Part shown: in pieces, positions 1-64,000 of the stretch | How the letters are laid out: each line of letters opens with the position of its first letter | Position numbering within the stretch: the stretch's first letter is position 1 | Source: an uncultured archaeon | GTDB lineage: Archaea; Thermoplasmatota; Thermoplasmata; Thermoplasmatales; Thermoplasmataceae | Direction: 5' to 3' | Assembly: GCA_000965745.1 (NCBI GenBank) | Contig: CP009479.1 | Location: 1,600,001-1,664,000 of the forward strand | Length of the DNA: 64,000 bases | The notes under the pieces: model-generated | The model's input: the letters and a program-made list of their open reading frames with translations, nothing else | Databases searched by the model: none | Told to the model about the DNA's origin: nothing | Made by a program: the position numbers and the translations under genes

Positions 1-2
1 AG

Positions 3-248
3 ATCGGAATTCTACCATTGAAGGTAATCGCACCCATAACAGATTATAAAACACATTATGATTCGGTGCCTTGGATGGTAGAGTTATCTCCTGATGGGCT
101 TAACAACTTATCCAAGAGATCTGTTGTGGATTTATTCCAATTGAGATCAGTATCTCAGGCAAGGTTAATTAGAAACATTGGTTTAGTGATGGATGAGGAA
201 TTTCAACAGATCTTGGATGCCATAAAGATAGTTTTTGGGATTTATTGA
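3..248 (+). CDS. PemK/MazF-family toxin (5' partial)
   Basis: The frame is open from the window edge (IGILPLKVIAPIT...NNLSKRSVVDLFQLRSVSQARL..IG), a MazF/PemK pattern. Confidence 0.8.
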   Translation: MGILPLKVIAPITDYKTHYDSVPWMVELSPDGLNNLSKRSVVDLFQLRSVSQARLIRNIGLVMDEEFQQILDAIKIVFGIY

Positions 249-272
249 TCTATATCTTTTGGAATACAGATC

Positions 273-458
273 TTAATTTTCGAACACGATTTCCATCACT
301 TCTTTCAACTTTTGTGTGACTCTTACCCCTTTCTCCGTTATTCCTATCATATTCTTCATTGGGTGTGAACTGTTATCTTTCCTTGATGTTATCATATTCC
401 AATTCTCACCCAATTCAATAATAGAATATGCCTGATGACTATTTACTACTTCAACCAA
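273..458 (-). pseudogene. possible winged-helix protein C-terminal fragment
   Basis: ITEKGVRV..KL wing-like motif; in-frame stops lie just upstream. Confidence 0.3.
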
Positions 459-503
459 TTTTGAATATCTTTATTATACTCACCGTAAATGTAGGATACC
501 ATT

Positions 504-588
504 GCGGAGGTTGTCGAGCTAGGTTAAAGGCGATGGATTTAGGGTCCATTCCCGTAGGGGTTCGCCGGTTCGAATCCGGCCCTCCGCA
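504..588 (+). tRNA. tRNA-Leu (anticodon TAG)
   Basis: Acceptor stem GCGGAGG/CCTCCGC, anticodon stem ATGGA/TCCAT with loop TTTAGGG, long variable arm, T-loop TTCGAAT, discriminator A. CCA is not encoded. Confidence 0.97.
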
Positions 589-761
589 CTTTTATTGATA
601 TTAGCGGTTTTGTGAAAGGTCTGGGTGTTGTTGATAACATCAAAATTTGCTATGTAATTTTCAACCGGGGTCTCAAAGTATCGGCTCAAATTCAGGCCTA
701 ACCGCTTACCCCGTTCTATCAGGCTTTCATCAACCAACAAGGTCAATTTTCTTTTCATCAT
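519..761 (-). CDS. CcdA/RHH-like antitoxin or small regulator; tail runs antisense into the tRNA
   Basis: MKRKLTLLVDESLIERGKRLGLNLSRYFE is a ribbon-helix-helix pattern. Confidence 0.55.
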   Translation of the reverse strand: MMKRKLTLLVDESLIERGKRLGLNLSRYFETPVENYIANFDVINNTQTFHKTANINKSAEGRIRTGEPLREWTLNPSPLT

Positions 762-914
762 AGTAAATATATATAAGTATAGAAATTATATTAAATTTTG
801 GAGGCTATTCGTGTAATATGCAAGTTCATGCATTAGTCCAACTATGGTGACCTGTTGGGAGAATTATCGTCAAATGCATTCTCCCTTTATCCTTCCCTTT
901 GTTTATGCCCTCCA

Positions 915-1451
915 TCAGATCACTTCCAGAGGTATGTCGACCGTCACAATTTGGTTTTGAGAAGGAATATGATAAATAGAGATATCCCAAGCCGGGGTGA
1001 ATGAAATGTACATCTGCATGGTAATGTTCCCGCTTTTAACGTATGTTTGAGAGTTGAATACAAGTTCAATCATGGTCTGATTTACTTGATGAACCTGGAA
1101 AGATGTTGACGAAGTACCATCTGGGAATCTAAGAGTAGCATTGTTGATGTAGAACGAAGAGTCAGTGTAGGGACTGGATAGAATCTGCCTAGTCTTTTGA
1201 ATAGATACACCCACTGCAAAGCTGGAAGATGTGCCAATAGGTATGTTCGGGGCTTTTCCGGTCAAATTGTACGTGGAACTCATGTGCCCATTCGTGAACT
1301 CAACTTGCTCATATGCCACTCCTCTATTTTTGTAGTCGCTCTGCGCAAGGGTGTGAGGTGGCGCGAAAATAGAAAAGAGGGTGTAGCCCAAAAATACTAC
1401 TACTAAAGCAATTACCACAAAAACTGCCTTTTTATGTCTCATTCTGATCAT
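915..1451 (-). CDS. membrane-anchored extracellular hypothetical protein
   Basis: N-terminal basic stretch plus TM helix, followed by an S/T/N-rich beta region. Confidence 0.7.
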   Translation of the reverse strand: MIRMRHKKAVFVVIALVVVFLGYTLFSIFAPPHTLAQSDYKNRGVAYEQVEFTNGHMSSTYNLTGKAPNIPIGTSSSFAVGVSIQKTRQILSSPYTDSSFYINNATLRFPDGTSSTSFQVHQVNQTMIELVFNSQTYVKSGNITMQMYISFTPAWDISIYHIPSQNQIVTVDIPLEVI

Positions 1452-1617
1452 GCATAGAGCCCCATGTTAAAATCTATAGTACTACTCCCTTCATACAGCG
1501 GTGCATGGTTGTATCCCTCTGTGATGGTGACTGTCGATGAATATGTGAAATATTCTATTGCGTAGCTCGAAGGATAGTAATTGAATTAGTTTGTGTTTGT
1601 GTCTATGCCGAAAATCA

Positions 1618-2011
1618 TTGAATATTTTGTATGTGGGATTATGAGGTCCGTGTAATAGACGGTCGAAAGAATATTGGGCGACTCATAGCCGTTGGGTCAA
1701 AACGAATAACCTCACGCAACATTGACTTCGGGAATGTCGTTATAGCCAATACGGAAGGAAGCATTACTTACTCCGCTATTAAGTGGCTTTCGATGAACAG
1801 CATCCCTGTTGTATCTCTGGATTGGGATGGAGAGATAATAAGCATAAAAGATCCTCCTTATCTGGAAGGAATCAAGAGATTAAGGCAGTATGATGCCTAT
1901 CTGAATAATCGTATTGAGGTGGGCAGGGATATAATAACTGGAAAATAAAACCACACCAAAGACTTCCTCTTATGGCTAAAGGACAGATACGAGATGCGCT
2001 TAAAAAGATAA
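1618..2011 (+). pseudogene. cas1: Cas1 (solo/casposase-like) N-terminal remnant
   Basis: VVIANTEGSITYSAIKWL..NSIPVVSLDWDG...RLRQYDAY..RIEVGRDIITGK, then a stop at 1946-1948 and in-frame NHTKDFLLWLKDRY. The catalytic C-terminal half is absent. Confidence 0.7.
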
Positions 2012-2049
2012 TTTACTTAAGTTATGTTATTAGATAATATTGTCATTCA

Positions 2050-2889
2050 TTGGTGATTAAGTTGAAGGAGAGAACTATTGTGATAACCGGGGCAAGTGAC
2101 GGAATAGGCCGTGCTGCAGCAACACACCTAAAATCTAGCGGTGCTAATGTTATAATAACTGGAAGATCCAGAGAAAAGACTAAAGCTGTGGCTGAAGAAC
2201 TAAAAGTGCCTTATTACATAGCAGACTACTCAAGTTTGGCTGAAGTGCGGCAGCTTGGATCAGACTTAAAAGGGGATTACTCTACAATCGATGTTCTCGC
2301 GAACAATGCAGGAGGAATTATGGGTTCCCAGAGAACTGTCACAGATGACGGCTATGACAGAGCAATCCAGGTGAACCATCTTGCTGGATTTCTGCTTACA
2401 AACATCTTATTGGACACTCTTTGTGCTTCAAAGGCAAGTGTGATCAACACATCCAGTGCTGCTCAGCAATTTTCAGGGCTTACAGACTTAAGTGATCTGA
2501 AACTTGATATTGGCTATAGCAGCATGGGAGCATATGGCAAGAGTAAACTAATGAACGTTCTCTTTACTAAGGAGCTCCACAGACGTTACAATTCTCTAGG
2601 AATTTCGGCAGCTGCGTTCCATCCGGGGGTTGTAAGAACAAATTTTGGGGAAGAGTTCGGAGGCAGGACCAAACTCCTCTATTCAGGACCCATAAAGTAT
2701 GTATTGAAGACACCTGAGAAGGGTGCAGATACATTGATCTGGCTAGCAACATCTCAACCAGGTAAAGACTGGATCCCAGGGGAATATTACAGCAAGAGGC
2801 ACATAAAGCGCCCCAATAGGCAGGCTGAAGATGCTGAAAACGCAAAGATCCTTTGGGAAGCTTCATCAAAGGCAACTGGATTGCCCTGA
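2050..2889 (+). CDS. short-chain dehydrogenase/reductase
   Basis: TGASDGIG, NNAG and YGKSK motifs. Confidence 0.92.
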   Translation: MVIKLKERTIVITGASDGIGRAAATHLKSSGANVIITGRSREKTKAVAEELKVPYYIADYSSLAEVRQLGSDLKGDYSTIDVLANNAGGIMGSQRTVTDDGYDRAIQVNHLAGFLLTNILLDTLCASKASVINTSSAAQQFSGLTDLSDLKLDIGYSSMGAYGKSKLMNVLFTKELHRRYNSLGISAAAFHPGVVRTNFGEEFGGRTKLLYSGPIKYVLKTPEKGADTLIWLATSQPGKDWIPGEYYSKRHIKRPNRQAEDAENAKILWEASSKATGLP

Positions 2890-3085
2890 GATTCAACTAT
2901 TTGGTTCCTATCTTAAACTGGGTAGGCTACTTTTCTTGAGTATTCAGATTAAGTTCTAATCAGTTTCAGGGAATTTTGCATAGGTTCACCTGTAAAATTA
3001 GTGAGAATTGGGTCCAAATATCGCCAGCAATGAATAAGTTGCGATAAAGGTATGAATTAAATGAGTGCAAATTATGCCTTTAATG

Positions 3086-3922
3086 TCATCGTTTGTAGAA
3101 AATCATCTCTTTGTGATCAATGTCGTATGAAACGATGTATCTCTTCAGGAAGTCATGACCTATCAAACCATCATGTATTATGTCCTGAAAGATCACTTTT
3201 GGTTTTTCCTGCATTAAATCTGGGTACCCATCTAGTGCAATTGCTCCCTTCATCTCCGCAAGAAATCGCTCGTAATCATGTCCTGTTTCGTCTGTTCCCT
3301 TGAATGATTCAACATTCGGGTCATCGTGGGTTACTCCCAATTCAGCCATTAGCTTTGAGTTGAGTATTAGCAGATCTGATCCGGTGTCAACTTCAAATTT
3401 TCCCAGTCTTCCGCTTGGGAGCTTTATTTTGACATATAATGAAACTGAGGGTCCATTGTATTCAATTTCAACTGGAACTCTAGTTCCATGATCAAATTGA
3501 CTTTCTCTGGCAGTGGTATCGGTAATTTCGAGAAAAGGACCAGAATAGTTCATTGTTAAGACACTTCCTTTGAAAAATCCTATGGAAAGGATACCCTTAA
3601 TTTCTTCCAGAACAGGGGGAAAACTTGAGGTGTCAAATATACCAACTTCAAGGTTTTCTCTCACTAAGTTACCTGCCTCAATGGATGGTACCTTAACCAG
3701 TGGTAATTCCAGTTCTTGGCCAGACATCCTCTTCCCAATCATTGTTCCAACTTTTTTCAGGGATAGTTCTTCCACGAAATCTCTGGACAGAACCGTTGGA
3801 CCTATTCCAGTGTCCATCAGAAATTTGACCTCATTTCCGTTGACTTTAACGGGGATTTGCATTATGTGGTTGCCAATTATCGAAAAGGGTATTTTTTCCA
3901 TATGTGAGAAATATACGCTCAT
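3086..3922 (-). CDS. two-domain retropepsin-like aspartyl protease
   Basis: FLMDTG...GILS and FEVDTGS...GLIG. Confidence 0.85.
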   Translation of the reverse strand: MSVYFSHMEKIPFSIIGNHIMQIPVKVNGNEVKFLMDTGIGPTVLSRDFVEELSLKKVGTMIGKRMSGQELELPLVKVPSIEAGNLVRENLEVGIFDTSSFPPVLEEIKGILSIGFFKGSVLTMNYSGPFLEITDTTARESQFDHGTRVPVEIEYNGPSVSLYVKIKLPSGRLGKFEVDTGSDLLILNSKLMAELGVTHDDPNVESFKGTDETGHDYERFLAEMKGAIALDGYPDLMQEKPKVIFQDIIHDGLIGHDFLKRYIVSYDIDHKEMIFYKR

Positions 3923-4137
3923 ATTATACTTATATTGGCACTCCTGGAGGCTGGTGCTATATGACTATGTTTTTTGATCTGAAGTTCTGTTACCAGAATT
4001 TCTCAGAACCTTGAATTTTCAAAAAAATTTTAGAATGAATTAGGCAAATTCTTAAACAAAACTGTGGGCTCAGCTAAACCACTACCAATCCTGGCTTATT
4101 ATCTTGATAATGGGGATGGGTTTAGAGTCAAACCATC

Positions 4138-4554
4138 TCATTTTGTAATAGGTATCCTTTTGATTTCCTTTATGCCTTCAAAATCCGGATCATCTGTTAT
4201 AATTTCAGATATATTCCGCTCAATTGCACAGGATAAGTGAATTGAATCTCGTGGATTAAGATTGTATTTTTCACGGATAACCTGGCTTCTTCTAATTATC
4301 TCATCGTCAACCGATATAAATCTTAGGAAGGGAAAATTCAGGAACTTCTTGCCGACTTCAATAGCATCTGTTTTTCCCAGGGTTAGTTCAACAACATAGG
4401 AGACCTCGTCCCAAGTTAAGGTCGAGGCATATGCCTGTATATCTTTTCCCTCTATTTTGGAGAGAATTTCTCTTGCTGTTTCAGATTCTTTCAGTTCATT
4501 GTAAAGAACAGGGTATAAGAAAACGTTAGAATCAATGTAAAATGTTCCTTTCAT
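4138..4554 (-). CDS. vapC: VapC PIN-domain toxin
   Basis: YIDSNVFL...E...DSIH...ITDD.DF acidic tetrad. Confidence 0.9.
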   Translation of the reverse strand: MKGTFYIDSNVFLYPVLYNELKESETAREILSKIEGKDIQAYASTLTWDEVSYVVELTLGKTDAIEVGKKFLNFPFLRFISVDDEIIRRSQVIREKYNLNPRDSIHLSCAIERNISEIITDDPDFEGIKEIKRIPITK

Positions 4555-4572
4555 ATTGTTCCTCTGTTATTT

Positions 4573-5829
4573 GGTCATGTGCACCAAGTGCTGTAAATTA
4601 AAGAGGGACTCCCCCACCGTGCAACTCCTCCATTCTCAAATACTTTCGCCCAGTGATCCACTCCTCATTCACGTCCATCAACACCGCTCCTGCCAACCTG
4701 ATCAACGCTTTCTCAGATGGAAACGCACCCACTTTCTTTGTACGACGCTTGATCTCGTAATTGAGACGCTCCATCATGTTTGTTGTTCTTATCCTGCGCC
4801 AGTGCTGCTGTGGACAGGACTGATAGTTGTACAGTGAATCCGACCATCGCTCGTACATCTCAGCAGCCCTGTCCATTCCATGATCCATCAATGCCTGCTG
4901 TGCCAGAGGCATGAGTGAAGGATTCTCAAGTGATTCCTTCACTATGAGTGATACTGACCCCCATCTTTTCTTTGGAATCTTCTTCATCAGGTTCCTGATG
5001 AAATGCACATGGCAGAACTGCCATGATGCACCCGGAAAAGATCGGAGTACAGCCTCCCTGATTCCCTTATGGCCATCTGATATCACCAGCTCTAAGCCTC
5101 TCAGACCGCGATCCTTAAGATCATCGAAGAATGATTCGTAGTCGATTTCTGTCTCAGAGTCATAAAGCCTTGCTCCCAGGATTTCCCTGTATCCATCCTC
5201 TCTCACGCCAGCAGCAATGTACAGCGCCATGCTTTTGTACCTTGAATCCTGGCGTACCTTGATGTATGTGGCATCCACATACATGTACCTGATCTCCTTT
5301 TCTATGGGACGCTCAAGGAATTCCTTCACCTTTTGATCCAGATCGGAGGAGAGTGATGAGACATAGGACGGGGATACTTTTCGTATCCCAAGGGTCTCAA
5401 CAATGCTCTTCACTCTCCTTGTTGAGACACCCTGTATGTACGATTCCAGGATTGCTGATTCAACTGCTCTCTCGACTCTGCTGTACCGGTTAAATACCTG
5501 AGTTTCGAATGGAAACTCACGTATCTGGGGCTTCTCCAGAGTGAGATCGCCGTCCGATGTCTTCAGTGATCTCTTCCTCTTGCCATTCCTGTGTGCTTTC
5601 CTCTGATCAGATCTCTCGTACCATTTCGCCCTGATCTGATCCATAGCTTCCCTGTCCATGACTTCGTTCAGAAACCATTCGATCAGCTGTTTCTTCCCTT
5701 CCTGATTGTCATTCAGGAAATTGCTTATTAATTCCTCTACCATGTTCAACTGGTCCTGCATCTTTTGGTCCTCCTAATTCCAAATTTTGCGGGACCTCTT
5801 TAAAATTACATCACTTTATGCACACGATC
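4573..5829 (-). mobile_element. IS256-family element, 1257 bp
   Basis: Imperfect IRs GGTCATGTGCACCAAGTGCTGTAAATTAAAGAGG / GATCGTGTGCATAAAGTGATGTAATTTTAAAGAGG; 8-bp TSD TGTTATTT at 4565-4572 and 5830-5837. Confidence 0.95.
4598..5761 (-). CDS. IS256 transposase
   Basis: YVDAT, ISDGHKGI, CHVHF and TTNMMERLN..IKRRT motifs. Confidence 0.95.
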   Translation of the reverse strand: MQDQLNMVEELISNFLNDNQEGKKQLIEWFLNEVMDREAMDQIRAKWYERSDQRKAHRNGKRKRSLKTSDGDLTLEKPQIREFPFETQVFNRYSRVERAVESAILESYIQGVSTRRVKSIVETLGIRKVSPSYVSSLSSDLDQKVKEFLERPIEKEIRYMYVDATYIKVRQDSRYKSMALYIAAGVREDGYREILGARLYDSETEIDYESFFDDLKDRGLRGLELVISDGHKGIREAVLRSFPGASWQFCHVHFIRNLMKKIPKKRWGSVSLIVKESLENPSLMPLAQQALMDHGMDRAAEMYERWSDSLYNYQSCPQQHWRRIRTTNMMERLNYEIKRRTKKVGAFPSEKALIRLAGAVLMDVNEEWITGRKYLRMEELHGGGVPL

Positions 5830-6521
5830 TGTTATTTTCTTTATATCAATTCTTTTGGTGAGCTTCTTTGAATAAGTTGTGCAATAATAGTCCACATATG
5901 ATACGGATTCTGGCTTGATTTTCTTTATTATAACTGAATCATCAATAACATCAACGATAACCTCAGAGTATTCCTTGATCCCGATCTTATCTCTGATATC
6001 TTTTGGTACGACTACCTGGCCCTTAGGTCCAACAGTGGTCTTCTTTCCATATAATAGTTATATGTATAACTTTTATATATACACCGTTTATTCGAAAAAG
6101 TCACTCATTATCAATCTCTGAAATGACCCTCAACAAATCATGTCTAAGAACAATTGATGACTAAGCCTTTATTTTATGGATTTGGGCAAGATTTCTGCAA
6201 CCGATACTGCTGTTGAAATAACTATGAAAACACTGGTAAATCCTCTATTATTCTTCATCCTGGCACAGCCCGTTCCCGGCACTTAATGATGCACTCATCT
6301 GTATTATTCCATTAGCAATTGAAAAATGTTTTCATGAACCTTGTGGGTGAATTTTCAGCTGCAGTCGGGAGATGTATACTAGTTATATCGGGCTTTGAAC
6401 AACATGTTAAGAGGCCCCGGTGCACAATCCGGATCGTATAATAATGAGCAACCCGTATGGATACGCAGGGACGGGATGGATTTTGTCTTTCACGACAGGC
6501 CTGCCCCGGAGGTTTTGTAAT

Positions 6522-6962
6522 ATGGCAATTGAAAGAAGATCGAGAGTGGTTTGGGAAGGAGACCTGCTCAAGGGAAATGGAAACATTGAGTTCCAGTCAA
6601 GCGGGTTGCACAGCACGCCTGTCACATGGGCATCAAGAACTGAGGATCCGAACGGAAAGACCAGTCCAGAGGAGCTCATGGCCGCAGCACACGCAGCATG
6701 TTTCTCCATGGCACTCTCAGCTACGCTTGCACGGTCAAAGCATCCGCCAAAAAGCCTTGATGTAAGTGCAAAATGCACCCTAGACAAGAAGGATGAGGGC
6801 TTCAGGATAACAGACATGCACCTCACTCCTCTTGTTGGCGAAGTTGATGGTATGTCAGAGGATGAATTCATAAAGGCAGCCAATGAAGCAAAGGAAGGTT
6901 GCCCAGTGTCCAATGCATTGAAGAATAATGTGAATATCCACCTTGACGCCCGGCTGAAGTAA
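6522..6962 (+). CDS. osmC: OsmC-family peroxiredoxin
   Basis: SPEELMAAAHAACFSMA...CPVSNAL; GGAGG precedes the ATG at 6522. Confidence 0.92.
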   Translation: MAIERRSRVVWEGDLLKGNGNIEFQSSGLHSTPVTWASRTEDPNGKTSPEELMAAAHAACFSMALSATLARSKHPPKSLDVSAKCTLDKKDEGFRITDMHLTPLVGEVDGMSEDEFIKAANEAKEGCPVSNALKNNVNIHLDARLK

Positions 6963-6991
6963 AACAGCCTTTGAATACATCACTGTTCAGA

Positions 6992-7435
6992 TCACGGCTG
7001 TGAGTTCCTGTACCTCTGTGGCTCCCCCTTCCTGCCCATTGCAGTGAGAATAACTGTGTGCAGGAGAGCAACAACGGAAAAAACGAACGGAATTCCTGCA
7101 AGCAGACCCGTGAAGTTGAGGTAATACATGCCGCCAGCCTTCTGCTGGCTTAACGGGAACAATACGGCGATAAGGACCCATGATACAGCAACAAGAATGC
7201 CAAGGGATAAAATCCTGGCATTTTTCCATTTTTCTGTAATTCCTAACAGTCCATATGAAAAGAGAAATCCTGCACCAACTGAAAGTCCAGTAACAAGGGC
7301 ACCAAGAACTCCATAGTGTGAAGCGTAAGTTGATGCTGCATACGCAAATAGAACAGCAACCCCCAGGACAGGAAACATTGAAGCCAGGAAAATTCGAGCC
7401 TGTTTCCTGGTAATTTTCTGGGTGTACACATACAT
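6992..7435 (-). CDS. hypothetical 4-TM membrane protein
   Basis: Four hydrophobic segments; start taken at MYVYTQK. Confidence 0.65.
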   Translation of the reverse strand: MYVYTQKITRKQARIFLASMFPVLGVAVLFAYAASTYASHYGVLGALVTGLSVGAGFLFSYGLLGITEKWKNARILSLGILVAVSWVLIAVLFPLSQQKAGGMYYLNFTGLLAGIPFVFSVVALLHTVILTAMGRKGEPQRYRNSQP

Positions 7436-7599
7436 GCAACAGCTGTTATTATTTAAATTGAGGCGTGGCGGTTCCCAGAGATGATTTTCTAAAAGTCTCA
7501 CAGAAAAAGGGGCCTGTAACCACGGGGTATCAGGCTGATACAATTCAGAAATCACTGTTCGTTCAGTTTGGCGATCCGGCTTCCCTTGACCCAGCCGCC

Positions 7600-8020
7600 T
7601 CTGATGTATTCATAATCCTGCCAGTGATCGCTGTAGGAACAGTTGGCAAACCGGGACTCTGTCTTTTCTCTTCTGATTAATATGTGAATATCTCCCTTTT
7701 CAACCTCATCCTCATCGCCTTGGTGTGGAAGAAATGGAGTTCCAGGGTCCTGTCATCCTCTTCCGAAGCCTCTGACTACATCTGCCCCTTTGTTGGCAAC
7801 ATCACCGACAATTTCTCCGGATTATTCTGCTATGCCTTCCTTTTTCTTCTTATCTTTCCCTTCTTCCATGCATTTTCCCCTTTAACACATTTGTAAGCAC
7901 TCTTGCATCCTTTACCCATAGCATCCCACAAGTGGGACCTGATAATCAGCACCCTATTGCGATACAATCCAGTTTCAGTCTGACTACTCTGGATTTGTTC
8001 CGTTAAATCTTCCAAATCAT
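7600..8020 (-). pseudogene. possible degenerate transposase remnant (IS1182-like C-terminus)
   Basis: Fragments KGCKSAYKC..KIRRKRK and RREKTESRFA lie in different frames with many stops. Confidence 0.25.
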
Positions 8021-8125
8021 TTCAGGTCAGAATCAGGATCGTCAAGTGTCCATCATCACTGTCAGGTTCAAACCCGGACTGTTGATCCTGTCTGGGCGGA
8101 GGATTGGATCGCCACACCAAAACAC

Positions 8126-9385
8126 TCATGTGGCTTCATTTGCTGGCCGCTCCTTGTGTACTCTCCCATCTAGCTTCCACAGGCTTCTCATCGATGCAAA
8201 AACAAACGTGAAAAGAACCATAAGAATCCCCGAGATTATGAAGTCAACCATTATGCCATAAAGAGCTATAACTGCTGCTCCGGCTGCAATTGCAACCGGG
8301 CTGATTGAGGAAAGGGCACCGTCAATCGCAAAGTAACGGCCCCTCATATTGGGCGGAACAATGTTGTGTGCAGTAGTAAGCCAGACGTTCACAGATATGC
8401 CGAAACATAGCCCAACGATGAAAGTGAAAAGAATAGCTGTATAAATTCCGGGGACTATGCCCATCGCGAGAATGCACAACCCTGGTATTCCTCCAAATAG
8501 AACCACGTTTATTTTGCCTGAATATTTCAGAAGGTTCAGCCTTCCGCCAATGAGCGAACCACTCACATCTCCTGCAGCCAGTGCAGACAATATAAGACCA
8601 TAAACCAGGGATGTAGCATTGATCCCAACTGCAACGTAAATCACGTAATAGGTTATGATCATGTCCATGAAGAAGTTGAAGAAAGTGGCCGAAACTGTTA
8701 GCAGGAAAAAGCCTTTTCTTGCTACCAGCCATCTGAACCCTTCCTTGAGGTCTTCCAGCATGGAGGGTTTCTTTTCCTGTCCGGATGGGTGTGTAGCTGT
8801 TTTACTTTTCAAGAATGGCAGCAGGATGAAGGCAGCAAACAGTGCAGAGGCAAGATACGCCCCGGCGCTGAAAAGGAACCCAGATAGAACCCCGAGGGCT
8901 ACTATCAATCCTCCGGCAAGCGCATTTGAAATTGATTCCAGGCTGCTTCTGAGGGCCCGATAAATGCCGTTGGATTTTGCAATCGTGCCACTTGTTACAA
9001 CATCGGGCAAGGCAGAAAGTCCCGCCGACCTCGTGATCTCCCTGCTTGCTCCCCATACGACTGCCAGCATGAGCACCGCTGCCATGTCAAAGGAAAAAAA
9101 GAGCACGTTGAATGACAAAATCAAGAAGACTGCAAAACCTGCCACTCCGGAAACTGCAAGAAGCATGCCCTTGTTTAGGCGATCCACCAATGTGCCAACC
9201 GGAAGTGAAACAAGAAGTGCAGCAAGCGTCTCCAATATTGCAACAAGGCCAACTGCAACTGCAGATCCTGTGAAGGAAAAAACATACCATGTAAGGCATA
9301 CCTGGGCTACACTGAAAGCGGAAATGAACGTGGAACTCTGCCCAAGGAGCCCAAGAAACTGGGTATTATGCTTTGACTCATTCAT
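8126..9385 (-). CDS. MFS transporter
   Basis: About 12 TM segments; GTLVDRLNK motif A; VPPNMRGRY. Confidence 0.9.
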   Translation of the reverse strand: MNESKHNTQFLGLLGQSSTFISAFSVAQVCLTWYVFSFTGSAVAVGLVAILETLAALLVSLPVGTLVDRLNKGMLLAVSGVAGFAVFLILSFNVLFFSFDMAAVLMLAVVWGASREITRSAGLSALPDVVTSGTIAKSNGIYRALRSSLESISNALAGGLIVALGVLSGFLFSAGAYLASALFAAFILLPFLKSKTATHPSGQEKKPSMLEDLKEGFRWLVARKGFFLLTVSATFFNFFMDMIITYYVIYVAVGINATSLVYGLILSALAAGDVSGSLIGGRLNLLKYSGKINVVLFGGIPGLCILAMGIVPGIYTAILFTFIVGLCFGISVNVWLTTAHNIVPPNMRGRYFAIDGALSSISPVAIAAGAAVIALYGIMVDFIISGILMVLFTFVFASMRSLWKLDGRVHKERPANEAT

Positions 9386-9531
9386 AAAAACTTCACTTGA
9401 ATTTTATTACAGGGCATTTTTGAGGGATTCTTGTAGGTATTTGTAAGGCTAAGATCCTGATGTCATCCAATGAACTGCCCAGACCCTGCTAAGGTGTCGG
9501 AGTATTTAACTGCTGCACATCCAGGCTGCAA

Positions 9532-9838
9532 GGTGACCGCTACACAATGAACCTTCCAGGCGCAACAACTACCAATTACGCATCCTTTATAACTGAAGCC
9601 CCTACTTTCAATAACGTTAAATCAAATCCCAAAATTCAGCTCCGTTTCTTTCACGAACATTCAGATGGAATATGATAACAGTGGAACTATTTACAGTGTT
9701 ATGGGTTCAACTCCATTGGGCTCAGCAGAATGGGTTCAGTTCAAAATGATGCAGGACGGCAATGATTTGAATATACAGAACTCATTCACAAGCTCTGCCT
9801 CTTCAACTAAAGAAACTTGGTTAAACAGCGATTATTAA
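9532..9838 (+). pseudogene. G1 (glutamic) peptidase-like C-terminal remnant
   Basis: ASFITEAPT, a frameshift, then QIPKFSSVSFTN, resembling AEWIVE.P...F..V.FTN. Confidence 0.5.
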
Positions 9839-9969
9839 GCCCAATTTAAAATCAGATCGTAATTAACTGACGGTCTGAAATTTTTCTTTTTATATCTCTG
9901 ATTGTGATATCTCTGATCGCAAAATCAATCTACTTCTATTGTTTAATAAGTATGCTGGTGAAGAAGAGC

Positions 9970-10236
9970 ATGGAGCACAAGATATTTTTGGGAATCGTTT
10001 ACGCGTCGATTGTGGTTGGTGTAGGGCTTATTCTGTACGGACTTTTCTTGTTCCAGAGTTCTATATTACTTACGTTACCCGGGATGGGAATTCCGGCACA
10101 TCCGGCAGGTCCCAATATATACCTGTATCCACTTGATGTAATTGGTATAGCTCTGACTGTAGTGGGAACAATTGTTTTAGTTCTTGGCATATTCCATCTT
10201 ATCCGTGGTCAGAAACGCCCCTCTCCCCAATATTAA
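9970..10236 (+). CDS. small 2-TM membrane protein
   Basis: GGTGA SD 8 nt before the ATG; two TM helices. Confidence 0.65.
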   Translation: MEHKIFLGIVYASIVVGVGLILYGLFLFQSSILLTLPGMGIPAHPAGPNIYLYPLDVIGIALTVVGTIVLVLGIFHLIRGQKRPSPQY

Positions 10237-10308
10237 GAAGGGCGACCACCCGTTAAGATGATCGCCCCTCTAAATAATTAGTTTGCACAAACAAAACAAA
10301 CAGGAATG

Positions 10309-10339
10309 TGGATTTGTGTATACTGCATATACAAATCCA
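10309..10339. terminator. 13-bp inverted repeat between convergent ORFs
   Basis: TGGATTTGTGTAT-actgc-ATATACAAATCCA. Confidence 0.4.
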
Positions 10340-10575
10340 TTTATTTCAGCCCGATACGCATGATTGCCTCCAATATCTCTTCATTGCCTCGCTGTCAAGT
10401 TGGTACTCGAGTTCCTTGACCGCAAGCAGGCCCCTCTTTATCAGCTTCTGGTACTTGTCCATTGCATCTTGAAGGAGTTCCTGGATCTTGATCTCCGAAA
10501 TTTTCAGCCCCTTCCTTACACCATCGTAAAATACCTTTCCCGCGTTGCTCATGCAACACAATCCGGTTTGAGCAC

Positions 10576-10702
10576 GTGACCTCCTCTCCCAGCTTTCGCA
10601 GGGAACCTCCTGTTCCAACGGTTGGAGGAATCTCCACAGGCTTGAATCCCCTCGGTCCCATGCTAATCCACCTGACTTTACGGACGCAGGCACGCATGGA
10701 GC
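10576..10702 (-). ncRNA. orphan IS605/TnpB right-end (omegaRNA-like) element, copy 1
   Basis: Homologous to 38110-38257; ends in a hairpin plus GAGGAGGTCAC; no tnpB. Confidence 0.6.
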
Positions 10703-10979
10703 AATATGCTATCTGACCACTTTCACGGCCTTCAGACGTTCCCTTTGGTTCTTCCAGATCATGTTTATATATCTCTCTGGGCCATGCATGGGATGTTCCA
10801 CACCATAGCTTGATGTAGGCTTCAACTTCTGCCCGATGATTTGCTCGAGCGTTCCACCATTTATCTTCAACCCCGGGGCTTCGATCTGTGACATATAAAA
10901 TCCGGGTATGTGTGGAAACTTTTCCCGGGATATTACAGAGGATTAAGTTTATCGTCTAAGATAAATTCTATAGCGGATC

Positions 10980-12923
10980 ATGAAAATTTACAACGCCGAT
11001 TCAATTATGAAGAACGTGATCAGCGACGGTTTTAACTGTGACAAGGAGGATTTAAACCTGATTATGAGCAGCAAGGAAGAGTTTGTCACTGTTCTTGAGA
11101 GTATCATTCAGGACCCTGTGGAGCTTTTGGAAGAGAGAAGTGAGGAAATCAGCGAATCAGTATCAATTGCAGCTCTTCTTTCCGGCGCGCTGATGAAAAA
11201 TAGGAATGTTTCCCCAATAACAGAGTTCATAGACATGTATTACGACTTACTCGAGCCTGCAGAAGAGTATCTCTCCTCTATAATAGCAGATGTAGCAGGC
11301 ACTGATTACGAATGCCTGGTAGAAAAACTGGAAGCGGGGGAAGGGTCAGAACACCTCAAAATGGAGTGCCTGGATGCCCTCTCAATAATTGGGCTCAAGC
11401 ATCCAAGTACTAGAGCAGCGATCATATCGTATCTTGGAGATCTGCTCTCCGGCGGAACTCTAAACCCACATTTGAACGGGTTCGTTGTTATAGCTCTGGA
11501 GAGTCTTGTTGCAAAGGAGAAGAAGAACGCCGTCATGGAAGCTTATATTAAAGGCACTGTGGACGAACAGATCATAAAGAAGGATGAATTTATAGAACTC
11601 ATCAAAGAGGAAACACTGGAAGATAATTATCATAGACTTTACTATAATCCGGAAGAGATACTTTCAGAGAAAGGCATTCAATCTCTTATAAAACGGGAGA
11701 GTGGATATGATGATGAATCGTTGAGGGAATTAATCGCTGAGGAGTTGTGGGGTTCATACCTTAATGCGGGTAGGAATGATCCTTGTCCATGCGGGAGTGA
11801 TAAGAAATTCAAGAAATGCTGCCTTCCCTATGTCAGGTCTTTTAAAAACTCAGAAACAGCGGTGGACACACTTCGCTATCTTATAGATCAGGAAATCGAG
11901 GATCGCCTTGAAAACGCGAACCTTGAGAAGGAATTGGATGCATCATACCGAAACATTTCAAACTCAGATAGCGCAGACAGGGACTTCTTGCTGGATTATG
12001 CTGTTCATGACCTGGACAGAGAAGGGAATGGGTCCATGTTAAACGAATTTTCAGAGAAAGAATCTATCAAGTTAGAGCCTGATGAAACTGAACTTATCAA
12101 ATCCTGGGCAGGTGAATCTTATTCGCTTCTGCGTGTAAAGGGCATTAGGAGAGGTCTTGGTGTTGTTGCTGAAGATCTGTTCTTTGGAGGGGGGAAGGAA
12201 GAATTTATTGTCAGCCCATCAATTTCTGTGAGGGTATCCAATCAGAAATTCATTTTTTTTAGACCGTACCATGTAAGAGGGATAATTCTGGTGTCCGGGC
12301 CGCTTCTTCGCCTTTCCGATATTCCGGCGAAAAGTTTGATCAAAGCCATACTTGAATTGTACAAGGGAAACGCTCCGGATGATAATGCGATTGAAAAGGT
12401 CATTAATGGTAATTTCCAAGGCGGCAAAGATTTCAGGGATTTCATGAAGAAGAGGTCACTGGAGGTAATGGATTCAGCGTTCGAAATTCATGATATGGTA
12501 AAAAGGACTGTACATGTAACAGCAGAGGGGGATGAGTTGTCCCCGACCAGATCCATTGTTTATGTCAGGGACCCGGAAAGTGCAGTAAAAACCTTACTGT
12601 CTGATGATGATTTTGATCACTCGCTTGAACATAACGAAGATAAAGATATGCTTGTATGGTTTGGTTCGGATCTTCAGGCTGATATTGAACCTGATGATGC
12701 TTCTGGAAGCGATGGCGCCATCAGGGAAGTGATTGAGGATAGTGCCCAGGATAAGGATGGAGAATCCAGGGGCATAAGGGGAACAATCTTCCTGATGAAC
12801 AATGCAATGGGTATTGAATGCATGTCCAAGAGAAGACACGATGCCCTGATACAACGGATAAAGAATCTGTTAGGGGATAATATTGATGAGGTAAAGGACC
12901 TCAATATAAACCCTTTCGGATAA
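10980..12923 (+). CDS. SEC-C motif protein (DUF1186-like N-terminus)
   Basis: [18 protein letters not shown]; acidic helical protein. Confidence 0.85.
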
Positions 12924-13359
12924 TATCCAGTAAGCCTGCTATTGAAACATTACGCATCAGCTGGAACCGGGTGCAATCTATTCGGTCTTGCATGGGTTGG
13001 ATGTAGCCAACCTTCTTTGATCGACGTTCCGTTGCTGGCGTCAGGAGACCATCGTTGTTAATGATTCAGTAATTTTAGTGTTGAAGAGACCGGAAGTGTG
13101 AACGAAGTGCTTCTATGAAAAAAGTTCCTTTGAAATTCTGTTTATCTCTCCTCATTGTTGGTTTTATCGTCTCTTCATAATCAGTCGCCCTAACTGGCCC
13201 TTTTGCATTCTGGGACATTGAACTGACTTTCACGTCTGCCAGTTTACCAATGTTATCAGGTAACCCTTCCCTTCCTGACAGCATATATCCAATATCCAAC
13301 GATATTAAGATGTTAGGAAGCTTGCCTGATCACACTGTCCTGCAGAAATGTTGCGGGTA

Positions 13360-13695
13360 TCATACTTCAGGCCGGGATTCGCTGGCAATATTGGTTTTGA
13401 TCCTTACCACGAAGTGCTCCGCCACATTCTCAACCCTCGACAGCAACCTGCGTGCTTCGGGCTCGAACACTGCCACCTCAAAATTCTCGCCTGCAAATTC
13501 CTTCACACTGTCCATGGAATCAAAGAAATTTACCACCATGAATTTCGACTCCTTATCTCCGTCTTTGCGCATTACCTGTGTCCCAAGATATCCATTAATC
13601 TTATTGAGGCTAGGCAGTACCGTCTCCCGGAGAACCTTCTCATACTCACCCGCATCTTCCAGCTCAGTCCACCCAGTCCATGTTCTTGCTATCAT
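13360..13695 (-). CDS. ABM (dimeric alpha+beta barrel) protein
   Basis: MIARTWTG...FDSMDSVKEFAG..E.AV.EPEA; GGAGG SD. Confidence 0.85.
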   Translation of the reverse strand: MIARTWTGWTELEDAGEYEKVLRETVLPSLNKINGYLGTQVMRKDGDKESKFMVVNFFDSMDSVKEFAGENFEVAVFEPEARRLLSRVENVAEHFVVRIKTNIASESRPEV

Positions 13696-13957
13696 CCTGT
13701 CCTCCTCAACCAGTTAAGTGAGAAAACAGTTATTATTTTGTATGCCAGCCCTTCAACCACAAAAAAGGCACGATCTCATTCAAAGGTAAGTGTGTCTGAT
13801 AAGGCACTATTTTGCCAGGGATTTTCCCCGCAGATGACAATAGGATATAAACGAGGACCAAATAGCAGGGTGCATTTGAGATCATCGCAAAGAATCACTT
13901 CAACCGATGAAATGATTAAGAGATGGTTAAGGAGTAATGGACAACAAAGGTGGAAAA

Positions 13958-14887
13958 ATGGCAAAAAATGAGTGGACAGCGGAAAACATCCCTTCACAGC
14001 AGGGAAAAATTATACTGATAACCGGTGCGAACAGCGGTCTCGGCCTCGAGGCAACAAGGGTGCTGAGCGCCAAGGACGCCCATGTCATAATGGCAGTTCG
14101 CAATATGAACAAGGGGAAGGAGGCAGCATCAAAAATAAGGGAGGAGTATCCGAAATCGCAACTGGAGCTGATGCATCTTGACCTTGCCGACTTTGACTCA
14201 ATTCGCAAATTCTCGGAAGAATTCCATTCAAAACATTCTAAACTTGATGTTTTGATAAACAACGCAGGCGTTATGTCTCCACCCAGGAGGGAAGCCACAA
14301 AACAGAATTTCGAGCTTCAGTTCGGCACAAATCATCTGGGGCATTTTCTTCTGACTGGATTATTGCTTAATGTCCTCAAAAATACGCACAATTCAAGGAT
14401 TACTGTTCAGAGCAGTCTTGTCCACAAAACGAAATTCTACAAGGCCGACATACATTTTGACGATTTGAACTGGGAGAATAGCTACAATAAAAACCAGTCC
14501 TACTCGCAGAGCAAGCTGGCAAATCTGCTGTTTGCCTATGAGCTTGACCGGAGACTTAAGAGGCACAACATTCAGACCATTGTAACCGCAGCACACCCAG
14601 GCTACTCAAGCACAAACCTTCAAAAGAACTTCGGATTTTTTGTATCGTTGATAGGAAACTCACTCATCGCCCAGAGTGCCAGGATTGGTGCATTGCCAAT
14701 TCTGAGAGCTTCTACTGAAGAGGGCCTGAAGGGATCAGAATATTTCGGCCCTACAAGGATGGGTGAAACCAGGGGTTACCCTGAAAAGGTGCAATCCAGT
14801 GACAAGTCTTACAATGAAGATCTTGCCAGGAAACTGTGGGATATATCGGAAAAGCTCACTGGAATAAGTTACAATTTTGAAGAATGA
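13958..14887 (+). CDS. SDR oxidoreductase (retinol dehydrogenase-like)
   Basis: TGANSGLG, NNAG, TNHLGHF and YSQSK motifs. Confidence 0.93.
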   Translation: MAKNEWTAENIPSQQGKIILITGANSGLGLEATRVLSAKDAHVIMAVRNMNKGKEAASKIREEYPKSQLELMHLDLADFDSIRKFSEEFHSKHSKLDVLINNAGVMSPPRREATKQNFELQFGTNHLGHFLLTGLLLNVLKNTHNSRITVQSSLVHKTKFYKADIHFDDLNWENSYNKNQSYSQSKLANLLFAYELDRRLKRHNIQTIVTAAHPGYSSTNLQKNFGFFVSLIGNSLIAQSARIGALPILRASTEEGLKGSEYFGPTRMGETRGYPEKVQSSDKSYNEDLARKLWDISEKLTGISYNFEE

Positions 14888-15315
14888 TGAAGCAGAAGGT
14901 CAGGGTTTCTTCATAATTTTTTTCAAACGTTATTCGACACCTTACACTGAAAATATCATTTCCAGTATCAATCCTAAATTCTCCTTCAGTACCGCCGGCC
15001 GGACTGACAATATCGGGATAAAAAACTATCCTGAAGTGAGTAGGGGGTTTCTTCCTTCCTTGAGGTAGGGAACTACGTTATAATGTCAAAAAATCAATTT
15101 ACACTTAAAATTGGAAATGTACGGTTCGTTTACGGCATCGAAAATTGGAAGTATCCGCCAGGAAGAAATGAAAGGTAATGTGAGGAAATACAGATACATC
15201 TCAAACTCTGACACCCTTTGGAAGAGCCGACAATTCCGCAACCGCAAATATTGTCAAATTCCCGGGCTCAACTGTAAGTACCACAATCTTTATGAGATGA
15301 AATACTGAATAAATC

Positions 15316-15999
15316 ATGGATAACAGTACTCCGGTCCTTCTTGTCATTGATATGACGAACGATTTTGTTTTTGAAGATTTCAACAAGAATCTGGCATTGA
15401 AGAGAGCTAAGGGCCTTATACCCGGAATAAGGGAACTGCAGGAACTCTTCCTGAAGAAAGGATTCCCGGTGATATTCCTGAGTGACAGGCATCTCGAATC
15501 TGATTTCGAGTTAAAAAAATGGGGGCCACACTCCATGAAAGGAACAGAGGGCTCACAGATAGTCGACGGTCTCCTGACGAAAGGCATCCTGACTTTTGAA
15601 AGGGACTGGGAACAGGAAGACCTTAAGAAAGCAAGAGGGAAAGAACCTCCACTTTATGAAGTTGAAAAAGGCTCATACAGTGGCTTCACTGACAACGGAG
15701 GCATTCCTACAGCATTGTCATCCCTCCTGAACAAACTCGGGATAGGCCCGGGCAGCAGTTTATACATTACGGGGCTCCACGCAAACTGTTGCGACAAGCA
15801 TACCGCAGCAGATGCCTGGTTCAGAGGCTATGAGCCGGTCATGGTAAGTGATTGCGTTGACTCATTTGACAACACGGAGGGTGTTCTTGGGATGGGAACC
15901 ACTGAAGCCTTGGCATATGAAAAATACTGGTATGATGCCAGAATAATGACATCAGACGAGGTCAAGAAGCATTTGGCGGGACTGCCTGTGAAAGCTTGA
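15316..15999 (+). CDS. isochorismatase/nicotinamidase-family cysteine hydrolase
   Basis: VIDM..DF, DRH, WGPH and EK..YSGF motifs; catalytic Cys in ANCC. Confidence 0.85.
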   Translation: MDNSTPVLLVIDMTNDFVFEDFNKNLALKRAKGLIPGIRELQELFLKKGFPVIFLSDRHLESDFELKKWGPHSMKGTEGSQIVDGLLTKGILTFERDWEQEDLKKARGKEPPLYEVEKGSYSGFTDNGGIPTALSSLLNKLGIGPGSSLYITGLHANCCDKHTAADAWFRGYEPVMVSDCVDSFDNTEGVLGMGTTEALAYEKYWYDARIMTSDEVKKHLAGLPVKA

Positions 16000-16002
16000 G
16001 TC

Positions 16003-16794
16003 TCAGCTCGGTGATACAAACTTCTCTTCAGCTGGATACACAATAGTTCCAGGCTCGTTGGTGAAATTGCTCCTTACGTGGAATGTAACCCGGTTCTCCA
16101 TAGCCAGGCTCACCGCCTTGTGATGAATCACCCTTGCGCCTGTTTGAGCCATAAGGAGCAGTTTTCCTGCGGACATCCTGTCAAGAAGCCTGGCATCAGG
16201 ATCTACCTTGGGGTCTCCGGTCATTACGCCAGGCACATCCTTGAATATCTCAACTCTCTTGGCCCCCAGCGCAGCCGCGAGAGCTATTGCCGTAATGTCA
16301 CTTCCACCTCTCCCGAGTGTTGTAACCTCGCCGGTGATAGCCCTTCCCTGAAATCCGGCCACAACGGGAGTCTTACCTTCGGACAGCACCTCGACAATCC
16401 TCCTTCCGTCAAGATTCACTATCGAGCCCTTTCCGTGGTTGTCACTTGTCAATATTCCAGCCTGGCTCCCGGTCATTGGGAAAGCGGTTACACCATTCGC
16501 GGTCAGATAGCTGGAAAGGACAACGGTACTGATGATTTCCCCACATGACATGAGCAAATCAACGTCACGCGAAGGAACTTTCACGGTCTCGAGAAGCGAA
16601 AGAAGGGTGTCGGTGGAGTAGGGGTCTCCCGTTCTACCCATGGCAGAAGCGACCACCACGACATCCAGATTGTTTGCCAGATGCTCCCTTATATGCTTGA
16701 ATGCCCACCTTCTCCCCTCAGGGGTTGAGATTGAGGTGCCTCCGAATTTCAACACAGCTATGTTCATTCTTGCCATCTCCATTGAATTAGACAC
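16003..16794 (-). CDS. lysC: aspartate kinase (catalytic domain only)
   Basis: KFGGTS, TD.L, CGE and TTLGRGGSD motifs; no ACT domains. Confidence 0.88.
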   Translation of the reverse strand: MSNSMEMARMNIAVLKFGGTSISTPEGRRWAFKHIREHLANNLDVVVVASAMGRTGDPYSTDTLLSLLETVKVPSRDVDLLMSCGEIISTVVLSSYLTANGVTAFPMTGSQAGILTSDNHGKGSIVNLDGRRIVEVLSEGKTPVVAGFQGRAITGEVTTLGRGGSDITAIALAAALGAKRVEIFKDVPGVMTGDPKVDPDARLLDRMSAGKLLLMAQTGARVIHHKAVSLAMENRVTFHVRSNFTNEPGTIVYPAEEKFVSPS

Positions 16795-17833
16795 TCGCAG
16801 ATTCCTTTCTGCTGGAGGTGAGTAGCTCGGCTATTTGTACGGCGTTCCATGCAGCACCCTTCAGCACATTGTCGGCAACAATGAACATAAGGACCGTGGT
16901 TGGATCATCGAGATCCTGCCGGATTCTGCCAACAAAGGTCTCCCCACTGCCTTCCGAGTATCTGGGATGGGGGTAGATTCCATTCTCGGGATCATCCATT
17001 ACGGTTATGCCGGGTGAAGCCGCCAGAATTCCTCTAACCTGATCTGCGGAGACCTTGTCCTTGAACTTTACAGCCACAGTCTCGGAGTGCCCATACATGA
17101 CCGGGACACGAACTGCAGTAACACTCATTTTGAGGTCCGGAGACCCAAGGATCTTTCTGCTTTCCAGTAGAAGTTTCATTTCCTCCCGGGTGTAACCGTT
17201 CTCGAGAAAGTAATCACATTTCGGGACAGCATTGAATGCAAAAGGAACCTCACTTCCTCCAGCCCTGCTTCTCGAACGACCATCAAGTACGGAGTTTGTT
17301 TCTTCCAAAAGCCTGTCTATTCCTTTCTGGCCCATTCCACTCACTGACTGGTAAGTTGAAACAAAAACATGCTCGATTCCAAGTTTCATCAGCGGCTTAA
17401 GCGCCACTACAAGCTGAATAGTGGAGCAGTTTGGATTTGCTATTATTCCACTGTTTTCAAAAGCCTTCTCCGGGTTGACTTCCGGGACAACAAGCGGAAT
17501 TTCATCTTTCATCCTGTGCGCACTGCTGTTGTCGATTACTAGCGAACCATGTGCCACCGCTATGTCAGAGAATTCAAGGCTAGCGTCAGATCCGGCACTG
17601 AAGAGTGATATGTCAACCCCTTCAAAGGAACCTTCCGTGACAGCTTCAACTTCAACTTCTTTCTCGTTGTAATAAAGGGTTTTTCCTGCTGATTTTCCGG
17701 TTGCCAGGAGTCTAATTCCTGTAATCGGGAAGTTGCGTCTCTCAAGCGTTTTCAGCATAGCCCTCCCAACCAGGCCTGTGGCGCCAAGTATTGCCACAGT
17801 ATAGGATTCCTTCTCCATGACATCCGGTTTCAT
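16787..17833 (-). CDS. asd: aspartate-semialdehyde dehydrogenase
   Basis: GATGLVG, NPNCST, RVPV..GHSE and DNVLKGAA motifs. Confidence 0.95.
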   Translation of the reverse strand: MKPDVMEKESYTVAILGATGLVGRAMLKTLERRNFPITGIRLLATGKSAGKTLYYNEKEVEVEAVTEGSFEGVDISLFSAGSDASLEFSDIAVAHGSLVIDNSSAHRMKDEIPLVVPEVNPEKAFENSGIIANPNCSTIQLVVALKPLMKLGIEHVFVSTYQSVSGMGQKGIDRLLEETNSVLDGRSRSRAGGSEVPFAFNAVPKCDYFLENGYTREEMKLLLESRKILGSPDLKMSVTAVRVPVMYGHSETVAVKFKDKVSADQVRGILAASPGITVMDDPENGIYPHPRYSEGSGETFVGRIRQDLDDPTTVLMFIVADNVLKGAAWNAVQIAELLTSSRKESASV

Positions 17834-17960
17834 GGAGAGCGTTAATTTCGAGGGAGACTTATACTTAACGGATAAAAATATTACTCCCATTCATCCAGCA
17901 ACTGTAAACAAGCAAAGGTGGAGTGTGTCTCCAGATTTGCATATTTACACATGCTATGGA

Positions 17961-19496
17961 TCATGAGACAGTGACATCACTGTGTCTTTCCACATCCACA
18001 CCGGTTGCAGGAGCCGAGGCGTTATAGAGGCTCAAGTTAGTAGTGATCCACATGAGCGGGAGCAGTGCTGCCCAGGCTGCTATGCTGAACTCCACCTGCT
18101 GTGTGATCCCGAACTCAGGCCACAGAAGTACCCTGAAAGTAGAAGAAATGTACAGAATTACAACAGGTATCATGCCGAGCATAAGGGCGAGATACTCATC
18201 AACAAGCTTTTTTGCTGCTCCAGAGTAATGGGACCTCGCTATTCCGAACAATACCCCTGAGATGAACAGGGAGATGTTCATGGCTGCAAAAATCTGAGCG
18301 TTGTAGAAGGCAGCTGATGCAAAAGCAGGTATGAACCACATTACTCCAATAATGCTGGCGAGAGCGATCAGAAATGCGGGAATAGTTTTTTTCCCATTGA
18401 AATTCAGAAACTGTGAGTATATTATTACATCCGCATACCCGACGAGAACCATCCCAATGCCGGTTCCGAAAAAGAAGAATATATTGCCTATCTGGCCCAT
18501 GTATATTCCTATTACTTCATACAGAGGAAGAAGTACTGTGACGACAGAAACTGTCACATAAGATTCACGAAGCTTGTTCAGGCCGGATATCCTGTTCAGG
18601 AACCCGACTCTGACATTCTTTCCAAAATAACGGGTGAGAAGGATGTATGTTGCAAGGAGCAGGATCAGGCTTTCCAGCAGGAGAGGTATCATGGCAACAG
18701 TGAGTATCAGCGCAGTCATGGTTGGAAAAAGTGATATGCACCCCTCGCACTGGCAGCTTAATGCTCCCGCGACACCATACAGCGTGCTATGCAACCCTTT
18801 ATGATTTCCGCCTTTTGTAAGGCGGTTGAATATTCCGTTGTAGTTTTCTGTAAGAAGTATGGCTATGATGGTAAACAAAACTATACTGGCTGGGCTGACC
18901 ATTATAACAAAAAAGGGGGTATAGAAGGCGAAGCCACCCTGAAACAGGAATGGAATTCCTTCAAACTGGGTGTCGAAAACGCTCCCGATCTGTACAAAAG
19001 TCAAGGGAAAATTTCCGGGTTGAACAGCAAAAATCAGGAGCTTTGAGACAAAGAACATGAAAAGGGTTGCAAGCACGAATATTATGATCTTCCTGGCATT
19101 GTCCCGTTCTCCTCTTACGGCAATGTACCAAGTGGCTGCGAATGCCAGAAACGAGATTGATGGCATTGGAAGGAGGTAAGGGTAACGGACAGAGGATAAA
19201 ACAATTCCAAGGTATGACAGGAAAGTCATTGGCAATAAATAGAATCCAAGCTTGGGAACACGACGGTACAGGATATGAGAGATAGCAGGGGCTAAAACAG
19301 GGAAGGCGATTATGATGAACTTCTCTTGCCCAAATCCGTAGTTGAATACCAGCTTTCCTTCTTGAACCGCAGAAACAAAAAATACAAGAATGGATATGGA
19401 AGATGCCAGAATGAGGAGAGCCTGGTGTTTTTTCCAGGTCTCACCTTTACCTGATTCCGGATCGAGGGTTGAGGCAGCCAACTTAACTCTGTTCAT
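17961..19496 (-). CDS. multi-pass membrane protein with CxCxxC motif
   Basis: About 13-14 TM segments; SCQCEGC; lies 10 bp downstream of the cupredoxin gene. Confidence 0.8.
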   Translation of the reverse strand: MNRVKLAASTLDPESGKGETWKKHQALLILASSISILVFFVSAVQEGKLVFNYGFGQEKFIIIAFPVLAPAISHILYRRVPKLGFYLLPMTFLSYLGIVLSSVRYPYLLPMPSISFLAFAATWYIAVRGERDNARKIIIFVLATLFMFFVSKLLIFAVQPGNFPLTFVQIGSVFDTQFEGIPFLFQGGFAFYTPFFVIMVSPASIVLFTIIAILLTENYNGIFNRLTKGGNHKGLHSTLYGVAGALSCQCEGCISLFPTMTALILTVAMIPLLLESLILLLATYILLTRYFGKNVRVGFLNRISGLNKLRESYVTVSVVTVLLPLYEVIGIYMGQIGNIFFFFGTGIGMVLVGYADVIIYSQFLNFNGKKTIPAFLIALASIIGVMWFIPAFASAAFYNAQIFAAMNISLFISGVLFGIARSHYSGAAKKLVDEYLALMLGMIPVVILYISSTFRVLLWPEFGITQQVEFSIAAWAALLPLMWITTNLSLYNASAPATGVDVERHSDVTVS

Positions 19497-19506
19497 TCCC
19501 GGACTT

Positions 19507-20184
19507 TCAGGAAACTACAACTGTTCCTGTCATCCATCCGGCTGTTGCCATAGCGCCGCTCCAGCCGTTACTCCCTGATCCGCAAGGAGCCTGGCATTGC
19601 CAGTGGTAAGTTCCTGCCCCGTTAATGTACAGATTGGCATGAACTACAGATGATGGTGGAATCGGAATGTTGAGGTTCAGGCCGGAGACCGTGAATGTAT
19701 GCGCAACATTGTCCAGCTGAATGCCCCTTACAGCTTGCCCGCCAGAAACGTTTATCGAAGCTCCGCTTGGAGAACTGGAATTCACATTCGTGTTATTGAC
19801 TACTGTTATGACGTTTCCGACAGTGCCGCTAACATTGTAGTAGATAACGCCATTCGAACCTGCTCCCGGAGGCCCCAGCGGAAACGCCGGGCCATCATCA
19901 TAGTTTATTATTGTGAGGCTTATTCGCTGGTTCTGCGGAAAATAGAGCACCGATGACGACTGCAGTGTGCCATTGGATAATACATAGAAGGAAGGTTGAT
20001 CGCCTGTGGACTTGTTGAACTGGTTGTTCGTGGTAATCACGAGCGTAATCTTGTCTGTGCTCGCAGCAGGACTTGATTTGCCATGGACGTAAGAAAGGTT
20101 ATACGATATCCCGAAAGCTGAAACTGCAACTATTGCAACAACAGCCACTATAAACAATCTATTGCTTATTGCCATGTTAAACAC
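19507..20184 (-). CDS. membrane-anchored cupredoxin (sulfocyanin/CuA-like)
   Basis: N-terminal TM; HTFT...GTYHWQCQAPCG...AM...WM.G.VVV. Confidence 0.8.
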   Translation of the reverse strand: MFNMAISNRLFIVAVVAIVAVSAFGISYNLSYVHGKSSPAASTDKITLVITTNNQFNKSTGDQPSFYVLSNGTLQSSSVLYFPQNQRISLTIINYDDGPAFPLGPPGAGSNGVIYYNVSGTVGNVITVVNNTNVNSSSPSGASINVSGGQAVRGIQLDNVAHTFTVSGLNLNIPIPPSSVVHANLYINGAGTYHWQCQAPCGSGSNGWSGAMATAGWMTGTVVVS

Positions 20185-20439
20185 TATCTACGTGCGATAG
20201 TGCGGTTTACTATAAATTTATTTCCAGAAACAGCTACAAAAACTATACATAGGTACAACATCCACACATACTGAATTGTGAGTAAGTACGATTGTGCAAG
20301 TTCTTCCCGAGTTTCTGCTCTTTCTGTTCGGGATTTATTTTACGGATTTTAGTTCGAGAGAAAAATTCTGAAAAAGTTATCAGTACTTATTTTTCATACA
20401 TGTTGACCTACATTTAACGGCTATTATAAAAGATTAAAA

Positions 20440-23055
20440 ATGTTCAAGAACAACATTATTGTAATTTTGGTAGTATTTTTAGTAATAGCCAGTTCCCTTA
20501 CGCTCCTGTTCACTTCGGGGAATAGCCAGGCTAAAAATTTCCAGAGTGAGCCGCTCATGACACCCTCTGTATCGTGGAGCGGGAACCTTATAATCTATGC
20601 TGATGGAACCGTAAACCTCCTCTCCGCCCCTATAGTCAAGAGTGGGGATTATTATAACCTTACAGGTGACATAAACGGGAGCATATCGATTCAAAGGCAA
20701 GGGGCCATATTCAACGGCCAGGGCTTCAACGTGACGAATTACCAGTCAACTTCTCCTGTTCAGCTTAGTGAAGCGGATTACATCACTGTCGAGAACACCA
20801 ATGTTACAACTATGTGGGCTTCTGGAATTGACCTGTACCAGTCAAGCCATGACACAATTTTCAACAATACCGTAACCGGAATGTCTGCGGGAATATTCGT
20901 GTATGCCCCGTATGACGGCATATACAATAACACGGTGAACATGGTGCTGACTGATCCTTACTTTAGCGGAATTCCAACCGGTATAGTCACCCATTCGAGC
21001 TACACAACAATAACCGGAAATAGCATCTACATCCCGTCCTCTTCGGATGGTGTAGTGTCAGATGCCCAGCACGGCCTCATTTCAAGCAATATCATCAACA
21101 TCTCAGGCGAAAATTCGAGAGCAATATTTCTGTCAAACGGATACAATATTGTAGAAAACAACAGCATCATCGCCACGGGAATCTCATCATACGGTGCATA
21201 TTTTTCACCCACCTCCCAGTTCAACACAGTCCAGCACAACCTGGTAAATGTAAACGGTAACAGGTCATATGCAATTTCCTCTGCAGACGGGTTTAACAAT
21301 ATCTCATTCAACACGATCTCAGTAAACGGATACTGGTCGTACGGAATTGGCATCGCATCATCCGGAACAGGTTCATCCTACGTTTTCAGCAATGACCTGT
21401 CAGTATCCGGCTCCAACTCTATCGGAGTATACAGCAATAGCTATAATGCATCAATCCGGTCAAACACAATAACTGTGAGTGGAAACTCAACATACGGAAT
21501 CGGCAGTTACGCCCTCGGAAACATTATGGACAACACAGTGACTGTCAGCGGTACACGTGTGTACGGATTGTATTCCTCACAGAATGACAGGCAGATCTCA
21601 GGCAACATCGTAACGGTGAATGGAAACTCTTCATTCGGGCTTTATCTGGAAGGGAGCAACTACCTGACAGTGAAAGAAAACTCAGTAACGATGAATGGAA
21701 ATCACGTCAATGCCACATGGCTTGCAGGGACTTACACTACACTAGTGGGCAACACCATCAACGCAGGAAAAAACAATGGGACCGCCCTTTACATGCAGAG
21801 GTTCTCCGACAACAACAACTTCTTCAACAACTCATTCTTAAACAGTTCAGTTGGTTTCCAGAACATCATATCCAAGGGAAATACCTTCACAGGCAACAGC
21901 CTGGTGAATGACACCCTCGTGTTCAGGATAACGGGCCAGTCATCCAATCTCTACTACCACAACAATTTCATCAACTACTCAAGCTACAGCATTGCTCCGA
22001 ACTCTGTCTCAATATGGGACAACGGCTATCCATCCGGGGGCAACTACTGGTCAGGCTATGGGGGTATTGACTTCTATTCTGGCCCAGGCCAGAACATTAC
22101 AGGGCCTGATGGAATCGGCGACACTCAGTTTAACCTGACCGGAAGCAACGTAGACTACTATCCTCTGATGAAACCGTGGACGCACCCAAAGGCCATATTC
22201 ACGGAGACGGGGCTTGAACCAGGAACAACGTGGTCCGTGACATTCAGCGGGACTGTTCTATCATCTACAGGTGACACTGTGTCCTACGAGATAATGAACG
22301 CAACCAATGCATCCTATGATTATGCTGTTTCCGATATATCCGGGTATACCATCTCATTGAATGCATCCGGAACTGTCATATTCAACGGGTCGACAATAAC
22401 TGTAGAGGTTACATTCGCAAAAGTGATTCCACCACCTCCGCCCCCGCCTCCTCCTCCTGAAACTTACTCTGTCAAGTTTATTGAAAACGGCCTCCCCGAT
22501 GGAACCACATGGAGCATTACCCTGAACGGGACAACCAAGACATTCACGACATCCACAATTCCGTACGATATGGCAAACGGATCTTACAGCTACAGCACAG
22601 GGATCGTGCAGGGATACTCCCCGGCGGCTGGAACAGGCACCGTAACAGTGGATGGAACCGGTGTCACGGTCAACATACAGTTTTCCGTGGTCACTTACAG
22701 TGTCATCTTCACCAACGTGGGGCTACCTTCCGGAATGAAATGGTACGTGAATCTCAGCAGCGGCCAGTCATTCTCCTCAACAACAAGCTCAATATCCATG
22801 GACCTGGCGAACGGAACGTATTCTTACTCGGTTGACAAAGTAGGCAATTACAACCTGACTCCGGAATCAGGCAACCTGACTGTTGCTGGTGCATCCCCAT
22901 CTCCCGTGACAATCACGTTCAGCGAAAACACAACCGTACCGCCTCCTCTTGAGCAGCCCGGTGGATTATCTTTCTGGATTTACATCATAATTGGAATCGT
23001 TGCAGGAGCAGCGGCAGTTGGAATCACACTCTCAATATACTACAGGAGAAAGTAG
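20440..23055 (+). CDS. surface glycoprotein: right-handed beta-helix/NosD-like domain, thermopsin-type repeats, C-terminal TM anchor
   Basis: Asn-rich repeats, GGNYWS.Y.G.D..DGIGD...DYYPL, three FxExGLPxGxxW repeats, poly-Pro linker, TM followed by RRK. Confidence 0.88.
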   Translation: MFKNNIIVILVVFLVIASSLTLLFTSGNSQAKNFQSEPLMTPSVSWSGNLIIYADGTVNLLSAPIVKSGDYYNLTGDINGSISIQRQGAIFNGQGFNVTNYQSTSPVQLSEADYITVENTNVTTMWASGIDLYQSSHDTIFNNTVTGMSAGIFVYAPYDGIYNNTVNMVLTDPYFSGIPTGIVTHSSYTTITGNSIYIPSSSDGVVSDAQHGLISSNIINISGENSRAIFLSNGYNIVENNSIIATGISSYGAYFSPTSQFNTVQHNLVNVNGNRSYAISSADGFNNISFNTISVNGYWSYGIGIASSGTGSSYVFSNDLSVSGSNSIGVYSNSYNASIRSNTITVSGNSTYGIGSYALGNIMDNTVTVSGTRVYGLYSSQNDRQISGNIVTVNGNSSFGLYLEGSNYLTVKENSVTMNGNHVNATWLAGTYTTLVGNTINAGKNNGTALYMQRFSDNNNFFNNSFLNSSVGFQNIISKGNTFTGNSLVNDTLVFRITGQSSNLYYHNNFINYSSYSIAPNSVSIWDNGYPSGGNYWSGYGGIDFYSGPGQNITGPDGIGDTQFNLTGSNVDYYPLMKPWTHPKAIFTETGLEPGTTWSVTFSGTVLSSTGDTVSYEIMNATNASYDYAVSDISGYTISLNASGTVIFNGSTITVEVTFAKVIPPPPPPPPPPETYSVKFIENGLPDGTTWSITLNGTTKTFTTSTIPYDMANGSYSYSTGIVQGYSPAAGTGTVTVDGTGVTVNIQFSVVTYSVIFTNVGLPSGMKWYVNLSSGQSFSSTTSSISMDLANGTYSYSVDKVGNYNLTPESGNLTVAGASPSPVTITFSENTTVPPPLEQPGGLSFWIYIIIGIVAGAAAVGITLSIYYRRK

Positions 23056-23133
23056 GTGTAAGATGAAAAGTAAACCAAAGAGGGAAAAAGAAAAGGAAGA
23101 CTATCGGCTGGCAACAACCATATTCTCTTTGGC

Positions 23134-24447
23134 TTAGAAGCCCGGCTCTTTGAGGTGCCAGTCTGTAAGCTTCTGGTACTCAATTCCAAGAGACACAGTT
23201 CGGGCATCGCAATTCCTCAACGAGACAACCTGGAGGCCAACAGGCAGACCCGCAGAGAATCCGCAAGGCAGCGACAGCGCAGGCATTCCAAGGTAATTGA
23301 ACTCCGCCTGGAACATGGCATATTCCGCATGGGCCGCCAGATCCATTTCATCGAACTCCTTGACTCTGGGGGCAGTTCTGGGAAGTGTTGGGGAAAGAAG
23401 TATGTCCAGTCCTTTCATCTGCCCTTTCATCCTTTCATAAAGGACATCACGCTTCCTGAGTGCCTGGATGTAATCGACTGCCTTTCGACTGAGACCCGCC
23501 TCAATCTGCTCTATGGACGTGCCCATATACATGCTTGGGTCCGATGCATACATATCCCGGTGAACAGTTGCAATCTCAGCCGTATCAATTATCTCGTGCA
23601 ATCTTGCAGATTCCTCCAGCGCATCAGACTTGAAATCCACCGTTTCGACAATCCCCTCGGATTCGAGTGCGTCTATGGAAGAGTACACCACTTTTCGCAC
23701 CTGTGGATCGGTCTCATCAAGATAGTCACTGATTATGCCCGCTTTCATGGGTACCCTCGGGGGAGGCACATCCATTGGACTGCCCATGGCTTCCATAACA
23801 AGGGGTATATCTTCGGCATACCTCACCATCGGGCCAACATGATCAAGGGACCATGACTCGGGAAACACTCCGACCACTGGAACGGAGCCATAGGTAGGTT
23901 TAAGGCCGGTAACCCCGCACATCGCAGCTGGAATTCTGATGGAGCCGCCAGTGTCTGAGCCAAGCGCAAAAACTGCCATTCCTGCTGCAAGTGCAGCTGC
24001 TGATCCTCCGCTTGAGCCACCGGGAATTCTATTTGCATCATACGGGTTTACAGTGGGAGGGCTTTCCATTCCGAGCGCGAACTCATGCGTGTTGGTTTTC
24101 CCAAGAATGTAGGCGCCTGCCTTGACAAGCCTGTTAACAACTTCCGCACTTGTTTCTGGAATGTTGGATGAAAATCTGCTGTTGCCATAGGTGGTCCGTA
24201 TTCCCTTTGTATCTATCAGATCCTTGGCTGAGACCGGTATGCCGTGCAACGGGCCCGAAAATTTGCTCTCCCTTGCAAGAGAAGATAATCTCTCCGCGTC
24301 CTCCCCGGCATTCCGGCTCAGCGTTGTATAGCTTTTTATTGCCCCGTCAAGCTTATCAATATTCGAAACCAGGGCCTCGTAAAATTCACTTGGGATGAGG
24401 TCTCCGCTTTTTATTTCTGCTGCTGCCTGTTTAACACTCTTGATCAT
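23134..24447 (-). CDS. amidase signature family enzyme
   Basis: GGSSGGS, GSDTGGSIRIPA and KD motifs. Confidence 0.92.
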   Translation of the reverse strand: MIKSVKQAAAEIKSGDLIPSEFYEALVSNIDKLDGAIKSYTTLSRNAGEDAERLSSLARESKFSGPLHGIPVSAKDLIDTKGIRTTYGNSRFSSNIPETSAEVVNRLVKAGAYILGKTNTHEFALGMESPPTVNPYDANRIPGGSSGGSAAALAAGMAVFALGSDTGGSIRIPAAMCGVTGLKPTYGSVPVVGVFPESWSLDHVGPMVRYAEDIPLVMEAMGSPMDVPPPRVPMKAGIISDYLDETDPQVRKVVYSSIDALESEGIVETVDFKSDALEESARLHEIIDTAEIATVHRDMYASDPSMYMGTSIEQIEAGLSRKAVDYIQALRKRDVLYERMKGQMKGLDILLSPTLPRTAPRVKEFDEMDLAAHAEYAMFQAEFNYLGMPALSLPCGFSAGLPVGLQVVSLRNCDARTVSLGIEYQKLTDWHLKEPGF

Positions 24448-24621
24448 CGGGTTCAGTAATAGGAAACAAAACAATGTTCTTTTATTCTTTCAACACCACC
24501 GGTTCTTGTACTGTTGTGTCGAATAACGGCAATTAAACGAGAACCGGGCCTTGCAATAACAGGATCTGTCTATTTTCTACATGACCGCTAATGAAGTTTT
24601 TTATACATTCCGAACATCATA

Positions 24622-24641
24622 AATTTAGGTAAGCCTAAATT
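24622..24641. promoter_or_regulatory. DtxR/IdeR-type metal-repressor operator
   Basis: Perfect palindrome AATTTAGG-TAAG-CCTAAATT between a TATA-like TTTTATA and the ZIP start. Confidence 0.7.
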
Positions 24642-24673
24642 ACATTGGGCTAACCTCGGGAAAAACTGATAGA

Positions 24674-25495
24674 ATGCTGAATTACACTGCACTCCTGGTA
24701 CTAGGGGCCATTGCCGGATTTACGATATACTTTGGTCTGGCTTTCTCCAAGGTCAGTGTTATGAAAGCCCAGTCCAGGCTTATGATGAGTGCAGTAGCAG
24801 CAGGGATCCTCACTTTTTTGATATTTGATGTCCTGCAGGGATCATGGTCAGTTGTTGAAGACTCTTTCATCACCTCAATTTCAGCAGGGACTTCACTTAA
24901 TAATCCAATACTTTATCTCGCAGTCTTCATGATAGGGCTTTCCCTTGGAAGCATCGGCCTTTCCGCATACGAAAGGGTGTTCATAGCCTCAATGGCCAGG
25001 AAATCCTCCAAACACGATGAAAACACCATTCTAGGCAACAGCTCTTACAGGCTTGCACTGATGATCGCCATAGGCATAGGTGCTCACAACTTCGGAGAAG
25101 GGCTCGCCATTGGCCAGTCATACTCATCGGGGGCCATCGCCCTGGCACTCGTTCTGGTTATTGGATTTGGTCTTCACAACTCCACTGAGGGGTTTGGGAT
25201 ATGCGGGCCGCTTGTCCGTGAATCAGGCACTCCACGCACAAGCTTCCTGATACTTGCAGGACTGATTGGTGGAGGGCCCACTTTTCTTGGGACGGTTATA
25301 GGATCTTTCTGGGTTTCAGAAATAGCCAAGGTGCTGTTTCTTTCCTTTGCAGCCGGTGCCCTGATATACGTGACATTCACCATGTACAGGTCAATAGCCT
25401 CACAGATGTCCGGCAACAGGATATTTGTCGGTCTGTTTATTGGCGTGGCACTGGGATTCCTTACAGATCTTGTTGTTACTATTGGCGGGGTTTGA
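24674..25495 (+). CDS. ZIP-family divalent metal transporter
   Basis: HNFGEGLAIG and LHNSTEG motifs. Confidence 0.92.
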   Translation: MLNYTALLVLGAIAGFTIYFGLAFSKVSVMKAQSRLMMSAVAAGILTFLIFDVLQGSWSVVEDSFITSISAGTSLNNPILYLAVFMIGLSLGSIGLSAYERVFIASMARKSSKHDENTILGNSSYRLALMIAIGIGAHNFGEGLAIGQSYSSGAIALALVLVIGFGLHNSTEGFGICGPLVRESGTPRTSFLILAGLIGGGPTFLGTVIGSFWVSEIAKVLFLSFAAGALIYVTFTMYRSIASQMSGNRIFVGLFIGVALGFLTDLVVTIGGV

Positions 25496-25550
25496 TCCTG
25501 CCGGGCCTTAACTAAACCGTTTAGTTGTAGGAACCAATAGAGTCATCGTT

Positions 25551-26318
25551 ATGGAAAGCACCCTTGAAGATCAGCTTAAGAATTTTTTCCAGCTCATAAA
25601 GGAAGGCAGGACGGAAGAGATTTACAGCATACTGTCGGAGAATCCCGTGATTGACTCCCCTGTGGCCGGGAGATTCGAGGGAAACGATTCTGTTAATGAG
25701 TACCTCCTGCAGAAGAAGAAGTGGCTCGATGATTATAACGCAACAGTCGATCCATTCTCAACCATAGTAACAAACGAAGCAATAGTGGTTGAATATAACT
25801 TCTTCATCTCAGTGGAAGGAAAAACTAAGGACCTCCCGGTCGCAATTGTGGGCATGATCGAAAGGGATTCTGTGAAGGAGATCAGGATCTATTACAGTAC
25901 CTGGCCACTTTATGGAAAGCACTCGGGACGCAGGCCAATTCTCGAAGAGAATCCAGGGCTGTTTATGCCTGATATTGTGAGAGATTACATGAACGCAATA
26001 TCTGGAACGGACGCCGAGGCTGTTGTCAAACTCTTCACGGAATCGGGTTACATTCGGGAGCCCAGCGGATCTGAGTTCACCCATATAGGCGAGAAAGGCC
26101 TGCGTGGATTTTACAGCTCCGCGATTTCAGGAGGCGGAATCCCGCTCAAGCACTGCACCTGCTTCACCGATGGCACAAGGACTGCTGTGGAATACAACTT
26201 TAGTGAATGGAACGGTGTGAAATTTCCGCCAGAAGCTGGAATTGCTGTGTACGTGACCGGAAATGAAGGCAGGTTGCTCGCAGCAAGGATATATGACGAC
26301 GCTGATCCATCGCGGTAG
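25551..26318 (+). CDS. tandem SnoaL/NTF2-like protein
   Basis: Two NTF2-like repeats ending in IRIYY and ARIYDD. Confidence 0.75.
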   Translation: MESTLEDQLKNFFQLIKEGRTEEIYSILSENPVIDSPVAGRFEGNDSVNEYLLQKKKWLDDYNATVDPFSTIVTNEAIVVEYNFFISVEGKTKDLPVAIVGMIERDSVKEIRIYYSTWPLYGKHSGRRPILEENPGLFMPDIVRDYMNAISGTDAEAVVKLFTESGYIREPSGSEFTHIGEKGLRGFYSSAISGGGIPLKHCTCFTDGTRTAVEYNFSEWNGVKFPPEAGIAVYVTGNEGRLLAARIYDDADPSR

Positions 26319-26447
26319 GGACATTCGCACAAAGTGCGAAATAAACGGCCATTGCCCTATATCTAGTATTATACGTGCCGGGTGGCCTGTGATATCCTGG
26401 CTGTTCCAACACAATTATATATCGATTATCAGCTATTCTTTCCTATC

Positions 26448-27284
26448 ATGGCGTTTACTGGCCTGAAAGCCGGCTGGAGTCTGGCTAAGTCTGTAAGGGC
26501 TCTTGTATCTGGGGACAGGAGTCTGCTAATTTATCCAGTCATATCCGGCATAATAGGTGTGGTTCTCTTTGGGTTAACCTTCCTTGGATCCCTTTTCATA
26601 CCGATTGATTTCCCTGTTCACTGGAAGATCATCGTCGGCGTGGCTATCTCTTACGTTGTTACAGGATTTGTTTCCACTTATTTTCTTGTCGCGATGCTGA
26701 TATCGTTCAAGTCTTACGAAGCAGGGGACAGGATCGGCATGGGTGAAGCACTTGCCAGGACACGCCCTTATACGGTTAGAATTCTCGAATGGGCAATCTT
26801 CTACACAATACTCGTAATGATCCTGAGGGCCATAGAATCCAGGTTTCGTGGCATATCTCAAATCGTTGTGGCAGGTGTTGGCTCCCTCGGAATAACTATC
26901 GCAACTTTCTTCGCCGTTCCTGCCATTCTCGAGAAGAAAGTCGGCCCTATTGATGCTGTGAAGGAAAGCCTGGGCACCATAAGGAGAACTGTGGGTCCTG
27001 TTTTCGGTGGAGTAGTGTATATTGACCTCTACACCCTCATATTCACACTGGGAGGTATGCTCCTGGCACTCGCCGGCGGAATATTCATGCCAAACCTTGT
27101 TCTGAAGGTGATCCTGATAGGGACCGGCGTCGCAATAATGGTCCTGGGGATGGTCCTCAATTTTACATACTTCAACATCCTGAAGCTGCTTCTTTATGAC
27201 TATTTCAACGGTGAGAAACTTCCTGAAGGTATTGATGAAACCCTGGTCCAGCAGGCAATAAAAAGAAGGGGAAATTTGCTCTAA
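26448..27284 (+). CDS. conserved membrane protein (DUF6159-like)
   Basis: GWSLAK.S...TFFAVPAI.E..GP.DAVKES pattern; about 5-6 TM segments. Confidence 0.75.
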   Translation: MAFTGLKAGWSLAKSVRALVSGDRSLLIYPVISGIIGVVLFGLTFLGSLFIPIDFPVHWKIIVGVAISYVVTGFVSTYFLVAMLISFKSYEAGDRIGMGEALARTRPYTVRILEWAIFYTILVMILRAIESRFRGISQIVVAGVGSLGITIATFFAVPAILEKKVGPIDAVKESLGTIRRTVGPVFGGVVYIDLYTLIFTLGGMLLALAGGIFMPNLVLKVILIGTGVAIMVLGMVLNFTYFNILKLLLYDYFNGEKLPEGIDETLVQQAIKRRGNLL

Positions 27285-27334
27285 TCTGAAAACAGGGCGC
27301 CATCCGTTTCAATCACTTCCAGGCCCGATTGCCA

Positions 27335-27889
27335 CTACTCCAGCAGCCCTATGAGTTCGTCAGCTTCCTGGCGCGTCAGTTCCTTCATGTCCTTGCTAAG
27401 GGTCTGGTTAAGGAAGCGATCTGTAACTGCCCTCCTTTCCTCAGTATTCTGAAGCTCGTTCAGCACTTCGATCTGGTCTATGGTCATGGGGGCATCCAGC
27501 TTTTCCCCCTCGCTCGGGGGCCTCATTGACTTCAGGACAGCTATGAGTTCAGATGCCTCGCTGGAGGAAAGAGAATTTATGGATCTCTTATCCCTCACCT
27601 TAAGGAAGTAGTTCGTATAGTCCCTTCTCTGGGGAGTGTCCTGCAGCTGGTCAATAAAGATCAGTTGTTTTGGTGTCAGATATCTGTCGATCAGAACCTT
27701 TGCTGAAACTCTCTTCAATTCATCTATCAATTGCGACGCCTCCTTCATCGAGAGCCCCTCAATTTCCTCTTTCCCGGTTTTCAGAAGGTACTCACTCACA
27801 TGATCCTTTGCTGCCAGTGACTCTTTCGCAAGCGTGGATATAATGTCGATCTGCCCGTCTGTTGGCGCCATTCTTTTTACCATAACCAT
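27335..27889 (-). CDS. hypothetical protein with three ~60-aa helical repeats
   Basis: T..Q...I..L...L(S/T)..EA..LI..L occurs three times. Confidence 0.75.
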   Translation of the reverse strand: MVMVKRMAPTDGQIDIISTLAKESLAAKDHVSEYLLKTGKEEIEGLSMKEASQLIDELKRVSAKVLIDRYLTPKQLIFIDQLQDTPQRRDYTNYFLKVRDKRSINSLSSSEASELIAVLKSMRPPSEGEKLDAPMTIDQIEVLNELQNTEERRAVTDRFLNQTLSKDMKELTRQEADELIGLLE

Positions 27890-28147
27890 CTAAACCCCCC
27901 CTTTGGCACATATTGTGGCAGGCATCACACTTGACGATCAGAACATGAATATCCCGATCCTTCCGCATGGACTGCTGCCATGTTAATCATGGATATGCAA
28001 CTATTCTACCTTTACCGCTCAATAAGTAGGTATGGGGTGAGGGTGGCCTGATCTTAACAGGAACGCGCAAGTATTTTATACAGTCAGTTAATCGGCAGGG
28101 AGTGTCATGGTTTGCCATGACAGATTAGCCATCGGGTGAAGGAAGAA

Positions 28148-28216
28148 ATGTTGACCTTGGTATTGCATGAAGTACTTTTGTTGAACGAGTCAACGCTCTC
28201 ACCCGTGGTTCTGTAA
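28148..28216 (+). CDS. putative leu operon leader peptide MLTLVLHEVLLLNESTLSPVVL
   Basis: 8 Leu and 4 Val in 22 aa; GGGTGA SD at 28134-28139; ends 21 nt before the leuA start. Confidence 0.6.
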   Translation: MLTLVLHEVLLLNESTLSPVVL

Positions 28217-28237
28217 AGAGAATTTTTGGGTGATAGT

Positions 28238-29473
28238 GTGTTTTCTGAAAGTGATAGTGTAAACTATGTTTTATCGAAGGGGCCGGTTCAGAACGTATTC
28301 CGTACGGGTGAATTCCACGACTGGGGGATGGACCTTAAGGATGTGGCAGGGAGGATCAAAATTCTTGACACGACCCTGAGGGATGGCGAGCAGTCTCCCG
28401 GGGTTTCAATATCCGTTCATGAGAAGATCAGAATCGCCAGCCTTCTTGAAAGTGCAGGGGTAGACGTTATAGAAGCAGGCTTTCCCATTGCGTCGGATGC
28501 TGAGAAACATGCAGTTTCCCAGATAAACTCGGTCATCAGCAAATCCGAGGTGTGCGGTCTTGCTAGATGCACAGGGAAAGATATTGAGGCTGTAATGGGA
28601 ACAGGTGTGAAGAGGGTGCATCTTTTCATCGCCACTTCTGACATTCACATGAGGCATAAGCTGAAGATGGACAGAAGCCAGGTTATTGAAAGCATATCAA
28701 AGTCTGTTGACTCTGTTGCATCCAGGGGCGTAAAAGTGGAATTTTCCTGCGAAGACGCAACAAGATCAAATATGGATTTTCTCAAGGAAGCTTTCAAGAC
28801 GGCAAGGGACAGTGGTGCATCAGTCCTCAATATACCAGACACCGTTGGGGCCCTCTCTCCAACGGCCATGATGCATATCGTGAAAGAAATAAGGGGCGCG
28901 ACTTCCACGGAGATAAGCGTCCATTGCCACAATGACTTTGGACTTGCAACCGCAAACACCCTCTTCGGCATAATGGGCGGTGCAACACAGGCTCACGTAA
29001 CCGTAAACGGCATCGGAGAAAGAGCTGGAAACGCATCACTGGAAGAGGTAGTCGTGGGAATCGAGTCATTCCTGTCATCAGGCACCGGCATGAGCAAGGA
29101 GAAGCTCTGGGAACTCTCGAAGGAAGTTTCATCCGTAACGGGCATGGCAGTTCAGCAGAACAAGGCAATTGTAGGTGAGAACGCGTATGCCCACGAGGCC
29201 GGAATACACGTTCATGGGATTGTGAACGAGGTGTCCACCTATGAGCCCATAGATCCTGCGGTGGTTGGAACCGAACGCAGGATAGTTGTTGGGAAGCATT
29301 CCGGGGTAAACTCGATCCGTTGGATTATGGAACGCAATGGAATAGAAGCTGACCTGGAGACTGCCAGGGAAATTCTCCGGGAAGTGAAAAAGATCCGTGA
29401 AGGTGGAACAAGAGTGGACGAGGAAAAAGTTGTCGAAATGTTCCAGGAATACACTAAGATAGGAGGAAACTGA
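28238..29473 (+). CDS. leuA: 2-isopropylmalate synthase (short form, no regulatory domain)
   Basis: DTTLRDGEQSPG, HCHND, GERAGN and HEAGIH motifs; GTG start after GGGTGA. Homocitrate synthase is not excluded. Confidence 0.8.
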   Translation: MFSESDSVNYVLSKGPVQNVFRTGEFHDWGMDLKDVAGRIKILDTTLRDGEQSPGVSISVHEKIRIASLLESAGVDVIEAGFPIASDAEKHAVSQINSVISKSEVCGLARCTGKDIEAVMGTGVKRVHLFIATSDIHMRHKLKMDRSQVIESISKSVDSVASRGVKVEFSCEDATRSNMDFLKEAFKTARDSGASVLNIPDTVGALSPTAMMHIVKEIRGATSTEISVHCHNDFGLATANTLFGIMGGATQAHVTVNGIGERAGNASLEEVVVGIESFLSSGTGMSKEKLWELSKEVSSVTGMAVQQNKAIVGENAYAHEAGIHVHGIVNEVSTYEPIDPAVVGTERRIVVGKHSGVNSIRWIMERNGIEADLETAREILREVKKIREGGTRVDEEKVVEMFQEYTKIGGN

Positions 29474-29474
29474 A

Positions 29475-30755
29475 ATGGGTGATCGTATGGTTCAAACAGG
29501 AAAAACGGCAGTAGAAAAAGTGTTTTCGAAAAAATCGGGGAGAGATGTCAGGGCAGGGAGCATCATAGAGGCGGAAGTTGACTATGTAATGGTGAATGAC
29601 ATAACAGGCCCACCGGCAATGGATGCATTTTCACAGCTGGGAGTGGAGCCTAAAAAGGATAAAATTGTGCTGATACCCGATCATTTTGTCCCGAGCAAGG
29701 ATATAGCCTCTGCCACGCAGTCAAAGAAAATGCGTGATTTTGCATGGAAATATGAGATGCCAAATTATTTTGAAGTCGGCAGGGGCGGAGTGTGCCACCA
29801 GGTAATGATGGAGAAGGGTTTTGCCACTCCCGGTGCTCTCATAGCCGGGGCGGATTCCCACACCTGCACCTATGGGGGACTTGGAGCAATATCCGTGGGG
29901 ATCGGGAGCACAGAAGCAGGCGTAATTTTCGGAACCGGAAAAATGTGGTTCAAGGTGCCCGAAACTGTGAGGTTCGATATAGATGGCCCACTAGATGAAT
30001 CAGTCGAAGGGAAGGACGTGATTCTCAGTGTCATTTCACGCATAGGCCTTGAGGGCGGCAGGTACAAATGTCTCGAGTACCGGGGCTCAGCAATTCAGCA
30101 GCTGGGAATATCTGACAGGATGACCATTGCGAACATGTCATCCGAAGCAGGCGCTAAGTGTGCCTTCATACCTCCTGACCGAAAAACGGAAGCTTATCTG
30201 GAGGGAAGGGCAAGGAACAGTTGGGAATTCATGGATTCCGACATGGATGCAACATACGAACAGATAATTCGCATAGATGCATCAGAGCTCGAACCTGTGG
30301 TATCAATGCCCGGGTCCCCCGCAAATGTGAAGCCTGTATCTGAAGTTGACAGTGAAATAGACCAGGCTTACATCGGGTCATGCACCAACGGCAGGATAGA
30401 GGATATAAGAAGGGCAGCAGCGGTACTGAAGGGCAGGAAAGTACACCCGAGAACAAGGTTGATTGTTGTCCCTTCCAGCCAGCAGGTATTTGAGGATGCA
30501 GTATCGGAAGGGCTTGTAAAGATAATATCTGAAGCAGGAGGGTATGTCTCGGGGCCTACCTGCGGTGCATGCCTCGGAGGTTACATGGGCGTACTCGGCC
30601 CCGGTGAGAAATGCATATCGAGCACGAACAGGAATTTTCTGGGAAGGATGGGGGACAAGGACTCAAGCGTCTATCTCTCTAATCCTTCTGTCGTTGCTGC
30701 AAGTGCAGTTGCAGGCAGGATAATCTCCCCCTCGGAGGTGCTCAAGGTTGCCTGA
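29475..30755 (+). CDS. leuC: 3-isopropylmalate dehydratase large subunit
   Basis: DSHTCT, GSCTN, CGACLG and NRNF.GR motifs. Confidence 0.9.
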   Translation: MGDRMVQTGKTAVEKVFSKKSGRDVRAGSIIEAEVDYVMVNDITGPPAMDAFSQLGVEPKKDKIVLIPDHFVPSKDIASATQSKKMRDFAWKYEMPNYFEVGRGGVCHQVMMEKGFATPGALIAGADSHTCTYGGLGAISVGIGSTEAGVIFGTGKMWFKVPETVRFDIDGPLDESVEGKDVILSVISRIGLEGGRYKCLEYRGSAIQQLGISDRMTIANMSSEAGAKCAFIPPDRKTEAYLEGRARNSWEFMDSDMDATYEQIIRIDASELEPVVSMPGSPANVKPVSEVDSEIDQAYIGSCTNGRIEDIRRAAAVLKGRKVHPRTRLIVVPSSQQVFEDAVSEGLVKIISEAGGYVSGPTCGACLGGYMGVLGPGEKCISSTNRNFLGRMGDKDSSVYLSNPSVVAASAVAGRIISPSEVLKVA

Positions 30756-31251
30756 ACACAGAATTAGGGGAAAAGTCTGGATTCTTGGCGACAACGTCGA
30801 CACTGACCAGATCATACCGGCGAGGTACCTGGTAACTGCAGAGCCCGAAAAACTTGCGCCACACTTCATGGAAAATACGATCCCGGGTCTTGCATCGTCC
30901 ATATCCCGCGGCGACATAATTGTAGCCGGCAGGAATTTTGGGTGTGGCTCAAGCAGGGAACATGCCGTGAGGGCCATTCAGGGGTGTGGCGTCAGCCTGG
31001 TAATTGCTAAGAGCTTTGCACGGATATTCTTCAGAAATTCCATTAACCTGGGGCTTCCGGTTATTGAAGCTGATATATCTGTTGTTGAAGGGGCTGAAGT
31101 ATCCGTTGACATGGAAAAAGGGACCATTGCGCATGGTCCGGAAACGACTAAGTTCGAGAAATACCCGGAATTCCTGAAAAAGATAGTGGATAGTGGGAGC
31201 ATCATAAACTATGCCAAGGAGGAGTTGTTACGCCAGCAGTCGCAGTCATAG
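30748..31251 (+). CDS. leuD: 3-isopropylmalate dehydratase small subunit
   Basis: DTDQIIPARYL and NFGCGSSREHA motifs. Confidence 0.9.
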   Translation: MPEHRIRGKVWILGDNVDTDQIIPARYLVTAEPEKLAPHFMENTIPGLASSISRGDIIVAGRNFGCGSSREHAVRAIQGCGVSLVIAKSFARIFFRNSINLGLPVIEADISVVEGAEVSVDMEKGTIAHGPETTKFEKYPEFLKKIVDSGSIINYAKEELLRQQSQS

Positions 31252-32300
31252 AGGGGGACGGGATTGGCCGTGAGGTGATACCGGCAGCAACTGAATGCAT
31301 AGATCACATCACAGGCGGATCGATTGAATATGTGAAATACGGAGCATCTTCTGAGAGGTATATCCGGGAAAGCACTCTGATAACGGAAAATGAAATGGAA
31401 GAGCTCAGAAAAATGGATGCAATTTTATTCGGGGCGATCGGGGACCCGAGGGTGAAACCCGGAATAATGGAAAGAGGTGTAATTCTCAGGCTAAGAAGAG
31501 AACTTGGCCTTTTTCTGAACCTGCGCCCCGCAAGGTCCCTGCCTTTTTCCAAATTTGACATGAATATTGCCATTGCAAGGGAAAACACTGAAGAGTTTTA
31601 CATGGGTTTCGGGGGAAAGATTGACGAAGGCGGGTCGAAATTCCTGCATAGAAGCAATGCATGGTCCGGTGAGCTAGAAGTTTCAGGCAGTTCTGACGAC
31701 GATTTGTACTTCAATCTCGGGGTAATGAGCAGAAAAAACCTGGAAAGATTTTTCAGAAAGGCCCTGTCATTCAAGCAAGCAAATGAGGGCAAGGGTGTAA
31801 CTGTAGTGGACAAGGCAAATGCTGTAACCGGCCTTTACGAGATCTGGAGGGAAGTGGCCGGAGAAGAACTTGCAAAAGCTGGCATAAAGCCTCATTTCAT
31901 GTATGGGGATGCAGTCGCATATGATCTTGTCATGGACCCTTCAAAATTTGGACTCATCATGGCTTCCAACCTCTATGGGGATATCCTGTCAGATCTCTGT
32001 GCTGGTATGATCGGTGGCCTGGGATTTGCCCCAAGTGGAAGCTATGGACTGGGGAAAGTGGCACTTTTTGAGCCTGTACATGGAAGCGCTCCCGATATCG
32101 CGGGAAGAGGCATAGCCAACCCCATTGGCGCCATACTGTCAGGGGCCATGATGCTGGACCATCTTGGTATGAAGGAGAAGGGCCAGGCCCTGGAGGAGGC
32201 AGTCGGATTAGCTGTGCAGGACGGAGTAATGACCCATGACATAGGTGGAAGTGACGGCACGAAGAGAGTGGTTGCATCGGTCGTGAAACATCTTCCATAA
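31230..32300 (+). CDS. leuB: 3-isopropylmalate dehydrogenase
   Basis: VAVIEGDGIGREV, NLYGDILSD and EPVHGSAPDIAG motifs. The conserved N-terminus extends upstream of the ORF-track start to ACG at 31230. Confidence 0.85.
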   Translation, partial: TPAVAVIEGDGIGREVIPAATECIDHITGGSIEYVKYGASSERYIRESTLITENEMEELRKMDAILFGAIGDPRVKPGIMERGVILRLRRELGLFLNLRPARSLPFSKFDMNIAIARENTEEFYMGFGGKIDEGGSKFLHRSNAWSGELEVSGSSDDDLYFNLGVMSRKNLERFFRKALSFKQANEGKGVTVVDKANAVTGLYEIWREVAGEELAKAGIKPHFMYGDAVAYDLVMDPSKFGLIMASNLYGDILSDLCAGMIGGLGFAPSGSYGLGKVALFEPVHGSAPDIAGRGIANPIGAILSGAMMLDHLGMKEKGQALEEAVGLAVQDGVMTHDIGGSDGTKRVVASVVKHLP

Positions 32301-32348
32301 TTGGTGCTCCATCATAATCTTTTAATATACAAATATTGTAAACAAAAG

Positions 32349-33044
32349 ATGGAACAAGACCGCATCGGGACTGTGCCTGTTTCGCAGAGAGACATCGGCA
32401 TGGGAGTCATGATTCTGGGCATCAGCTATTCGATTGATTTCCTCTCATCACTGGGATGGGTCAGCCTAATTCTGGGCCTGGTCTCAATAATAATACTATT
32501 GTACAGAAGGCATTCTATGAGCGTTGCGCAGGGAAGGCTACTCTATGCAAGCATCATAATTTTCATACTCTCCCTGATAGTTTTTGTTGTTGTTTTTGTG
32601 GCGGAGGTCTTTGGCATCGCCAGCACGCTTATATCTCAGGGTTTCAACGGTGGGCCTATCCCTGAATGGGCATAAAAGGAGACAGTGAACTTTTCACTGA
32701 TATCTGGTTCAATCCTTGCGGTCCTATCCGGTTTCTGTTATTTCTTGATACCTTTTCCAATGGCAAACCGCAACCTCAATACTTACTTGATTGGTGCTTT
32801 CCTGGGATCCGTAGCGTTGAAAGTTTTTGAGGTATTTCTTCTGGCAGGAAGCCTTGTCAGCCTGAACTCGATGGATTTGAACAATGCCCTGACGGTTGTC
32901 AGGGCAGACCCGTTTCAGATGCCATATATCGCAATATCAGCCGCCTCGTCTCTCTTGCTGGGCATATTGATCATCTTTATTGGGCTGGCATTGAGGAAAG
33001 GAAAGTTAATGACAATTCCACAAAAGGAGGAAGAAAAGTTCTAG
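32349..33044 (+). pseudogene. membrane protein split by one in-frame TAA (32673-32675)
   Basis: The two ORF halves are in the same frame, 9 nt apart. Confidence 0.6.
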
Positions 33045-33046
33045 AT

Positions 33047-34195
33047 TCACTTGGTCTTCCACTTCCTTAATCTTGGCTCATAAGTTTCAAAGATAAAGGA
33101 AAGGCATTTCCCATAATTCCAGTCGTGATGGTCCAGAGACATGGTAAGAGGTTCAGCAATGATCTTTGTTCTCACCGAATACTTCATCACTCCTTCGGTG
33201 TGGTATTTGATCACCTGGATATTCAGTTTTCCATGGCTGATGCCGGTTATCTTGGAGAATCTAACTATGAACTTGCTGGCCATAGCGTAGGTGATCTCGT
33301 ACAGATCCTGGTCATCGGGATCAAGCCCGGTAACCTGTATCAGCAATCCTTCTTTTTCCTCCCCGGTGTCAAGCGAATCTATTATGTCAGAAATTCCGAC
33401 AATGCCCTCTATCTGAAGGTCGTCATTCACAACCGGTACAATGTGAAGTCTTTGTGCCATGATTATCTCGGCGGTTTTAGTGATTGGCTCATGTCCGAAA
33501 ACCCAGCGTGGATTGTCCATCAGTGAGGAGCATTTTATATCTACCTTGCTCTTGTCACCACCTCTGTCACCGGCAACGTCGACCATTGAACCTCCTACAT
33601 TTCCAAACGCCATATGACCTCCCCTTATGCCCTGCTTCTCTCTTCTGAAGGTGTCGGCAGCCACTTCGTCAAGTCTCAATATGCCAACAAGTTTGTTATC
33701 ACTGTCCACAATCGGTATCTCAGTTTCATCAAGTCCGCGCATTTTATCTGCGGCAGACTGTATATTGTCGTCGCCCAGTGCAGTTAGGGGAGCGCTGGAC
33801 ATGATCTGCCTGTTTCTGATGTTTTTAGCCTCTTCAAATTCGTCAAGGTGCTGGATTATGTCCGACCTCGAAATTATGCCGACAATCCTGCTCTTGTCAA
33901 GAACCGGGAAGGCTGAGAGGCCAGTGTGAACGATGAGCCTGATGACTTCCCTGATGTCATCTTCAGGGGAAAGTTTCGGCGTGTTGATCAGGAAGGTGTC
34001 CACGCGGGCTGAAAGCTGCATGCTCCTCTTTCTCAAAATTTCCCTATAGTTCAGCATTCCAACATATTTCTTGCCTGAAACTGCCGGAATCTGGTGGATA
34101 TCGGTTGATCTCATCTTCGACATGGCATCCGATATCGTGGAAAGTTCCACATCTATGACCTCCGGGTTTCCTGTCATAATGTCCTTTACAAGCAT
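33047..34195 (-). CDS. 4xCBS-domain protein with C-terminal HPF/RaiA-like domain
   Basis: Four CBS repeats; the C-terminal ~100 aa have a beta-alpha-beta-beta-beta-alpha pattern. Confidence 0.85.
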   Translation of the reverse strand: MLVKDIMTGNPEVIDVELSTISDAMSKMRSTDIHQIPAVSGKKYVGMLNYREILRKRSMQLSARVDTFLINTPKLSPEDDIREVIRLIVHTGLSAFPVLDKSRIVGIISRSDIIQHLDEFEEAKNIRNRQIMSSAPLTALGDDNIQSAADKMRGLDETEIPIVDSDNKLVGILRLDEVAADTFRREKQGIRGGHMAFGNVGGSMVDVAGDRGGDKSKVDIKCSSLMDNPRWVFGHEPITKTAEIIMAQRLHIVPVVNDDLQIEGIVGISDIIDSLDTGEEKEGLLIQVTGLDPDDQDLYEITYAMASKFIVRFSKITGISHGKLNIQVIKYHTEGVMKYSVRTKIIAEPLTMSLDHHDWNYGKCLSFIFETYEPRLRKWKTK

Positions 34196-34483
34196 TTACG
34201 ATCTCCATTTGAATTATGGGCTCCAGGCATAAAACCGGATACCCTCTCTGTTAACGTGCGTTAATTCCACGCTGCGACTCTTTGAGTGGATGGGGGCTCA
34301 GAAGCTGCCAGGGGCTTTTAAGAATTCAAAATTTTTATTCAATCACTGAATCCCGGTTTGAAACAGTCTTCAAGTATGGCAATGGCTGAATTCACCATGC
34401 AGTCACAAGGAAGCCCCATGGATCATGGCGGCGTAGTTGAATGAACCCAGTCCCGAGACTCCACATCTGCGGAAGTATCTGAA

Positions 34484-35698
34484 ATGCAAACAGGAGAGGC
34501 CGAAAGCACATTAATTGATAGAACAATTGAGAGGAGGTTCAATTTTCTCCTTATTTCAAGGGCTGCAAGAAGCATAGGCATTGTTTACGTCACACTATCC
34601 CTTCCGCTCTACCTGCTGTACCTGGGAATACCAGTATCAATAATCGGGACACTGCTCCTGCTCATGGTACTTTTTTCCGTTGCAATCTCACTGTTATCCG
34701 GCATGCTAGGAGACAGGATTGGATACCGGTATTCACTCTTGATCGGGGAAGTTCCAATGCTTATTGCCACTTTCATCCTTTTTCATTACAATACCATCAT
34801 ACCAATCGAGATTGCAACAGTAATAGGAGGGATTGGGGGGACTCCCGGAGGCCTCAGGGGTGTCTTTGCACCTGGCCTGAATGCACTGATAGCCAGAAAC
34901 TGGCCGGAATCAGGCGAAAGGGTCAAGAAAATGGGAAGGGTGATGGCGGTGGGGGCTTTTTCCGCCTTTGGTGGAGCAGTCCTTCTGTATTCACACGGCT
35001 ACCTTGTTTCCATCATGGGTGCGGCCGAAGCTTTCAGGATGCTCTATCTTTCGTCATTTCTTCTCGGGCTCCTGTCCTTTGCCTCATTGGTATTCATTAA
35101 GGAAAGGAAGGCGGCTAAGAAGAAACATGGCATAATCGACAGGAAGAGCGGGAAGTACACCTTGAAAGTGATTCTCTCAAATATTGTCAACGGTTCTGGA
35201 GTCGGATTCTCGATTGCACTTCTTCCAGCATGGATTGAGTTGAGGTTTGGCGTTCCCCCCTCCACAGTAGGACTGATGTTTACTTTCTCCTACGTTGCCA
35301 CCGCGGTGTCTTCCCTGATGGCTACAAGACGAATCGATATCCTGAGGTCTCCGGTCTGGACAGCATCGCTTTCAAGGATTATGCAGGGCGTTGTAATGAT
35401 GGCTGTTGCCTTCTCACCATCGCTGCTGATCGTTGCATCGCTGTACATCGCGAGGTCAGCCGCAGCAGGTTTCGGAGCTCCCATAAGAACAGCCATAAAT
35501 GTGAAGGGGGTGAGTGACAGCAATTTCGGGATAGCATCCAGTGCGCAGGGAATGGCGGTCAGAAGCTCCACAGGCACTTCAGCAATATCCGGGTACCTGA
35601 TGGAATACTCCCTGCCAATTCCAATGGAGATCGGCGGTGTGCTGCAGCTTCTGGGAGGATTGGTGTACTATCGGCTCATGCGGCGTGACAACCGCTGA
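34484..35698 (+). CDS. MFS transporter
   Basis: GMLGDRIGYR motif A; about 12 TM segments. Confidence 0.88.
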   Translation: MQTGEAESTLIDRTIERRFNFLLISRAARSIGIVYVTLSLPLYLLYLGIPVSIIGTLLLLMVLFSVAISLLSGMLGDRIGYRYSLLIGEVPMLIATFILFHYNTIIPIEIATVIGGIGGTPGGLRGVFAPGLNALIARNWPESGERVKKMGRVMAVGAFSAFGGAVLLYSHGYLVSIMGAAEAFRMLYLSSFLLGLLSFASLVFIKERKAAKKKHGIIDRKSGKYTLKVILSNIVNGSGVGFSIALLPAWIELRFGVPPSTVGLMFTFSYVATAVSSLMATRRIDILRSPVWTASLSRIMQGVVMMAVAFSPSLLIVASLYIARSAAAGFGAPIRTAINVKGVSDSNFGIASSAQGMAVRSSTGTSAISGYLMEYSLPIPMEIGGVLQLLGGLVYYRLMRRDNR

Positions 35699-35790
35699 GT
35701 CCAACACAGGATGTTGAAGGACTCCCGTCATCTTCCCCATGAGAAATTGTATTTATCATTTGCCGTGATTTGTTAACTGGTGTTGGTAAC

Positions 35791-37014
35791 ATGAATGATT
35801 TTGAATCTGCCAGAGATGAGTTTAAGGCGCTGAAGAACATGGTTTATCTCAACTGGGCTGGCCTCGGGCCGCTCCCTTCAAGCGCAAAAATAGCAGTAGA
35901 AGAGCTTCTAAAAAATATTTATGAATGGGACAACCAGTATGTATCAGAAGCCATATCTAGTCTTCAAGACGGAGCAAAAGGGCAGATTGCAAAACTTCTG
36001 AACACCTCGCCGGATCAGATAGCCATTACAGGCACCAATACAACACAGGGAATACAGACAGCATTTGAGGCAATAAGGCCTAAGAGCGGGGAATCAATTG
36101 TAACAAGCGATATGCAGTACGTGCTGACTGAGGCTGAGCTTCAGAAATGGCGCGACAGGGGAGTGGACATAAAGGTAGTGAAGAACAGGGACGGAGTTTA
36201 CGACCTCAATGATTTTCAGAGGGCAGTTGACAAAACTACAAGAGCAGTTTTCGTTGACTCGGTAACATGGATCAACGGGTACAAATTTGACGTTCCTGAA
36301 CTTTCAAAAATCGCCCATGAAAATAATGCATTCATGATAACGGACTCTATACAGCATCTTGGCCAAGCCAAAATGGACGTTGAGAAATCCGGGGCCGACC
36401 TGGTTGCCGGAAGTGCCCAGAAGTGGCTTTCAGACTGGCTAGGTTTGGGATTCCTGTACGTCAGGAGGAAAGTGATTGAAGAACTGGAACGCCCATATTA
36501 CGGATACAAGAACACCGAAGAGCCCGATGGAGGCTGGCACACTTATTTCACTCTTACAGACAGGGAGCAGTTCCCGGAATTCAAGTTTTACAGCAGCGAC
36601 GCAAGGAAATTTGAATACGGCGGCAGCCTGTACAATATGCCAGGGCTAACGGCTCTGGAAAAGACCCTGAAGCTCATAAACGGCATCGGGATGGATAGAG
36701 TACAGAGGAGAGTGCTTGAGCTAAAACATGAACTGCTGGAAGGCCTTGAGGCCCTGGACTTTGAGGTTCTGGAGCCATACGAGGAAAAACACCAGTCCGG
36801 AATAACTACCTTCAGGATGGGAGTCGGGCGCAAGAAAGAGATGGAAGTTGTTGAAAAGCTCAACAGCACCGGTTATGCCATTTCGTACAGGGCCGGCGGC
36901 GGCCTCTATGGTATCAGGGTATCCACCCACTACGTGAACAACTCGGATGATATACAAAGCTTGCTTGGGGCACTAAAATCCCTCAGGGCAAAGGCGGGTG
37001 TGAAAAGGAATTAG
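35791..37014 (+). CDS. class V PLP aminotransferase (cysteine desulfurase-like)
   Basis: YLNWAG.GP, DSIQH.G, SAQKW and RVSTHYVN motifs. Confidence 0.88.
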   Translation: MNDFESARDEFKALKNMVYLNWAGLGPLPSSAKIAVEELLKNIYEWDNQYVSEAISSLQDGAKGQIAKLLNTSPDQIAITGTNTTQGIQTAFEAIRPKSGESIVTSDMQYVLTEAELQKWRDRGVDIKVVKNRDGVYDLNDFQRAVDKTTRAVFVDSVTWINGYKFDVPELSKIAHENNAFMITDSIQHLGQAKMDVEKSGADLVAGSAQKWLSDWLGLGFLYVRRKVIEELERPYYGYKNTEEPDGGWHTYFTLTDREQFPEFKFYSSDARKFEYGGSLYNMPGLTALEKTLKLINGIGMDRVQRRVLELKHELLEGLEALDFEVLEPYEEKHQSGITTFRMGVGRKKEMEVVEKLNSTGYAISYRAGGGLYGIRVSTHYVNNSDDIQSLLGALKSLRAKAGVKRN

Positions 37015-37110
37015 TCACCGAAAAGAGAACTTCATGCCCTTTCTTATTTTTCAAAATCCTACTTTTTTGCACCATAATATTATTATTACTGAACACTGTA
37101 ATATGATCCC

Positions 37111-37974
37111 ATGTCCACTGGAAGATGCGAATTCTGCCTAGAAATCAGGAATTGCCCTGTATGCAATGAGCCGGTTGAAAATTTTAGCCATGTGGGAGTC
37201 AGAGGGTCAGGCCTCACAAAATCTACGATATGGCATATAGCACATCCCTGCGGTCACCGCGTCGAAATATCCCCGGAAAAGATATCGGGCACACCCGGGG
37301 GAGCCAAGCTCGCAAAATACAAAGGCGGTCCGGTGTGGAAGGATGGGTACCAGTGGATTAATGTGTTTTGGGGGAGCTACTGGGTGGGAAACTCATGGGT
37401 TGGCAGGCTGAACAAGGCAGTTGAAGACATTGAAAGTAATTCTTCATACTCCGGCGAGCTCAGCCAGTACAATGTCGGTGCTGGAAGCCTTGAGGGGCAT
37501 GCTCTGATTACTACTGATCCGCCATCCTCAGTGTCTGAGAAAGACATAGGCAATGCCATAAATTCATGGATCCAGGATTCCCTTGTCAAGAACATAGGCA
37601 CAAAAGGGGCCTACAACATCTTTCTTCCCGCCGGTGTCACGGCAACTTTAGGGTCGGACAGGTCCTGCGCTAAGTTCTGCGATTACCACGATACTGCAAA
37701 TGGGGACCAGGGGCCGTTCTTCACATGTGAACCCTTTCCTTGCGGGTCGGGATGCAACCAGTGCAACAGCAGTGAATTTGACACTTTGACACAGGGGCTT
37801 TCCGAAGAAATGGTTGAGCTTAAGACAGACATGAATCCAGGAACCGGGTGGGTTATCGGGAATGAGGAGATATGTGATTACTGTGACACTAATTTTGTCT
37901 GCAACAGGATTTCAACTGGAGAATATATCAATGCCTGGTACAGTGATGCAAAAGGTGCCTGCTGGAAACCCTGA
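37111..37974 (+). CDS. Cys-rich protein: Zn-ribbon fused to Phi-1/EXORDIUM-like domain
   Basis: CEFC..CPVC..H..HPCGH, then Y.GGPV..FWG, FCDYH, E..E..TD..GW and EICD.C. Confidence 0.65.
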   Translation: MSTGRCEFCLEIRNCPVCNEPVENFSHVGVRGSGLTKSTIWHIAHPCGHRVEISPEKISGTPGGAKLAKYKGGPVWKDGYQWINVFWGSYWVGNSWVGRLNKAVEDIESNSSYSGELSQYNVGAGSLEGHALITTDPPSSVSEKDIGNAINSWIQDSLVKNIGTKGAYNIFLPAGVTATLGSDRSCAKFCDYHDTANGDQGPFFTCEPFPCGSGCNQCNSSEFDTLTQGLSEEMVELKTDMNPGTGWVIGNEEICDYCDTNFVCNRISTGEYINAWYSDAKGACWKP

Positions 37975-37995
37975 CCCTTTTTTTAACAAAATTGA

Positions 37996-38257
37996 GCGGA
38001 AAATCCCCTTCCGAAAGGGAGGGGATGAAAGCGAAATCTTTTCCTACTTTCCAGAAATAACACGCGGCTCACCAGCAGACAGAATGGAAGAAGGGTCGGA
38101 TAACGTGTAGCTCCATGCGTTCCTGTGTCCGTAAAGTCGAATGGATTAGTGTGGAGGGCAAAGTACCCCCGGGCCGGAGGGAATTCATGCCTGCGGAGGT
38201 TCCGCTGGTAACCGTCGAAGCAGGAAGCCCCTTTCGAAGGATAGGGGAGGAGGTCAC
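37996..38257 (+). mobile_element. non-autonomous IS605-family element (PATE/MITE) carrying omegaRNA-like right end
   Basis: LE hairpin ATCCCCTTCC-GAAA-GGGAGGGGAT after TTGA; RE GAAGCAGGAAGCCCCT..AGGGGAGGAGGTCAC; no transposase. Confidence 0.75.
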
Positions 38258-38333
38258 TGACAATGAATTTGCCGATCAAGATTTATCGGGATACGATATG
38301 AGGTAAGGGGCCCTCGCATAGGGAGAGGTTATA

Positions 38334-39641
38334 ATGAGCCACGCACGAATTCCAGTCAACATGGAAGAGCAGAGAAAAATTGCACTTATGTTTATTGCCA
38401 CGGGGTCGATATTCACTGGCATAGCGAGCGTTCTCGGGATGCTTTTGATCATAAGCAGCTCCCTTAAAATTAATCTCATAAGCGCTGAACTGTTCTCGGT
38501 GCACCCCCTCCTCCAGATTTTCGGTTTTCTTACTGAGTTTGTGCTTGGTGTCGCATATTCCCTGATTCCTTCGTTCAAGTCCCACGGTCTTCCATCTTAC
38601 CCCTTGGCCTACTTATCCTATGGCATGATAACTGTTGCAAATGGCGGCTACATTTTTTCAATGTGGGTATCCATGCCCTCCGGCCTGTCAGAAGAATTAC
38701 TTTCAATATTTCTCCTGCTGGAATTGGCTGCTGCCGCAATATTTCTCTGGCAAATCGGGTATGTCATAAGGAAAGGTAGGAAAACAAAGCTCGAAGGTGA
38801 CGCGTATCTCTTCATTTCCCCTCTTTCACTTCTTCTCTCACTGTCTGCGGTAATATACAGCATTTTGAGAGGACTCGATCCGTTCAGCATGGGGGTGGTG
38901 TATCTTGCCCTTATAGGTTTTGCAGGCTCAATGATATTCGGTGTTTCATTGAAGACCGTCGCCGTAAGGTTCACCACCAACATGGCAGGAACCTACAGAT
39001 ACGGAGTTTATGCCCAGTCTGCAGCGGTAGTTTCTGCCTTTCTGTCAGTATACTTCCAATCGTTCATCGCTTCGGTGGTGACTTCGGTCCTCTTCATGAC
39101 TTCAGCGTCACTATTTGTTCTGACTGCAAGGACATTTTCACAGTCGCGCCTCCTTGTACCTGACCGGGACAGGCTTCTTGCACACAGGGGTTCAACCAGA
39201 GGGCATGGAAATCTTCTGTTCCTTGAAGCCAGTTTCATGGTCGCCTCAGCCTGGCTGATTTCTGGAGTCTTCTTCGGCCTTCTGTATTCCTTCTCTTTAG
39301 ATTACTGGGTAAGAATAGCGTTCATCCATTCCTTCAGCATAGGCTTCATCGGATCGACAATAATCGGCATTGCCCCAGTACTGCTTCCGGGCATACTCAG
39401 CAGGAATGTTCCTTCGGGGAAAAACAGCCTGATGCCTTTGTACCTTCTTAATGCCGGGCTTGTCATATTCATAGCCGGAGACCTAGTGGCTTTGAACAAT
39501 GCTTTCCTGCCATTCTGGGCGGGAACCGGCGGGCCAATAATCATAATCTCTATGCTTTTTTTCATGTATGAAATTCACAGGAGCCTTATTTCAAGAAAGA
39601 GAGAAAACTCAGAAAGAGTGAGCTTTTCGGATGATTGGTAA
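38334..39641 (+). CDS. NnrS-like polytopic membrane protein
   Basis: About 12 TM segments; HPLLQIFGF and HSFSIGFIG His motifs. Confidence 0.65.
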   Translation: MSHARIPVNMEEQRKIALMFIATGSIFTGIASVLGMLLIISSSLKINLISAELFSVHPLLQIFGFLTEFVLGVAYSLIPSFKSHGLPSYPLAYLSYGMITVANGGYIFSMWVSMPSGLSEELLSIFLLLELAAAAIFLWQIGYVIRKGRKTKLEGDAYLFISPLSLLLSLSAVIYSILRGLDPFSMGVVYLALIGFAGSMIFGVSLKTVAVRFTTNMAGTYRYGVYAQSAAVVSAFLSVYFQSFIASVVTSVLFMTSASLFVLTARTFSQSRLLVPDRDRLLAHRGSTRGHGNLLFLEASFMVASAWLISGVFFGLLYSFSLDYWVRIAFIHSFSIGFIGSTIIGIAPVLLPGILSRNVPSGKNSLMPLYLLNAGLVIFIAGDLVALNNAFLPFWAGTGGPIIIISMLFFMYEIHRSLISRKRENSERVSFSDDW

Positions 39642-39999
39642 TGAAGTTTATGAAAGTTTAACTCATCGTCTTTGTTATCCATGTAAATTATGAAACCCCC
39701 AATCAAGTAATCTGAAATCCAAGATGAAATGGCAAACATTCATAACAGTGAGAGAAGGAGCATGTCTCTTAGTGAAAAGGAGAGACTTGCAGTATCACTG
39801 GTTCTGAAACACTGGGTGCGCCTTAATGAAATAATCAAGGCAAATGGATAAGTGCACTTCTGAAATATTACAAGTACTATCTGCAGTTATCTCAACTATG
39901 AAAGGCTAATCTCCAAGCCCTAGTGTTATGGAACATTAGAGATTCACAAAGACATGTTTTGGGAGAAAGACTAAATATATTCATTGAAATAACAGGCTG

Positions 40000-40209
40000 T
40001 TGAGATACCACGTAATACTAGTAAGAGAAGAGGACGGAACATATTCAGTTCTCGTACCCTCTCTCCCAGGATGTTACTCTCTGGGGGACACAAGAGAGGA
40101 AGCTCTTCAGAACATCAAGGATGCCATAAATTTACACGTCGAAGGGCTTAGGGAAAAGGGCTGGGCTGTTCCTGAAGATGGAGAAGAACTGGTAGAAGTA
40201 GATGCCTAA
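40000..40209 (+). CDS. hicB: HicB-family antitoxin
   Basis: EEDG.Y.V.VPSLPGC.S.GDT.EEAL.NI.DAI. Confidence 0.9.
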   Translation: MRYHVILVREEDGTYSVLVPSLPGCYSLGDTREEALQNIKDAINLHVEGLREKGWAVPEDGEELVEVDA

Positions 40210-40429
40210 GGCGCCGGTCGTAACTGCTGAAAAGTTAATCAAAGTCCTGGCAAAGAAAGGTTTTGTTTTTGAAAGACAGAAAGGTAGCCATGTGAGGCTG
40301 AGCAGACAGAGTGATAAGAAGCAGGTAACATTACCTGTGCATCCTGGACGCCCTCTTCCAAGACGCGTGCTTGAAAGCATTCTCGATGTTGCTGGAATCT
40401 CTCATGAGGAATTAGTGGAACTTTTGTGA
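40202..40429 (+). CDS. hicA: HicA-family toxin
   Basis: GF..RQKGSH...VTLPVH. Confidence 0.9.
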   Translation: MPKAPVVTAEKLIKVLAKKGFVFERQKGSHVRLSRQSDKKQVTLPVHPGRPLPRRVLESILDVAGISHEELVELL

Positions 40430-40436
40430 ATAGAAT

Positions 40437-40870
40437 TCAGTAATCTAACTTTTCATCATTTTTTGCAAACACTGTAGCTAGAAAAATTCCCCTTTGCAAC
40501 AGGTCAACCTTTCCTTTGTTGTATAGTTCTTTACTTCTATTCCGTTCGATACTTCCTTCAATGCTTTCGAACAAGTGCTGTTCATCAACACCCTCAGGAA
40601 CAGGGTAATTTATTCCATTGTTCTTCCTGTATACGGAAGGTCGACTGCCTTTGCGTATCCATAGCGAAATGGTCATTCCAATAACAAAAAATACCGGAGC
40701 AATAATAGGTAGCAATAACTGCACCTTTGAAGTATACATTGTCTGAGTTTCGCCTGGATATAGGACTTTGGGAATTACTGCGGCCAATATAATTCCAAGT
40801 ATAGCAAATCCACCAACAATAGCGAGGTCTATTCTTCTGTTGCCATAGCGGTTAAATTTCACTTTTGGTT
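40437..40870 (-). pseudogene. membrane protein, probably 5'-truncated by IS3
   Basis: Two TM segments; the 5' end abuts the IS3 end. Confidence 0.5.
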
Positions 40871-40911
40871 TGGTCCCCTAATTGTGGACAGGATTGGCTT
40901 ATGAGTCATGC

Positions 40912-41808
40912 TCATTCTTCTATTAGATTTTCTTTCCATCTTTCATAAACCTCCCTTGGTGCTTTATAGCCTATGGCTGAGTGTAGTCTCTCGTTGTTGT
41001 AGAATGCAATGAACCTATCAATGGTGTCATCAGCATCCTGGAATGAAGAGAACTCGAACCTTCTGATCACTTCCTTCTCAAGGATGGAATTGAAGGATTC
41101 GATGAAACCGTCCTCCTTGGGCGTTGCAGGATGGATCCTCTCATGTTCGATATGGGATGAAGCGAGAAACAGCTCCACTATCCGTGATACGAATTGAGTC
41201 CCATTATCACTGCGGATCCTGACACTGGATATTGCCTCTATTCCCCTGTCCATGAAGGCAAAATCCATTGCCATCTTCACATCTGAAGAGGTGCAGTGGT
41301 ATCCCAGGTACTTTCCGACAACTTCTCTTGTATAACAGTCAATCATTGCAAACAGGTATGCTGTCCGATTCTCTCCCTGTATGTACACATACTTGATGTC
41401 CATCTCCCAGACTTTATTCGGGTTATGAACCCTGACAATGGATTCAACCACCCTCTTTGCAGGGCTGCGGTAGTTGTATGTGTGGTTGAGAAGATGGTTC
41501 TCTTTCATGATGCGGAAGACCTTCTTCCTGTTGATCCTGTAGCCAGTGCGCTGCAAATGTTTGGTGACCTTCCTGTATCCATAGCATACAAATTCCCTTG
41601 ACAGCAACTCAATGATGTCGGCAAGGACCTGATCATCGGGAATCATTATGATATCCTGGCCAACAATGCGTTCAGTCATCGATGAAGGCTTCCTCCCTCT
41701 CTTGAGATGCAATGCAGGCGATGAATGATAGAATGTGCTCCGTGGTATCCTTAGAAGTTCCAGGATTCTGGTCGTTGAGAGCCCACGTCCAGCATACTCA
41801 TTGATCAA
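40912..41808 (-). CDS. IS3 OrfB (DDE integrase core)
   Basis: WEMDI, SDNGTQF, ESFN and YN.ERLHS motifs. Confidence 0.93.
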   Translation of the reverse strand: MINEYAGRGLSTTRILELLRIPRSTFYHSSPALHLKRGRKPSSMTERIVGQDIIMIPDDQVLADIIELLSREFVCYGYRKVTKHLQRTGYRINRKKVFRIMKENHLLNHTYNYRSPAKRVVESIVRVHNPNKVWEMDIKYVYIQGENRTAYLFAMIDCYTREVVGKYLGYHCTSSDVKMAMDFAFMDRGIEAISSVRIRSDNGTQFVSRIVELFLASSHIEHERIHPATPKEDGFIESFNSILEKEVIRRFEFSSFQDADDTIDRFIAFYNNERLHSAIGYKAPREVYERWKENLIEE

Positions 41809-42107
41809 CGCGGTTTCCTCCTCGTTTTTTTATATGCTTCCTGGAGCAGTGATACCTCCAGTTCCTTCTCTGCAAGCATCTTCTTCAATCTCTCGTTCTC
41901 CTTCTTCAGCTTTCTGAGGCCTGGTTCCAAGGACCTTGTACGGGATCTGAGCCCATCCATGCCTAGTGCATCGAAGGCCTGTTTCCAACGGTAGAACATG
42001 GATGGATCCACAGAATATTTTCTGCAGGTTTCAACGACATGTCCGCTTTCTTTGATCTCGTTGATGAGTGCCAGTTTCTCTTCCGCTTTCCAGTATCTGC
42101 GAGTCAT
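41805..42107 (-). CDS. IS3 OrfA (HTH plus leucine zipper)
   Basis: EEKL..I..YRWK...LKKENERLK. Confidence 0.9.
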   Translation of the reverse strand: MTRRYWKAEEKLALINEIKESGHVVETCRKYSVDPSMFYRWKQAFDALGMDGLRSRTRSLEPGLRKLKKENERLKKMLAEKELEVSLLQEAYKKTRRKPR

Positions 42108-42314
42108 TTCCCCCTAGAACCCCCCTATATATACTTTTCTATTACTATAAGCCAATGTTGTCCAATTATTTAAGGGGCCAGCACACTTTTACCGTAAGAA
42201 TCCCCCATAAAGAAATTCGGATATCGTGCTTGAGCTATCCCAAAAACCCCTCCACAAACCTTTTTCATGACCTCATGATCAAATAGTTTTAACCTGCTGC
42301 AATCAAGCTTCCCG

Positions 42315-42422
42315 GAGTGGTACAAGGAAGTTGAGTCACTTGGAGATCCACTTTTGGGTATTACCGGCAGAATTGACTTCGAGAAAATCAAGCCGATCCT
42401 CTCGGACCTGTATGAAGGCTAA
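42315..42422 (+). pseudogene. IS5-family transposase N-terminal fragment
   Basis: YKEVESLGDPLLGITGRIDFEKIKPILSDLY*. Confidence 0.6.
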
Positions 42423-42456
42423 AAATCTATAATCTAACTTAAATAAAATAAAGTCA

Positions 42457-42978
42457 TTATTTTACAAAGGGCGTGCTGAGCTTCAGGGCGTTGATCAGAA
42501 AATCGTCTGATACCCCTACATATTTCTCATACCTGGCTACACCGTAACGCCTTACTATATCCCAGACTTCAGAGTTGACTTCATAGCTTTCGGGATACTC
42601 GTACACTTCTTCTCTGTTGAATATCTCAGTCTCCTCCTTCTGGTTGTGTTCAAGAAGAGTTTCAAAGAATAGCTCTATTCTTGTATCTATCAAGTCGTCC
42701 CTCCCCTGGGATTTCCATTTTATGAGATTCAGGGCAAGGGTCTCAAGCAACTTGTGATCTGCAGAAATCCTCTTTATGCTCTCTTGTAGGTCATCAGGCA
42801 TCCTCAGGTATGCAAGCATGCGTGGAAAAAAGATCATGTCCTCAGTCATTGCGTGAACATTGAAAACGAAATCCTTGAGCCCCAGGAAAGTCTCATACCT
42901 GTTTTCCGGTGTTATATTATTGATGTACTTCTTGATAGCGAGATGTTCAATCTTGAGCATTTCAATGATATTCCGCAT
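42457..42978 (-). CDS. hemerythrin-like domain protein
   Basis: EH...HAMTED.IFFP...DH...HNQKEE..IF. Confidence 0.8.
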   Translation of the reverse strand: MRNIIEMLKIEHLAIKKYINNITPENRYETFLGLKDFVFNVHAMTEDMIFFPRMLAYLRMPDDLQESIKRISADHKLLETLALNLIKWKSQGRDDLIDTRIELFFETLLEHNQKEETEIFNREEVYEYPESYEVNSEVWDIVRRYGVARYEKYVGVSDDFLINALKLSTPFVK

Positions 42979-43241
42979 GAATTCAAATATAAGGCTGTTT
43001 TATTATACGCTATCCTAACATGTTAAGTATAAATGTGTGGAATAAGTCACATTTCCTATTTAATCGGGCTCCACATGTGTTGTATCGGTATTCCTGCAGC
43101 CCGGAAACAAGCCGATAGCCATGGCATGACGTGATAGAAACCCGCTGTGCAATGAGAAAATCCGAAGCAGTATGGCCTGTGCAGGAGGATAGTAAAGCGT
43201 CAATAATATCTACCAGATTCCAATGGAGGTTGGAAAAAATC

Positions 43242-44069
43242 ATGAAGGCCAGAACAGGCTTCTTAGGGCCCAGGGGGACATGGACCGAGGAAGCTGCAAT
43301 GTCCTTTTCGGACTCCCTGGAACTTATTCCGTACAGCAATATATGCAATATAGTGGATGACGTTGACAGCGGCAGGCTGACCTATGGTGTAATCCCGGTA
43401 GAAAATTCAATTGGAGGGGGTGTAGTTGATACGCTTGACTGCCTTGCCAACAGCAGGGATGCGCTCATAATTTCTGAGAAGATAATGAACATCAACCATG
43501 TTCTCATGTCTTCCGGGGAGTTGGAGCAGATTGAGGTCGTAATATCTCATCAGAACGCAATAGCTCAGTGCAGGAAGACCATAGCAAATCGCCTGCCTGC
43601 TGCCAGAGTGGATTTTTCAAGTTCAACAGCTGAAGCTGGCAGGATCGCCTCGACTGACAGCAGTGTTGGTGTTGTCGGAAGCAGAAGAATTGCGGAATTG
43701 TATGATCTCAGAATTCAGTCTGAGAGGATGTCGGACCTCAAGGACAACTACACCAGATTCGTCATGATTGGAAAGGAATTTTCAGGAAGAACTGGCAAGG
43801 ATCGCACTTCGATATGCGTTACTCTGAAGAAGAACGAATACGCATCCCTTTGGAGGTTTCTGGGCATCTTTGCAGCTCTGAAGATCAACCTTTCCCGTAT
43901 AGAGTCCAGGCCTGATCCCGTTTCTCCGGGAGAGTACAAGTTCTTCTTTGATATGTTCGGGCACAGGGACGATATGGAGGTATCGATTGCACTGAATGCG
44001 ATAAAAACATACTGCTCTACTGTCAGCATACTCGGCTCATACCCGAGGGAAGAGTGGCCAAGAGCATAG
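43242..44069 (+). CDS. pheA: prephenate dehydratase
   Basis: FLGPRGT, PVENS..G and NYTRF motifs; ACT domain with IESRP; GGAGG SD. Confidence 0.93.
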   Translation: MKARTGFLGPRGTWTEEAAMSFSDSLELIPYSNICNIVDDVDSGRLTYGVIPVENSIGGGVVDTLDCLANSRDALIISEKIMNINHVLMSSGELEQIEVVISHQNAIAQCRKTIANRLPAARVDFSSSTAEAGRIASTDSSVGVVGSRRIAELYDLRIQSERMSDLKDNYTRFVMIGKEFSGRTGKDRTSICVTLKKNEYASLWRFLGIFAALKINLSRIESRPDPVSPGEYKFFFDMFGHRDDMEVSIALNAIKTYCSTVSILGSYPREEWPRA

Positions 44070-44110
44070 AAGCTCTCCGGCAGGACTTGAAATCGATAAA
44101 ATGAGTGTTC

Positions 44111-45019
44111 CTAAAGGAATCTTATCCTCGTCTCAAGTTCTCCAACCTGTTCAATGCCGGCCTGAACAAGATCTCCATCCTTGAGGTATTCCCCAGTCAT
44201 GGACCCGTTTTTCAAAGGTGTTCCGGTCGATATTATGTCCCCCGGCTCAAGGGTAATTCCTTTTGAAATGTATTCAAGGAGGGCCGGGATCTTGTGGGTG
44301 ATTGTATCTGTTCTTGCGCTCTGCTGTGTCTTGCCGTTTATGCGTACCTTGATCTCAAGATTATAGGGGTCCTTTACCTCGTCCTTTGTGACCATCCATG
44401 GACCCATCGGGGCTGCATTGTCCAGATTCTTCAGTCTCAGCCAGTTGACTTTGTGAATCGGTGAAGGGTGAGCCCTAAGGTCCCTGAAACTGAAATCATT
44501 CATCACTGTGTAGCCTGCCACACAGTCCATCGCTTCATCTTTTGAGACATCCTTGCATCTTTTCCCTATCACGAGCGCCAGTTCAATCTCATTGTCAGGC
44601 TGCCTTGAATATTCCGGAACGTTGACGGTCCCTTTATGGCCCAGAAGGCCGTTTGGAAGTTTTATGAAAACATAAGGCTCCTGCGGGGGTTTAGCCCCGG
44701 GCTCCGGTGCATGGGAGCTGTAGTTTATTCCCACCATCAGCATCTTGCTTGGCTTCAGAACAGGCGGAAGATACTCAATATTTCCCTCCTGGACGATGCA
44801 GGACTGTTCATTTCCATTCCTGCCCTCAAGAAGCTTCTTGAGGATTTCAAACGCATGCTCTCCACCTTTGAGAAGACAATCAACTGAATCGAACCAGTCC
44901 GGCGCATTTGATGCATATCTGGTCTCGAACAGTTTCCTGACATCCAGCAATTCTCCATTTTTGAACGTTCCAAGCCGTGGGCTGGAATTCTCTGTATATC
45001 TGTAATTCAGCAGCTTCAT
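44111..45019 (-). CDS. fumarylacetoacetate hydrolase family protein
   Basis: GINY..H, D.EIEL, ND.S.RD and GDIISTGTP motifs. Confidence 0.92.
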   Translation of the reverse strand: MKLLNYRYTENSSPRLGTFKNGELLDVRKLFETRYASNAPDWFDSVDCLLKGGEHAFEILKKLLEGRNGNEQSCIVQEGNIEYLPPVLKPSKMLMVGINYSSHAPEPGAKPPQEPYVFIKLPNGLLGHKGTVNVPEYSRQPDNEIELALVIGKRCKDVSKDEAMDCVAGYTVMNDFSFRDLRAHPSPIHKVNWLRLKNLDNAAPMGPWMVTKDEVKDPYNLEIKVRINGKTQQSARTDTITHKIPALLEYISKGITLEPGDIISTGTPLKNGSMTGEYLKDGDLVQAGIEQVGELETRIRFL

Positions 45020-45240
45020 TTTCCGTCCCTTCTGAGAGTATTATCGTGCACTGTATTAGAAATTTACCATTATGCAATTTTTTCCGGAACAAATGTGGAG
45101 CATGACGTAAAGTGGGCATTTCCTCACGTAATGATACGAGAACGGATTTTTGTGTAATGCCTTATCAGGCATATCACAGATAATTGTGCATTGCCTCCGG
45201 CGTGCAAAATATATTTAGATATAATGTATGAGGGATTTAG

Positions 45241-46341
45241 GTGGGTTATTCGGAAGACAGTGCAAAGCAGGAAAAACGTTCTATTGACAGAAGGCTGATA
45301 CTTTTCTTTGCGGTTAACATATCTGTTACTGCTCTACTATTCCTGGTTCTTTTCGGAATCTCATCCACATTCACTGCAGGAACAAAAAAAATAATTCTTT
45401 CCTCTGGCATAATCACTTCAAATTTCATTTACCTTGGAGTCCTCGCTCTGCTTTTCGGCTTGAGGCATTCAGTGGATGCAGACCACATAGCTGCAATAGA
45501 CACGTCTACTAGAAAGCTCATAAATGAGGGAAAACGTTCCGAATTTGCTGGATTCTTCTTCAGCATGGGCCACTCCACCGTGGTATTCGCGCTGTCGGTT
45601 TTACTCATGACATCCACAAGGTACGTTACCAGCCACCTGCCCAGCTTAGAGACCCTGGGGTCAGTCATAGGGCCTCTTGTCAGTTCAACCTTCCTATTCA
45701 TAATGGCTGCGATAAACCTATCCATTCTATTCGGACTACGTGCCATTTTCCACAGGGCCCTCAAAGATGACGACGCCGGGAGATTGAGCATTGATGATTT
45801 AATAGGCAGAATGGGGATACTCAACAGAGTACTGAAAGGCCTTTTTTCTTCAGTGAAGAGCCAGGCATATCTATACCCCATAGGCCTTCTGTTCGGGCTT
45901 GGTTTCGACACCGCCTCTGAAGTGGTAGTTTTATCCATTTCAGCTACTCTTGCCGGACTTTTCGTCCATGTTCCACTATACGTTCTTCTCATATTCCCTG
46001 CATTCTTCACTCTTGGAATGACCCTTATTGACACGACTGACGGGTATATGATGTTCAGAGCCTACAGATGGGCATTTTCGGATCCGGTGAAGAAACTCTG
46101 GTATAACATGGTGCTCACAGCTGCCTCAGTCGCCTTTGCAGTTCTGGCAGGCGGCTTCGAGATCATATCCACAGTTACGGGATATTTTGGCCTCAATGGT
46201 TTTCCGTGGGCATTTTTTGAATCGGTATCCAACACCTACTGGTACGTTCTTGGAATTCTCATAATCTCGGTATTTGTTGTCATAGGTCTGCTCTCATACA
46301 TGAGGTATAGAAAGTACCTGGTTTCGAGGACAACCAGTTAG
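45241..46341 (+). CDS. NiCoT (HoxN/NixA) nickel/cobalt permease
   Basis: RHSVDADHIAAID, FFSMGHSTVV and GLGFDTASEV motifs. Confidence 0.93.
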   Translation: MGYSEDSAKQEKRSIDRRLILFFAVNISVTALLFLVLFGISSTFTAGTKKIILSSGIITSNFIYLGVLALLFGLRHSVDADHIAAIDTSTRKLINEGKRSEFAGFFFSMGHSTVVFALSVLLMTSTRYVTSHLPSLETLGSVIGPLVSSTFLFIMAAINLSILFGLRAIFHRALKDDDAGRLSIDDLIGRMGILNRVLKGLFSSVKSQAYLYPIGLLFGLGFDTASEVVVLSISATLAGLFVHVPLYVLLIFPAFFTLGMTLIDTTDGYMMFRAYRWAFSDPVKKLWYNMVLTAASVAFAVLAGGFEIISTVTGYFGLNGFPWAFFESVSNTYWYVLGILIISVFVVIGLLSYMRYRKYLVSRTTS

Positions 46342-46479
46342 CGCCTTCTGATACTGGTTTAATCAGCGCGTCTGATCTTCAACTGCAAGTTGTTGCGTAG
46401 ACTGTTCCATTAATAAGGTATTTTTATCGCAAAACTTCCTGAAAACAAAATTTATCTATAACTCCCTTCTATCAAAATT

Positions 46480-47580
46480 ATGAACAGCAAGCTGGAAGAG
46501 TTGGCGAAGAGGTTTGAAAAGGAGCGAAAACCTACATACTACCAGGATTGGGTCAGGAAGGAGGGGCTGCGCATCATTTCTGGCCATTACATTTACGATC
46601 TCAGGGACGTTGAGCTTGACCCCTGGGAAAGAAGGGGAGGTTCAGCAGTTTTCATAAACCATGAAGATTCCCACAATTCAAATGACTGCTATATCTGCGA
46701 AATTCCACCGGAAGGGCAGCTGAAACCACAGAGGCAGCTCTATGAAGAGATGATCTACGTCCTGGATGGGCAGGGCGCAACTAGAGTGTGGAATGATGCG
46801 GGTGACAAGGTATCTTTCGAATGGCACTCTGGATCCCTTTTTGCCATTCCGCTAAATTCATGGCACGAACATTTCAACACATCAGGGAAGAGGCCTGCCA
46901 GATTCATTTCCGTCACCAATATGCCGGTCGTCATGAACCTGTTCGAGGATGACGATTTTGTCTTTAACACCAAGTTTGATTTCAAGAGCAGATTTTCCGG
47001 CCGATCCGACTACTATGATGCAAAAGACCAGCCGGAAGGTTTCTTCCTTGACACTAACTTTGTACCGGATGTAAGGACGTTGAAGCTTGTTAATGCAAAG
47101 GAGAGAGGAGCCGGCGGAGGTCACATAAGATTTAATCTTGCCAGGGGAACGATGAACAGCCATATCTCGGAATACCCTGTGGGGACTTACAAGAAGGCAC
47201 ACAGGCACGGACCGGGTGCACACGTGGTGATTCTCAGCGGCCAGGGGTACACCCTGATGTGGCCGGAGGGTGAGGAAATAAAGAAATACCCTTGGAAAGA
47301 AGGAAGTATGGTAGTTCCTCCAAACCTGTGGTTCCATCAGCATTTCAATACAGGACCACAGCCTGCCAGGTACCTTGCCTTGAAATATGAGGGAACCGCC
47401 ATAAGGAATGAACTGGGAATACCCAAAGCCTGGATAAGCACCAAGCTTGGTGGTGACCAGCTTGACTACTCAGACGAGAGTACCGAGATCAGAAAGATGT
47501 TTGAGGAGGAGCTGAGAAATAACAATGTTGAATCAAAAATGGCACCTTTCTATGCAAAGGAACTGGAGGAGAGCTCCTGA
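46480..47580 (+). CDS. bicupin protein (EutA-associated)
   Basis: Domain 1: QRQLYEE..WHEHFN. Domain 2: AHRHGPG..WFHQHFN. Confidence 0.85.
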   Translation: MNSKLEELAKRFEKERKPTYYQDWVRKEGLRIISGHYIYDLRDVELDPWERRGGSAVFINHEDSHNSNDCYICEIPPEGQLKPQRQLYEEMIYVLDGQGATRVWNDAGDKVSFEWHSGSLFAIPLNSWHEHFNTSGKRPARFISVTNMPVVMNLFEDDDFVFNTKFDFKSRFSGRSDYYDAKDQPEGFFLDTNFVPDVRTLKLVNAKERGAGGGHIRFNLARGTMNSHISEYPVGTYKKAHRHGPGAHVVILSGQGYTLMWPEGEEIKKYPWKEGSMVVPPNLWFHQHFNTGPQPARYLALKYEGTAIRNELGIPKAWISTKLGGDQLDYSDESTEIRKMFEEELRNNNVESKMAPFYAKELEESS

Positions 47581-47605
47581 AATTTCATCAGGCTGTGCAA
47601 CTTAA

Positions 47606-49084
47606 ATGAGCAATGAGGATCCCCCGACATTCGCCATACAGCATGATGAGGGTTGGGACATAGATTCGGTGAAACTCACCACAATTGGCATAGACATAGG
47701 GACTTCCAGCACCATTGTATCTGTGGCCTCCCTTAGCATGAAGAGGATGGCGCGAGACCTTTCCAGCCAGTTCACTGTTGTATCGAGGCGCGAGAATCAT
47801 GGTTCCAGGATAATGTTCACACCCTATACCGGTGACGAACGAATAGACGGAGATGCTCTTAAAAAGATGATTGATGAATTCTATTCGGAGCATGGTGTCA
47901 GGCCTGACGATGTCGACACCGGTGTGGTTATTCTCACGGGCGAAGCTTTGCTGAAGAAGAACTCTGAAGCGGTTGCCAATATTGTATCTCTTGGAAGGGG
48001 CAGGTTCGTGACCATAGCCGCCGGGCACCTGATGGAAGCCACTCTTGCAGCATTCGGCTCAGGGGCTGTTGAACTCTCAAAGAAAGAGGGAAAACGCATT
48101 CTGAATATTGATATTGGCGGTGGAACCACTAAACTCTCAGTTATTGAGAACGGTGAGATCGAGTCCGTCCAGGCAGTTCGTGTGGGTGGGCACACCATAG
48201 TGAGGGGGCCTGATGGAAGAATCACACGCATAGAGGAATCGGGGAAGGCAGTTCTTGAATGGCTCGGTTATGAATCAAATCCAGGAGATCTGCTGGATGA
48301 TGGAGCAATGGAAAAAGTGTCAGAATTCCTCGCACACTCCTTATTTGATGCCATTTTTGACGCAAAGAGTAATGACATAATCCCGGATTTCACACTCACG
48401 CCCTTAAGTGCTCCTCCCGGGAAAGATGTTGATGCTTTTGTAGTTTCAGGCGGCGTGGGTGAACATTTCTACGACCCGGATACCGAAGATTTTGGGGACC
48501 TCGGGAAAGGAATTGCCACGGTTCTCAGAAAAAGGCTTTCGGAGAGTGATATCAGCATCATGAGGCCGGATCACTGCATCCGGGCAACAGTAATGGGGCT
48601 GTCCCAGTACACCGCTCAAATCAGCGGAAGCACAGTCTATGTTTCGGATGAGAATGCACTTCCGCTCTTCAATATCAGAACGGTCAAAATCGAGGCGGAT
48701 CTCATCGGAGATATTGACAGTGAAAAGTTGAGGCAGAGAATCAAGGAAAGAACGGAGATGTTCGAAGTTGATGTTTCAAGCCCGTTTGCTATGTTTTTTC
48801 ATTGGGATGGAGCCCCCTCCTACAGAAGGCTGAGGGCATTCTGCGAGGGCATAATCAGGTTCGTCGGCTCAATTGATGAAGGGGCCCCGCCACTTATTCT
48901 GATCTTCGATGAGGACGTTGCTTGGATAATCGGAGATATGTTAAAAAGTGAGATGGGAGTAAGGCGAAAGGTTGTCTGCGTGGATGGAGTTTCCCTTGGA
49001 GATCTGGAATTCATAGATATTGGCAGCAAGATATATCCTGCGGGTGTACTTCCCCTGACGGTAAAATCACTCCTCTTCCATTAA
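47606..49084 (+). CDS. EutA-like ASKHA ATPase (reactivase family)
   Basis: GIDIGTSST, TGVVILTGE, AGH.MEA.LA..GSGA, DIGGGTTK, SGGVGE, IRATV.G and P.TVKSL motifs. Confidence 0.88.
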   Translation: MSNEDPPTFAIQHDEGWDIDSVKLTTIGIDIGTSSTIVSVASLSMKRMARDLSSQFTVVSRRENHGSRIMFTPYTGDERIDGDALKKMIDEFYSEHGVRPDDVDTGVVILTGEALLKKNSEAVANIVSLGRGRFVTIAAGHLMEATLAAFGSGAVELSKKEGKRILNIDIGGGTTKLSVIENGEIESVQAVRVGGHTIVRGPDGRITRIEESGKAVLEWLGYESNPGDLLDDGAMEKVSEFLAHSLFDAIFDAKSNDIIPDFTLTPLSAPPGKDVDAFVVSGGVGEHFYDPDTEDFGDLGKGIATVLRKRLSESDISIMRPDHCIRATVMGLSQYTAQISGSTVYVSDENALPLFNIRTVKIEADLIGDIDSEKLRQRIKERTEMFEVDVSSPFAMFFHWDGAPSYRRLRAFCEGIIRFVGSIDEGAPPLILIFDEDVAWIIGDMLKSEMGVRRKVVCVDGVSLGDLEFIDIGSKIYPAGVLPLTVKSLLFH

Positions 49085-49103
49085 TTTCTTTTGAGAATCG
49101 AAA

Positions 49104-50327
49104 TCACTGGGCCCCGGCCACTTCCGCTTTATCCCGGGAGTTCTTTTCCTGGAGCTTGAGGAATGGAAGCAGAAGGGAAGCGGATAGCGTGAAAATAAGC
49201 ATTATCCAGAAAGAGAAATAGAGGCTTTCCCTGTAGACAAGGAAGCTCGATAACGCAATGCCCGCTGCTCCGCCCAGAAATTGCCCGACGCCCCACACAA
49301 TTCCACCCGAAGAGGTTGAAATTTCCTTTGGGACGACCTGATTAAGATAGCCAAGAAGCGTTGGGAAACCACTGTAGGTGAAAAATGCATAAATGGAGAA
49401 GAAGAGTGCATCCAGTATCGCATTTGACCCCGACAGCAGGAGGAGGAAGAAGGCCAGCCCGGAGAATATAGTCGTCGTGGTAATTGAGAAAAACCCGCCT
49501 TTTCTCGTAGTCACAATTCCGAAGATGGTCTGCCCGGCTACTGGTGTTAAAACACCCATTGTAAAAATGAAAATTCCGAGAAACTGTGAATTTGTAACAT
49601 TGGCGAGATAGGAAGGCCCATAGGTAGCTACTGCCCTTATAACCATGGCCCTCAGGAAGACCACAGTCATCAGGGAAAATATGAACACCTTGAAAACTGA
49701 CATGTGCCCGGAGAGTGATTTCTTCTGCTTCCTGCCCCTTGATCTTGCAACGCCCTTAATCTTGGGCAATCCAAGGCTGACAAGAACAACAGCGGCGAAC
49801 GTGAAGCCGAGTGCCCACATTATGAACATGCCCTCTACCAGGCCGAATATTCCGATAAGGCCTGCAATTATCAATGGGAATATACCTCTCCCAAAACTTC
49901 CAAAAGAACCGTTTATTCCCAATATCATGGGAGTGTTTCTTCCGTATTCGGACCTTAGTATGCTGGAACCTATAGGGTGGTAGAATGACTGGCCGAAACC
50001 AAGAACTGTGACTCCAATTATGATGTAAAGGAATTCCAGGGTTCCATGCTGTACTGAAAATGCAAAGAAAAGTGCCGCCACTCCATTAAGTGCCAGTCCA
50101 AGTGCTATGAGGACACCCTTCCTCTCAAGTTTGTCTGCCAGTATTCCCACAGGGGTACTCATCGCGCCGGAAACTATCGGGTTCATTATGGCAAGGACTC
50201 CCAGAATTGCCAGATTTGTGGCGGGAAATTCCGTGTAAAGGAAGGTTATCAGTACAGGATAGAGAAATGTGCTGCCATCGTTGGCAAAATGAGCGAATGA
50301 TGTGATTCCAAATACTCTTTTTGACAC
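49104..50327 (-). CDS. MFS transporter (FSR-like)
   Basis: AHFAND, GILADK and FYHP motifs. Confidence 0.88.
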   Translation of the reverse strand: MSKRVFGITSFAHFANDGSTFLYPVLITFLYTEFPATNLAILGVLAIMNPIVSGAMSTPVGILADKLERKGVLIALGLALNGVAALFFAFSVQHGTLEFLYIIIGVTVLGFGQSFYHPIGSSILRSEYGRNTPMILGINGSFGSFGRGIFPLIIAGLIGIFGLVEGMFIMWALGFTFAAVVLVSLGLPKIKGVARSRGRKQKKSLSGHMSVFKVFIFSLMTVVFLRAMVIRAVATYGPSYLANVTNSQFLGIFIFTMGVLTPVAGQTIFGIVTTRKGGFFSITTTTIFSGLAFFLLLLSGSNAILDALFFSIYAFFTYSGFPTLLGYLNQVVPKEISTSSGGIVWGVGQFLGGAAGIALSSFLVYRESLYFSFWIMLIFTLSASLLLPFLKLQEKNSRDKAEVAGAQ

Positions 50328-50431
50328 CTTTACTGACCCGTATTGTTATTTTTGTTGAATATAATCTGTAAGCGCTGAAACTGTCTATGAATGCTTCCAG
50401 AAAATATATCGGGAGAAAGGCCGATATGCAA

Positions 50432-51049
50432 TCAGCTTTTCTGGGCTATTTTGGAACTTTCAAGAATTCTCTGGACTTCTGCAGAGTCGATCGTTTTGCC
50501 TTCCTGGTATTCGGGAGCATTCTCGATCTGTTCAAGGTCGTTGAGGCCACTGAATCTGTAAATCCTGTTTATGGCGGAAATTATTCTTAGAGGTTTGGTC
50601 TCTGATGAATTGAAGTGCTGATGGATTGTGTTTGGTGGTATGTAGACAACATCTCCCTGCCTCCAGTCGAACCTTTTCATCTCCCCCTGTGGGACAAATT
50701 CATACTTATCGGTTATCTCGACGTCACAGTCAACATGCTCGTCGTATCCCTTTCCTTCGAGTATGTAGAGGCACTCTTCAGCAAGATGCCTGTGTTTTCC
50801 TGACCTGCTGCCAGGAGGTATGATCTGCATGTAGACATCCACGGTCTCCATGAGGGTATCCATCTGGGAATTGATCATGTGCTTCAATATGCCCTGGGGT
50901 GCCAGTTCCCATGGCATTTCGATGGGCTTTACGACTCTCTTTTTTCCTTTGCTGTTCTCTGGCCTGTCCCTCGACTCATCGAGAAGACCTCTGTAGAAGT
51001 TGGCAGTCTGGTTCCCACTGAGCCATGTCTTGCTCTCTCCCCATGCCAT
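50432..51049 (-). CDS. cupin protein
   Basis: KHRHLAEE..ILEG.G...IPPNTIHQHFN. Confidence 0.88.
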   Translation of the reverse strand: MAWGESKTWLSGNQTANFYRGLLDESRDRPENSKGKKRVVKPIEMPWELAPQGILKHMINSQMDTLMETVDVYMQIIPPGSRSGKHRHLAEECLYILEGKGYDEHVDCDVEITDKYEFVPQGEMKRFDWRQGDVVYIPPNTIHQHFNSSETKPLRIISAINRIYRFSGLNDLEQIENAPEYQEGKTIDSAEVQRILESSKIAQKS

Positions 51050-51606
51050 TACTCACCACCTTCCTGGTCCGGGTCGGCGTCTTCCCTTGGCTCATATCCT
51101 ACTCCGTTTTCGGTAGGCTCAGTTGGCCTTGGAATAACAGTCTTCTGGAACAGCATATTCATGAACATGTACATTGGCTTGGTCTTTATGACAAGTGCAC
51201 GAGCCGGTTTCTCAGTATCCGCGTTATTGTGCTGGTGAACGCAATTGTTGGGAACAATGGCGACATCCCCCGCCTCCCAGTCATATCTTTCCCCGTCATG
51301 TATCTCATAGCCTTTTCCATCCAGTATGTAGAATGATGCCTCATTTACATGGCCATGCTTCTGGGATTTCCCTCCGGGAGAATATTCTTCCAGGTGGATG
51401 TGAAGTGTTTGGCCAAGCCCGTCAACAGGCTCAATATAATGCTTGCTGAATGTCTGGGGCCCGTCAACGAATTTGATTTCCTCTGCCCTCCTCACTCTTG
51501 GCAAAGACCTAAGTCTTTTGAGTTCTTCCTTAAGATTGTATTCGCCAGATATGGCTCTCACGAATACTCGGTCCTTCTTGCTGTGATAATGAGATTCAGT
51601 TCCCAT
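51049..51606 (-). CDS. cupin protein
   Basis: KHGHVNEA..ILDG.G...VPNNCVHQH; translationally coupled to the next cupin. Confidence 0.88.
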   Translation of the reverse strand: MGTESHYHSKKDRVFVRAISGEYNLKEELKRLRSLPRVRRAEEIKFVDGPQTFSKHYIEPVDGLGQTLHIHLEEYSPGGKSQKHGHVNEASFYILDGKGYEIHDGERYDWEAGDVAIVPNNCVHQHNNADTEKPARALVIKTKPMYMFMNMLFQKTVIPRPTEPTENGVGYEPREDADPDQEGGE

Positions 51607-51728
51607 TTATACACCTCCTGAAAAATGAATAGCCAGCTTGCCCATAAATCGGTATTATATTCATAATAAATATAGTTATTCTTATTGAGGCATAGCTCAA
51701 AAAGAATTTTTTGCTAAAAATATTTAAA

Positions 51729-52499
51729 TTACTCTTTTGCAACATTCCATCTGGTGAGGTATTTCTCCAACTGCAGCAATGCAAGGTTAATAGCAATACT
51801 GATGAGCGCGACTGCCGATACCACCACGTATAATTTTATCGGTTGAATGGTGTTTGCAAAGTGAGCTGCTAGGTCCCCTACACCCGATGAGCCGGCCCAT
51901 TCCTCTGCAATCAAGACACCACCCAGCGTGAGGTTGAACGAGAGTCTGGCAGCACTGAGAATGCTCGGAAATACGTTTGGCAGCATGAGCTTCAGCTGGA
52001 GTTGAAGGGAACTGGCACCGAGTGATCTTGAGAGCCTTACGAGATTGGGGTCTACGTTGCTTACAGTATACATCGTAGTTATGAGTACGGGAAACATTCC
52101 GCTGATGAACCCGAAAAAGAACTCATAGCTGAAACCGTATCCAAGCAGGACAGAGAACAGTGTCACGAACATTACCCTCGGGATCGAATTAGCAAGGACA
52201 AGGTAAGGCTCCAGAACCTTTCTCAGATACAGGACCTCTCCTATTATCATACCCAGGGCGGCACCTGCCGCTACCGTACTTACAAACGCTGAAAGCACTA
52301 TCCCCAGGGAATATATGATCTGCGAGTAAATGGAGGGCGTGCCAATAATCGATGCGAAGTGCGTCACAGTATCAATTGGGGAACTGAGCAGTGGGTGAGG
52401 TACTATATTGGCTGAGTAAATGTACTGCCATATAGAAAAGAAGATTGCGAAAGCAAGTATTTGAAGGCCTACGATAATGGCGGTTTTCCTAATGAGCAT
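51729..52499 (-). CDS. ABC transporter permease (NitT/TauT family)
   Basis: EAA-like SRSLGAS loop; LIAEE. Confidence 0.9.
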   Translation of the reverse strand: MLIRKTAIIVGLQILAFAIFFSIWQYIYSANIVPHPLLSSPIDTVTHFASIIGTPSIYSQIIYSLGIVLSAFVSTVAAGAALGMIIGEVLYLRKVLEPYLVLANSIPRVMFVTLFSVLLGYGFSYEFFFGFISGMFPVLITTMYTVSNVDPNLVRLSRSLGASSLQLQLKLMLPNVFPSILSAARLSFNLTLGGVLIAEEWAGSSGVGDLAAHFANTIQPIKLYVVVSAVALISIAINLALLQLEKYLTRWNVAKE

Positions 52500-53271
52500 A
52501 TGGCATCACCAACCTCTCAATTATGGCCAAAGCTACCAGTATCCCAGCGACTATCAATACCAATATGATTATTACCGAAAACATGAGTCCAGGGTCAAAA
52601 CTTCCAGAACTTATGCTTATCACACTTCCCAGACCATTCTCTGAAGCGATCACCTCGGCAAAAATAACGCCGATGATGGAAAAGACGAGAGAGATCCTTA
52701 TGCCAGCAAGTATGGCGCCAGCCGATGATGGTATCATGACTTTCGAAAATATCTGTGCGTTCGAAGCACCATAAGACTGCGCCAGCCTGATGTATGACTG
52801 CTTGGTCCTTCGTATGCCCGAAGAGACAATTATGATCGAAGGAAAAATTGCAAGAAATATTGCAATCGCTATCCTTGATGCTGGGTCAATCCCTAGTGTC
52901 AGGTACATAACAGGGTAGAGTATTGGCCCTGGTATTGAATAGAGCACATACACTATGGGTTCGTAAGCCTGGCCGATGAGCTTGAAGTAACCGATGGCCA
53001 TACCGACAAATATCCCCAGGCTCGAGGCAATTGCAAATGCGACGAGTATCTCGAAGAGGGTAAGCTTGAACGGAACTATGATTCCGTGAGGATAATTCGG
53101 ATAGCTGCTTGGTGCCCCGAAATATGGCAGGAAAAGTCTGTGAAAAGAGAGAACCGTCTGGGTGAATCCTGTGAATACGAAGGGATTATCGTACAGGATG
53201 TGTGCCAGCTGCCATCCTAATGCAAATACAATGGGCACAGCTATTAAGCCGATGAGAACCTTAAGCTTCAT
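52489..53271 (-). CDS. ABC transporter permease (NitT/TauT family)
   Basis: AQSYGAS; AEVIASENGLG. Confidence 0.9.
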   Translation of the reverse strand: MKLKVLIGLIAVPIVFALGWQLAHILYDNPFVFTGFTQTVLSFHRLFLPYFGAPSSYPNYPHGIIVPFKLTLFEILVAFAIASSLGIFVGMAIGYFKLIGQAYEPIVYVLYSIPGPILYPVMYLTLGIDPASRIAIAIFLAIFPSIIIVSSGIRRTKQSYIRLAQSYGASNAQIFSKVMIPSSAGAILAGIRISLVFSIIGVIFAEVIASENGLGSVISISSGSFDPGLMFSVIIILVLIVAGILVALAIIERLVMPYAH

Positions 53272-54058
53272 TGCTTAGCGTCCCCTCTCCGCCCAAATCT
53301 GTCATTTTTGCGGACATGTATGACCACAGCTGTCGCCTTATTTCAACCAGCCCCGGATCATCGGGATTTCTTGGTTTTTTCACATCAATGTTGATTTCTG
53401 CCTTCACCGCAGCCGGTTTGCCGGAAAGCACTATAATCTTGTCGGCAAGATAAGTAGCCTCTATGAGGCTATGGGTCACAAACAGAATGGTCTTGCCTGT
53501 TTCTTTCTGAATCCTGACCAACTCATCCCCAAGGGCAAATCTGCTCTGTTCGTCAAGTGCCCCGAAAGGCTCATCCATCACCAGGATTTTCGGATCAAGT
53601 GTCAAGGCTCTCGCCACGCTTACCCTCTGCTGCATTCCTCCGGAAAGCTGCGAAGGAAAATAATTCCTGAACTTGGCAATGCCAGTCAGTTCAAGATATT
53701 TCATTGCAACTTCCTCTCTTTTGGATTCCTCGACTCCCTTGAGTTCGAGTCCAAACTCGACGTTTTGAATGGCTGTTCTCCAAGGGAAAAGGCTTGCGTC
53801 CTGGAAGACCATAGTCAGGACATCCGGTTGAGGTCCGGTAACCGATTCACCAACAAGCGTGATCTCACCTTCATCAGGTTTCTTCAGGCCGCCAACAAGG
53901 TCAAGGAACGTAGATTTTCCTATACCGCTTGGTCCAACAATTGTTACGAACTTGCCCTCTTCCACACTGACAGACAGGTTCTGTAGAACGTGATTTGTTG
54001 ATCCGTCTGGAGCTTTGAACGATTTAGAGACGTTTTTAACTTCGAGTATTATAGACAC
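53261..54058 (-). CDS. ABC transporter ATP-binding protein
   Basis: GPSGIGKST, LSGGMQQR, MDEPFGALD and VTH motifs. Confidence 0.95.
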   Translation of the reverse strand: MSIILEVKNVSKSFKAPDGSTNHVLQNLSVSVEEGKFVTIVGPSGIGKSTFLDLVGGLKKPDEGEITLVGESVTGPQPDVLTMVFQDASLFPWRTAIQNVEFGLELKGVEESKREEVAMKYLELTGIAKFRNYFPSQLSGGMQQRVSVARALTLDPKILVMDEPFGALDEQSRFALGDELVRIQKETGKTILFVTHSLIEATYLADKIIVLSGKPAAVKAEINIDVKKPRNPDDPGLVEIRRQLWSYMSAKMTDLGGEGTLSNEA

Positions 54059-54164
54059 TTAACTTCCACATCCTTTGAATATTTTAATAAAAAAAGGTAT
54101 TAATAATTGTTTGGGTCAAAACATCGTTGGACAGCGACCCAGTACTTTCTGATAATAATTATTA

Positions 54165-55465
54165 GGTTCATCCTAGAATTGTGTGGGTATTTTTATCCTT
54201 CTTTTCATTATATTTCCCATGCAGGATGCTGAACAGTTGTACTCCGAGCTCTTAGGGCTCAAGAACCCTTGGAGGGTGAGAGTGTTTCACTTGATTCAAA
54301 TGACAAGGTTGTTGAAGTCTTCATAGCACACGACAGGGGAGCTAAGCTCCCATGTCCCGAGTGCAGGAGGGAGTGCATGGTCTACGATCATCTGAGGGAA
54401 AGGGTCTGGAGGGATCTTGACAGCATAGGGTTCAAGACATTCATTCATGCCAGATCACCAAGGATACAGTGTCCGGAGCATGGCATAAGAGAGGCGGTCA
54501 TGCCCCTCTCCGAGAAGAGATCAAGGTTCACTCTCAGATTCGAATCAAGATCCATAAGGATGCTCCAGAACATGGATGTTGAGAATTTCACCCGGGTAAT
54601 GGACATTTCCTGGAGCCGGGCATGGAACATCATCGATCATGCGGTTAAGAGAGGACTGTCAAGGAAAACATCAAGGCCAAGGATCATAGGCGTTGATGAC
54701 AAATCGTACAGGAAGGGGCACAAGTACATCACGCTGGTGATGGACATGGAGAACAGCGGTGTTGAGTTCATCTCCATGGACAGGAGGAAATCATCACTCG
54801 ATGAGTATTACAAAACGATGAGTGATGATGAATTATCTCGCATAGATGCGGTATCAATGGACATGTGGGATCCGTACATATCATCCACGCTTGAGCATGT
54901 ACCACAGGCTCATTCAAAGATCGTCTTCGACAGGTTTCATGTCATGCGCCATGTGAATGAAGCGGTTGATGCGGTGAGGAAGGAGGAGAATCGTGAACTG
55001 GTGAAGAAGGGTATCATGGACCTCAAAGGATCAAGGTACATATGGCTCTATTCCGGCGATCGCCTTCCCGAAAGGTACAGGGAGCGGTACAATGAGCTAA
55101 GGAATTCAGATCTAAGGACGGGCAAGGCGTACTCCATGAAGGAGAACATAAGGAACCTGTGGAATCTCCCCTCAATGGAGGATGCAATGGATTACTGGAA
55201 GAGATGGCACTCCTGGATCGTGCACTCCTCGATTGATGCAATGAAGAAGGTGGCGAAGATGATGCGAATGCACATCGACAAGATACTGAACTATTTCATC
55301 CACAGGATAACAAACGCAAAGGCAGAGGGAATCAATTCAAAGATCGCGCTGATAGAGAAGATGGCGTATGGATTCAGGAACAGAGGCCATCTCAAGACAG
55401 CAATATATTTCAAATGCGGAAATCTGGAGCTTTATCCATGAGCCCACACAAAACTAGGAAGAACC
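54165..55465 (+). mobile_element. ISL3-family element, 1301 bp
   Basis: IRs GGTTCATCCTAGAATTGTGTGGG / GGTTCTTCCTAGTTTTGTGTGGG; 8-bp TSD AATTATTA at 54157-54164 and 55466-55473. Confidence 0.95.
54219..55441 (+). pseudogene. ISL3 transposase with 1-bp frameshift near codon 20
   Basis: MQDAEQLYSELLGLKNPWRV continues in another frame as ESVSLD..CPEC..CPEHG..DMW..DRFH..TNA.AEG.N. Confidence 0.85.
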
Positions 55466-55496
55466 AATTATTATAAGATATAAGTGATCGTATAGC

Positions 55497-56570
55497 ATGG
55501 CCCTTCAGAAAGATTCAGAAGTTTTCTTAAACCAGCTTGTCCACAAAGGATTCAACACGTACTACGTTTCAAACCAGGGGGGCGGAAAAGGCGGGGGAAC
55601 CTTTACGCGAAATCCCGCCCCCCTCTTCAGCCCCTACAGTTGGAAGTACACCGACGCGAGATCTTATCTTTACAAGCTTTCTGAATTCCTTTCCCACGAA
55701 GATTCTGAAAGAATAAACATCCAATATGAGCATCCCGACCTCAAGGACATCATTTCCGCTGCCACAAGCACCACGCAGAGAGCTGGCATCCAACTCGTGA
55801 AGAGTAAGGCCCATGGACCTGTCCACAGACATACGCCTAATTCATTCCGGGTGGTTCTGGAAGCTCCTGAGGAAGGTGCAATAAGCCGAATAGACGGGGT
55901 GAATCTGGAAATGCACCCGGGTGATGTAATCGGGAACACCAACTGGATCTGGCATGAGCACTTCAACCATGGGACTTCAGATCTAATATGGACATCTTTT
56001 CTGGATGCCATACTGGTTAAATGGATCGGAGGGGTTTTCTATGACCCACCGAAGACATTCAATGGGGACGTGAATTTTCCGGACATATCTCAGGAAGAAT
56101 ATGTAAGCGTGCTTGGCCGATCAACCCTTCCAGAGGAGCTTGGGACAAATCCCAATACTCCACTGCAGTTCTACAGATTCTCTGATGCCTGTAAATCGGT
56201 CAGTGCTCTCTCAAAATTGAAAAGGGGGAAGGAAAGGGTAGCGGTGGAATACAAGAACCCAACCACCGGCGGATCGATTTCGGCAAACCAGTCGCTCAAG
56301 CTAAACCTGATTCCAGGTGGATGCTTAACCCCCATGACAAGGAAAACAGAGAACATCATCTTCCTGAATTTTTCAGGTGAAACTACGCTGGAATTGGGTA
56401 ACGGTGAAGGAGAATTTGTTCTTGGCAAGTACGATGTCGCAGTATTGCCTTCATGGACCTCACACAGAGTGGTTAACAATTCATATTCTGATGAAGCTCT
56501 CTATTTTACAGCTTCTGACGCCCCGTTATTCAAAAATTGCGGCCTATATCGTGAAGAAATTGTCGGGTGA
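55497..56570 (+). CDS. gentisate 1,2-dioxygenase-like cupin
   Basis: VHRHTPNS.R, W.WHEH.N, YKNPTTGG and SDAPL motifs. Confidence 0.85.
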   Translation: MALQKDSEVFLNQLVHKGFNTYYVSNQGGGKGGGTFTRNPAPLFSPYSWKYTDARSYLYKLSEFLSHEDSERINIQYEHPDLKDIISAATSTTQRAGIQLVKSKAHGPVHRHTPNSFRVVLEAPEEGAISRIDGVNLEMHPGDVIGNTNWIWHEHFNHGTSDLIWTSFLDAILVKWIGGVFYDPPKTFNGDVNFPDISQEEYVSVLGRSTLPEELGTNPNTPLQFYRFSDACKSVSALSKLKRGKERVAVEYKNPTTGGSISANQSLKLNLIPGGCLTPMTRKTENIIFLNFSGETTLELGNGEGEFVLGKYDVAVLPSWTSHRVVNNSYSDEALYFTASDAPLFKNCGLYREEIVG

Positions 56571-56727
56571 GAACCCGGCCCATGTGATAGAATCTCTCTC
56601 GCGGATGTGGTATTTCAGCATATGGAGATAGGGATATGTTGATAAGCTCGAAGAATTAAAAATACAAAAGACATAAGTTTTAAATAATACCTTACTGATT
56701 GATTTTAAAACCCAAAGAGTTGATAAC

Positions 56728-57789
56728 ATGAATAAGACAACGACGATTGCAGTAGCGATTGTTGTTGCTGCTGTTGTCATAGCCGGCGGAATTGTTGGCT
56801 TTGGAACCATTACCAGTGGTAAGAGCAGCGGCAGTAACAACACGAACTACTTGTCTAAGACGAGTTTCAGCGTAGCCGATTTTGGAATTGATCACCCGGA
56901 CGCTGGAGCTTACGGATGGATGGCGGGCACTAGTCACACAAATACGAGCAACACGCTGCAGAAGTACGATCCCAATATAAAGGTCGTAGACCTGAAGGGT
57001 GGAAGTGGCGCAGTAGCATCAGCAATTGCGGCTGGAACAGTACAGATGGGAATGCTCTCCGCTGATGGTGCACTTCACGCAATAAACTCCAGTGTGCCGA
57101 TCAAGATAGTGGGAGTGTACAGAACGTCACCTATAGGTGATTTTGTGTATGTTTCGCCTAGCTCAACCTACAACAAGCTATCGGACCTATCGGGAAAGAA
57201 CGTTACTTTCGCAAACAGCAAGCCAGGAAGCCTGGATGTTCTCCTGAATGGAATAATTGCAGCAGACTACAAAGTGAACATAACACATGATTACGTAGGA
57301 TCACATGAGGCACAGCAGGCAGCAGTGCTTAATGGGAAGGCAACCGCATCCACAGGAGCGTATTTCGATGTATACAAGCTTGTTAAGAGCGGATACCTAA
57401 AGTCCATCGGCAATATAACAGAGAACTGGCCGGCCTTCGTGGTTGTTGCCAACACATCGTTCATACACAATCACCCCAACGCAGTGAAGGCAGCACTTAT
57501 GGGAATGGAATACGGAAACTACCTGTTCGACCAGAACGCAGGCAACTTTGCATACAACTTCCTGAAGTCATACTACAACTTCTCAGCAAGCGAAACTCAG
57601 TTCTTCATGAGCACAATGCACTATTCAACAAACGGAACAATATACCTCAAATCACTTAATGAAGAGCTTACGACCTTGCAGGCGGACAATATCATTTCAC
57701 CGAACCTCAAACTATCACAGCTTTACACAGACCAGTTTTCACAGGTAGTGAATACAACGTATCCGCCAGGAATAATAAGAGCAGCTTGA
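56728..57789 (+). CDS. ABC substrate-binding protein (SsuA/NMT1-like), membrane anchored
   Basis: N-terminal TM; GGSG..AI.AG; FI..HP.AV.A. Confidence 0.82.
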   Translation: MNKTTTIAVAIVVAAVVIAGGIVGFGTITSGKSSGSNNTNYLSKTSFSVADFGIDHPDAGAYGWMAGTSHTNTSNTLQKYDPNIKVVDLKGGSGAVASAIAAGTVQMGMLSADGALHAINSSVPIKIVGVYRTSPIGDFVYVSPSSTYNKLSDLSGKNVTFANSKPGSLDVLLNGIIAADYKVNITHDYVGSHEAQQAAVLNGKATASTGAYFDVYKLVKSGYLKSIGNITENWPAFVVVANTSFIHNHPNAVKAALMGMEYGNYLFDQNAGNFAYNFLKSYYNFSASETQFFMSTMHYSTNGTIYLKSLNEELTTLQADNIISPNLKLSQLYTDQFSQVVNTTYPPGIIRAA

Positions 57790-57815
57790 GGATTTCATAA
57801 TCCTCAATTTTTTTT
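57786..57815 (+). terminator. hairpin plus T-tract terminator
   Basis: TTGAGGATT-tcat-AATCCTCAA followed by T8. Confidence 0.65.
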
Positions 57816-57878
57816 AAAATGCATAGATTTGTTTACAATTTTAAAAATTGAAATAAAGAGATAAAAATTGAATTACTC

Positions 57879-60299
57879 TTATGCCCTGTTTATCAGGTTG
57901 CGTATCTTTTCAGGAGTGAGTGGCAGAGTAGACACCTTTGCGCCATATTCAGAAAGTGCGTCTTCAACTGCATTGCACATTGTGACCAGGGGTCCGAACG
58001 TTTCTCCTTCACCAATGCCCTTTATCCCTAGTGAAGAGCGAGGTGAAGGGGTAACCACATGATCATCCACGATGTTTGGTATCTCCATGGTGGTGGGTTT
58101 CAGATAGTTCGCGAATGATGATGCTATAAGCTGCCCGTCTTCGTCGTAAACGAAATCCTCCATCAAGGCCACGCCAATTCCGTGGGCGACCCCGCCGTGT
58201 AATTGCCCCTGCACTATCTGTGGGTTTATTACATTCCCGATGTCGTGAACAACGAAGTACTTCAGAATGCTGATGATCCCTGTTTCTCTGTCAACTTCTA
58301 TCAATGCAACGTGTGCGGAGTTGGGGTACGTCATATATCCTGTTGGCGAGCCTGATCCGGTCACAAGCTGGTGAGTGGCACCTGTTTCTATCTCTTTAGT
58401 CGCATCAAAGGCCTTGACAGCAGACTCGTTGTTCCCAATCCATGTTACCTCAAGGCCGGGGTCTATTTTGCCGGGTACAAGATAGGGATTCTGGTACGTT
58501 GCCTTTGCAATGTCCTGTATTGTTACCTTGTTTTCCGGGTTGGTCTTCGAGAATGCCACACTCTCGGATACCTCAATATCCTCGGGACCGGTTTTCAACA
58601 TCGCAGCGGCATTCGTAACAACTTTTTGCCTCAGCAGCTTTGCTGCCATCACTGCTGCCTCCACGTCAGGCCCGGAGAATTTGTTTGCATGTGTCCCTGA
58701 GAATGGCGTCCAAGGGCTGTAGTACGAGTCAAACGGATGCACCCTAATGTCATCCGGCTTCATTCCAACAATATCAGAAACTATCTGCACAAATGCGGTA
58801 GAGTGTGAGGTTCCCATATCCGGAGAGCCAGATCTCACGGATGCTGTCCCCCTGGGGTCTATGTTTATGGTAATGCCCTCGATCTCCCTTGCCGTTGCAG
58901 ATGCACCATGTATATATGTCGTGATGCCAATTCCAACCAGCCTTCCCTGCTCCTTAAGCCTGTCCCGTTCCTTTTTCATCTCTTCGTAACCAGAGACTTC
59001 CAGAGCTTTTTTGAGGACGGCCGGGTAATTCCCTGAATCATATATCCTCCCACTTGGTGTTACATATGGAAACTCATCGGGTTGGATGAAATTCCTGAAC
59101 CGTATTTCTGCAGGATCCATCTTCAATTCCTGTGCGACAGTCTCGATCATTCTTTCCACAATGTATACAATTCCAGGTTTGCCGACACCCCTGTTGGGCA
59201 TAGACGGGCATTCATTGGTAAGAACTGTATATGAATCCCACTCAATGTTATTTATTTTGTAGCATCCGCTTATGAGTGTGGCGTGCATTGAAGCATAAGT
59301 TCCAGCATAAGTGAGGGATGCACCGTCATTGTTTATGTCCCTGAACCTGAACGCAAGGATTTTTCCGTCCTTCTTTGCTGCAACTTCTATATCTGCCATA
59401 AGTCCGGCTGTCTGGCCTCCGGATGAAAGATGCTCCGTTCTGTCTTCGAGGTACTTTACATTCATACCGGGCAGCTTCATTGCCAGAATAGTTGCTATTG
59501 AGAGTTGCCTCCAAGGCCTGGTCTTCAGTCCAAAGCCACCTCCTATATCATTGATTATCAGGTGCACGCTGTTAGATGGAATCCCGAAAATCTTCGAAAT
59601 AGTCATCATCACGTGGCCCGGCATCTGGGCATTAGATTTCAGTGTAAGCTCTCCGGAAATGTCATCGTATGTGGCGATAACAGAGACTGATTCAAGCGGT
59701 GTTGAACTGTATCTCTGAAGGCCCACCCTCTTTTTTAACACGACATCCGCCTGCTTGAAGGCACCTTCCACGTCGCCCCACTTACCATGGTTATGGCCCA
59801 CAACGTTCGTTCCAAATGAGTCATAGACTAGCGGAGAATCCTTTGACATAGCACTTTCAGGGTCCACTACAGGTTTTAGAGGCTCATATTCGACGTCTAT
59901 CAATTCAAGAGCATCTTCCGCCAGTTCAGGAGAGATGGCTGCAACTGCCGCTACTGGCTCTCCCATGTACCTGACCTTCTTGGTTGCAAGACAGTATTCT
60001 TCGGACGGGAACTTTGATATGGCATAGGGAGGCAGTGGCTGGGAATATTTCAGAGCATCATCGCCTGTTGCAACTTCTATTACCCCTTCCATCTTCCGGA
60101 CCCGCGAAACATCCACCTTCAGTAATCTGGCATGTGCGTACGGGCTCCTCAGGATTGCCACGAATACGGTGTCCGCCACCCTCAAGTCTTCCACAAAGTT
60201 GGTGTTTCCCGTCAACAGTCTCTTGTCCTCTACCCTTCTAAGTGACGTGCCTATGTAATTTCTTCTTTCTTCCTGGGTTACCTGGATCTGTTCTACCAT
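57879..60299 (-). CDS. molybdenum hydroxylase (xanthine dehydrogenase/CoxL-like) large subunit
   Basis: RSPYAHA, GGGFGLK, GQLHGG and KGIGE motifs; lacks the CODH AYxCSFR loop. Confidence 0.92.
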   Translation of the reverse strand: MVEQIQVTQEERRNYIGTSLRRVEDKRLLTGNTNFVEDLRVADTVFVAILRSPYAHARLLKVDVSRVRKMEGVIEVATGDDALKYSQPLPPYAISKFPSEEYCLATKKVRYMGEPVAAVAAISPELAEDALELIDVEYEPLKPVVDPESAMSKDSPLVYDSFGTNVVGHNHGKWGDVEGAFKQADVVLKKRVGLQRYSSTPLESVSVIATYDDISGELTLKSNAQMPGHVMMTISKIFGIPSNSVHLIINDIGGGFGLKTRPWRQLSIATILAMKLPGMNVKYLEDRTEHLSSGGQTAGLMADIEVAAKKDGKILAFRFRDINNDGASLTYAGTYASMHATLISGCYKINNIEWDSYTVLTNECPSMPNRGVGKPGIVYIVERMIETVAQELKMDPAEIRFRNFIQPDEFPYVTPSGRIYDSGNYPAVLKKALEVSGYEEMKKERDRLKEQGRLVGIGITTYIHGASATAREIEGITINIDPRGTASVRSGSPDMGTSHSTAFVQIVSDIVGMKPDDIRVHPFDSYYSPWTPFSGTHANKFSGPDVEAAVMAAKLLRQKVVTNAAAMLKTGPEDIEVSESVAFSKTNPENKVTIQDIAKATYQNPYLVPGKIDPGLEVTWIGNNESAVKAFDATKEIETGATHQLVTGSGSPTGYMTYPNSAHVALIEVDRETGIISILKYFVVHDIGNVINPQIVQGQLHGGVAHGIGVALMEDFVYDEDGQLIASSFANYLKPTTMEIPNIVDDHVVTPSPRSSLGIKGIGEGETFGPLVTMCNAVEDALSEYGAKVSTLPLTPEKIRNLINRA

Positions 60300-60301
60300 A
60301 A

Positions 60302-60856
60302 TTATGAACCTCCTGAATTTTTATTGTTCCTGTTTCCTGCTTCACTTCCGAAATTCGATGAGCTTGCCTCTTTAACTGCCTTGATTATGTTGAGGTACCC
60401 TGTGCACATGCAGAGATTTCCTGCCAGCCCTTTCCTTATCTCTTCTTCGGACGGGTGTGGGTTCTTTCCCAACAGATAAAGGGAAGACATCAGGAATCCA
60501 GGGGTGCAATAGCCGCATTGCAATGCATGGTTTCTGGCAAAGGATTCCTGCAGAGCGCTAAGATTGCCGTTGGAACTTATCCCTTCAACGGTGGTGACCT
60601 TTGTTCCATTCGCCCTCGCAGCGAGAACAGTGCAGGACTTGACGGATTTTCCGTCCATGAGGACCGTGCATGCTCCGCAGTTTGTCGTGTCACACCCTAC
60701 ATGTATGCCCTTGACGCCCAGATGGTCCCTCAAAAAGAAAGCGAGGAGAGACCTCGGCTCAACGTCAGCCTCTACCGGTACACCATTAAGCTCAAATTCC
60801 AGGTCGATTTTCTGTACACTCACTTCTTTCCTCTTTTTCCTTTGGGAAGAGATCAT
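60302..60856 (-). CDS. Mo-hydroxylase 2x[2Fe-2S] small subunit
   Basis: GCD..CGACT, QCGYCTPG and CMCTGY motifs. Confidence 0.95.
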   Translation of the reverse strand: MISSQRKKRKEVSVQKIDLEFELNGVPVEADVEPRSLLAFFLRDHLGVKGIHVGCDTTNCGACTVLMDGKSVKSCTVLAARANGTKVTTVEGISSNGNLSALQESFARNHALQCGYCTPGFLMSSLYLLGKNPHPSEEEIRKGLAGNLCMCTGYLNIIKAVKEASSSNFGSEAGNRNNKNSGGS

Positions 60857-61734
60857 TTCGTACCACCCCTTAACCTGTTCATTGCCTCAAGAAGAGCTCT
60901 CTTAACGTATTCGCTGCCCACCTCTTTCTTATATTCAGCACTCCCTCTGATTGCATCATCGAGTGGGTCCATATCGTCTCTTGAAGATTCAGCGGCGTCT
61001 GCTATGCTTTCTGGCGTGAGTTCCTTTCCGATAAGTGCCTTCTCGGCACTCTCTGACCTAATATTCGTCATTCCGAGTGAAGTCAACCCGATGCCCACAT
61101 ATTTGCATACATCCTGTTCATCAACTTTTAGCTGAACGGCTGCACCAAGAACAGCAAAATCCCCTGCCCGCCTTTCAAGTTTTGCATAAGTGCCGGAACT
61201 CCTTTCCCCGTAAACTGGAATAGTAACAGAAGATAGAATTTCGTCTTCTCCCAGGGCGGGCGTAAAACTGTCAACGAAGAAATCATCAGCCCTGATTTCC
61301 CTGCTTCCGTCCGAGCTCGACACTTGAACGGTACCTCTCATCGCTATCAACGCTGATCCCCAGTCACCTGAAGGGTCTGCGTGGCAAAGTCCACCTCCTA
61401 TGGTTCCCATGTTCCTGACCTGTTCGTCGCCTATATGGGAAGCAGTCTCTGACATCAGAAATGCTTTCTTCCGTATCAGGCCAGAAGCTTCAACTTCCCC
61501 GTGAGTAGCCAGTGCTCCAATTCTGATATGGCCCTTCTCTTCGGATATGTCGGCCAGCCCTTTTATGCCTGAAATGTCCACAATATGCTCAAACCTTGTC
61601 AGCCTTAGCTTGAGCACCGGTATGAGGCTCATACCGCCAGCCAGTACTTTCGACTCACCTGAATGCTTGCGAAGCAATTCAGATGCTTCCCCAATATTCT
61701 TGGGCGTGTAATATTGAAATTGTGCCGGATACAT
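60853..61734 (-). CDS. Mo-hydroxylase FAD-binding medium subunit
   Basis: LAGGMSL and RNMGTIGG..HADP..D motifs. Confidence 0.95.
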   Translation of the reverse strand: MYPAQFQYYTPKNIGEASELLRKHSGESKVLAGGMSLIPVLKLRLTRFEHIVDISGIKGLADISEEKGHIRIGALATHGEVEASGLIRKKAFLMSETASHIGDEQVRNMGTIGGGLCHADPSGDWGSALIAMRGTVQVSSSDGSREIRADDFFVDSFTPALGEDEILSSVTIPVYGERSSGTYAKLERRAGDFAVLGAAVQLKVDEQDVCKYVGIGLTSLGMTNIRSESAEKALIGKELTPESIADAAESSRDDMDPLDDAIRGSAEYKKEVGSEYVKRALLEAMNRLRGGTK

Positions 61735-62031
61735 ATATTACATCACTCAAAGGGTATGTAGCAAGTGATTAATATTATTATCGACCCATACCGCATTAGA
61801 AAGAGTTTTATAAACAAAACTGTGGAAATAACCCCGAAAATTGGCCATAAGTGTAGCACACCCCGGACTCTGTCGCCTAATTCTCGTTTTTTCCAAAACA
61901 TGATGTGCTTTTGCCATTGAGCCGGCAAATACTGGCGTGCTAACTAATCCCGTATGGAGATAGCTATTAATTGATATAAAGAGTGCGCAATTTTAGAGAG
62001 AATAAATTTAATAACAAGTGCATATAGGTTT

Positions 62032-63036
62032 ATGGCAAACGTCCCAATAAGTCTAGCGATGGCAGACTATGATAGAACGAAAGCACTTATCGAAGGATTC
62101 CACAAGCCAGTCGGAATAGACCTTACATATGTCGTATCCCCACCATCGGAAACTTTCTGGAGAATGCTCAGATTTGCAGAGTTCGAGGCATCCGAAATGT
62201 CACTTTCAACCTTTCTGATTTCTAAATCCCAGGGCAGAAAATGGAAGGCAATACCCGTATTTCCTTTCAGGGGTTTTTTCCACACCAACATATTTGTATC
62301 AAGGAAGTCAAGTGTAAAAGAGCCCGAGGACCTGAAGGGAAAGAAGTTCGGTGTCCCTGAGTACCAGGTAACAGCAGCTGTCTGGCTGAGGGGAGCCCTC
62401 GAAGAAGATTTCGGGGTTGCACCTCAGGATATGACGTGGTACGTGGAACGCAAGAAAGGCCTCAGCCACGGCGGTGAAACTTCTTTCAAGCCTCCTGAAG
62501 GGGTTAAAATTGAGCAGGTTCCAGAGGGAGAAACGCTTGACTCAATGATAAGATCCGGGAAACTAGATGCCATAATGCCCAGCCCATATCCGGGCATGAA
62601 ATCGCTGTTGAATAAGACCGATTATCTGGAGCTGAGTAAATCGGATGAAGTCAGGCTGCTTTTTGATGACCCAGTGGAGGAAGGTAGGAGATTCTTCAAA
62701 AAGCATGGATATAGCCACATAAACCACACTGTGATAGTGAGGGATGATGTGGTAGAGAAGTATCCATGGGTCCCACTTAACCTCTATAAGGCCTTTGAAG
62801 AGTCCAAAATAATCTCAAACCAGAAACTTGACAAGATGATCAAATCTAGTCTAGTCTTCGGATTTCCATACCTGATGAAAGAGAGGGAGATATTCGGAGG
62901 AGATGCGTTTCCTTATGGTATGGACAGGAACAGGAAAGCTCTGGAAGAATTGGTTCAGATGTCGGTTAATCAAGGACTTACCTCTAAGCCCCTAGATCTG
63001 GATTCCCTCTTCTATGAAGATACGTTGAATGCTTAA
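62032..63036 (+). CDS. 4,5-dihydroxyphthalate decarboxylase-like (PBP-fold) protein
   Basis: YDRT.AL..G, E.FWR..EF..SEMS, PVFP.R, GVPEYQ.TA.VW.RG, H and PYG...NR motifs; no signal peptide. Confidence 0.8.
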   Translation: MANVPISLAMADYDRTKALIEGFHKPVGIDLTYVVSPPSETFWRMLRFAEFEASEMSLSTFLISKSQGRKWKAIPVFPFRGFFHTNIFVSRKSSVKEPEDLKGKKFGVPEYQVTAAVWLRGALEEDFGVAPQDMTWYVERKKGLSHGGETSFKPPEGVKIEQVPEGETLDSMIRSGKLDAIMPSPYPGMKSLLNKTDYLELSKSDEVRLLFDDPVEEGRRFFKKHGYSHINHTVIVRDDVVEKYPWVPLNLYKAFEESKIISNQKLDKMIKSSLVFGFPYLMKEREIFGGDAFPYGMDRNRKALEELVQMSVNQGLTSKPLDLDSLFYEDTLNA

Positions 63037-63151
63037 TTCCTGACCATTTTTAACCAATTTTTTTTGTTATGCCCTATAATTGCTGATAAACTGAGTATAT
63101 TACAATATAGTGGTGAGGTAAATTTATAATATTTCTTGATATCAATCCTTT

Positions 63152-64000
63152 ATGGAACAAAAACTAACTGATCTACTGGAAGAACTGCCGAAGAATAACT
63201 ACAACACATATTATCAGTCTTCAGCAGGCAGGGGAAAACACAAGACAATAATGTCAACAATACCTTCACCCATAGCAGAACCCTTCAGTTGGGACTACGA
63301 AAGGACAAAAGAATTCCTCTACCGCCTTAGTGAAATCCTGACCCCGGAAGAAGCGGAAAGACTCAATATACAGTTTGAAAACCCATCGCTGAAAGACATA
63401 GTGCCTGCAGCCCTTGCACCTACCGTCAGGGGCGGAATACAGCTGCTGAAGCCAGGTCAGAAGGCACCAACTCATAAGCATTCCCCCAATGCCTTCAGGC
63501 TGATCCTGGAAGCTCCTGCCGATGATGCATACACTGTTGTTAACGGAGTGGAACTTCCAATGCACACCGGAGACCTCGTCCTGACCCCCAACTGGACGTG
63601 GCATGACCATCATAATGACAGCAGTGGCGACGTCATATGGTTTGACGGGCTTGACATAATATTTGTTTACTGGATAGGCGGTGTGTTTTACTCTCTGCCC
63701 AAAGGTGAGAAATCACCCAATACAGTTGCGGAGGACGGCAATGATAATTTCAACGAGTATGGAAGCGGGCTGGTACCTGACACAGTGCACGGAGAGCTCG
63801 ATTACGATCCGATGTTTTACTACCCGTATGAAAAGGCCAGGCAGGCCCTCGTGTCCCTTGCAAAGACAAGAACCGGGGAGAGCAGTGTGACCCTTGAATA
63901 TACAAACCCGATAACCGGGGGGCCTGTATTTCCCTCGATGGGCCTCAAGCTTACCATGGTGAGGGGAGGCAAGACGACTCCATTAATTCAAAGAACTGAA
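63152..64000 (+). CDS. second gentisate 1,2-dioxygenase-like cupin (3' partial)
   Basis: Read manually because it is absent from the ORF track: MEQKLTDLL...THKHSPNAFR...PNWTWHDH.N..WFDGLD...YTNPITGG; open to the window end. Confidence 0.85.
   Translation, partial: MEQKLTDLLEELPKNNYNTYYQSSAGRGKHKTIMSTIPSPIAEPFSWDYERTKEFLYRLSEILTPEEAERLNIQFENPSLKDIVPAALAPTVRGGIQLLKPGQKAPTHKHSPNAFRLILEAPADDAYTVVNGVELPMHTGDLVLTPNWTWHDHHNDSSGDVIWFDGLDIIFVYWIGGVFYSLPKGEKSPNTVAEDGNDNFNEYGSGLVPDTVHGELDYDPMFYYPYEKARQALVSLAKTRTGESSVTLEYTNPITGGPVFPSMGLKLTMVRGGKTTPLIQRTE

Follow-up and report, generated by a model that had tools for sequence, protein, structure and literature searches.

A most likely dead remnant of a protein-free IS605-family mini-element in a Thermoplasmatales archaeon, and its intact relatives with predicted omegaRNAs

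Omega RNAs (omegaRNAs) can be carried by palindrome-associated transposable elements (PATEs), as in Geobacillus stearothermophilus (PMC10055086), and a known case of the PATE type is VNG_R0052 of Halobacterium salinarum (PMC4615843). Stand-alone omegaRNAs act in trans (PMC10691335). In the structure of the ISDra2 TnpB omegaRNA, a pseudoknot stacks on stem 1, which is gripped by TnpB (PMC10097598). The TnpB7 reRNA of Sulfolobus islandicus is associated with a TTTAA motif and has its guide after TCAC (PMC11043419).

The window analysed here is a 64,000-nucleotide stretch from the genome (2.23 Mb, one contig) of an uncultured archaeon of the Thermoplasmataceae. A first-pass annotation had aligned minus-strand positions 10702-10576 with 38110-38257 and read both as diverged copies of an omegaRNA-like RNA. 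The alignment was recovered (68% identity, BLAST E 1.5e-10 against the genome), and the named motifs, the three pairings, the differing terminal hairpins, the missing left end and the flank at 10575-10556 were all as described. The homologous stretch is thus real, but its limit was placed wrongly at 10702 and homology reaches 10726. We call this stretch copy A and its longer counterpart copy B. Copy A is most likely a dead remnant of a PATE-type mini-element of ~271 bp, which can neither move nor, most likely, guide. The features concerned are as follows.

10576-10726, minus strand: copy A, a truncated and internally deleted mini-element with part of the 5′ domain, a damaged predicted omegaRNA scaffold and the right end
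10656-10701, minus strand: helix P2 of the 5′ domain in copy A (10701-10694 pairs with 10663-10656)
10609-10640, minus strand: predicted omegaRNA core stem of copy A (10640-10636 with 10613-10609)
10576-10609, minus strand: right end of copy A, with the TnpA guide tetramer, a hairpin (10605-10586) and terminal TCAC (10579-10576)
10556-10575, minus strand: insertion-site host flank, the would-be guide of copy A
10727-10937, minus strand: decayed left end of an IS481-like element, occupying the place of the mini-element's left half
37982-37986, plus strand: TTTAA transposon-adjacent motif (TAM) preceding copy B
37987-38257, plus strand: copy B, intact, 271 bp, with the left-end hairpin (38004-38025), a spacer, a ~190-nt structured RNA from about 38066 and the right end

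The family behind copy A is a protein-free mini-transposon of the IS605 family, that is, a PATE, which is an already known class. Besides copy A and several other fragments, the genome holds nine intact copies of 269-271 bp, and all nine lie at unrelated flanks, directly 3′ of TTAA or TCAA, with TCAC at the right end. None has a target duplication, and none carries tnpA or tnpB. At the left end, TTAA or TCAA is followed by C, and the tetramer AAAT precedes the left-end hairpin, while at the right end the tetramer GAAG is followed by a hairpin and then by the terminal TCAC. Tetramers before the end hairpins recognise the cleavage sites in IS608, and by this rule AAAT and GAAG fit the cleavage sites TTAA and TCAC. 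The intact copies also share their left end, at 94-95% identity over 60-64 nt, with two intact IS605 elements that encode a Y1 TnpA (140 aa) and a TnpB (410 aa). An IS605 TnpB of this genome is encoded at G000:1393624-1394856.

Matches to the element occur in 28 of the 103 genomes of the Thermoplasmataceae and in 14 of the 20 genera. The matches with names belong to Thermoplasmatales metagenome-assembled genomes and one Micrarchaeota bin; the family motif was not present in the viral contigs searched. Of 85 covariance-model matches, some of them duplicates, 78 have a left end upstream, and the only match closer than 400 bp to a tnpB is the IS605 element's own end. Insertion sites are mostly intergenic. 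In one locus (L010:1284-3062), an intact copy sits exactly 3′ of TTTAA inside a HEARO RNA (RF02033, 73.8 bits) of an iscB element, with the remainder of the HEARO RNA and the iscB gene beyond it. The interrupted RNA thereby confirms the boundaries of the mini-element, and the locus presents one OMEGA RNA parasitised by another. Rfam was scanned with the window at E up to 1 and with three loci at E up to 10, and no family for the element emerged; nor was a description of it found in the literature searched, most subscription papers lying outside that literature. An IStron, in which a group I intron is combined with IS605, was considered and rejected: no intron model matched in the Rfam scans, the element terminates in C rather than G, and its insertions are mostly intergenic.

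Many diverged copies of the family decay at random, and several show rearrangements. The copy at L111:1385-1664 (G000:358855-359129) is a mosaic, with the 5′ end and docking loop of the copy-B clade and a middle part from the other subfamily, which suggests inter-copy recombination that may keep the long-range pair described below matched. An identical 68-nt deletion between CATG repeats occurs at three places in another genome (G018; L123:494-710, L124:1436-1636). These deletion derivatives have lost half of the 5′ domain and do not keep stem 1, but retain both ends and the long-range helix, and they suggest that TnpA does not need this domain. Two unrelated host proteins (P0002 and P0005), a PF02113 peptidase and a GNAT acetyltransferase, have the element read in frame into the N-terminus predicted for them; these readings are probably start-codon miscalls.

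An alignment of 41 copies gave ten helices, for which covariation was judged by pair counts, slid controls and Fitch counts. Together, 93.4% of the cells in these helices are paired, against 38-47% in the slid-partner controls, and two-sided changes occur in 22 of 53 pairs. The earlier view that the copies form a family with a conserved RNA structure is therefore borne out. Eleven pairs differ between the two main clades, and ten of them are still paired, seven through a double change; this between-clade covariation is good, but below R-scape grade. Many G-U pairs are conserved. Single-sequence folding of the two copies was no better than that of shuffles (z 0.53 and -0.66), so that the structure rests on the family alignment.

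The last ~100 nt, which comprise stem 1, the core stem and the right-end hairpin, are homologous to the tnpB-overlapping ends of the local IS605 elements. They align with such ends from 28 or so relatives, and their translations resemble the tail of TnpB. Stem 1 is paired in 93.6% of cells; its loop pairs in turn with the final bases of the element (93.8% of cells), and one pair of the resulting pseudoknot is C-G in the mini-element and A-U in the IS605 ends. Judged by stem 1 together with the pseudoknot, the intact members have the predicted structure of a TnpB omegaRNA and copy A does not. A TATA-like box precedes the first helix by 26-29 nt in about half of the sequences, although the expanding clade of the genome has a poor version of it. 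In IS605, a like box lies at the same distance (26-29 nt) from the tnpA start codon, and this agreement suggests that the RNA of the mini-element may be transcribed from the tnpA promoter.

Intact copies carry an extra pseudoknotted domain of ~95 nt on the 5′ side of the scaffold. The shared extra 5′ hairpin that had been pointed out earlier does exist, as helix P2, but it is one part of this larger domain. The domain and the scaffold are about equally conserved (0.87 and 0.88; spacer, 0.60), and the fold of the domain is compact and doubly pseudoknotted, with many conserved unpaired purines. The first bases of the domain form a long-range helix with a loop inside the core stem. Most copies have GCTGG opposite CCAGC in this helix, and the copy-B clade has ACCAG opposite CTGGT; three compensatory changes occur in the helix, in one lineage. 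In tnpB-linked omegaRNAs, a variable hairpin takes the position of this docking loop. Of the compensatory switches in the 5′ domain and the long-range helix, most are single tree events (Fitch count 1-2), and with so few independent switches their formal significance is weak. No counterpart of the domain was found in the Rfam scans mentioned above or in the TnpB loci aligned, and no associated gene was found. Among 401 genomes of the class, it was found in three families of the order and nowhere outside the order. The motifs ACAGAA and GTGAAA presumably resemble the paired T-loops of RNase P and T-boxes, an idea that was dropped because only one base separates them. A conserved peptide was also rejected, since indels shift the frame and no TnpB was found.

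Copy A has decayed a good way from this pattern. It matches profile positions 112-283 of the family (nhmmer E 2.8e-38) and scores 127 bits with the covariance model, against 189-229 bits for intact copies; its closest relative is an intact copy elsewhere in the genome (G000:553814-554002; 138 of 151 aligned bases identical). The first ~115 bp of the element, including the left end, are missing, and there are internal deletions of 18, 1 and 3 nt. The 18-nt deletion, near 10657, leaves P1 without its 3′ strand and stem 1 without its 5′ strand (0 of 5 pairs) and truncates the lower end of P2. In copy A, P2 still encloses pseudoknot P4's 3′ strand together with a small hairpin. The 3-nt deletion removes from the core-stem loop the docking loop of the long-range helix, whose bases in intact copies pair with the 5′ end of the RNA. 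As a result, no pairs are left in the left end, P1, the long-range helix, P3 or stem 1. The core stem (5 of 5 pairs), the right-end hairpin (6 of 6) and the pseudoknot loop bases are intact. Substitutions private to copy A disrupt P4 and P5 and fall on bases that 39-40 of the 41 copies share, including the guide tetramer, which is GAGG in place of the family's GAAG. Two private changes preserve pairing, one of which converts U-G to U-A.

The differences between copies A and B had been taken for compensatory changes, but they are mostly inherited subfamily states. CCTGT/ACAGG and CCTGC/GCAGG are two separate one-sided departures from a U-G pair found in 37 of 41 copies, and in the case of CCATGC, which faces GTGTGG in the second copy, that copy has two one-sided G-U wobbles. 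The states of P2 and the terminal hairpin that differ from copy B occur in the subfamily of copy A, and are therefore inherited and no sign of selection on copy A itself.

Upstream, the IS481-like remnant has a terminal repeat that begins with TGT at 10937, followed by the eroded start of a transposase gene. It shares 69% DNA identity with G000:1787109-1787306, and its peptide is 43% identical over 49 aa to a 301-aa rve/HTH_32 transposase. Within this remnant, about 40 nt upstream of copy A, lies a TATA-like stretch (10772-10764, minus strand) that could drive a read-through transcript. Eleven of 12 contigs from this species have copy A in unaltered form, but the region around it is 99.6-100% identical among those contigs, so that its fixation shows no selection; the locus was not found in three congeneric genomes. 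At the end of one metagenome contig (L219:1-30), copy A begins with ~27 nt of the copy-B type, through either misassembly or recombination. An open reading frame of 68 aa (10346-10552, minus strand) begins 23 nt past the right end of copy A, and gene calls from other samples of the species include it; no homologue was found in 102 family genomes or in the protein database. A long, near-perfect inverted repeat of 14 pairs (10308-10340), terminator-like in form, lies just downstream of this frame. The window also holds a tRNA gene at 504-588 on the plus strand (Rfam, 47.5 bits).

A different guide had been noted for the second copy. Since the family is mobile, each such 'guide' is the flank of an insertion site of the mini-transposon. 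No guide match next to TTAA or TCAA in the genome was better than that of random sequence for the flanks of any of the copies; the best had four mismatches in 16, equal to random 20-mers. The flank of copy A gave no target in the viral contigs, and in 100 relatives it gave four one-mismatch matches against three control matches. The TAM-adjacent matches that the first-pass annotation suggested looking for in the genome and its viruses were therefore not found above chance, as should be the case if every guide is directed only against the empty site of its own element. The nuclease-dead partner proposed there was likewise not found in the genome: three full-length TnpBs all keep the catalytic D-E-D motifs, and the other TnpB matches are fragments or unrelated. 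With neither a TAM-adjacent target above chance nor a nuclease-dead TnpB, a domesticated, TldR-like guide was rejected. A more distant TnpB of 370 aa (L004:1402-2514; 29% identical, catalytic motifs intact, different ends) has an IS605-type right-end hairpin just upstream.

We consider the following account, from the life of intact elements to the death of copy A, to be probable as a whole. TnpA of co-resident IS605 elements would peel off intact elements as single-stranded DNA and paste them 3′ of TTAA or TCAA without duplication; the shared ends, and the multi-copy spread of near-identical copies at unrelated flanks, point to such mobilisation. The promoter that drives tnpA in IS605 would probably yield an RNA of ~190 nt plus flank, whose 3′ 100 nt are predicted to serve as a TnpB omegaRNA scaffold and to load IS605 TnpB in trans. 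On the published homing model, the loaded TnpB would cut the element's own empty site after excision, and the element would be restored there by recombination. The 5′ domain would dock on the scaffold where tnpB-linked omegaRNAs carry their variable hairpin; our preferred guess is that it shields the 5′ end and lends stability to an RNA that does not arise from a tnpB mRNA by processing. Copy A would have lost its left end and promoter to an IS481-like element and a deletion, and stem 1 and the docking loop to two further deletions. Without these four parts it can neither move nor, most likely, guide.

Other explanations bear on copy A alone, on the whole family or on the 5′ domain. It is very unlikely that copy A still works, in trimmed form, as a stand-alone guide that is immobilised, supplied with a promoter that arose in the IS481 remnant and used by a trans-encoded TnpB. 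Its complete core stem and right-end hairpin, its pseudoknot loop bases, the private change from U-G to U-A, the TATA-like stretch upstream and its identity in 11 contigs may indicate some activity, but the 5′ strand of the stem gripped by TnpB in the ISDra2 structure is gone, together with the long-range helix and left end, and the private changes break P4 and P5 and strike near-invariant bases. The near-identity of the whole region, the three congeneric genomes without the locus and the absence of above-chance targets in the genome, the 100 relatives and the viral contigs also count against the working stand-alone guide of the first-pass annotation. We judge it unlikely, if less so, that the conserved structure acts as single-stranded DNA, the excised circle folding for TnpA, or simply rides a recent burst, with no functional RNA in either case. 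The RNA strand is also the strand on which TnpA acts, so that strand asymmetry cannot separate the two readings, and the few independent compensatory events and the random decay of diverged copies would suit this explanation; the many conserved G-U pairs, and the deletion derivatives that lack half of the domain yet occur at three places, argue against it. So does the pseudoknot between stem 1 and the 3′ end, which is kept with a compensatory switch and is a feature of TnpB RNAs that, to our knowledge, TnpA does not need.

For intact copies only, since copy A lacks the 5′ strands of the domain, one may also suppose that the 5′ domain has an activity or partner of its own, as a self-processing ribozyme, the binding site of a second protein or a decoy that sequesters TnpB. 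The compact, doubly pseudoknotted fold with its unpaired purines, a conservation equal to that of the scaffold and the replacement of the variable hairpin of tnpB-linked RNAs would agree with this, but the Rfam scans of the window and the three loci gave no family and no associated gene was found, and we regard it as rather improbable. A wider reading of the intact elements, as a new self-contained class of omegaRNA whose docked 5′ domain matures the RNA, changes the action of TnpB or recruits a partner, is tentative and somewhat doubtful; if it were true, the mini-element would live as a molecular parasite on TnpA as well as TnpB and possess an RNA device of its own. The least credible explanation is that the shared core is merely a decayed tnpB 3′ end, the outcome that would have undone the first-pass annotation. 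The last ~100 nt are indeed homologous to tnpB-overlapping ends and give TnpB-like tail peptides, but the ~95 nt upstream, without counterpart in the aligned TnpB loci, are no decayed tnpB frame: their read-through peptide matches no TnpB and only four proteins, two of which, on inspection, are host genes with the element read into the N-terminus, and frame-breaking indels are common while the helices persist. For the 5′ domain, this reading appears already largely refuted.

Copy A itself represents ordinary decay, and the family behind it matters modestly. Since the genome encodes the cognate TnpA and TnpB and natural variants number in the dozens, the family provides a ready test of whether omegaRNAs borne by PATEs hijack TnpB in trans. 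The uncatalogued RNA domain may reveal by what means a guide RNA can be stabilised, or can mature, in the absence of its parent mRNA, a question that bears on the design of compact TnpB editors.

PATEs that encode omegaRNAs and stand-alone omegaRNAs are already known, and the new part is the extra 5′ domain. The PATEs of G. stearothermophilus and H. salinarum are likewise protein-free derivatives of IS200/IS605 elements, with both ends, mobilisation in trans and an omegaRNA-type right end. The interior of the mini-element differs from theirs in that it is no simple deletion product, but includes the ~95-nt domain, conserved in at least 14 genera, with its long-range helix to the scaffold. Like stand-alone omegaRNAs, the mini-element family has a guide scaffold without an effector and the effector elsewhere in the genome, but the function of stand-alone omegaRNAs has been shown by experiment, whereas that of the mini-element is predicted, and copy A lacks stem 1. 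Rfam HgcC (RF00062) and sot RNAs are archaeal and likewise terminate in an IS605 right-end hairpin; the likeness of HgcC is weak and at the 3′ end (17.5 bits, E 1.8, far under the gathering score of 50), and its model leaves the 5′ domain unmatched. The ISDra2 omegaRNA and the S. islandicus reRNA share with the mini-element stem 1 and its pseudoknot, the core stem, the right-end hairpin and a guide beyond the end, and the TTTAA motif and TCAC end are as in S. islandicus TnpB7. Both of these RNAs overlap tnpB and are cut from its mRNA, whereas the RNA of the mini-element is unlinked to tnpB, and the 5′ region that is disordered and dispensable in ISDra2 is replaced here by a conserved and paired domain.

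Follow-up and report, generated by a model that had tools for sequence, protein, structure and literature searches.

Attenuation is a textbook mode of gene control in bacteria. The leuA locus of an uncultured archaeon of the Thermoplasmataceae raises the question of whether a ribosome on a short leader peptide may serve as a leucine sensor in archaea as well. The locus lies in a stretch of 64,000 nucleotides (the window; contig CP009479.1, positions 1,600,001 to 1,664,000), and the coordinates of the leu locus given below are those of the window. The original prediction, made from this DNA alone, described a leucine-rich leader peptide in front of leuA together with an RNA switch that hides the Shine-Dalgarno (SD) sequence either of the leader or of leuA. 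It sought the relatives of the host in the Thermoplasmatales, which is correct: the family is Thermoplasmataceae and includes Ferroplasma, Picrophilus and Thermogymnomonas acidicola. Its central idea of translational attenuation gains support from the conservation of the element. The leuA leader is real and conserved, and it is very probably regulatory; the regulation itself we infer.

The leu operon and its leader

The genes leuA (28238–29473), leuC (29475–30755), leuD (30748–31251) and leuB (31275–32300) are all located on the plus strand. The leuA gene starts with GTG and encodes a 2-isopropylmalate synthase (IPMS)-type enzyme. According to family matches, leuC and leuD encode the large subunit of the isopropylmalate dehydratase/homoaconitase family and the small subunit, respectively, and leuB, the start codon of which is uncertain, a protein of the isopropylmalate dehydrogenase family. 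The NCBIfam IPMS models score best for LeuA, yet below their cut-offs, and its top PDB matches are IPMS enzymes; relatives of LeuA are homocitrate or homoaconitate synthases according to some sources. In the genomes G098 and G011 the ilvBNC genes adjoin the leu operon. LeuA is a candidate IPMS rather than a homocitrate synthase, and leucine is the likely product of the leuA–leuC–leuD–leuB pathway. The C-terminal allosteric domain PF08502 was searched for in LeuA and was not found. Since LeuA is devoid of the usual leucine-binding feedback domain, the pathway may be restrained mainly by control of how much enzyme is made. The N-terminal extension of LeuA comprises approximately 35 residues (28238–28350), and its first codons are unusually conserved as DNA. 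A small hairpin at leuA codons ~6–10 is predicted in most of the relatives.

The archaeal promoter of the operon contains a TATA box at 28074–28081 on the plus strand, which is found at the same place in the genome G002 and in the metagenomic loci L100 and L104. Its spacing equals the TATA-to-AUG distance of leaderless relatives, and calibration on these relatives gives G28104 as the predicted transcription start. This position is upstream of the leader start codon at 28148. The perfect hairpin originally placed at the likely 5′ end of the RNA is borne out: the 8-bp repeat at 28103–28122 is perfect, and the hairpin would extend from the predicted start to 28121 (28104–28121, plus strand). It is present in all six leaders of the same type (see below), and the three substitutions in its stem among the relatives all lead to G–U pairs, as expected of an RNA. 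The motif ATCGG (28091–28095), located between the TATA box and the predicted start, is found in five of these six loci. Further upstream, a 26-nt imperfect inverted repeat (28005–28030), which is retained in G002 and L100, separates the leu promoter from a divergent gene; it may be the site of a regulator or the promoter of that gene. The divergent gene (27335–27889, minus strand) encodes a protein of 184 aa that contains internal repeats and matches no Pfam or NCBIfam family; G002 contains a homolog at the equivalent place, and L100 a 184-aa gene.

The leader open reading frame (uORF) comprises 22 codons on the plus strand (28148–28216), starting with ATG at 28148 and ending with TAA at 28216, and is preceded by its own SD, GGGTGA (28134–28139). 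These coordinates and the composition of eight Leu codons, five of them TTG, and four Val codons had been given correctly from the start. Leucine accounts for 27% of the leader codons versus 9% genome-wide. With a crude codon table, the excess of leucine (8 in 21 codons versus a genome frequency of 0.091) yields p = 3e-4, and that of TTG (5/8 of the leader Leu codons versus 7.7% of the genomic ones) p = 1e-4. Codons 10–12 (CTT TTG TTG, 28175–28183, plus strand) form a Leu run that is matched by a Leu run in all other genera. Among 200 SD-led genes of the studied genome (G000) with free upstream space, a strict scan revealed eight with a signal-led uORF ending 5–50 nt before the start codon, and of these leuA alone adds an SD-hiding hairpin and an amino acid cluster; the scan missed the ilvB and Phe/Tyr leaders described below and is a specificity check rather than a census. 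DNA sequencing contigs match the leader sequence and show related variants, the near-identical ones of which may stem from the same source DNA. A tiny ORF starting with ATG at 28107 was rejected as a leader candidate, as its length and stop vary among the relatives: it has 6 codons or 10, or else shares the reading frame of the leader.

Three segments of the plus strand make up the switch. Segment A (28121–28155), defined by constrained folds and duplexes, consists of the leader SD, its 5′ flank and an inner arm over the leader start, in which 28150–28155 pairs with 28189–28194 in the constrained folds. Segment B (28193–28213), likewise seen in folds and duplexes, is an anti-SD and the partner of either A or C. 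Segment C (28219–28239), seen in the folds, contains a U-run, the leuA SD (28228–28233) and the first bases of the GTG start codon. The alternative pairings of B with A or with the leuA SD were reproduced. The A:B duplex (28199–28213 with 28121–28139) has an energy of −23.9 kcal/mol, and the B:C duplex (28193–28213 with 28219–28239), which hides the leuA SD and has the leader stop codon in its loop, one of −22.1 kcal/mol; the shared strand makes the two mutually exclusive. The free RNA up to the start codon is predicted to fold as B:C (−42.1 kcal/mol), and forcing the SD open gives A:B (−38.3 kcal/mol). The fold of the leader region has a z-score of −2.5 versus dinucleotide shuffles. In G000 alone, A:B pairing beyond the SD complementarity is borderline (p = 0.06); the support for it comes from the relatives.

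Conservation of the leader and related leaders of other operons

A leuA ortholog at E < 1e-80 was found in 18 of the 103 genomes of the family; these 18 represent six genera including Ferroplasma, Picrophilus and Thermogymnomonas. All 18 genomes, as well as the three metagenomic loci L100, L101 and L104, possess a uORF of 15–24 codons with a Leu run, although the genomes are kin and such counts overstate their independence. In all 18 the uORF is either SD-led or leaderless with TATA spacing, and its stop codon is located 20–39 nt from the leuA start. Every leader offers segment B the choice between A:B and B:C, and in A:B the Leu codons are located within the apical loop or next to it. The original prediction was drawn from one genome; both the uORF and the helices are retained in 18 of 18. 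As judged from sequence, the leader element with its mutually exclusive helices is conserved.

The leaders fall into two types. The 22-codon type is represented by G000, G002, G098, L100, L101 and L104. All six have the 5′ hairpin, their own SD and a reading frame that stays open without indels; codons 2–10 are variable. Codons 11 and 12 encode leucine in 6/6, by different codons (TTG, TTA, CTT), and Leu17 and Leu22 are invariant in 6/6. The conserved signal is thus narrower than the Leu- and Val-rich peptide first proposed: the Leu-Leu run at codons 10–12 stands, and the other Leu and Val codons vary or belong to a helix. Leaders of the leaderless type have 16 codons in Ferroplasma, 15 in Picrophilus, 20–21 in the genus g19 and 24 in Thermogymnomonas. 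Their uORFs begin 30–31 nt from the TATA box, which suggests a leaderless start in these four genera, G000 not among them. The leader SD, originally described as hidden by the upstream pairing, is part of segment A in the 22-codon type; most genera are leaderless, and their segment A consists of the start codon and the first codons. Because the stop codon of Ferroplasma and Picrophilus aligns with Ser15 of the G000 uORF, the 22-codon type looks like an extension of the reading frame through segment B.

The covariation hoped for at the outset was observed for A:B. In Ferroplasma and Picrophilus 92% of the A:B cells are paired, with changes on both sides in four pairs and eight cells. Shuffle controls reached eight cells in 1/500 and four pairs in 14/500 trials, and slid controls were 34–53% paired; kinship inflates these control comparisons, and a single member supplied the structure. 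The B:C helix is 100% paired in the same genera, with one double change that alone is not significant (66/500). The A:B helix of G098 comprises 16 bp and is nearly perfect (p = 5e-4 for the pairing beyond that of the SD), and one position has changed jointly in A, B and C of this genome (G-C-G to U-A-U). A:B surpasses composition-matched shuffles in all eight leaderless leaders tested (p 0.0005–0.03); when the SD is kept constant, the leaders of the 22-codon type give p values from 0.0005 to 0.06. In 22/22 leaders the B:C state leaves few or no bases of the leuA SD unpaired. The energies of A:B and B:C vary together by lineage (for example −27.8/−25.4, −23.9/−22.1, −18.9/−15.8, −15.8/−14.2 and −9.0/−10.0 kcal/mol), a joint scaling as expected of a bistable switch.

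The primary sequence of the leaders differs between genera. A covariance model built from the six 22-codon leaders retrieved only its training loci and missed the Ferroplasma type, which implies that the primary sequence is not widely shared. A search for related loci in named genomes gave distant leuA genes only, and a DNA-pattern scan of JGI metagenomes for the leader gave one chance match. Upstream of four Sulfolobales leuA homologs, a gene on the same strand ends 19–40 nt before the start, which leaves no room for such a leader.

Leaders with cognate codons were also found before other amino acid operons. The ilvBNC genes of G000, G001, G002, G003, G098 and Thermogymnomonas are preceded by leaders of 23–24 codons ending in Val/Ile/Leu runs. 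The ilvB leader of G000 is located at approximately 304,280–304,400 of the genome (L129), 119–44 nt before ilvB, and further examples are L110–L113 and L116. In five g1/g16 genomes and Thermogymnomonas a conserved hairpin and then the ilvB SD come after this Val/Ile/Leu ORF. A different ilvB leader occurs in Ferroplasma, g19 and Picrophilus (L114–L127), 33–115 nt upstream of the gene; its ORF of 6–9 codons is mostly SD-led, has one Ile codon only and ends with Ile-stop inside a highly conserved 20-nt motif. Three or four His codons occur in the uORFs of the his operons of Ferroplasma, g19 and Picrophilus. These uORFs (L130, L132–L143) comprise about 47–55 codons with a His run and lie upstream of hisZ, or of hisG in Picrophilus; several end at or beyond the start of the next gene, and for G098 the region falls outside the flank examined. 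In G000 a Phe/Tyr-rich ORF of 26 codons (G000:C1:1233154-1233234, L225) ends 15 nt before a chorismate mutase gene, with a DAHP synthase gene downstream. The genus g29, from another family of the order, has SD-led leaders with long terminal Leu/Ile/Val runs before ilvB–ilvN–ilvC–leuA (L226:3758-3863 on the minus strand in oriented coordinates, and L227:2843-2948); they comprise 34 codons and are followed by pyrimidine-rich tracts. No cognate leader was seen within the 1.5-kb flanks of trpB2, argG and hom, the operon starts of which may lie farther away. The codon run matches the amino acid of each pathway, as expected if the codons are the sensor.

This last observation bears on the idea that the leader binds a leucine-responsive protein or ligand, the uORF being a by-product or a reinitiation booster of leuA. 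Binding of this kind has been proposed for the actinobacterial LEU element (PMC1262725), and the stop-to-start distances of 20–39 nt are compatible with reinitiation. However, the genera have the ORF, the identity of Leu and the helices in common despite their different primary sequences, conservation of unpaired bases is essentially confined to the Leu codons, and pathway-matched runs of His, Ile/Val/Leu and Phe/Tyr are hard to explain without codon reading. We regard this explanation as improbable, and sensing of leucine by a translating ribosome, in some form, as highly likely.

Ribosome position and the proposed mechanism

The base of the B:C helix is located 8–12 nt past the first base of the last Leu codon of the run in 22/22 leaders, and 12 nt past that of Leu12 in G000. 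The position of the leader stop varies from +6 to +33 across the same leaders. In Haloferax, 11 nt separate the 3′ edge of the ribosome from its A site (PMC7261190). With a B:C base 8–12 nt past the last Leu codon, a ribosome on the Leu run would have its front edge at the SD-hiding helix, with segment A cleared. This fixed spacing is the best evidence that the position of the ribosome is read, a conclusion drawn from leader geometry.

We propose that leuA is controlled by a ribosome-mediated, leucine-sensing translational attenuator, which is the best explanation of the leader and a likely one. When Leu-tRNA is ample, ribosomes would start on the leader again and again and leave it quickly, so that A is often occupied; B would refold locally with C after each passage, and the leuA SD would stay hidden. 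When Leu-tRNA is scarce, a ribosome would dwell on the Leu run with A left behind it and its leading edge at the B:C base. Upon such a stall B would exchange C for A, and the leuA SD would be freed. The A:B helix would also hide the start of the leader itself, and this would hold the ON state. If the leuA mRNA is left untranslated, transcription farther downstream could be lost as a secondary effect.

The mean cost of opening the leuA SD was calculated for 17 leaders under four settings of ribosome-constrained folding; the folds are at equilibrium and ignore the bulk of the ribosome, helicase action and co-transcriptional timing. The cost was 2.3–3.6 kcal/mol without a ribosome and 8.0–10.2 kcal/mol with a ribosome on the leader start, where it was higher in 15–17 of the 17 leaders. 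That an occupied leader start would close the leuA SD is a robust outcome of the model. At the most favorable Leu codon the cost was 3.5–4.1 kcal/mol, a value biased low by the choice of the minimum; averaged over the Leu run it was 5.2–6.1 kcal/mol. A modeled ribosome at the stop codon likewise opens the SD (2.7–4.0 kcal/mol). In G000 a modeled ribosome at Leu10 leaves the SD open (2.5–3.9 kcal/mol), and one at Leu11 or Leu12 closes it (5.5–13 kcal/mol). In Ferroplasma the SD is opened only by a ribosome at the first Leu of the run; G098 and G021 follow the stalling model. These results are mixed, and the Leu run does not stand out as the ON position in the equilibrium folds. The original prediction held that the stall site of the ON state could not be told by eye, and the ribosome-constrained folds did not point to one codon either.

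A variant of the proposed mechanism dispenses with the exchange: a ribosome on B alone would free the SD, at Leu17 or Leu22 in G000 and at the last Leu or the stop codon elsewhere, and A:B would do no more than set the resting state. Leu17 and Leu22 are indeed invariant in the 22-codon leaders, the lowest opening costs in G000 are obtained with the ribosome at codons 15–21, and mycobacterial polycysteine leaders offer a precedent (bioRxiv 10.1101/834739). However, both Leu codons are located within B and are invariant at the nucleotide level, which structure explains, and the leaders of Ferroplasma and Picrophilus end before B, with no Leu codon within it. A ribosome on codons 17–20 of G098 closes the SD under the looser footprint, and one at Leu22 or the stop codon would be so close to the leuA start (approximately 21 nt) that it may obstruct this start. 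We consider this variant rather unlikely. The exact exchange of C for A around a stalled ribosome has in our judgment a little less than an even chance. Pairing of A with B around the ribosome must fit sterically, and the short leader of Ferroplasma leaves little space for it; in some cases the Leu codons are partly paired in A:B, where structure alone could hold them. In the actinobacterial LEU element, mutation of the Leu codons reportedly left the regulation unchanged (PMC1262725), which means that such architectures may not work as they look.

The stall might instead act on transcription, deciding whether RNA polymerase terminates at the U-run before the leuA SD, by intrinsic oligo-U termination or through aCPSF1/FttA, with SD pairing being secondary. 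All leaders but one have a run of four to seven U between the leader stop and the SD, and archaeal terminators are not known to need a hairpin. A precedent comes from Saccharolobus, where promoter-proximal complexes recruit aCPSF1 and a link of this factor to premature termination has been described (PMC8448881). Thermogymnomonas, however, still has both helices without a U-run, no bacterial-type terminator of a GC stem with a U-tail was found at the leader, and leaders of the 22-codon type have their U-run base-paired within B:C, which is presumed to be the OFF state. In 22/22 leaders the SD forms the 3′ arm of the helix. Termination as the main output is thus unlikely in our view, and the output is probably exerted mainly through the leuA SD.

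Frameshifting at a hungry codon, which would take the ribosome to or into leuA at a Phe-Leu or Leu-Leu step, was also considered. Most leaders contain a Leu codon directly after a slippery TTT-T or CTT-T. This context is missing in Picrophilus and Thermogymnomonas, the uORF-to-leuA frame is 0, 1 or 2 depending on the genome, and the stops in the +1 frame are located at −57 to +10 or are missing. As neither the frames nor the shifted stops are conserved, frameshift sensing was rejected and is regarded as extremely unlikely.

Beyond the leu operon, a wider scheme can be put forward tentatively. The Thermoplasmatales may possess ribosome-read sensors at several operons (Leu, Ile/Val, His and Phe/Tyr). 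In the leu operon the stalled ribosome would sit in the loop of the activating helix, the 5′ arm of which is the leader initiation site, so that the ON state would free leuA and at the same time shut leader initiation.

Comparison with known systems

According to a paper of 2021, archaea have no known mechanism of transcription attenuation or antitermination (PMC8448881). No archaeal case of leader-peptide control was found in the open literature, a search in which subscription journals are mostly outside the coverage. The trp leader of Methanothermobacter contains a Met-Trp mini-ORF, and stem-loops have been suggested for the trp genes of Thermococcus; we know of no proof of attenuation for either. 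The leuA leader appears to be a leader-peptide attenuator with translational output in a domain where such control is apparently unreported. The leaders are short (approximately 100–140 nt) and occur in cultured Ferroplasma, Picrophilus and Thermogymnomonas acidicola, which makes control by hungry-codon stalling directly testable in archaea. They also bear on the use of leaderless initiation and on transcription-translation coupling in this domain.

The leader resembles the enterobacterial leuL (RF00512, Leu_leader) in having a short ORF with cognate codons before leuA, alternative helices and sister leaders, which in enterobacteria belong to ilv, his and phe. An Rfam search of the leader region gave one chance hit, and the genome contains no match to RF00512. 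Unlike leuL, the archaeal leader has no terminator hairpin with a U-tail, and its effector helix hides the SD. The Leu run is located between the two arms of the alternative helix and not upstream of a helix, and the leader is transcribed from an archaeal promoter and mostly has a leaderless start. In translational attenuators of the ermC/cat type, a stalled ribosome rearranges helices and exposes the downstream ribosome binding site, and antibiotics are sensed via the nascent peptide. The archaeal leader would likewise free a downstream ribosome binding site through a leader-stalled ribosome; in contrast to these attenuators, its peptide shows little conservation between genera except in the Leu run.

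The mycobacterial polycysteine leaders also have a leaderless small ORF at the transcript's 5′ end and occur at several loci per genome, and stalling on their cognate codons has been proposed to free a downstream SD (bioRxiv 10.1101/834739). Their Cys codons pair with the SD region, whereas the archaeal leader uses a separate segment B, 8–12 nt past the last Leu codon, that has a competing upstream partner. The actinobacterial LEU element has in common with the archaeal leader a uORF with Leu codons upstream of leuA, sequestration of the SD and no terminator (PMC1262725). In the LEU element the Leu run pairs with the SD and a pseudoknot is formed, whereas the archaeal SD pairs with B in 22/22 pseudoknot-free folds; no sequence relation between the two is evident. 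The archaeal leuA leader is thus closest to the polycysteine leaders and the LEU element, yet it is built without the pairings that define them.

Follow-up and report, generated by a model that had tools for sequence, protein, structure and literature searches.

A stretch of 64,000 nucleotides (hereafter the window) from the genome of an acid-loving Thermoplasmatales archaeon (genome 99.4% complete) contains most of an accessory, i.e. optional, island of about 23.3 kb, which looks like an undescribed route for the import, decarboxylation and ring splitting of aromatic carboxylic acids. The new part is the archaeal fusion of a bicupin/EutA-like module with ring-cleavage genes. A Sulfolobales host, as some NCBIfam names might suggest, was rejected, the archaeon being a member of the Thermoplasmatales.

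The evidence leans slightly towards a role of the island in the catabolism of aromatic carboxylic acids that are hydroxylated and probably di- or polycarboxylates; non-oxidative decarboxylation of hydroxylated (hetero)aromatic polycarboxylates would feed a lower pathway of the gentisate type. The acids would be taken up by a NitT/TauT-type ABC importer and two carboxylate MFS carriers, and a molybdenum (Mo) hydroxylase would add a ring hydroxyl or convert an aldehyde to the acid. Carboxyl groups would then be removed by two non-oxidative decarboxylases unrelated to each other, one PhtD-like and the other an Amidohydro_2 protein of ACMSD type, leaving a salicylate/gentisate-type ring with an ortho-hydroxy-carboxylate, which gentisate-dioxygenase-class bicupins would open between C1 and C2. 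A PcaD-like lactone/ester hydrolase and an FAH-family acylpyruvate hydrolase may finally release pyruvate and a C4 diacid, with no need for a thiol-dependent isomerase. Fused to this route is a widespread module of four genes, for a bicupin, an EutA-family ATPase and two monocupins, whose cupins might be further metal-dependent oxygenases or ring-transforming enzymes, possibly with Ni or Co; the ATPase would be a dedicated cupin partner loading or repairing the metal site, and here not a B12-enzyme reactivase. The gene families, the intact catalytic motifs, the co-conservation and the absence of ethanolamine lyase were observed; we infer in which order the steps run, which class of substrate and which metal are involved, and what the ATPase does.

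Gene content and extent of the island

All gene classes named in a first-pass annotation of this DNA were recovered where it had placed them by Pfam and NCBIfam assignments, and its families agreed with the Pfam, NCBIfam and PDB matches (Table 1). Its expectation that the island continues past the window end was borne out: the island runs to genome position 1667422 (window-equivalent 67422), 3.4 kb beyond the window, adding the rest of dioxygenase 2, an α/β-hydrolase, an ACMSD-type Amidohydro_2 decarboxylase and a second (carboxylate) MFS carrier. Both of its ring-cleavage dioxygenase-like cupins are present, but the count was low, as the island holds five gentisate-dioxygenase-class cupin proteins. 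The GC content of the island (0.45-0.48) does not differ from its surroundings. Functional assignments are those of family membership and synteny only; on this basis, the first-pass scheme, in which an aromatic or N-heterocyclic carboxylate is imported, hydroxylated and decarboxylated before its ring is cleaved and the product hydrolysed, is supported.

Table 1 Genes and elements of the island. Positions are those of the window, except for the last three rows, which are given on L001 and lie beyond the window.
Feature	Position	Strand	Description
FAH-family hydrolase	44111..45019	-	302 aa; PF01557 E 5e-63
NiCoT (HoxN/NixA-family) nickel/cobalt permease	45241..46341	+	PF03824 E 1.9e-72, TIGR00802
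Bicupin	46480..47580	+	366 aa; Cupin_2 x2; unnamed, very conserved family
EutA-family ASKHA ATPase	47606..49084	+	492 aa; PF06277 E 1.4e-97, full length
MFS transporter 1	49104..50327	-	407 aa; PF07690 E 4e-24
Monocupin, 205 aa	50432..51049	-	Cupin_2/Auxin_BP; 3-His-1-Glu motif; paralogue of bicupin barrels
Monocupin, 185 aa	51049..51606	-	Cupin_2 E 4e-16; 3-His-1-Glu motif
ABC permease a, NitT/TauT-type	51729-52499	-	BPD_transp_1
ABC permease b, NitT/TauT-type	52489-53271	-	BPD_transp_1
ABC ATPase, NitT/TauT-type	53261-54058	-	ABC_tran
ISL3-family insertion sequence	54165..55465	+	transposase 54269-55441; NF033550 E 1.4e-92
Gentisate-1,2-dioxygenase-like bicupin 1	55497..56570	+	357 aa; TIGR02272 E 5e-40
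ABC substrate-binding protein	56728..57789	+	353 aa; PF12974/PF09084, SsuA family
Mo hydroxylase large Mo subunit	57879-60299	-	Pfam
Mo hydroxylase [2Fe-2S] subunit	60302-60856	-	Pfam
Mo hydroxylase FAD subunit	60853-61734	-	Pfam
PhtD-like decarboxylase	62032..63036	+	334 aa, binding-protein fold; cytoplasmic
Gentisate-1,2-dioxygenase-like bicupin 2	63152..64210 (window cuts at 64000)	+	352 aa; TIGR02272 E 1.8e-69
α/β-hydrolase	L001 4240-5046	-	PcaD-like E 2e-37; esterase 4uhc E 5e-35
Amidohydro_2 decarboxylase	L001 5129-6184	-	ACMSD E 2e-31
MFS transporter 2	L001 6313-7422	-	metabolite/H+ symporter family

Overlooked at first pass was a 1.3-kb ISL3-family insertion sequence with terminal inverted repeats and an 8-bp target duplication (AATTATTA), present in four near-identical copies (99.3-100%) in the genome. 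The element occupies the intergenic region from which the ABC ATPase and dioxygenase 1 genes diverge, is absent at the corresponding spot in the same-genus genome G001 and is not a pathway component; lying 31 bp upstream of dioxygenase 1, it may disturb expression in this strain.

Among the transport genes, the ABC importer has the SaoP/SaoA, SsuC and TauC models as its nearest NCBIfam relatives. In the substrate-binding protein, a Ser/Thr/Asn linker comes after the N-terminal membrane anchor. An importer of the same kind and orthologues of the binding protein occur in the islands of G001, G010, L019, L100, L186 and L189, and the first MFS transporter has orthologues in those of G001, G010 and L019.

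Ring cleavage, decarboxylation and the substrate class

The two dioxygenases are full-length and 40% identical to each other. Dioxygenase 1 has the metal motif HRH...WHEH and an orthologue in G001; dioxygenase 2 matches PDB entry 2d40 over its full length (E 2.4e-51). With TIGR02272 scores of 137 and 234 bits, respectively, against a cut-off of 442, both lie far below the gentisate-dioxygenase equivalog level, which counts against the proposed pathway. The FAH-family protein, a proposed acylpyruvate (maleylpyruvate-type) hydrolase, matches the HpaG C-terminal domain (E 6.5e-51) and maleylpyruvate hydrolase 6jvv (E 7.5e-27); a further point against is that HpaG and diketo-rhamnonate hydrolases are closer to it than the solved maleylpyruvate hydrolase is. 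Its orthologues are found in the islands of G001, G010, G018, L019 and L100 and in the bacterial loci L187/L188. The first-pass annotation had seen no match to the nic, pic, pht or gentisate clusters, and indeed genes that define the pht, pic/nic and classical gentisate clusters are absent. None of the described pathways (gentisate, pht, pic, nic) is a full match, but the dioxygenase and FAH core is nearer to a gentisate-type lower pathway than had been allowed.

The PhtD-like protein lacks a signal peptide and aligns over residues 4-331 with the solved 4,5-dihydroxyphthalate decarboxylase 9jp7 (E 2.2e-55). Its gene adjoins the α/β-hydrolase-FAH-dioxygenase unit in bacterial loci L187/L188 and the bicupin in L060/L075/L091, one of these three also with EutA-like and Mo subunit genes. 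For the Mo hydroxylase, the nearest solved structures are CoxL (E 8e-129) and quinoline 2-oxidoreductase (E 3e-104), and nicotinate dehydrogenase scores E 8e-42; the CODH Cys loop is absent. The large subunit is one of seven paralogues in the genome, and orthologues of the enzyme in L100 and L189 (61-63% identical) lie beside the bicupin/EutA-like module.

The classical substrates of Mo hydroxylases are N-heterocycles or aldehydes, and para-diol formation on a benzene ring is to our knowledge known for no enzyme of the island, which weighs against the proposed pathway. Possible, though rather doubtful, substrates of the island are N-heteroaromatic carboxylates such as pyridine mono-/dicarboxylates (quinolinate- or picolinate-type). 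The Mo enzyme would then hydroxylate beside the ring nitrogen and the PhtD-like and Amidohydro_2 proteins would decarboxylate the hydroxylated product, paralleling the conversion of 4-hydroxyphthalate to 3-hydroxybenzoate and the action of PicC on 3,6-dihydroxypicolinate; the compound cleaved by the gentisate-dioxygenase-like cupins would be an aza-gentisate or dihydroxypyridine, and the α/β-hydrolase would be a deformylase or amidase. Enzymes of the class to which this Mo hydroxylase belongs are the classical hydroxylases of N-heterocycles. Besides this and the matches to solved quinoline and nicotinate enzymes, several associations are consistent with such substrates. Genes for all three Mo hydroxylase subunits (L, M and S) together with Amidohydro_2 occur three times in the genome, once with a PF04199 cyclase/formamidase-family gene; homologues of the large Mo subunit lie within the fetched flank of 7/80 bacterial PhtD-like loci, and isochorismatase-type amidases adjoin the bicupin/EutA-like module in two bacteria. 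Also in favour, the pic pathway as described employs a Mo dehydrogenase, a decarboxylase of the Amidohydro_2 family and an α/β-hydrolase acting as deformylase (bioRxiv 10.1101/530550). However, the island lacks a NicX-type dihydroxypyridine dioxygenase, maleamate amidase, maleate isomerase and PicB-type monooxygenase. None of the known pyridine routes requires a C-C hydrolase of the FAH family. Homocyclic acids are indicated by the company of the bacterial α/β-hydrolase-FAH-dioxygenase units, namely a flavin phenol-type ring hydroxylase, class II aldolase decarboxylases and TauD. Furthermore, G018 and L019 keep the core, whereas an island-type Mo hydroxylase was not detected in their fetched DNA.

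The cupin module, its ATPase and the metal

In the bicupin, the C-terminal barrel has a four-His site, while Q-x-Q replaces H-x-H in the N-terminal one. More than 7,700 homologues were found, with 63-69% identity in Firmicutes and Proteobacteria. The AF2 model (pLDDT 92) resembles only generic bicupins among solved folds. The 205-aa monocupin (62-64% identical in Alicyclobacillus dauci, Paenibacillus thalictri and a Nitrososphaerales MAG) and the 185-aa monocupin both have a gentisate dioxygenase barrel as PDB match (best match, E 3e-8, and E 1e-11, respectively); the latter, whose gene overlaps the neighbouring cupin gene by one base, shows the highest conservation of all proteins in the island, with 88% identity in A. 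dauci and 79% in the Nitrososphaerales MAG.

The EutA-like ATPase scores under all EutA equivalog cut-offs. Unlike EutA as a vitamin-B12-enzyme repair ATPase, it has no ethanolamine lyase to serve here: EutB/ethanolamine ammonia-lyase was not found in this nearly complete genome. Instead, it is predicted to be a partner of the bicupin and to dock on it. The modelled complex reached an ipSAE of 0.65 (median of three runs) against 0.00 for the best control; in calibration, the mark was reached by 58/80 solved complexes and 2/110 mismatched pairs, counts that are only rough as own alignments were used here. At least 86% of contacts agreed between runs, with a partner pLDDT of at least 78. Because the PDB holds no EutA-family chain, the model cannot have remembered such a structure. 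The predicted interface joins the invariant EutA-like residues G402-R408 and D435-G443 to the mouth of the bicupin N-terminal barrel, beside H129/H131.

A role in metal loading is suggested by short His/Asp-rich N-terminal leaders with at least four His in 102/115 of the nearest EutA-like homologues, some of which also have His-rich tails. The NiCoT permease gene, the only copy in the genome, encodes the signature RHSVDADHI, and NicO genes recur near the module in unrelated lineages (three including this genome, with A. dauci and P. thalictri, and 4/42 metagenome loci). Moreover, this genome has no urease, true [NiFe] hydrogenase or CbiC, and thus no other recognised nickel enzyme or corrin-synthesis marker. 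These three observations stand against another role for the ATPase, which we regard as unlikely but worth weighing: a reactivase that frees an Fe(II) cupin centre after oxidation or blockage by an inhibitor, or an ATP-using (kinase/ligase-like) catalytic subunit of a cupin enzyme, with NicO as an unrelated housekeeping permease. Canonical EutA and diol-dehydratase reactivases release damaged cofactor and do not insert metal, and gentisate-dioxygenase-class cupins normally contain Fe(II) and are prone to inactivation. The ATPase also shows weak similarities to hydantoinase/BcrAD-type ASKHA proteins. The Thermoplasmatales proteins lack the His-rich leader, and NicO does not co-vary with the bicupin in this order, being present without it in G003 and G018 and not found in G010 despite its bicupin; both points count against metal loading as proposed here. 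The NicO protein of G000 is more similar to the G001 copy, which lies on another contig (58%), than to the module-linked Alicyclobacillus copy (39%). For the EutA/cupin/NiCoT module described at first pass, the NiCoT link within Thermoplasmatales is weaker than adjacency here implies.

Recurrence in other genomes

The full gene set is contiguous in two other Thermoplasmatales, G001 and G010 (another genus). Among 61 relatives, the PhtD-like gene occurs in five, dioxygenase 2 in five and the bicupin in three, largely the same genomes; most relatives lack the whole set, and two of the same genus lack all three genes. G018 retains a core of α/β-hydrolase, dioxygenase 2, Amidohydro_2, PhtD-like, MFS2 and FAH genes, and L019 (a MAG) a similar one with MFS1 replacing MFS2. 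In the Nitrososphaerales MAG, about 16 kb comprise the [2Fe-2S] and large Mo subunits (the latter 63% identical to that of the island), two cupins, bicupin, EutA-like ATPase, α/β-hydrolase, FAH, dioxygenase, Amidohydro_2 (assigned by Pfam; tblastn did not match it to the copy in the island) and the same ABC family. Related sets with most of the island are found in MAG L189 and Sulfolobus tengchongensis. Across three archaeal lineages, the genes are kept as a block and share one patchy phyletic distribution, and the co-conservation on which the first-pass annotation had staked its reading was found.

Bacteria hold two sub-units apart. The first joins PhtD-like, α/β-hydrolase, FAH and dioxygenase genes, in L187/L188 with a class II aldolase and a Tct importer and in L187 additionally with a flavin ring hydroxylase. 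The second, the bicupin, EutA-like and two monocupin genes, was together in 5/5 bacterial or archaeal loci inspected, and the bicupin was present in 30/42 metagenome EutA-like loci (of at least 8 kb). In none of these 42 bacterial loci did the module lie beside dioxygenase, FAH or large Mo subunit genes; therefore, the two halves may serve different substrates. The island would then be two independent neighbours, a gentisate-type aromatic-acid pathway and a self-contained module handling a different small carboxylate, not necessarily aromatic, via its own transporter. The bacterial module does accompany Tct or Fbp-type ABC importers, an unnamed ThDP enzyme and IclR regulators, and in G018 and L019 neither an EutA-like gene nor a monocupin pair was detected with the ring-cleavage core (at the edge of L019, part of a cut bicupin remains). 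Among solved folds, oxalate decarboxylases and storage proteins come nearest to the bicupin, with a TM of only ~0.48. Nevertheless, we consider this separation improbable: in three independent lineages of archaea, Mo, ABC, dioxygenase, α/β-hydrolase and FAH genes lie intermingled with those of the module even though gene orders are rearranged, the bicupin directly adjoins PhtD-like genes in the three bacterial loci mentioned above, the Paenibacillus locus likewise has a PhtD-like gene, and the best solved sequence relatives of the cupin barrels are gentisate dioxygenase barrels.

Gene content, boundaries and insertion sequences of the island

The long open reading frames from position 44111 to the window end were assigned using Pfam and NCBIfam; the host genome (G000) is a single contig of 2.23 Mb and 99.4% complete. 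The first-pass annotation had proposed that the island continues past the window, and the gene content of the next 20 kb bears this out: it holds the remainder of the second gentisate-dioxygenase-like gene (dioxygenase 2) and genes for a PcaD-like α/β-hydrolase, an ACMSD-type Amidohydro_2 protein and a metabolite/H+ symporter. The island stops before a CBS-pair gene and cytochrome bd and has an overall length of ~23.3 kb.

Features of the island and of related loci (L001, host DNA directly past the window end)
Feature	Position (strand)	Location	Basis or remark
FAH hydrolase	from 44111	first island gene in window order	Pfam/NCBIfam
NiCoT permease (NicO)		after FAH hydrolase	Pfam/NCBIfam
Bicupin, 366 aa		after NiCoT permease	Pfam/NCBIfam
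EutA-family ATPase, full-length		after 366-aa bicupin	Pfam/NCBIfam
MFS carrier (MFS1)		after EutA-like ATPase	Pfam/NCBIfam
Two monocupins	51049-51606 (-), 185-aa monocupin	after MFS1	Pfam/NCBIfam; one base common at gene junction
NitT/TauT-type ABC genes (two permeases, ATPase)		after monocupins	Pfam/NCBIfam
ISL3 element, 1,301 bp	54165-55465		terminal inverted repeats and 8-bp duplication (AATTATTA)
ISL3 transposase		between ABC genes and dioxygenase 1	Pfam/NCBIfam
Gentisate-dioxygenase-like bicupin (dioxygenase 1)	55497-56570 (+)	after ISL3 transposase	Pfam/NCBIfam
Binding protein, membrane-anchored		after dioxygenase 1	Pfam/NCBIfam
Molybdenum hydroxylase L, S and M subunits		after binding protein	Pfam/NCBIfam
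Cytoplasmic binding-protein-fold protein (PhtD-like)		after Mo hydroxylase	Pfam/NCBIfam
Gentisate-dioxygenase-like bicupin no. 2 (dioxygenase 2)	63152-64210 (+)	truncated by window end	Pfam/NCBIfam
MFS2	L001:6313-7665 (-), window-equivalent 66313-67665	past window end	
CBS-pair protein, 177 aa	L001:7918-8451 (+), window-equivalent 67918-68451	past window end	
SDR dehydrogenase and ThDP enzyme	L011:15971-18614	island of same-genus relative G001	
IS605-type TnpB/OrfB gene	L017:2879-4081 (+)	core island of further Thermoplasmatales relative G018	
Second catabolic-looking cluster (L184)	G000:C1:654001-672000	host genome, outside window	
Third Amidohydro_2 + Mo M/S/L group (L185)	~337.5-342.2 kb	host genome	

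The ISL3 element was omitted from the first gene list of the island. Its insertion site is intergenic, between the divergent genes for the ABC ATPase and dioxygenase 1; there it splits the promoter region of the importer and dioxygenase 1 and leaves 31 A/T-rich bases in front of the latter. At the same site, the same-genus relative G001 has 128 bp only. Four near-identical copies (99.3-100%) are present in the host genome, each with a separate 8-bp target duplication; the element is active and was inserted here recently. A second sign of mobile elements frequenting the island comes from G018, where the IS605-type gene is located between the Amidohydro_2 gene and a PhtD-like paralogue.

Two genes past the window end deserve mention in their own right. 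MFS2 has ~80 conserved N-terminal codons 5' of its first ATG, GTG or TTG; these codons align with the orthologues of G018 and of the other-genus relative G010, and the frame is open from a TGA with no canonical start there. Translation would then have to begin at a near-cognate codon (CTG or ACG), unless the gene has lost its start codon. The CBS-pair protein is an island neighbour in the host and in G001 (68% identical) and is found within the island in G010 (44% identical); it possibly senses a small molecule and regulates the island.

Distribution of the gene set in archaea and bacteria

Co-conservation of the genes, on which the first-pass annotation had made its proposal depend, was found in three archaeal lineages. 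Among 61 relatives, the PhtD-like gene is present in five, dioxygenase 2 in five and the bicupin in three, and the carriers are largely the same genomes, namely the host, G001, G010 and G018. None of these three genes was found in two same-genus genomes of 96% and 88% completeness. In G001, the entire set is contiguous and lacks the insertion sequence and NicO, while in G010 it is rearranged and includes a third dioxygenase. G018 and a Thermoplasmataceae MAG (L019) share a core of α/β-hydrolase, dioxygenase 2, Amidohydro_2, PhtD-like, FAH and one MFS carrier, which is MFS2 in the former and MFS1 in the latter.

Outside the family, a Nitrososphaerales MAG carries, within ~16 kb, MoS, MoL, two monocupins, the bicupin, the EutA-like ATPase, α/β-hydrolase, FAH, a dioxygenase, Amidohydro_2 and the same ABC family, with identities of 63% for MoL, 79% for the 185-aa cupin and 66% for the bicupin; its Amidohydro_2 gene is a Pfam call only, with no tblastn match to the island copy. 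Similarly, the MAG L189 carries the bicupin, the EutA-like ATPase, the ABC system, MoS, MoL and a dioxygenase, and Sulfolobus tengchongensis carries Amidohydro_2, α/β-hydrolase, PhtD-like, a dioxygenase, one cupin, one bicupin and the ABC system. Because the genes are co-conserved within and outside the family, the genes of the island set are gained and lost as one unit. New here is the archaeal fusion of the module of bicupin, EutA-like ATPase and two monocupins with ring-cleavage, Mo and ABC genes in three lineages.

In bacteria, the set is represented by two sub-units. The first, found in L187 (Woeseiaceae) and a second bacterial locus (L188), comprises PhtD-like, TauD, class II aldolase, α/β-hydrolase, FAH, dioxygenase and a Tct importer; L187 additionally has a flavin aromatic-ring hydroxylase. 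The second is the bicupin, EutA-like ATPase and two monocupins with a Tct or ABC importer, as present in Alicyclobacillus dauci, Paenibacillus thalictri, a Beijerinckiaceae MAG and another long contig. Both sub-units meet in three bacterial loci (L060, L075 and L091), where a PhtD-like gene directly adjoins the bicupin; L060 further holds the EutA-like ATPase and Mo subunits.

The neighbourhood of the ATPase was also followed in 42 metagenome loci of at least 8 kb centred on it. A bicupin homologue occurs in 30 of the 42, an unnamed ThDP enzyme in 10, TctC in eight, TctA in seven, and NicO and a PhtD-like gene in four each; dioxygenase, FAH and MoL were found in 0/42. Of the 24 loci that extend 2.5 kb or more to each side of the ATPase, 12 have a bicupin of at least 45% identity, which directly adjoins the ATPase in seven. 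An assignment of the ThDP enzyme beside the bacterial module as glyoxylate carboligase or oxalyl-CoA decarboxylase was unsupported, its best model being the unnamed PRK08327, followed by benzoylformate decarboxylase. The G001 island contains an extra SDR dehydrogenase and an extra ThDP enzyme, both without a host counterpart; this ThDP enzyme is unrelated to the module-associated bacterial one, at only ~20% identity, and has no orthologue in the host.

In the plasmid collection, only 37%-identical paralogues on rhizobial replicons were found. An unrooted quick tree of the bicupin places the Thermoplasmatales sequences in one clade, adjoining a Nitrososphaerales sequence amid otherwise bacterial diversity, and gives no direction of transfer.

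Proposed ring-cleavage enzymes and comparison with known pathways

For both dioxygenases, the alignment to solved gentisate 1,2-dioxygenases is full-length (dioxygenase 2 with 2d40 at E 2.4e-51). Read from the sequence, the metal motif of the N-terminal barrel is intact, as HRH...WHEH in dioxygenase 1 and HKH...WHDH in dioxygenase 2, which we take to place the ligands of the His3 Fe(II) site. Judged by sequence, both are members of the gentisate-dioxygenase family with putative specificity. The FAH gene is present and co-conserved, its product being closer to HpaG (E 6.5e-51) than to the maleylpyruvate hydrolase 6jvv (E 7.5e-27), and the α/β-hydrolase is closer to enol-lactonases/esterases than to C-C hydrolases. 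The earlier PhtD-like call is sound as a statement of homology only (E 2.2e-55 to the solved 4,5-dihydroxyphthalate decarboxylase 9jp7, residues 4-331). For the Amidohydro_2 protein, ACMSD, γ-resorcylate and 5-carboxyvanillate decarboxylases are nearest; it retains HP, HHLGG and DYP as read from its sequence, presumably the motifs of the family. The Mo large subunit has CoxL and quinoline 2-oxidoreductase as its nearest relatives.

The first-pass annotation found no known cluster that matched, and indeed the defining sets of the pht, pic/nic and classical gentisate clusters are all incomplete here; our literature search returned no paper describing such a cluster. With the gentisate pathway (TIGR02272, PDB 2d40/3bu7; 6jvv), the island shares two full-length homologous bicupins, the H-x-H...H motif, a FAH-family hydrolase alongside, and an α/β-hydrolase-FAH-dioxygenase unit conserved from bacteria to archaea. 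However, both dioxygenases stay well under the TIGR02272 equivalog cut-off of 442 bits (137 and 234 for dioxygenases 1 and 2), and the island adds the PcaD-like hydrolase, two decarboxylases, the Mo hydroxylase and the cupin/EutA module. Neither a Pfam domain of the maleylpyruvate isomerase type nor a gentisate-forming flavin (3-hydroxybenzoate 6-hydroxylase) or Rieske (salicylate 5-hydroxylase) enzyme was found in the island; FAD_binding_3 matches occur only elsewhere in the host genome. No Rieske oxygenase large subunit was found genome-wide, the PF00355 matches being small ferredoxin-type and respiratory Rieske proteins.

The importer belongs to a family used in phthalate uptake. With the o-phthalate pathway (PhtD/Pht5, 9jp7), the island further shares the cytoplasmic PhtD homologue of binding-protein fold over its whole length, but the host genome has no Rieske phthalate dioxygenase, the island has no dihydrodiol dehydrogenase (no dehydrogenase gene), and its downstream enzymes are of gentisate rather than protocatechuate type. 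The pic and nic clusters (bioRxiv 10.1101/530550) resemble it at class level only, in a three-subunit Mo dehydrogenase, an Amidohydro_2 decarboxylase (PicC-like class) and an α/β-hydrolase; the island instead has cupin dioxygenases and a FAH hydrolase, and its Pfam assignments include no PicB monooxygenase, PicD/NicX 2,5-dihydroxypyridine dioxygenase, maleamate amidase or maleate isomerase.

Altogether, a gentisate-type lower pathway fed by decarboxylation is the best-supported account. A dioxygenase, a lactone/ester hydrolase and FAH would form the lower pathway, into which non-oxidative decarboxylation of hydroxylated aromatic polycarboxylates would feed; the Mo enzyme could serve in ring hydroxylation or aldehyde oxidation, and the cupin/ATPase module might contribute further metal-dependent ring chemistry. 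Its main rival is an N-heteroaromatic substrate, which fits the Mo enzyme and its threefold pairing with Amidohydro_2 in the host genome, but leaves the FAH hydrolase out of place and lacks the amidase steps. A Mo enzyme acting as CO dehydrogenase to clear CO from Ni-cupin dioxygenases (quercetinase/acireductone type) was rejected on the absence of the Cu-binding Cys loop: AYxCSFR, presumably the active-site loop of form I CO dehydrogenase (CoxL), was not found in the large subunit, whose presumed equivalent, picked by eye without alignment, reads PNRGVGKPG.

Aerobic aromatic ring cleavage in archaea is poorly documented beyond haloarchaea and a few Sulfolobales, and our literature search returned no paper that ties Thermoplasmatales to a gentisate-type pathway or describes one for these archaea. 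The island suggests a capacity of acidophilic archaea to use aromatic acids from humic matter, lignin or char. Elsewhere in the host genome, the cluster L184 contains three UbiD-family decarboxylases, a PF04199 cyclase/formamidase-family gene, an α/β-hydrolase, Amidohydro_2, Mo S/M/L and an MFS carrier; altogether, the genome has seven Mo large-subunit paralogues.

The cupin and EutA-like ATPase module and its possible metal

Thousands of module homologues occur among soil bacteria, and none of the sources and papers searched assigns the module a function. The island is its best context so far: because the module sits among ring-cleavage genes, its substrate is narrowed to aromatic acids. All four cupin barrels of the module (one per monocupin, two in the 366-aa bicupin) are mutually paralogous, with gentisate dioxygenase barrels as their best solved sequence relatives. 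A fold search with the bicupin model returned oxalate decarboxylase, MncA, vicilins and gentisate dioxygenase at TM ~0.48, generic bicupins that give no functional lead; an ESM Atlas search with the 185-aa cupin returned unnamed cupin clusters only.

Among third-class cupins, in whose 5-nitrosalicylate pathway a lactone hydrolase reportedly acts before maleylpyruvate, 5-nitrosalicylate 1,2-dioxygenase (PDB 8ch4) is likewise a gentisate-dioxygenase-related single barrel of ~200 aa with a 3-His(-Glu) site. However, its similarity to the island monocupins is marginal (E 0.08), and the island type consists of two paralogous monocupins and a bicupin, always with the ATPase.

The ATPase is homologous to the EutA reactivating factor over its full length (PF06277, E 1.4e-97, residues 23-492 against profile positions 2-475 of 475) and shares its ASKHA architecture, yet it scores below every EutA equivalog cut-off (at best 262 bits against 598). 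It also differs from canonical EutA in having a bicupin as conserved neighbour and predicted partner, in a host genome without a match to EutB (PF06751); B12-binding domains lie at least ~700 kb from the island. Most homologues of the island ATPase further differ in their His-rich leaders, which to our knowledge are not found in canonical EutA. An N-terminal leader with at least four His is present in 102 of the 115 nearest homologues, some with long His-rich tails, and absent from all four Thermoplasmatales ATPases, the host protein included.

No EutA-family chain was found in the PDB. Complex prediction for the bicupin and the ATPase (alignments A3 and A4), run here with controls for the first time, gave a median ipSAE of 0.65 over three runs against 0.00 for the best control. 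In calibration, 58/80 solved complexes and 2/110 mismatched pairs reached the mark, counts that are a rough guide for the custom alignments used. At least 86% of contacts are common to the runs, with a partner pLDDT of at least 78. In the model, invariant ATPase residues around Y406 and D435-G443 face the mouth of the N-terminal bicupin barrel, beside the conserved H129/H131. The prediction supports binding of the bicupin to the ATPase.

The NiCoT permease (PF03824, E 1.9e-72) has the signature RHSVDADHI at residues 85-93, of the RHAxDADHI type of helix II, and is a candidate Ni or Co importer; its sequence does not tell which. The host genome has no urease and no CbiC, and of hydrogenase a NuoD-like trace only. 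NicO lies near the module in the host, A. dauci and P. thalictri as well as in the four metagenome loci. It was also found in relatives without the bicupin and not found in bicupin-carrying G010, and the host copy is 58% identical to the unlinked G001 copy versus 39% to that of Alicyclobacillus; this pattern leaves co-transfer of NicO with the module unsupported, and the evidence against a strict NicO-module link is new here.

A B12-independent role of the EutA family is open to direct testing, given the predicted contact between ATPase and cupin, the His-rich leaders and the Ni/Co permeases nearby. Tentatively, and with more doubt than confidence, the bicupin and monocupins might be Ni/Co enzymes of aromatic-acid catabolism whose metal centre is installed or repaired by the EutA-family ASKHA ATPase. 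The EutA family would thereby gain a new B12-independent function, and the ATPase would represent a novel class of ATP-driven metallocentre chaperone with no relation to the G3E GTPases; in combination with the gentisate-type route, the module would provide Thermoplasmatales, Nitrososphaerales and Sulfolobales with a pathway for aerobic cleavage of aromatic rings.

Within the module, the 185-aa monocupin is 88% identical to that of A. dauci and 79% to that of the Nitrososphaerales MAG, and the adjoining ATPase only ~40%. This points either to extreme constraint on the cupin or to recent cross-domain transfer among acidophiles.

Follow-up and report, generated by a model that had tools for sequence, protein, structure and literature searches.

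EutA uses ATP to remove damaged cobalamin from ethanolamine ammonia-lyase (EutBC), and reactivation of an enzyme is, to our knowledge, the only function characterized in its family. The diol and glycerol dehydratase reactivases DdrAB, PduGH, and GdrAB are also ATPases of the ASKHA type; their target is an enzyme, not a metabolite, and they free it of a spent cofactor. Other ASKHA enzymes (acetate kinase, the hydantoinase and acetone carboxylase family) act on substrates. Fe(II) dioxygenases typically have a 3-His ligand set. We know of no ATP-dependent insertase for such enzymes, nor of any need for an ATPase in gentisate, salicylate, or 1-hydroxy-2-naphthoate dioxygenase. Catechol 2,3-dioxygenase is reactivated by XylT-type [2Fe-2S] ferredoxins by a reductive route.

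The locus described here lies in a window of 64,000 nucleotides, from a complete 2.23-Mb archaeal genome (single contig, 99.4% complete), and encodes a EutA-family ATPase among cupins. With EutA of Escherichia coli and Salmonella (PF06277), this ATPase shares a full-length family match over the ASKHA core and C-terminal domain, the nucleotide-binding motifs, many structural residues, and perhaps, by analogy, the ATP-driven remodeling of a partner enzyme. It differs in its clade, in several residues, in the His-rich tails of most clade members, and in its proposed client, a cupin instead of a B12 enzyme. As with DdrAB, PduGH, and GdrAB, the gene lies next to that of its putative client; however, those factors belong to another family, have two subunits, and serve B12 enzymes, and diol and glycerol dehydratase reactivases were absent from the top structural matches of the ATPase model. 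HypA/HypB, UreE/UreG, CooC/CooJ, and the nitrile hydratase activator with NhlF resemble the clade in the His-rich tracts of most of its members, in the NicO-family permease genes that adjoin some of its loci (NhlF being a NicO-family transporter), and possibly in coupling nucleotide hydrolysis to the filling of a buried metal site. These Ni/Co factors are, however, P-loop (SIMIBI) NTPases or small swapping chaperones, whereas the ATPase model has an ASKHA fold and showed no P-loop fold; moreover, the ATPase of the window has no His tract, and archaeal relatives do not consistently show the NicO link (see below). Class III ring-cleaving bicupins (gentisate, salicylate, and 1-hydroxy-2-naphthoate 1,2-dioxygenases; PDB 3BU7, 2D40, and 2PHD) are the best PDB sequence matches for the cupins of the window and share the bicupin fold, the HxH...H 3-His motif, and the catabolic context, but the window's bicupin has its intact site in the C-terminal barrel. 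XylT provides a precedent for a dedicated protein, co-encoded with an aromatic ring-cleavage metalloenzyme, that maintains the activity of that enzyme, although the proteins are unrelated and XylT uses no ATP.

Layout of the locus

The first-pass annotation, made from the DNA letters alone, had described a full-length EutA-like protein with intact ASKHA motifs directly behind a bicupin, and both the gene calls and the PF06277 match agree with it (Table 1). The gap between the bicupin stop and the ATPase start is 25 nt. The same annotation had the ATPase gene facing two translationally coupled monocupins. The coupling stands, as judged from the TAA stop of monocupin A, which overlaps the ATG of monocupin B by one base (TAATG, after the stretch GGTGGTGAG), but the direct facing does not, given that an MFS transporter gene lies between. 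In the closest relative (locus L002), the ATPase and monocupin genes are directly convergent with no MFS gene between them; thus, the MFS transporter is context and probably outside the core module.

Table 1. Genes of the cupin-ATPase module and of the surrounding island (positions within the window)
Feature	Coordinates	Strand	Evidence and remarks
Fumarylacetoacetate hydrolase (FAH)-family protein	44111..45019	-	PF01557, 212.9 bits; same neighbor in L002 and in Nitrososphaerales locus L004
HoxN/NixA-type Ni/Co permease (NicO)	45241..46341	+	PF03824, 244.5 bits; TIGR00802, 280.9 bits
Bicupin, 366 aa	46480..47580	+	Two Cupin_2 stretches
EutA-family ASKHA ATPase, 492 aa	47606..49084	+	PF06277, 328 bits
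MFS transporter	49104..50327	-	PF07690, 85.5 bits
Monocupin B, 205 aa	50432..51049	-	Cupin_2, 46.9 bits
Monocupin A, 185 aa	51049..51606	-	Cupin_2, 58.8 bits
TauT/NitT-type ABC importer, two permeases and ATPase	51729..54058	-	BPD_transp_1 twice, ABC_tran; conserved in L002 and G010
Gentisate-1,2-dioxygenase-like bicupin	55497..56570	+	TIGR02272, 137.5 bits, full length, below cutoff
CoxLMS-type molybdenum hydroxylase: large, 2Fe-2S, and FAD subunits	57879..61734	-	Pfam and NCBIfam families
4,5-Dihydroxyphthalate decarboxylase (PhtD) homolog	62032..63036	+	phmmer versus PDB 9jp7, E 2.2e-55, 191 bits

An AT-rich, TATA-like stretch precedes the bicupin ATG, which suggests that the bicupin gene has a promoter of its own. 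The HoxN-type Ni/Co permease gene, on which the first-pass annotation was silent, lies 138 nt upstream of the bicupin gene. It is a possible metal supplier whose membership in the module is uncertain.

A cupin-linked clade of the EutA family

The PF06277 match of the ATPase is far above the cutoff of 27 bits and covers residues 23 to 492 and profile positions 2 to 475. The ASKHA phosphate-1, phosphate-2, and adenosine motifs are intact (D30-x-G32, D169-I-G-G-G-T-T-K176, and S281-G-G-x-G-E286), and D30/G32, D169-G171-G172-G173, and S281-G282-G283 are invariant in both the cupin-linked and the canonical EutA clades. The structure model (pLDDT 86) has an ASKHA fold; its best matches are Ppx/GppA, MreB, PilM, and HgdC-type activators. 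Against the four NCBIfam EutA equivalogs (NF007991 to NF007994), the ATPase falls below every cutoff (261.9 versus 598, 194 versus 769, 175 versus 952, and 159 versus 799 bits). It is 26 to 28% identical to EutBC-adjacent EutAs and 37 to 41% identical to hundreds of cupin-linked proteins. In a FastTree phylogeny with SH-like support, in which the canonical side comprises only six sequences, these six EutBC-adjacent proteins are split from 98 cupin-linked proteins by a branch with 100% local support. Seven residues (H141, K176, Q338, W400, P404, R408, and D435) are invariant in the cupin-linked clade only, with canonical EutA having N in place of K176 and P in place of H141. The ATPase is a member of a distinct, cupin-linked clade of the EutA family and not a canonical EutA.

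That it might nevertheless be an ordinary EutA, with ethanolamine ammonia-lyase encoded elsewhere or recently lost and the cupin neighbors coincidental, is suggested by the Pfam match and by public sources, which label relatives of the ATPase as EutA. EutB (PF06751), however, has no match in the window or anywhere in the genome, which has exactly one EutA-family gene, and it is absent from four of the five other genomes that carry the cupin-linked clade. While canonical EutA examples adjoin EutBC, the cupin-linked ATPase was never beside EutBC at the loci examined. The first-pass annotation had noted that neither eutB/eutC nor another B12 enzyme is in the window; indeed, no B12-enzyme family was found among the window ORFs scanned, and a methylmalonyl-CoA mutase is encoded about 800 kb away. 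Together with the separate clade, the scores under the equivalog cutoffs, the clade specificity of the putative client-binding residues, and a cupin neighborhood kept across domains of life, the lack of EutB refutes this reading, to which we give almost no credence.

The same gene set occurs in two other archaeal genera, a Nitrososphaerales metagenome-assembled genome, Alicyclobacillus, Paenibacillus, and many Pseudomonadota, Acidobacteriota, and Actinomycetota, so that the arrangement is far beyond chance. An orthologous bicupin (>520 bits) lies within 10 kb of the ATPase at about 39 of 80 loci (one per differing species), and most of the other loci have a more distant bicupin instead. Among 301 sampled genomes of Alphaproteobacteria, all six ATPase carriers have the bicupin, mostly adjacent, whereas among the 295 genomes without the ATPase a bicupin, and a distant one, occurs in only 1. 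Distances among the ATPases follow those among their bicupins (Mantel r of 0.81 over 51 adjacent pairs, some of them paralogous pairs within the same genome; none of 999 permutations gave a value as high). Linked inheritance alone can account for both the correlated distances and the co-occurrence. The gene neighborhood and phylogenetic analysis that the first-pass annotation had proposed therefore places the clade, with conserved cupin linkage, apart from EutBC-adjacent proteins.

The cupins and the predicted ATPase-bicupin complex

The two barrels of the bicupin are unequal. In the N-terminal barrel the site is degenerate, with Q84-R85-Q86 where HxH is expected (as read in the first pass), along with E89/E90, H129, and H131; the C-terminal barrel has a 3-His site (H241-R-H243 and H286, plus H288). 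The QRQ motif is conserved, and R85 is invariant in 26 orthologs. Identity to 25 archaeal and bacterial orthologs is 60 to 65%, with a mean column identity of 80%. The structure model (pLDDT 85) shows a generic bicupin fold, with a TM score of about 0.5 to the class III dioxygenases, the same as to oxalate decarboxylase and seed storage proteins. Assignment of the bicupin as a gentisate 1,2-dioxygenase is not supported: it scores 22.6 bits against the TIGR02272 equivalog cutoff of 442.1, and its HxH...H motif is in the C-terminal barrel, whereas in gentisate dioxygenase it is the N-terminal barrel that binds Fe(II) through three His residues.

Both monocupins are related to the bicupin. Monocupin B, with a complete 3-His plus Glu site (H86-x-H88-x3-E92 and H143), is a paralog of the N-terminal barrel (35% identity to domain 1), and monocupin A, with a 3-His site (H84-x-H86 and H124), is a paralog of the C-terminal barrel (36% identity to domain 2). 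Monocupin B is 56 to 84% identical to 15 orthologs, with conserved motifs, and monocupin A is 65 to 90% identical to 22 orthologs; the latter is also below the gentisate dioxygenase equivalog (24.3 bits versus a cutoff of 442). A multisubunit cupin metalloenzyme had been proposed as the client of the ATPase. The cupin part of this proposal holds up, but the idea of one enzyme assembled from all three cupin proteins is weakened, because Phyllobacterium has the bicupin and the ATPase with no monocupin ortholog, and in Streptomyces lanatus the monocupins are represented only by a distant fused form.

Complex modeling, likewise suggested in the first pass, predicted an ATPase-bicupin interaction well above the controls: the C-terminal domain of the ATPase docks on the degenerate QRQ barrel with a score of 0.69, compared with 0.00 for the best of three controls. 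Of 80 solved complexes, 58 attained this mark, as did 2 of 110 mismatched pairs; these counts are only roughly valid here owing to the alignments made for this analysis, and the score is model confidence rather than a measurement. The runs share at least 85% of contacts, with partner pLDDT values of at least 86. PDB searches found no structure or complex of the EutA family, and recall from a solved complex is therefore unlikely. On the ATPase, the predicted interface comprises residues 340 to 343, 403 to 409, and 436 to 449 and overlaps or adjoins W400, G402, P404, R408, and D435, which are invariant in the cupin-linked clade and variable in canonical EutA. The earlier idea of unequal cupin roles fits a docking site predicted on the QRQ barrel. 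Taken with the separate clade, the missing eutB, and the conserved linkage, the predicted complex argues for a cupin instead of EutBC as the client, as first proposed, and none of the refuting conditions set out in the first pass was borne out; the bicupin is the likely client enzyme.

Proposed role of the ATPase and its catabolic setting

His-rich tracts and NicO neighbors are clade-wide signs that may point to metal handling. An N-terminal tract of the DHDHDH type is present in 82 of 96 homologs and a His-rich C-terminal tail in 53 of the 96; the ATPase studied here and its two closest relatives have no such tract, which counts against a metal-chaperone reading, and in another archaeal genus the ATPase carries RHHHDDDE. 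NicO-family genes occur within 10 kb at 16 of about 84 loci; these loci, one of them in this window, come from at least four unrelated lineages. A true NicO adjoins the module in Alicyclobacillus and Caulobacter loci, and divergent NicO-like genes lie by the module in betaproteobacterial loci. The genome has no NicO-family gene other than that of the window, which may therefore be a housekeeping gene. In one congener NicO and the module are on different contigs, in another archaeal genus with the module no NicO was found, and in the genomes of three relatives with NicO no module was found.

We favor, with middling confidence and on the basis of sequence comparison and modeling, the reading that the ATPase is a dedicated, ATP-driven maturase or reactivase of the bicupin metal center, and perhaps of the monocupin pair too, and not a B12-enzyme reactivase. 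Its C-terminal alpha/beta domain would dock on the N-terminal barrel of the bicupin with the degenerate QRQ site; the ASKHA core, on binding and hydrolyzing ATP, would drive a conformational change, by which the catalytic metal could be inserted into the cupin site or exchanged once lost or oxidized. Such a scheme would parallel the freeing of damaged cobalamin by canonical EutA. The use of ATP, the direction (loading versus repair), the metal (Ni, Co, or Fe), and the substrate are points that we only infer. The ATPase would probably represent an ATP-driven helper, undescribed so far, that loads or renews cupin metal centers.

Two other readings, each rather improbable in our judgment and neither ahead of the other, keep the cupin as partner. 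Rather than a chaperone, the ATPase could be a stoichiometric catalytic subunit that consumes ATP within a new multicomponent cupin enzyme, for example activating the substrate by phosphorylation as in other ASKHA enzymes. The tight operon coupling is equally compatible with this, as are the perfect co-occurrence with the bicupin in the sampled genomes and the predicted interface; the fold matches include ASKHA kinases and phosphatases alongside chaperone-like members, and no flavin monooxygenase was found in the archaeal islands, which could call for an unusual step that requires energy. However, the one function characterized in the EutA family is not substrate chemistry, and the His-rich tails of the homologs (82 of 96) point to metal handling. 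Bicupin paralogs often outnumber ATPases within a genome (in several genomes), and a shared helper therefore fits better than an obligate subunit. The ATPase evolves, as far as identities across domains of life indicate, much faster than its putative client (about 40% versus about 62%), and in natural fusions it is joined to a membrane permease, not to cupins.

The ATPase could also be strictly a reactivase, restoring a cupin inactivated by oxidation or by its own reaction mechanism (for instance by driving out Fe(III) or a tight-binding dead-end ligand) and taking no part in first metal delivery. In favor of this, the ATPase shares ancestry with a true reactivase and retains the EutA architecture in full, the 3-His site of the bicupin resembles those of oxygen-sensitive Fe(II) ring-cleavage enzymes, the archaeal copy lacking His tracts may not need to carry metal, and a factor docked, as predicted, on the barrel beside the catalytic one would be well placed to pry. 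The sequence gives no distinction between such a reactivase and a maturase, but His-rich tails and NicO neighbors in other lineages suggest metal supply, and no conserved cysteines fit for a redox cluster are present in the ATPase.

Aromatic-acid catabolism is the best reading of the pathway that the cupin metal enzymes would serve. Because the island combines gentisate-dioxygenase-like enzymes, an FAH-family hydrolase, a PhtD-like decarboxylase, a CoxLMS-type hydroxylase, and importers, the cupin substrate would most likely be a hydroxylated aromatic or heteroaromatic carboxylate. The gentisate-dioxygenase-like bicupin downstream of the module, likely a separate ring-cleavage enzyme, is conserved in L002, L004, and G010, and the CoxLMS-type hydroxylase neighbors the module in the same three. 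In many bacterial loci a PhtD-family gene is the immediate neighbor of the EutA-like gene, and a neighbor family of 18 loci matches the PhtD homolog of the window by tblastn.

Gene neighborhood and identity of the ATPase

Gene order between 44 and 64 kb of the window was taken from an ORF listing and Pfam/NCBIfam scans (see the table). The bicupin, the EutA-family ATPase and the two monocupins lie as the first-pass annotation had placed them, but it had mentioned neither the MFS transporter gene that separates the ATPase gene from the monocupin genes nor the NicO permease gene upstream. Its other readings are borne out: the ASKHA motifs of the ATPase are intact, the first bicupin barrel carries QRQ in place of HxH while the second reads HRH...H, and the monocupin genes A and B are translationally coupled, overlapping as TAATG.

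Features of the catabolic island between 44 and 64 kb (window positions)
Feature	Position	Strand	Basis or remark
FAH-family hydrolase	44111-45019	-	Pfam/NCBIfam scans
HoxN-type Ni/Co permease (NicO)	45241-46341	+	Pfam/NCBIfam scans
Bicupin, 366 aa	46480-47580	+	Pfam/NCBIfam scans
EutA-family protein (ATPase), 492 aa	47606-49084	+	Pfam/NCBIfam scans
MFS transporter	49104-50327	-	Between ATPase gene and monocupin genes
Monocupin B	50432-51049	-	Pfam/NCBIfam scans
Monocupin A	51049-51606	-	Pfam/NCBIfam scans
TauT-type ABC importer	51729-54058	-	Pfam/NCBIfam scans
ISL3 transposase	54269-55441	+	Inside the catabolic island
Gentisate-dioxygenase-like bicupin	55497-56570	+	Pfam/NCBIfam scans
Solute-binding protein	56728-57789	+	Pfam/NCBIfam scans
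CoxLMS-type molybdenum hydroxylase	57879-61734	-	Pfam/NCBIfam scans
4,5-Dihydroxyphthalate decarboxylase homologue (PhtD-like)	62032-63036	+	PDB 9jp7, E 2e-55
Second gentisate-dioxygenase-like gene	63152-64000	+	Cut by the window end

The source genome is a single 2.23-Mb contig rated 99.4% complete, and its SSU rRNA fits an archaeal model best. The island is patchily distributed among relatives and is both flanked and interrupted by IS elements, which suggests horizontal acquisition. An IS3-type element (HTH_Tnp_1 and rve ORFs, 40912-42107) lies just upstream of it, and a Mutator-family transposase gene is found near the window start (4598-5761). Elsewhere in the window (17961-20184 and 20440-23055), two ORFs of 511 and 225 aa without a Pfam match adjoin, in divergent orientation, the gene of an 871-aa NosD/beta-helix protein. 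Genes for a homocitrate-synthase-like protein, large and small aconitase-family subunits and an isopropylmalate/homoisocitrate dehydrogenase are grouped, with an amino-acid kinase and a semialdehyde dehydrogenase nearby (28226-32300 and 16003-17890); these genes resemble an ordinary alpha-aminoadipate-type pathway for making lysine or arginine.

The ATPase matches PF06277 over its full length (328 bits), as a canonical EutA would, but its best score against the NCBIfam EutA equivalogs is 262 bits versus a cut-off of 598. Proteins encoded next to EutBC in E. coli, Listeria, C. difficile, Brevibacillus, Acetoanaerobium and Halalkalicoccus are 26 to 30% identical to it. Identities of 37 to 41% are found with thousands of proteins of about 500 aa from metagenomes (soil, groundwater and others) and from cultured bacteria (Alicyclobacillus, Paenibacillus, Streptomyces, Aromatoleum, Caulobacter and Phyllobacterium). 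In a FastTree phylogeny of 104 sequences, in which canonical EutA is represented by only six, a branch with 100% local support separates these six EutBC-adjacent proteins from the 98 others, among which the window ATPase clusters with three other archaeal sequences. Residues separating the two sides include K176 (N in canonical EutA), H141 (canonical P), Q338, W400, G402, P404, R408 and D435. The ATPase is the only EutA-family protein of the genome, and EutB is absent from the whole 99.4%-complete assembly. A canonical EutA serving a distant eutBC is ruled out by the EutB-less genome and the separate clade, and we regard the canonical function as highly improbable. No B12-enzyme family was found among the window ORFs scanned. 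The one B12 enzyme found in the genome, methylmalonyl-CoA mutase, is unsupported as a client: its gene lies 800 kb from the module, and the ATPase clade is found with cupins across genomes. The proposal that the protein has a client other than EutBC stands.

A third ATPase subtype has a GGRVFFSNVRR-like N terminus, no His tract and a more distant bicupin (about 170 bits) as partner. It occurs as second copies at nine loci (L015, L020, L028, L029, L030, L033, L059, L060 and L085), often sharing a large operon with the His-rich subtype.

Conservation of the cupin linkage

A congener (loci L002/L003, 56% identity) has all four module genes together, as do another genus of the same archaeal family (genome G010, with rearranged order), a Nitrososphaerales MAG, two Alicyclobacillus species, Paenibacillus thalictri and many Burkholderiales and Acidobacteriota. 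Our survey covered 80 loci and their 10-kb flanks in different species. An orthologous bicupin (>520 bits, 60 to 65% identical) is present in about 39 of the 80, and about 13 of these also have both monocupin orthologues; in most of the remaining loci, a more distant bicupin adjoins the ATPase gene. Cupin counts come from phmmer, since the all-against-all BLAST used a smaller ORF set in which greedy ORF selection misses genes at GC-rich loci. The module does not require the monocupins: Phyllobacterium chamaecytisi yielded no monocupin A orthologue, and the only form in Streptomyces lanatus is fused and 43% identical.

Of 301 sampled genomes of Alphaproteobacteria, six carry the ATPase and seven the bicupin family; every ATPase carrier has bicupins, mostly adjacent, and several contain more bicupin paralogues than ATPases. 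Together with the 80-locus survey, this co-occurrence rules out chance adjacency. In the order of Aromatoleum, 251 genomes yielded two carriers, too few for statistics. Pairwise distances of the ATPases and their adjacent bicupins correlate (Mantel r = 0.81, 51 pairs, none of 999 permutations as high), and in genomes with two or three ATPase-bicupin pairs, the partners diverge in step; such a correlation is supporting evidence but not proof, as shared inheritance alone can produce it. The linkage is conserved across archaea and bacteria. None of the refutation tests that the first-pass annotation had proposed went against its core inference of a different client, a cupin.

The bicupin family is rare overall in the alphaproteobacterial sample and strongly expanded where present: among the carriers G160, G192, G287 and G310, some small genomes (2.4 to 3.6 Mb) contain six or more bicupin-family paralogues against only two to four EutA-like ATPases.

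The cupins and the predicted ATPase-bicupin complex

Conservation of the bicupin is unusually high, with a mean column identity of 80% across 26 sequences from two domains of life. Invariant residues are N60-H61, R85, E89-E90, H129, H131 and N133 in the first barrel and H215, H228, K238-K239, H241, H243, H286, H288 and N290 in the second. One canonical 3-His site thus lies in the C-terminal barrel, and the pocket of the N-terminal barrel is altered, with an arginine that never varies. Sequence identity links monocupin B to the first bicupin barrel (35%) and monocupin A to the second (36%), and both keep full ligand sets, so the pair looks like a split, order-swapped, fully liganded bicupin paralogue. 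Orthologues are 56 to 84% identical for monocupin B and 65 to 90% for monocupin A. The closest solved relatives of the cupins are gentisate-type dioxygenases, at low scores, and the modeled bicupin fold matches only generic bicupins. Relatives of the bicupin form 362 clusters at E values up to 1e-30 in a library of 1.84 billion representatives.

The ATPase model (pLDDT 86) consists of an ASKHA core and a C-terminal alpha/beta domain; PDB sequence and fold searches returned generic ASKHA folds and no solved EutA-family structure. An interaction between the two proteins is predicted: the ATPase-bicupin pair scored 0.69, the best of three controls 0.00. Of 80 solved complexes, 58 attain this mark, against 2 of 110 mismatched pairs, counts that are only rough here because our own alignments were used. 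Prediction runs share at least 85% of contacts, with partner pLDDT of at least 86. Confident contacts involve ATPase residues 340-343, 403-409 and 436-449 and bicupin residues 77-80, 98-102, 112-114, 130-137, 179-181 and 196; the bicupin contributes its degenerate first barrel, with the face that surrounds the WHEHFN motif. The contacting ATPase residues overlap with or lie next to W400, G402, P404, R408 and D435, which are invariant only in the cupin-linked clade, a pattern that a change of client would produce. The prediction supports binding, with a score that expresses model confidence and not a measurement.

Proposed role, pathway and metal

Cupin metalloenzymes are generally assumed to take up their metal unaided. 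We consider it fairly probable that the ATPase uses ATP to mature or reactivate the cupin metal center, with loading and repair counted together. That it is instead a catalytic, ATP-using subunit seems unlikely. A broader version of the maturase reading is put forward tentatively, as possible but rather short of probable. The cupin-linked EutA clade may be a new class of metallocenter assembly factor, and the first ASKHA-type one that is driven by ATP to insert or exchange the metal of a mononuclear cupin site. It would do so by docking on its client at a degenerate barrel that serves as a decoy. It would have spread by gene transfer through archaea and at least eight bacterial phyla and would serve extremely conserved, aromatic-acid-converting cupins, possibly Ni or Co dependent. 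Full-text literature searches found no publication on the pairing of this clade with cupins; matches combining EutA and cupin concern the eut microcompartment or ectoine 'eut' genes, which have only the name in common.

If true, an ATP-driven loader or repairer would change views of metal selectivity and enzyme lifetime in one of the largest enzyme superfamilies, and a widespread annotation error, thousands of proteins labeled ethanolamine-lyase reactivase in lyase-less organisms, would be corrected. The 60 to 90% identity of the bicupin and split monocupins across archaea and bacteria marks an important catabolic reaction not yet described. The archaeal proteins, of thermoacidophile type, are small and lack disordered His tails; they should suit structural and biochemical work, which makes the hypothesis directly testable.

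The context of the module is catabolism of hydroxylated aromatic or hetero-aromatic carboxylates. Recurrent bacterial neighbors are LigXa-type Rieske oxygenases with their reductase, PhtC-like (303 bits versus a cut-off of 200) and PhtD-like decarboxylases, UbiD/UbiX, a conserved ThDP enzyme, a 3-hydroxyisobutyrate-dehydrogenase-like reductase, IclR regulators and TctABC or ABC importers. Archaeal neighbors are a CoxLMS hydroxylase, gentisate-dioxygenase-like bicupins, FAH-family or alpha/beta hydrolases and ABC importers. In many betaproteobacterial loci, the PhtD-like family directly adjoins the EutA-like gene.

A DHDHDH-type tract just before the conserved core is found in 82 of 96 clade ATPases and a long His-rich C-terminal tail in 53; the window ATPase and the two proteins closest to it lack any His tract, and RHHHDDDE is kept in another archaeal genus. 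Of about 84 loci, 16 have a NicO-family gene within 10 kb: the true HoxN type in this window, Alicyclobacillus and Caulobacter, and a divergent form of 260 to 270 aa in betaproteobacterial operons. The NicO gene of the window is the only one of its family in the genome. Among 40 relatives, NicO was found in four genomes and the module in two; the two do not travel together, and in the congener with both, NicO is not colocated with the cupin module. This inconsistent distribution weakens NicO as proof of nickel. Candidate metals are accordingly Ni, Co or simply Fe, and the nickel reading for this archaeon is weak.

One Burkholderiales lineage has a fusion of the ATPase to an ABC-importer double permease through a His-rich linker of about 90 residues (eight protein clusters, P0127, at L104:8598-12191, and P0128 to P0134). 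The nearest NCBIfam models of the fused or neighboring importer are aminoethylphosphonate and polyamine types, far below cut-offs, and its cargo may be a metal or an organic acid. The fusion operon also contains a NicO-like gene, a bicupin, both monocupins, three solute-binding proteins and a LigXa-type Rieske oxygenase.
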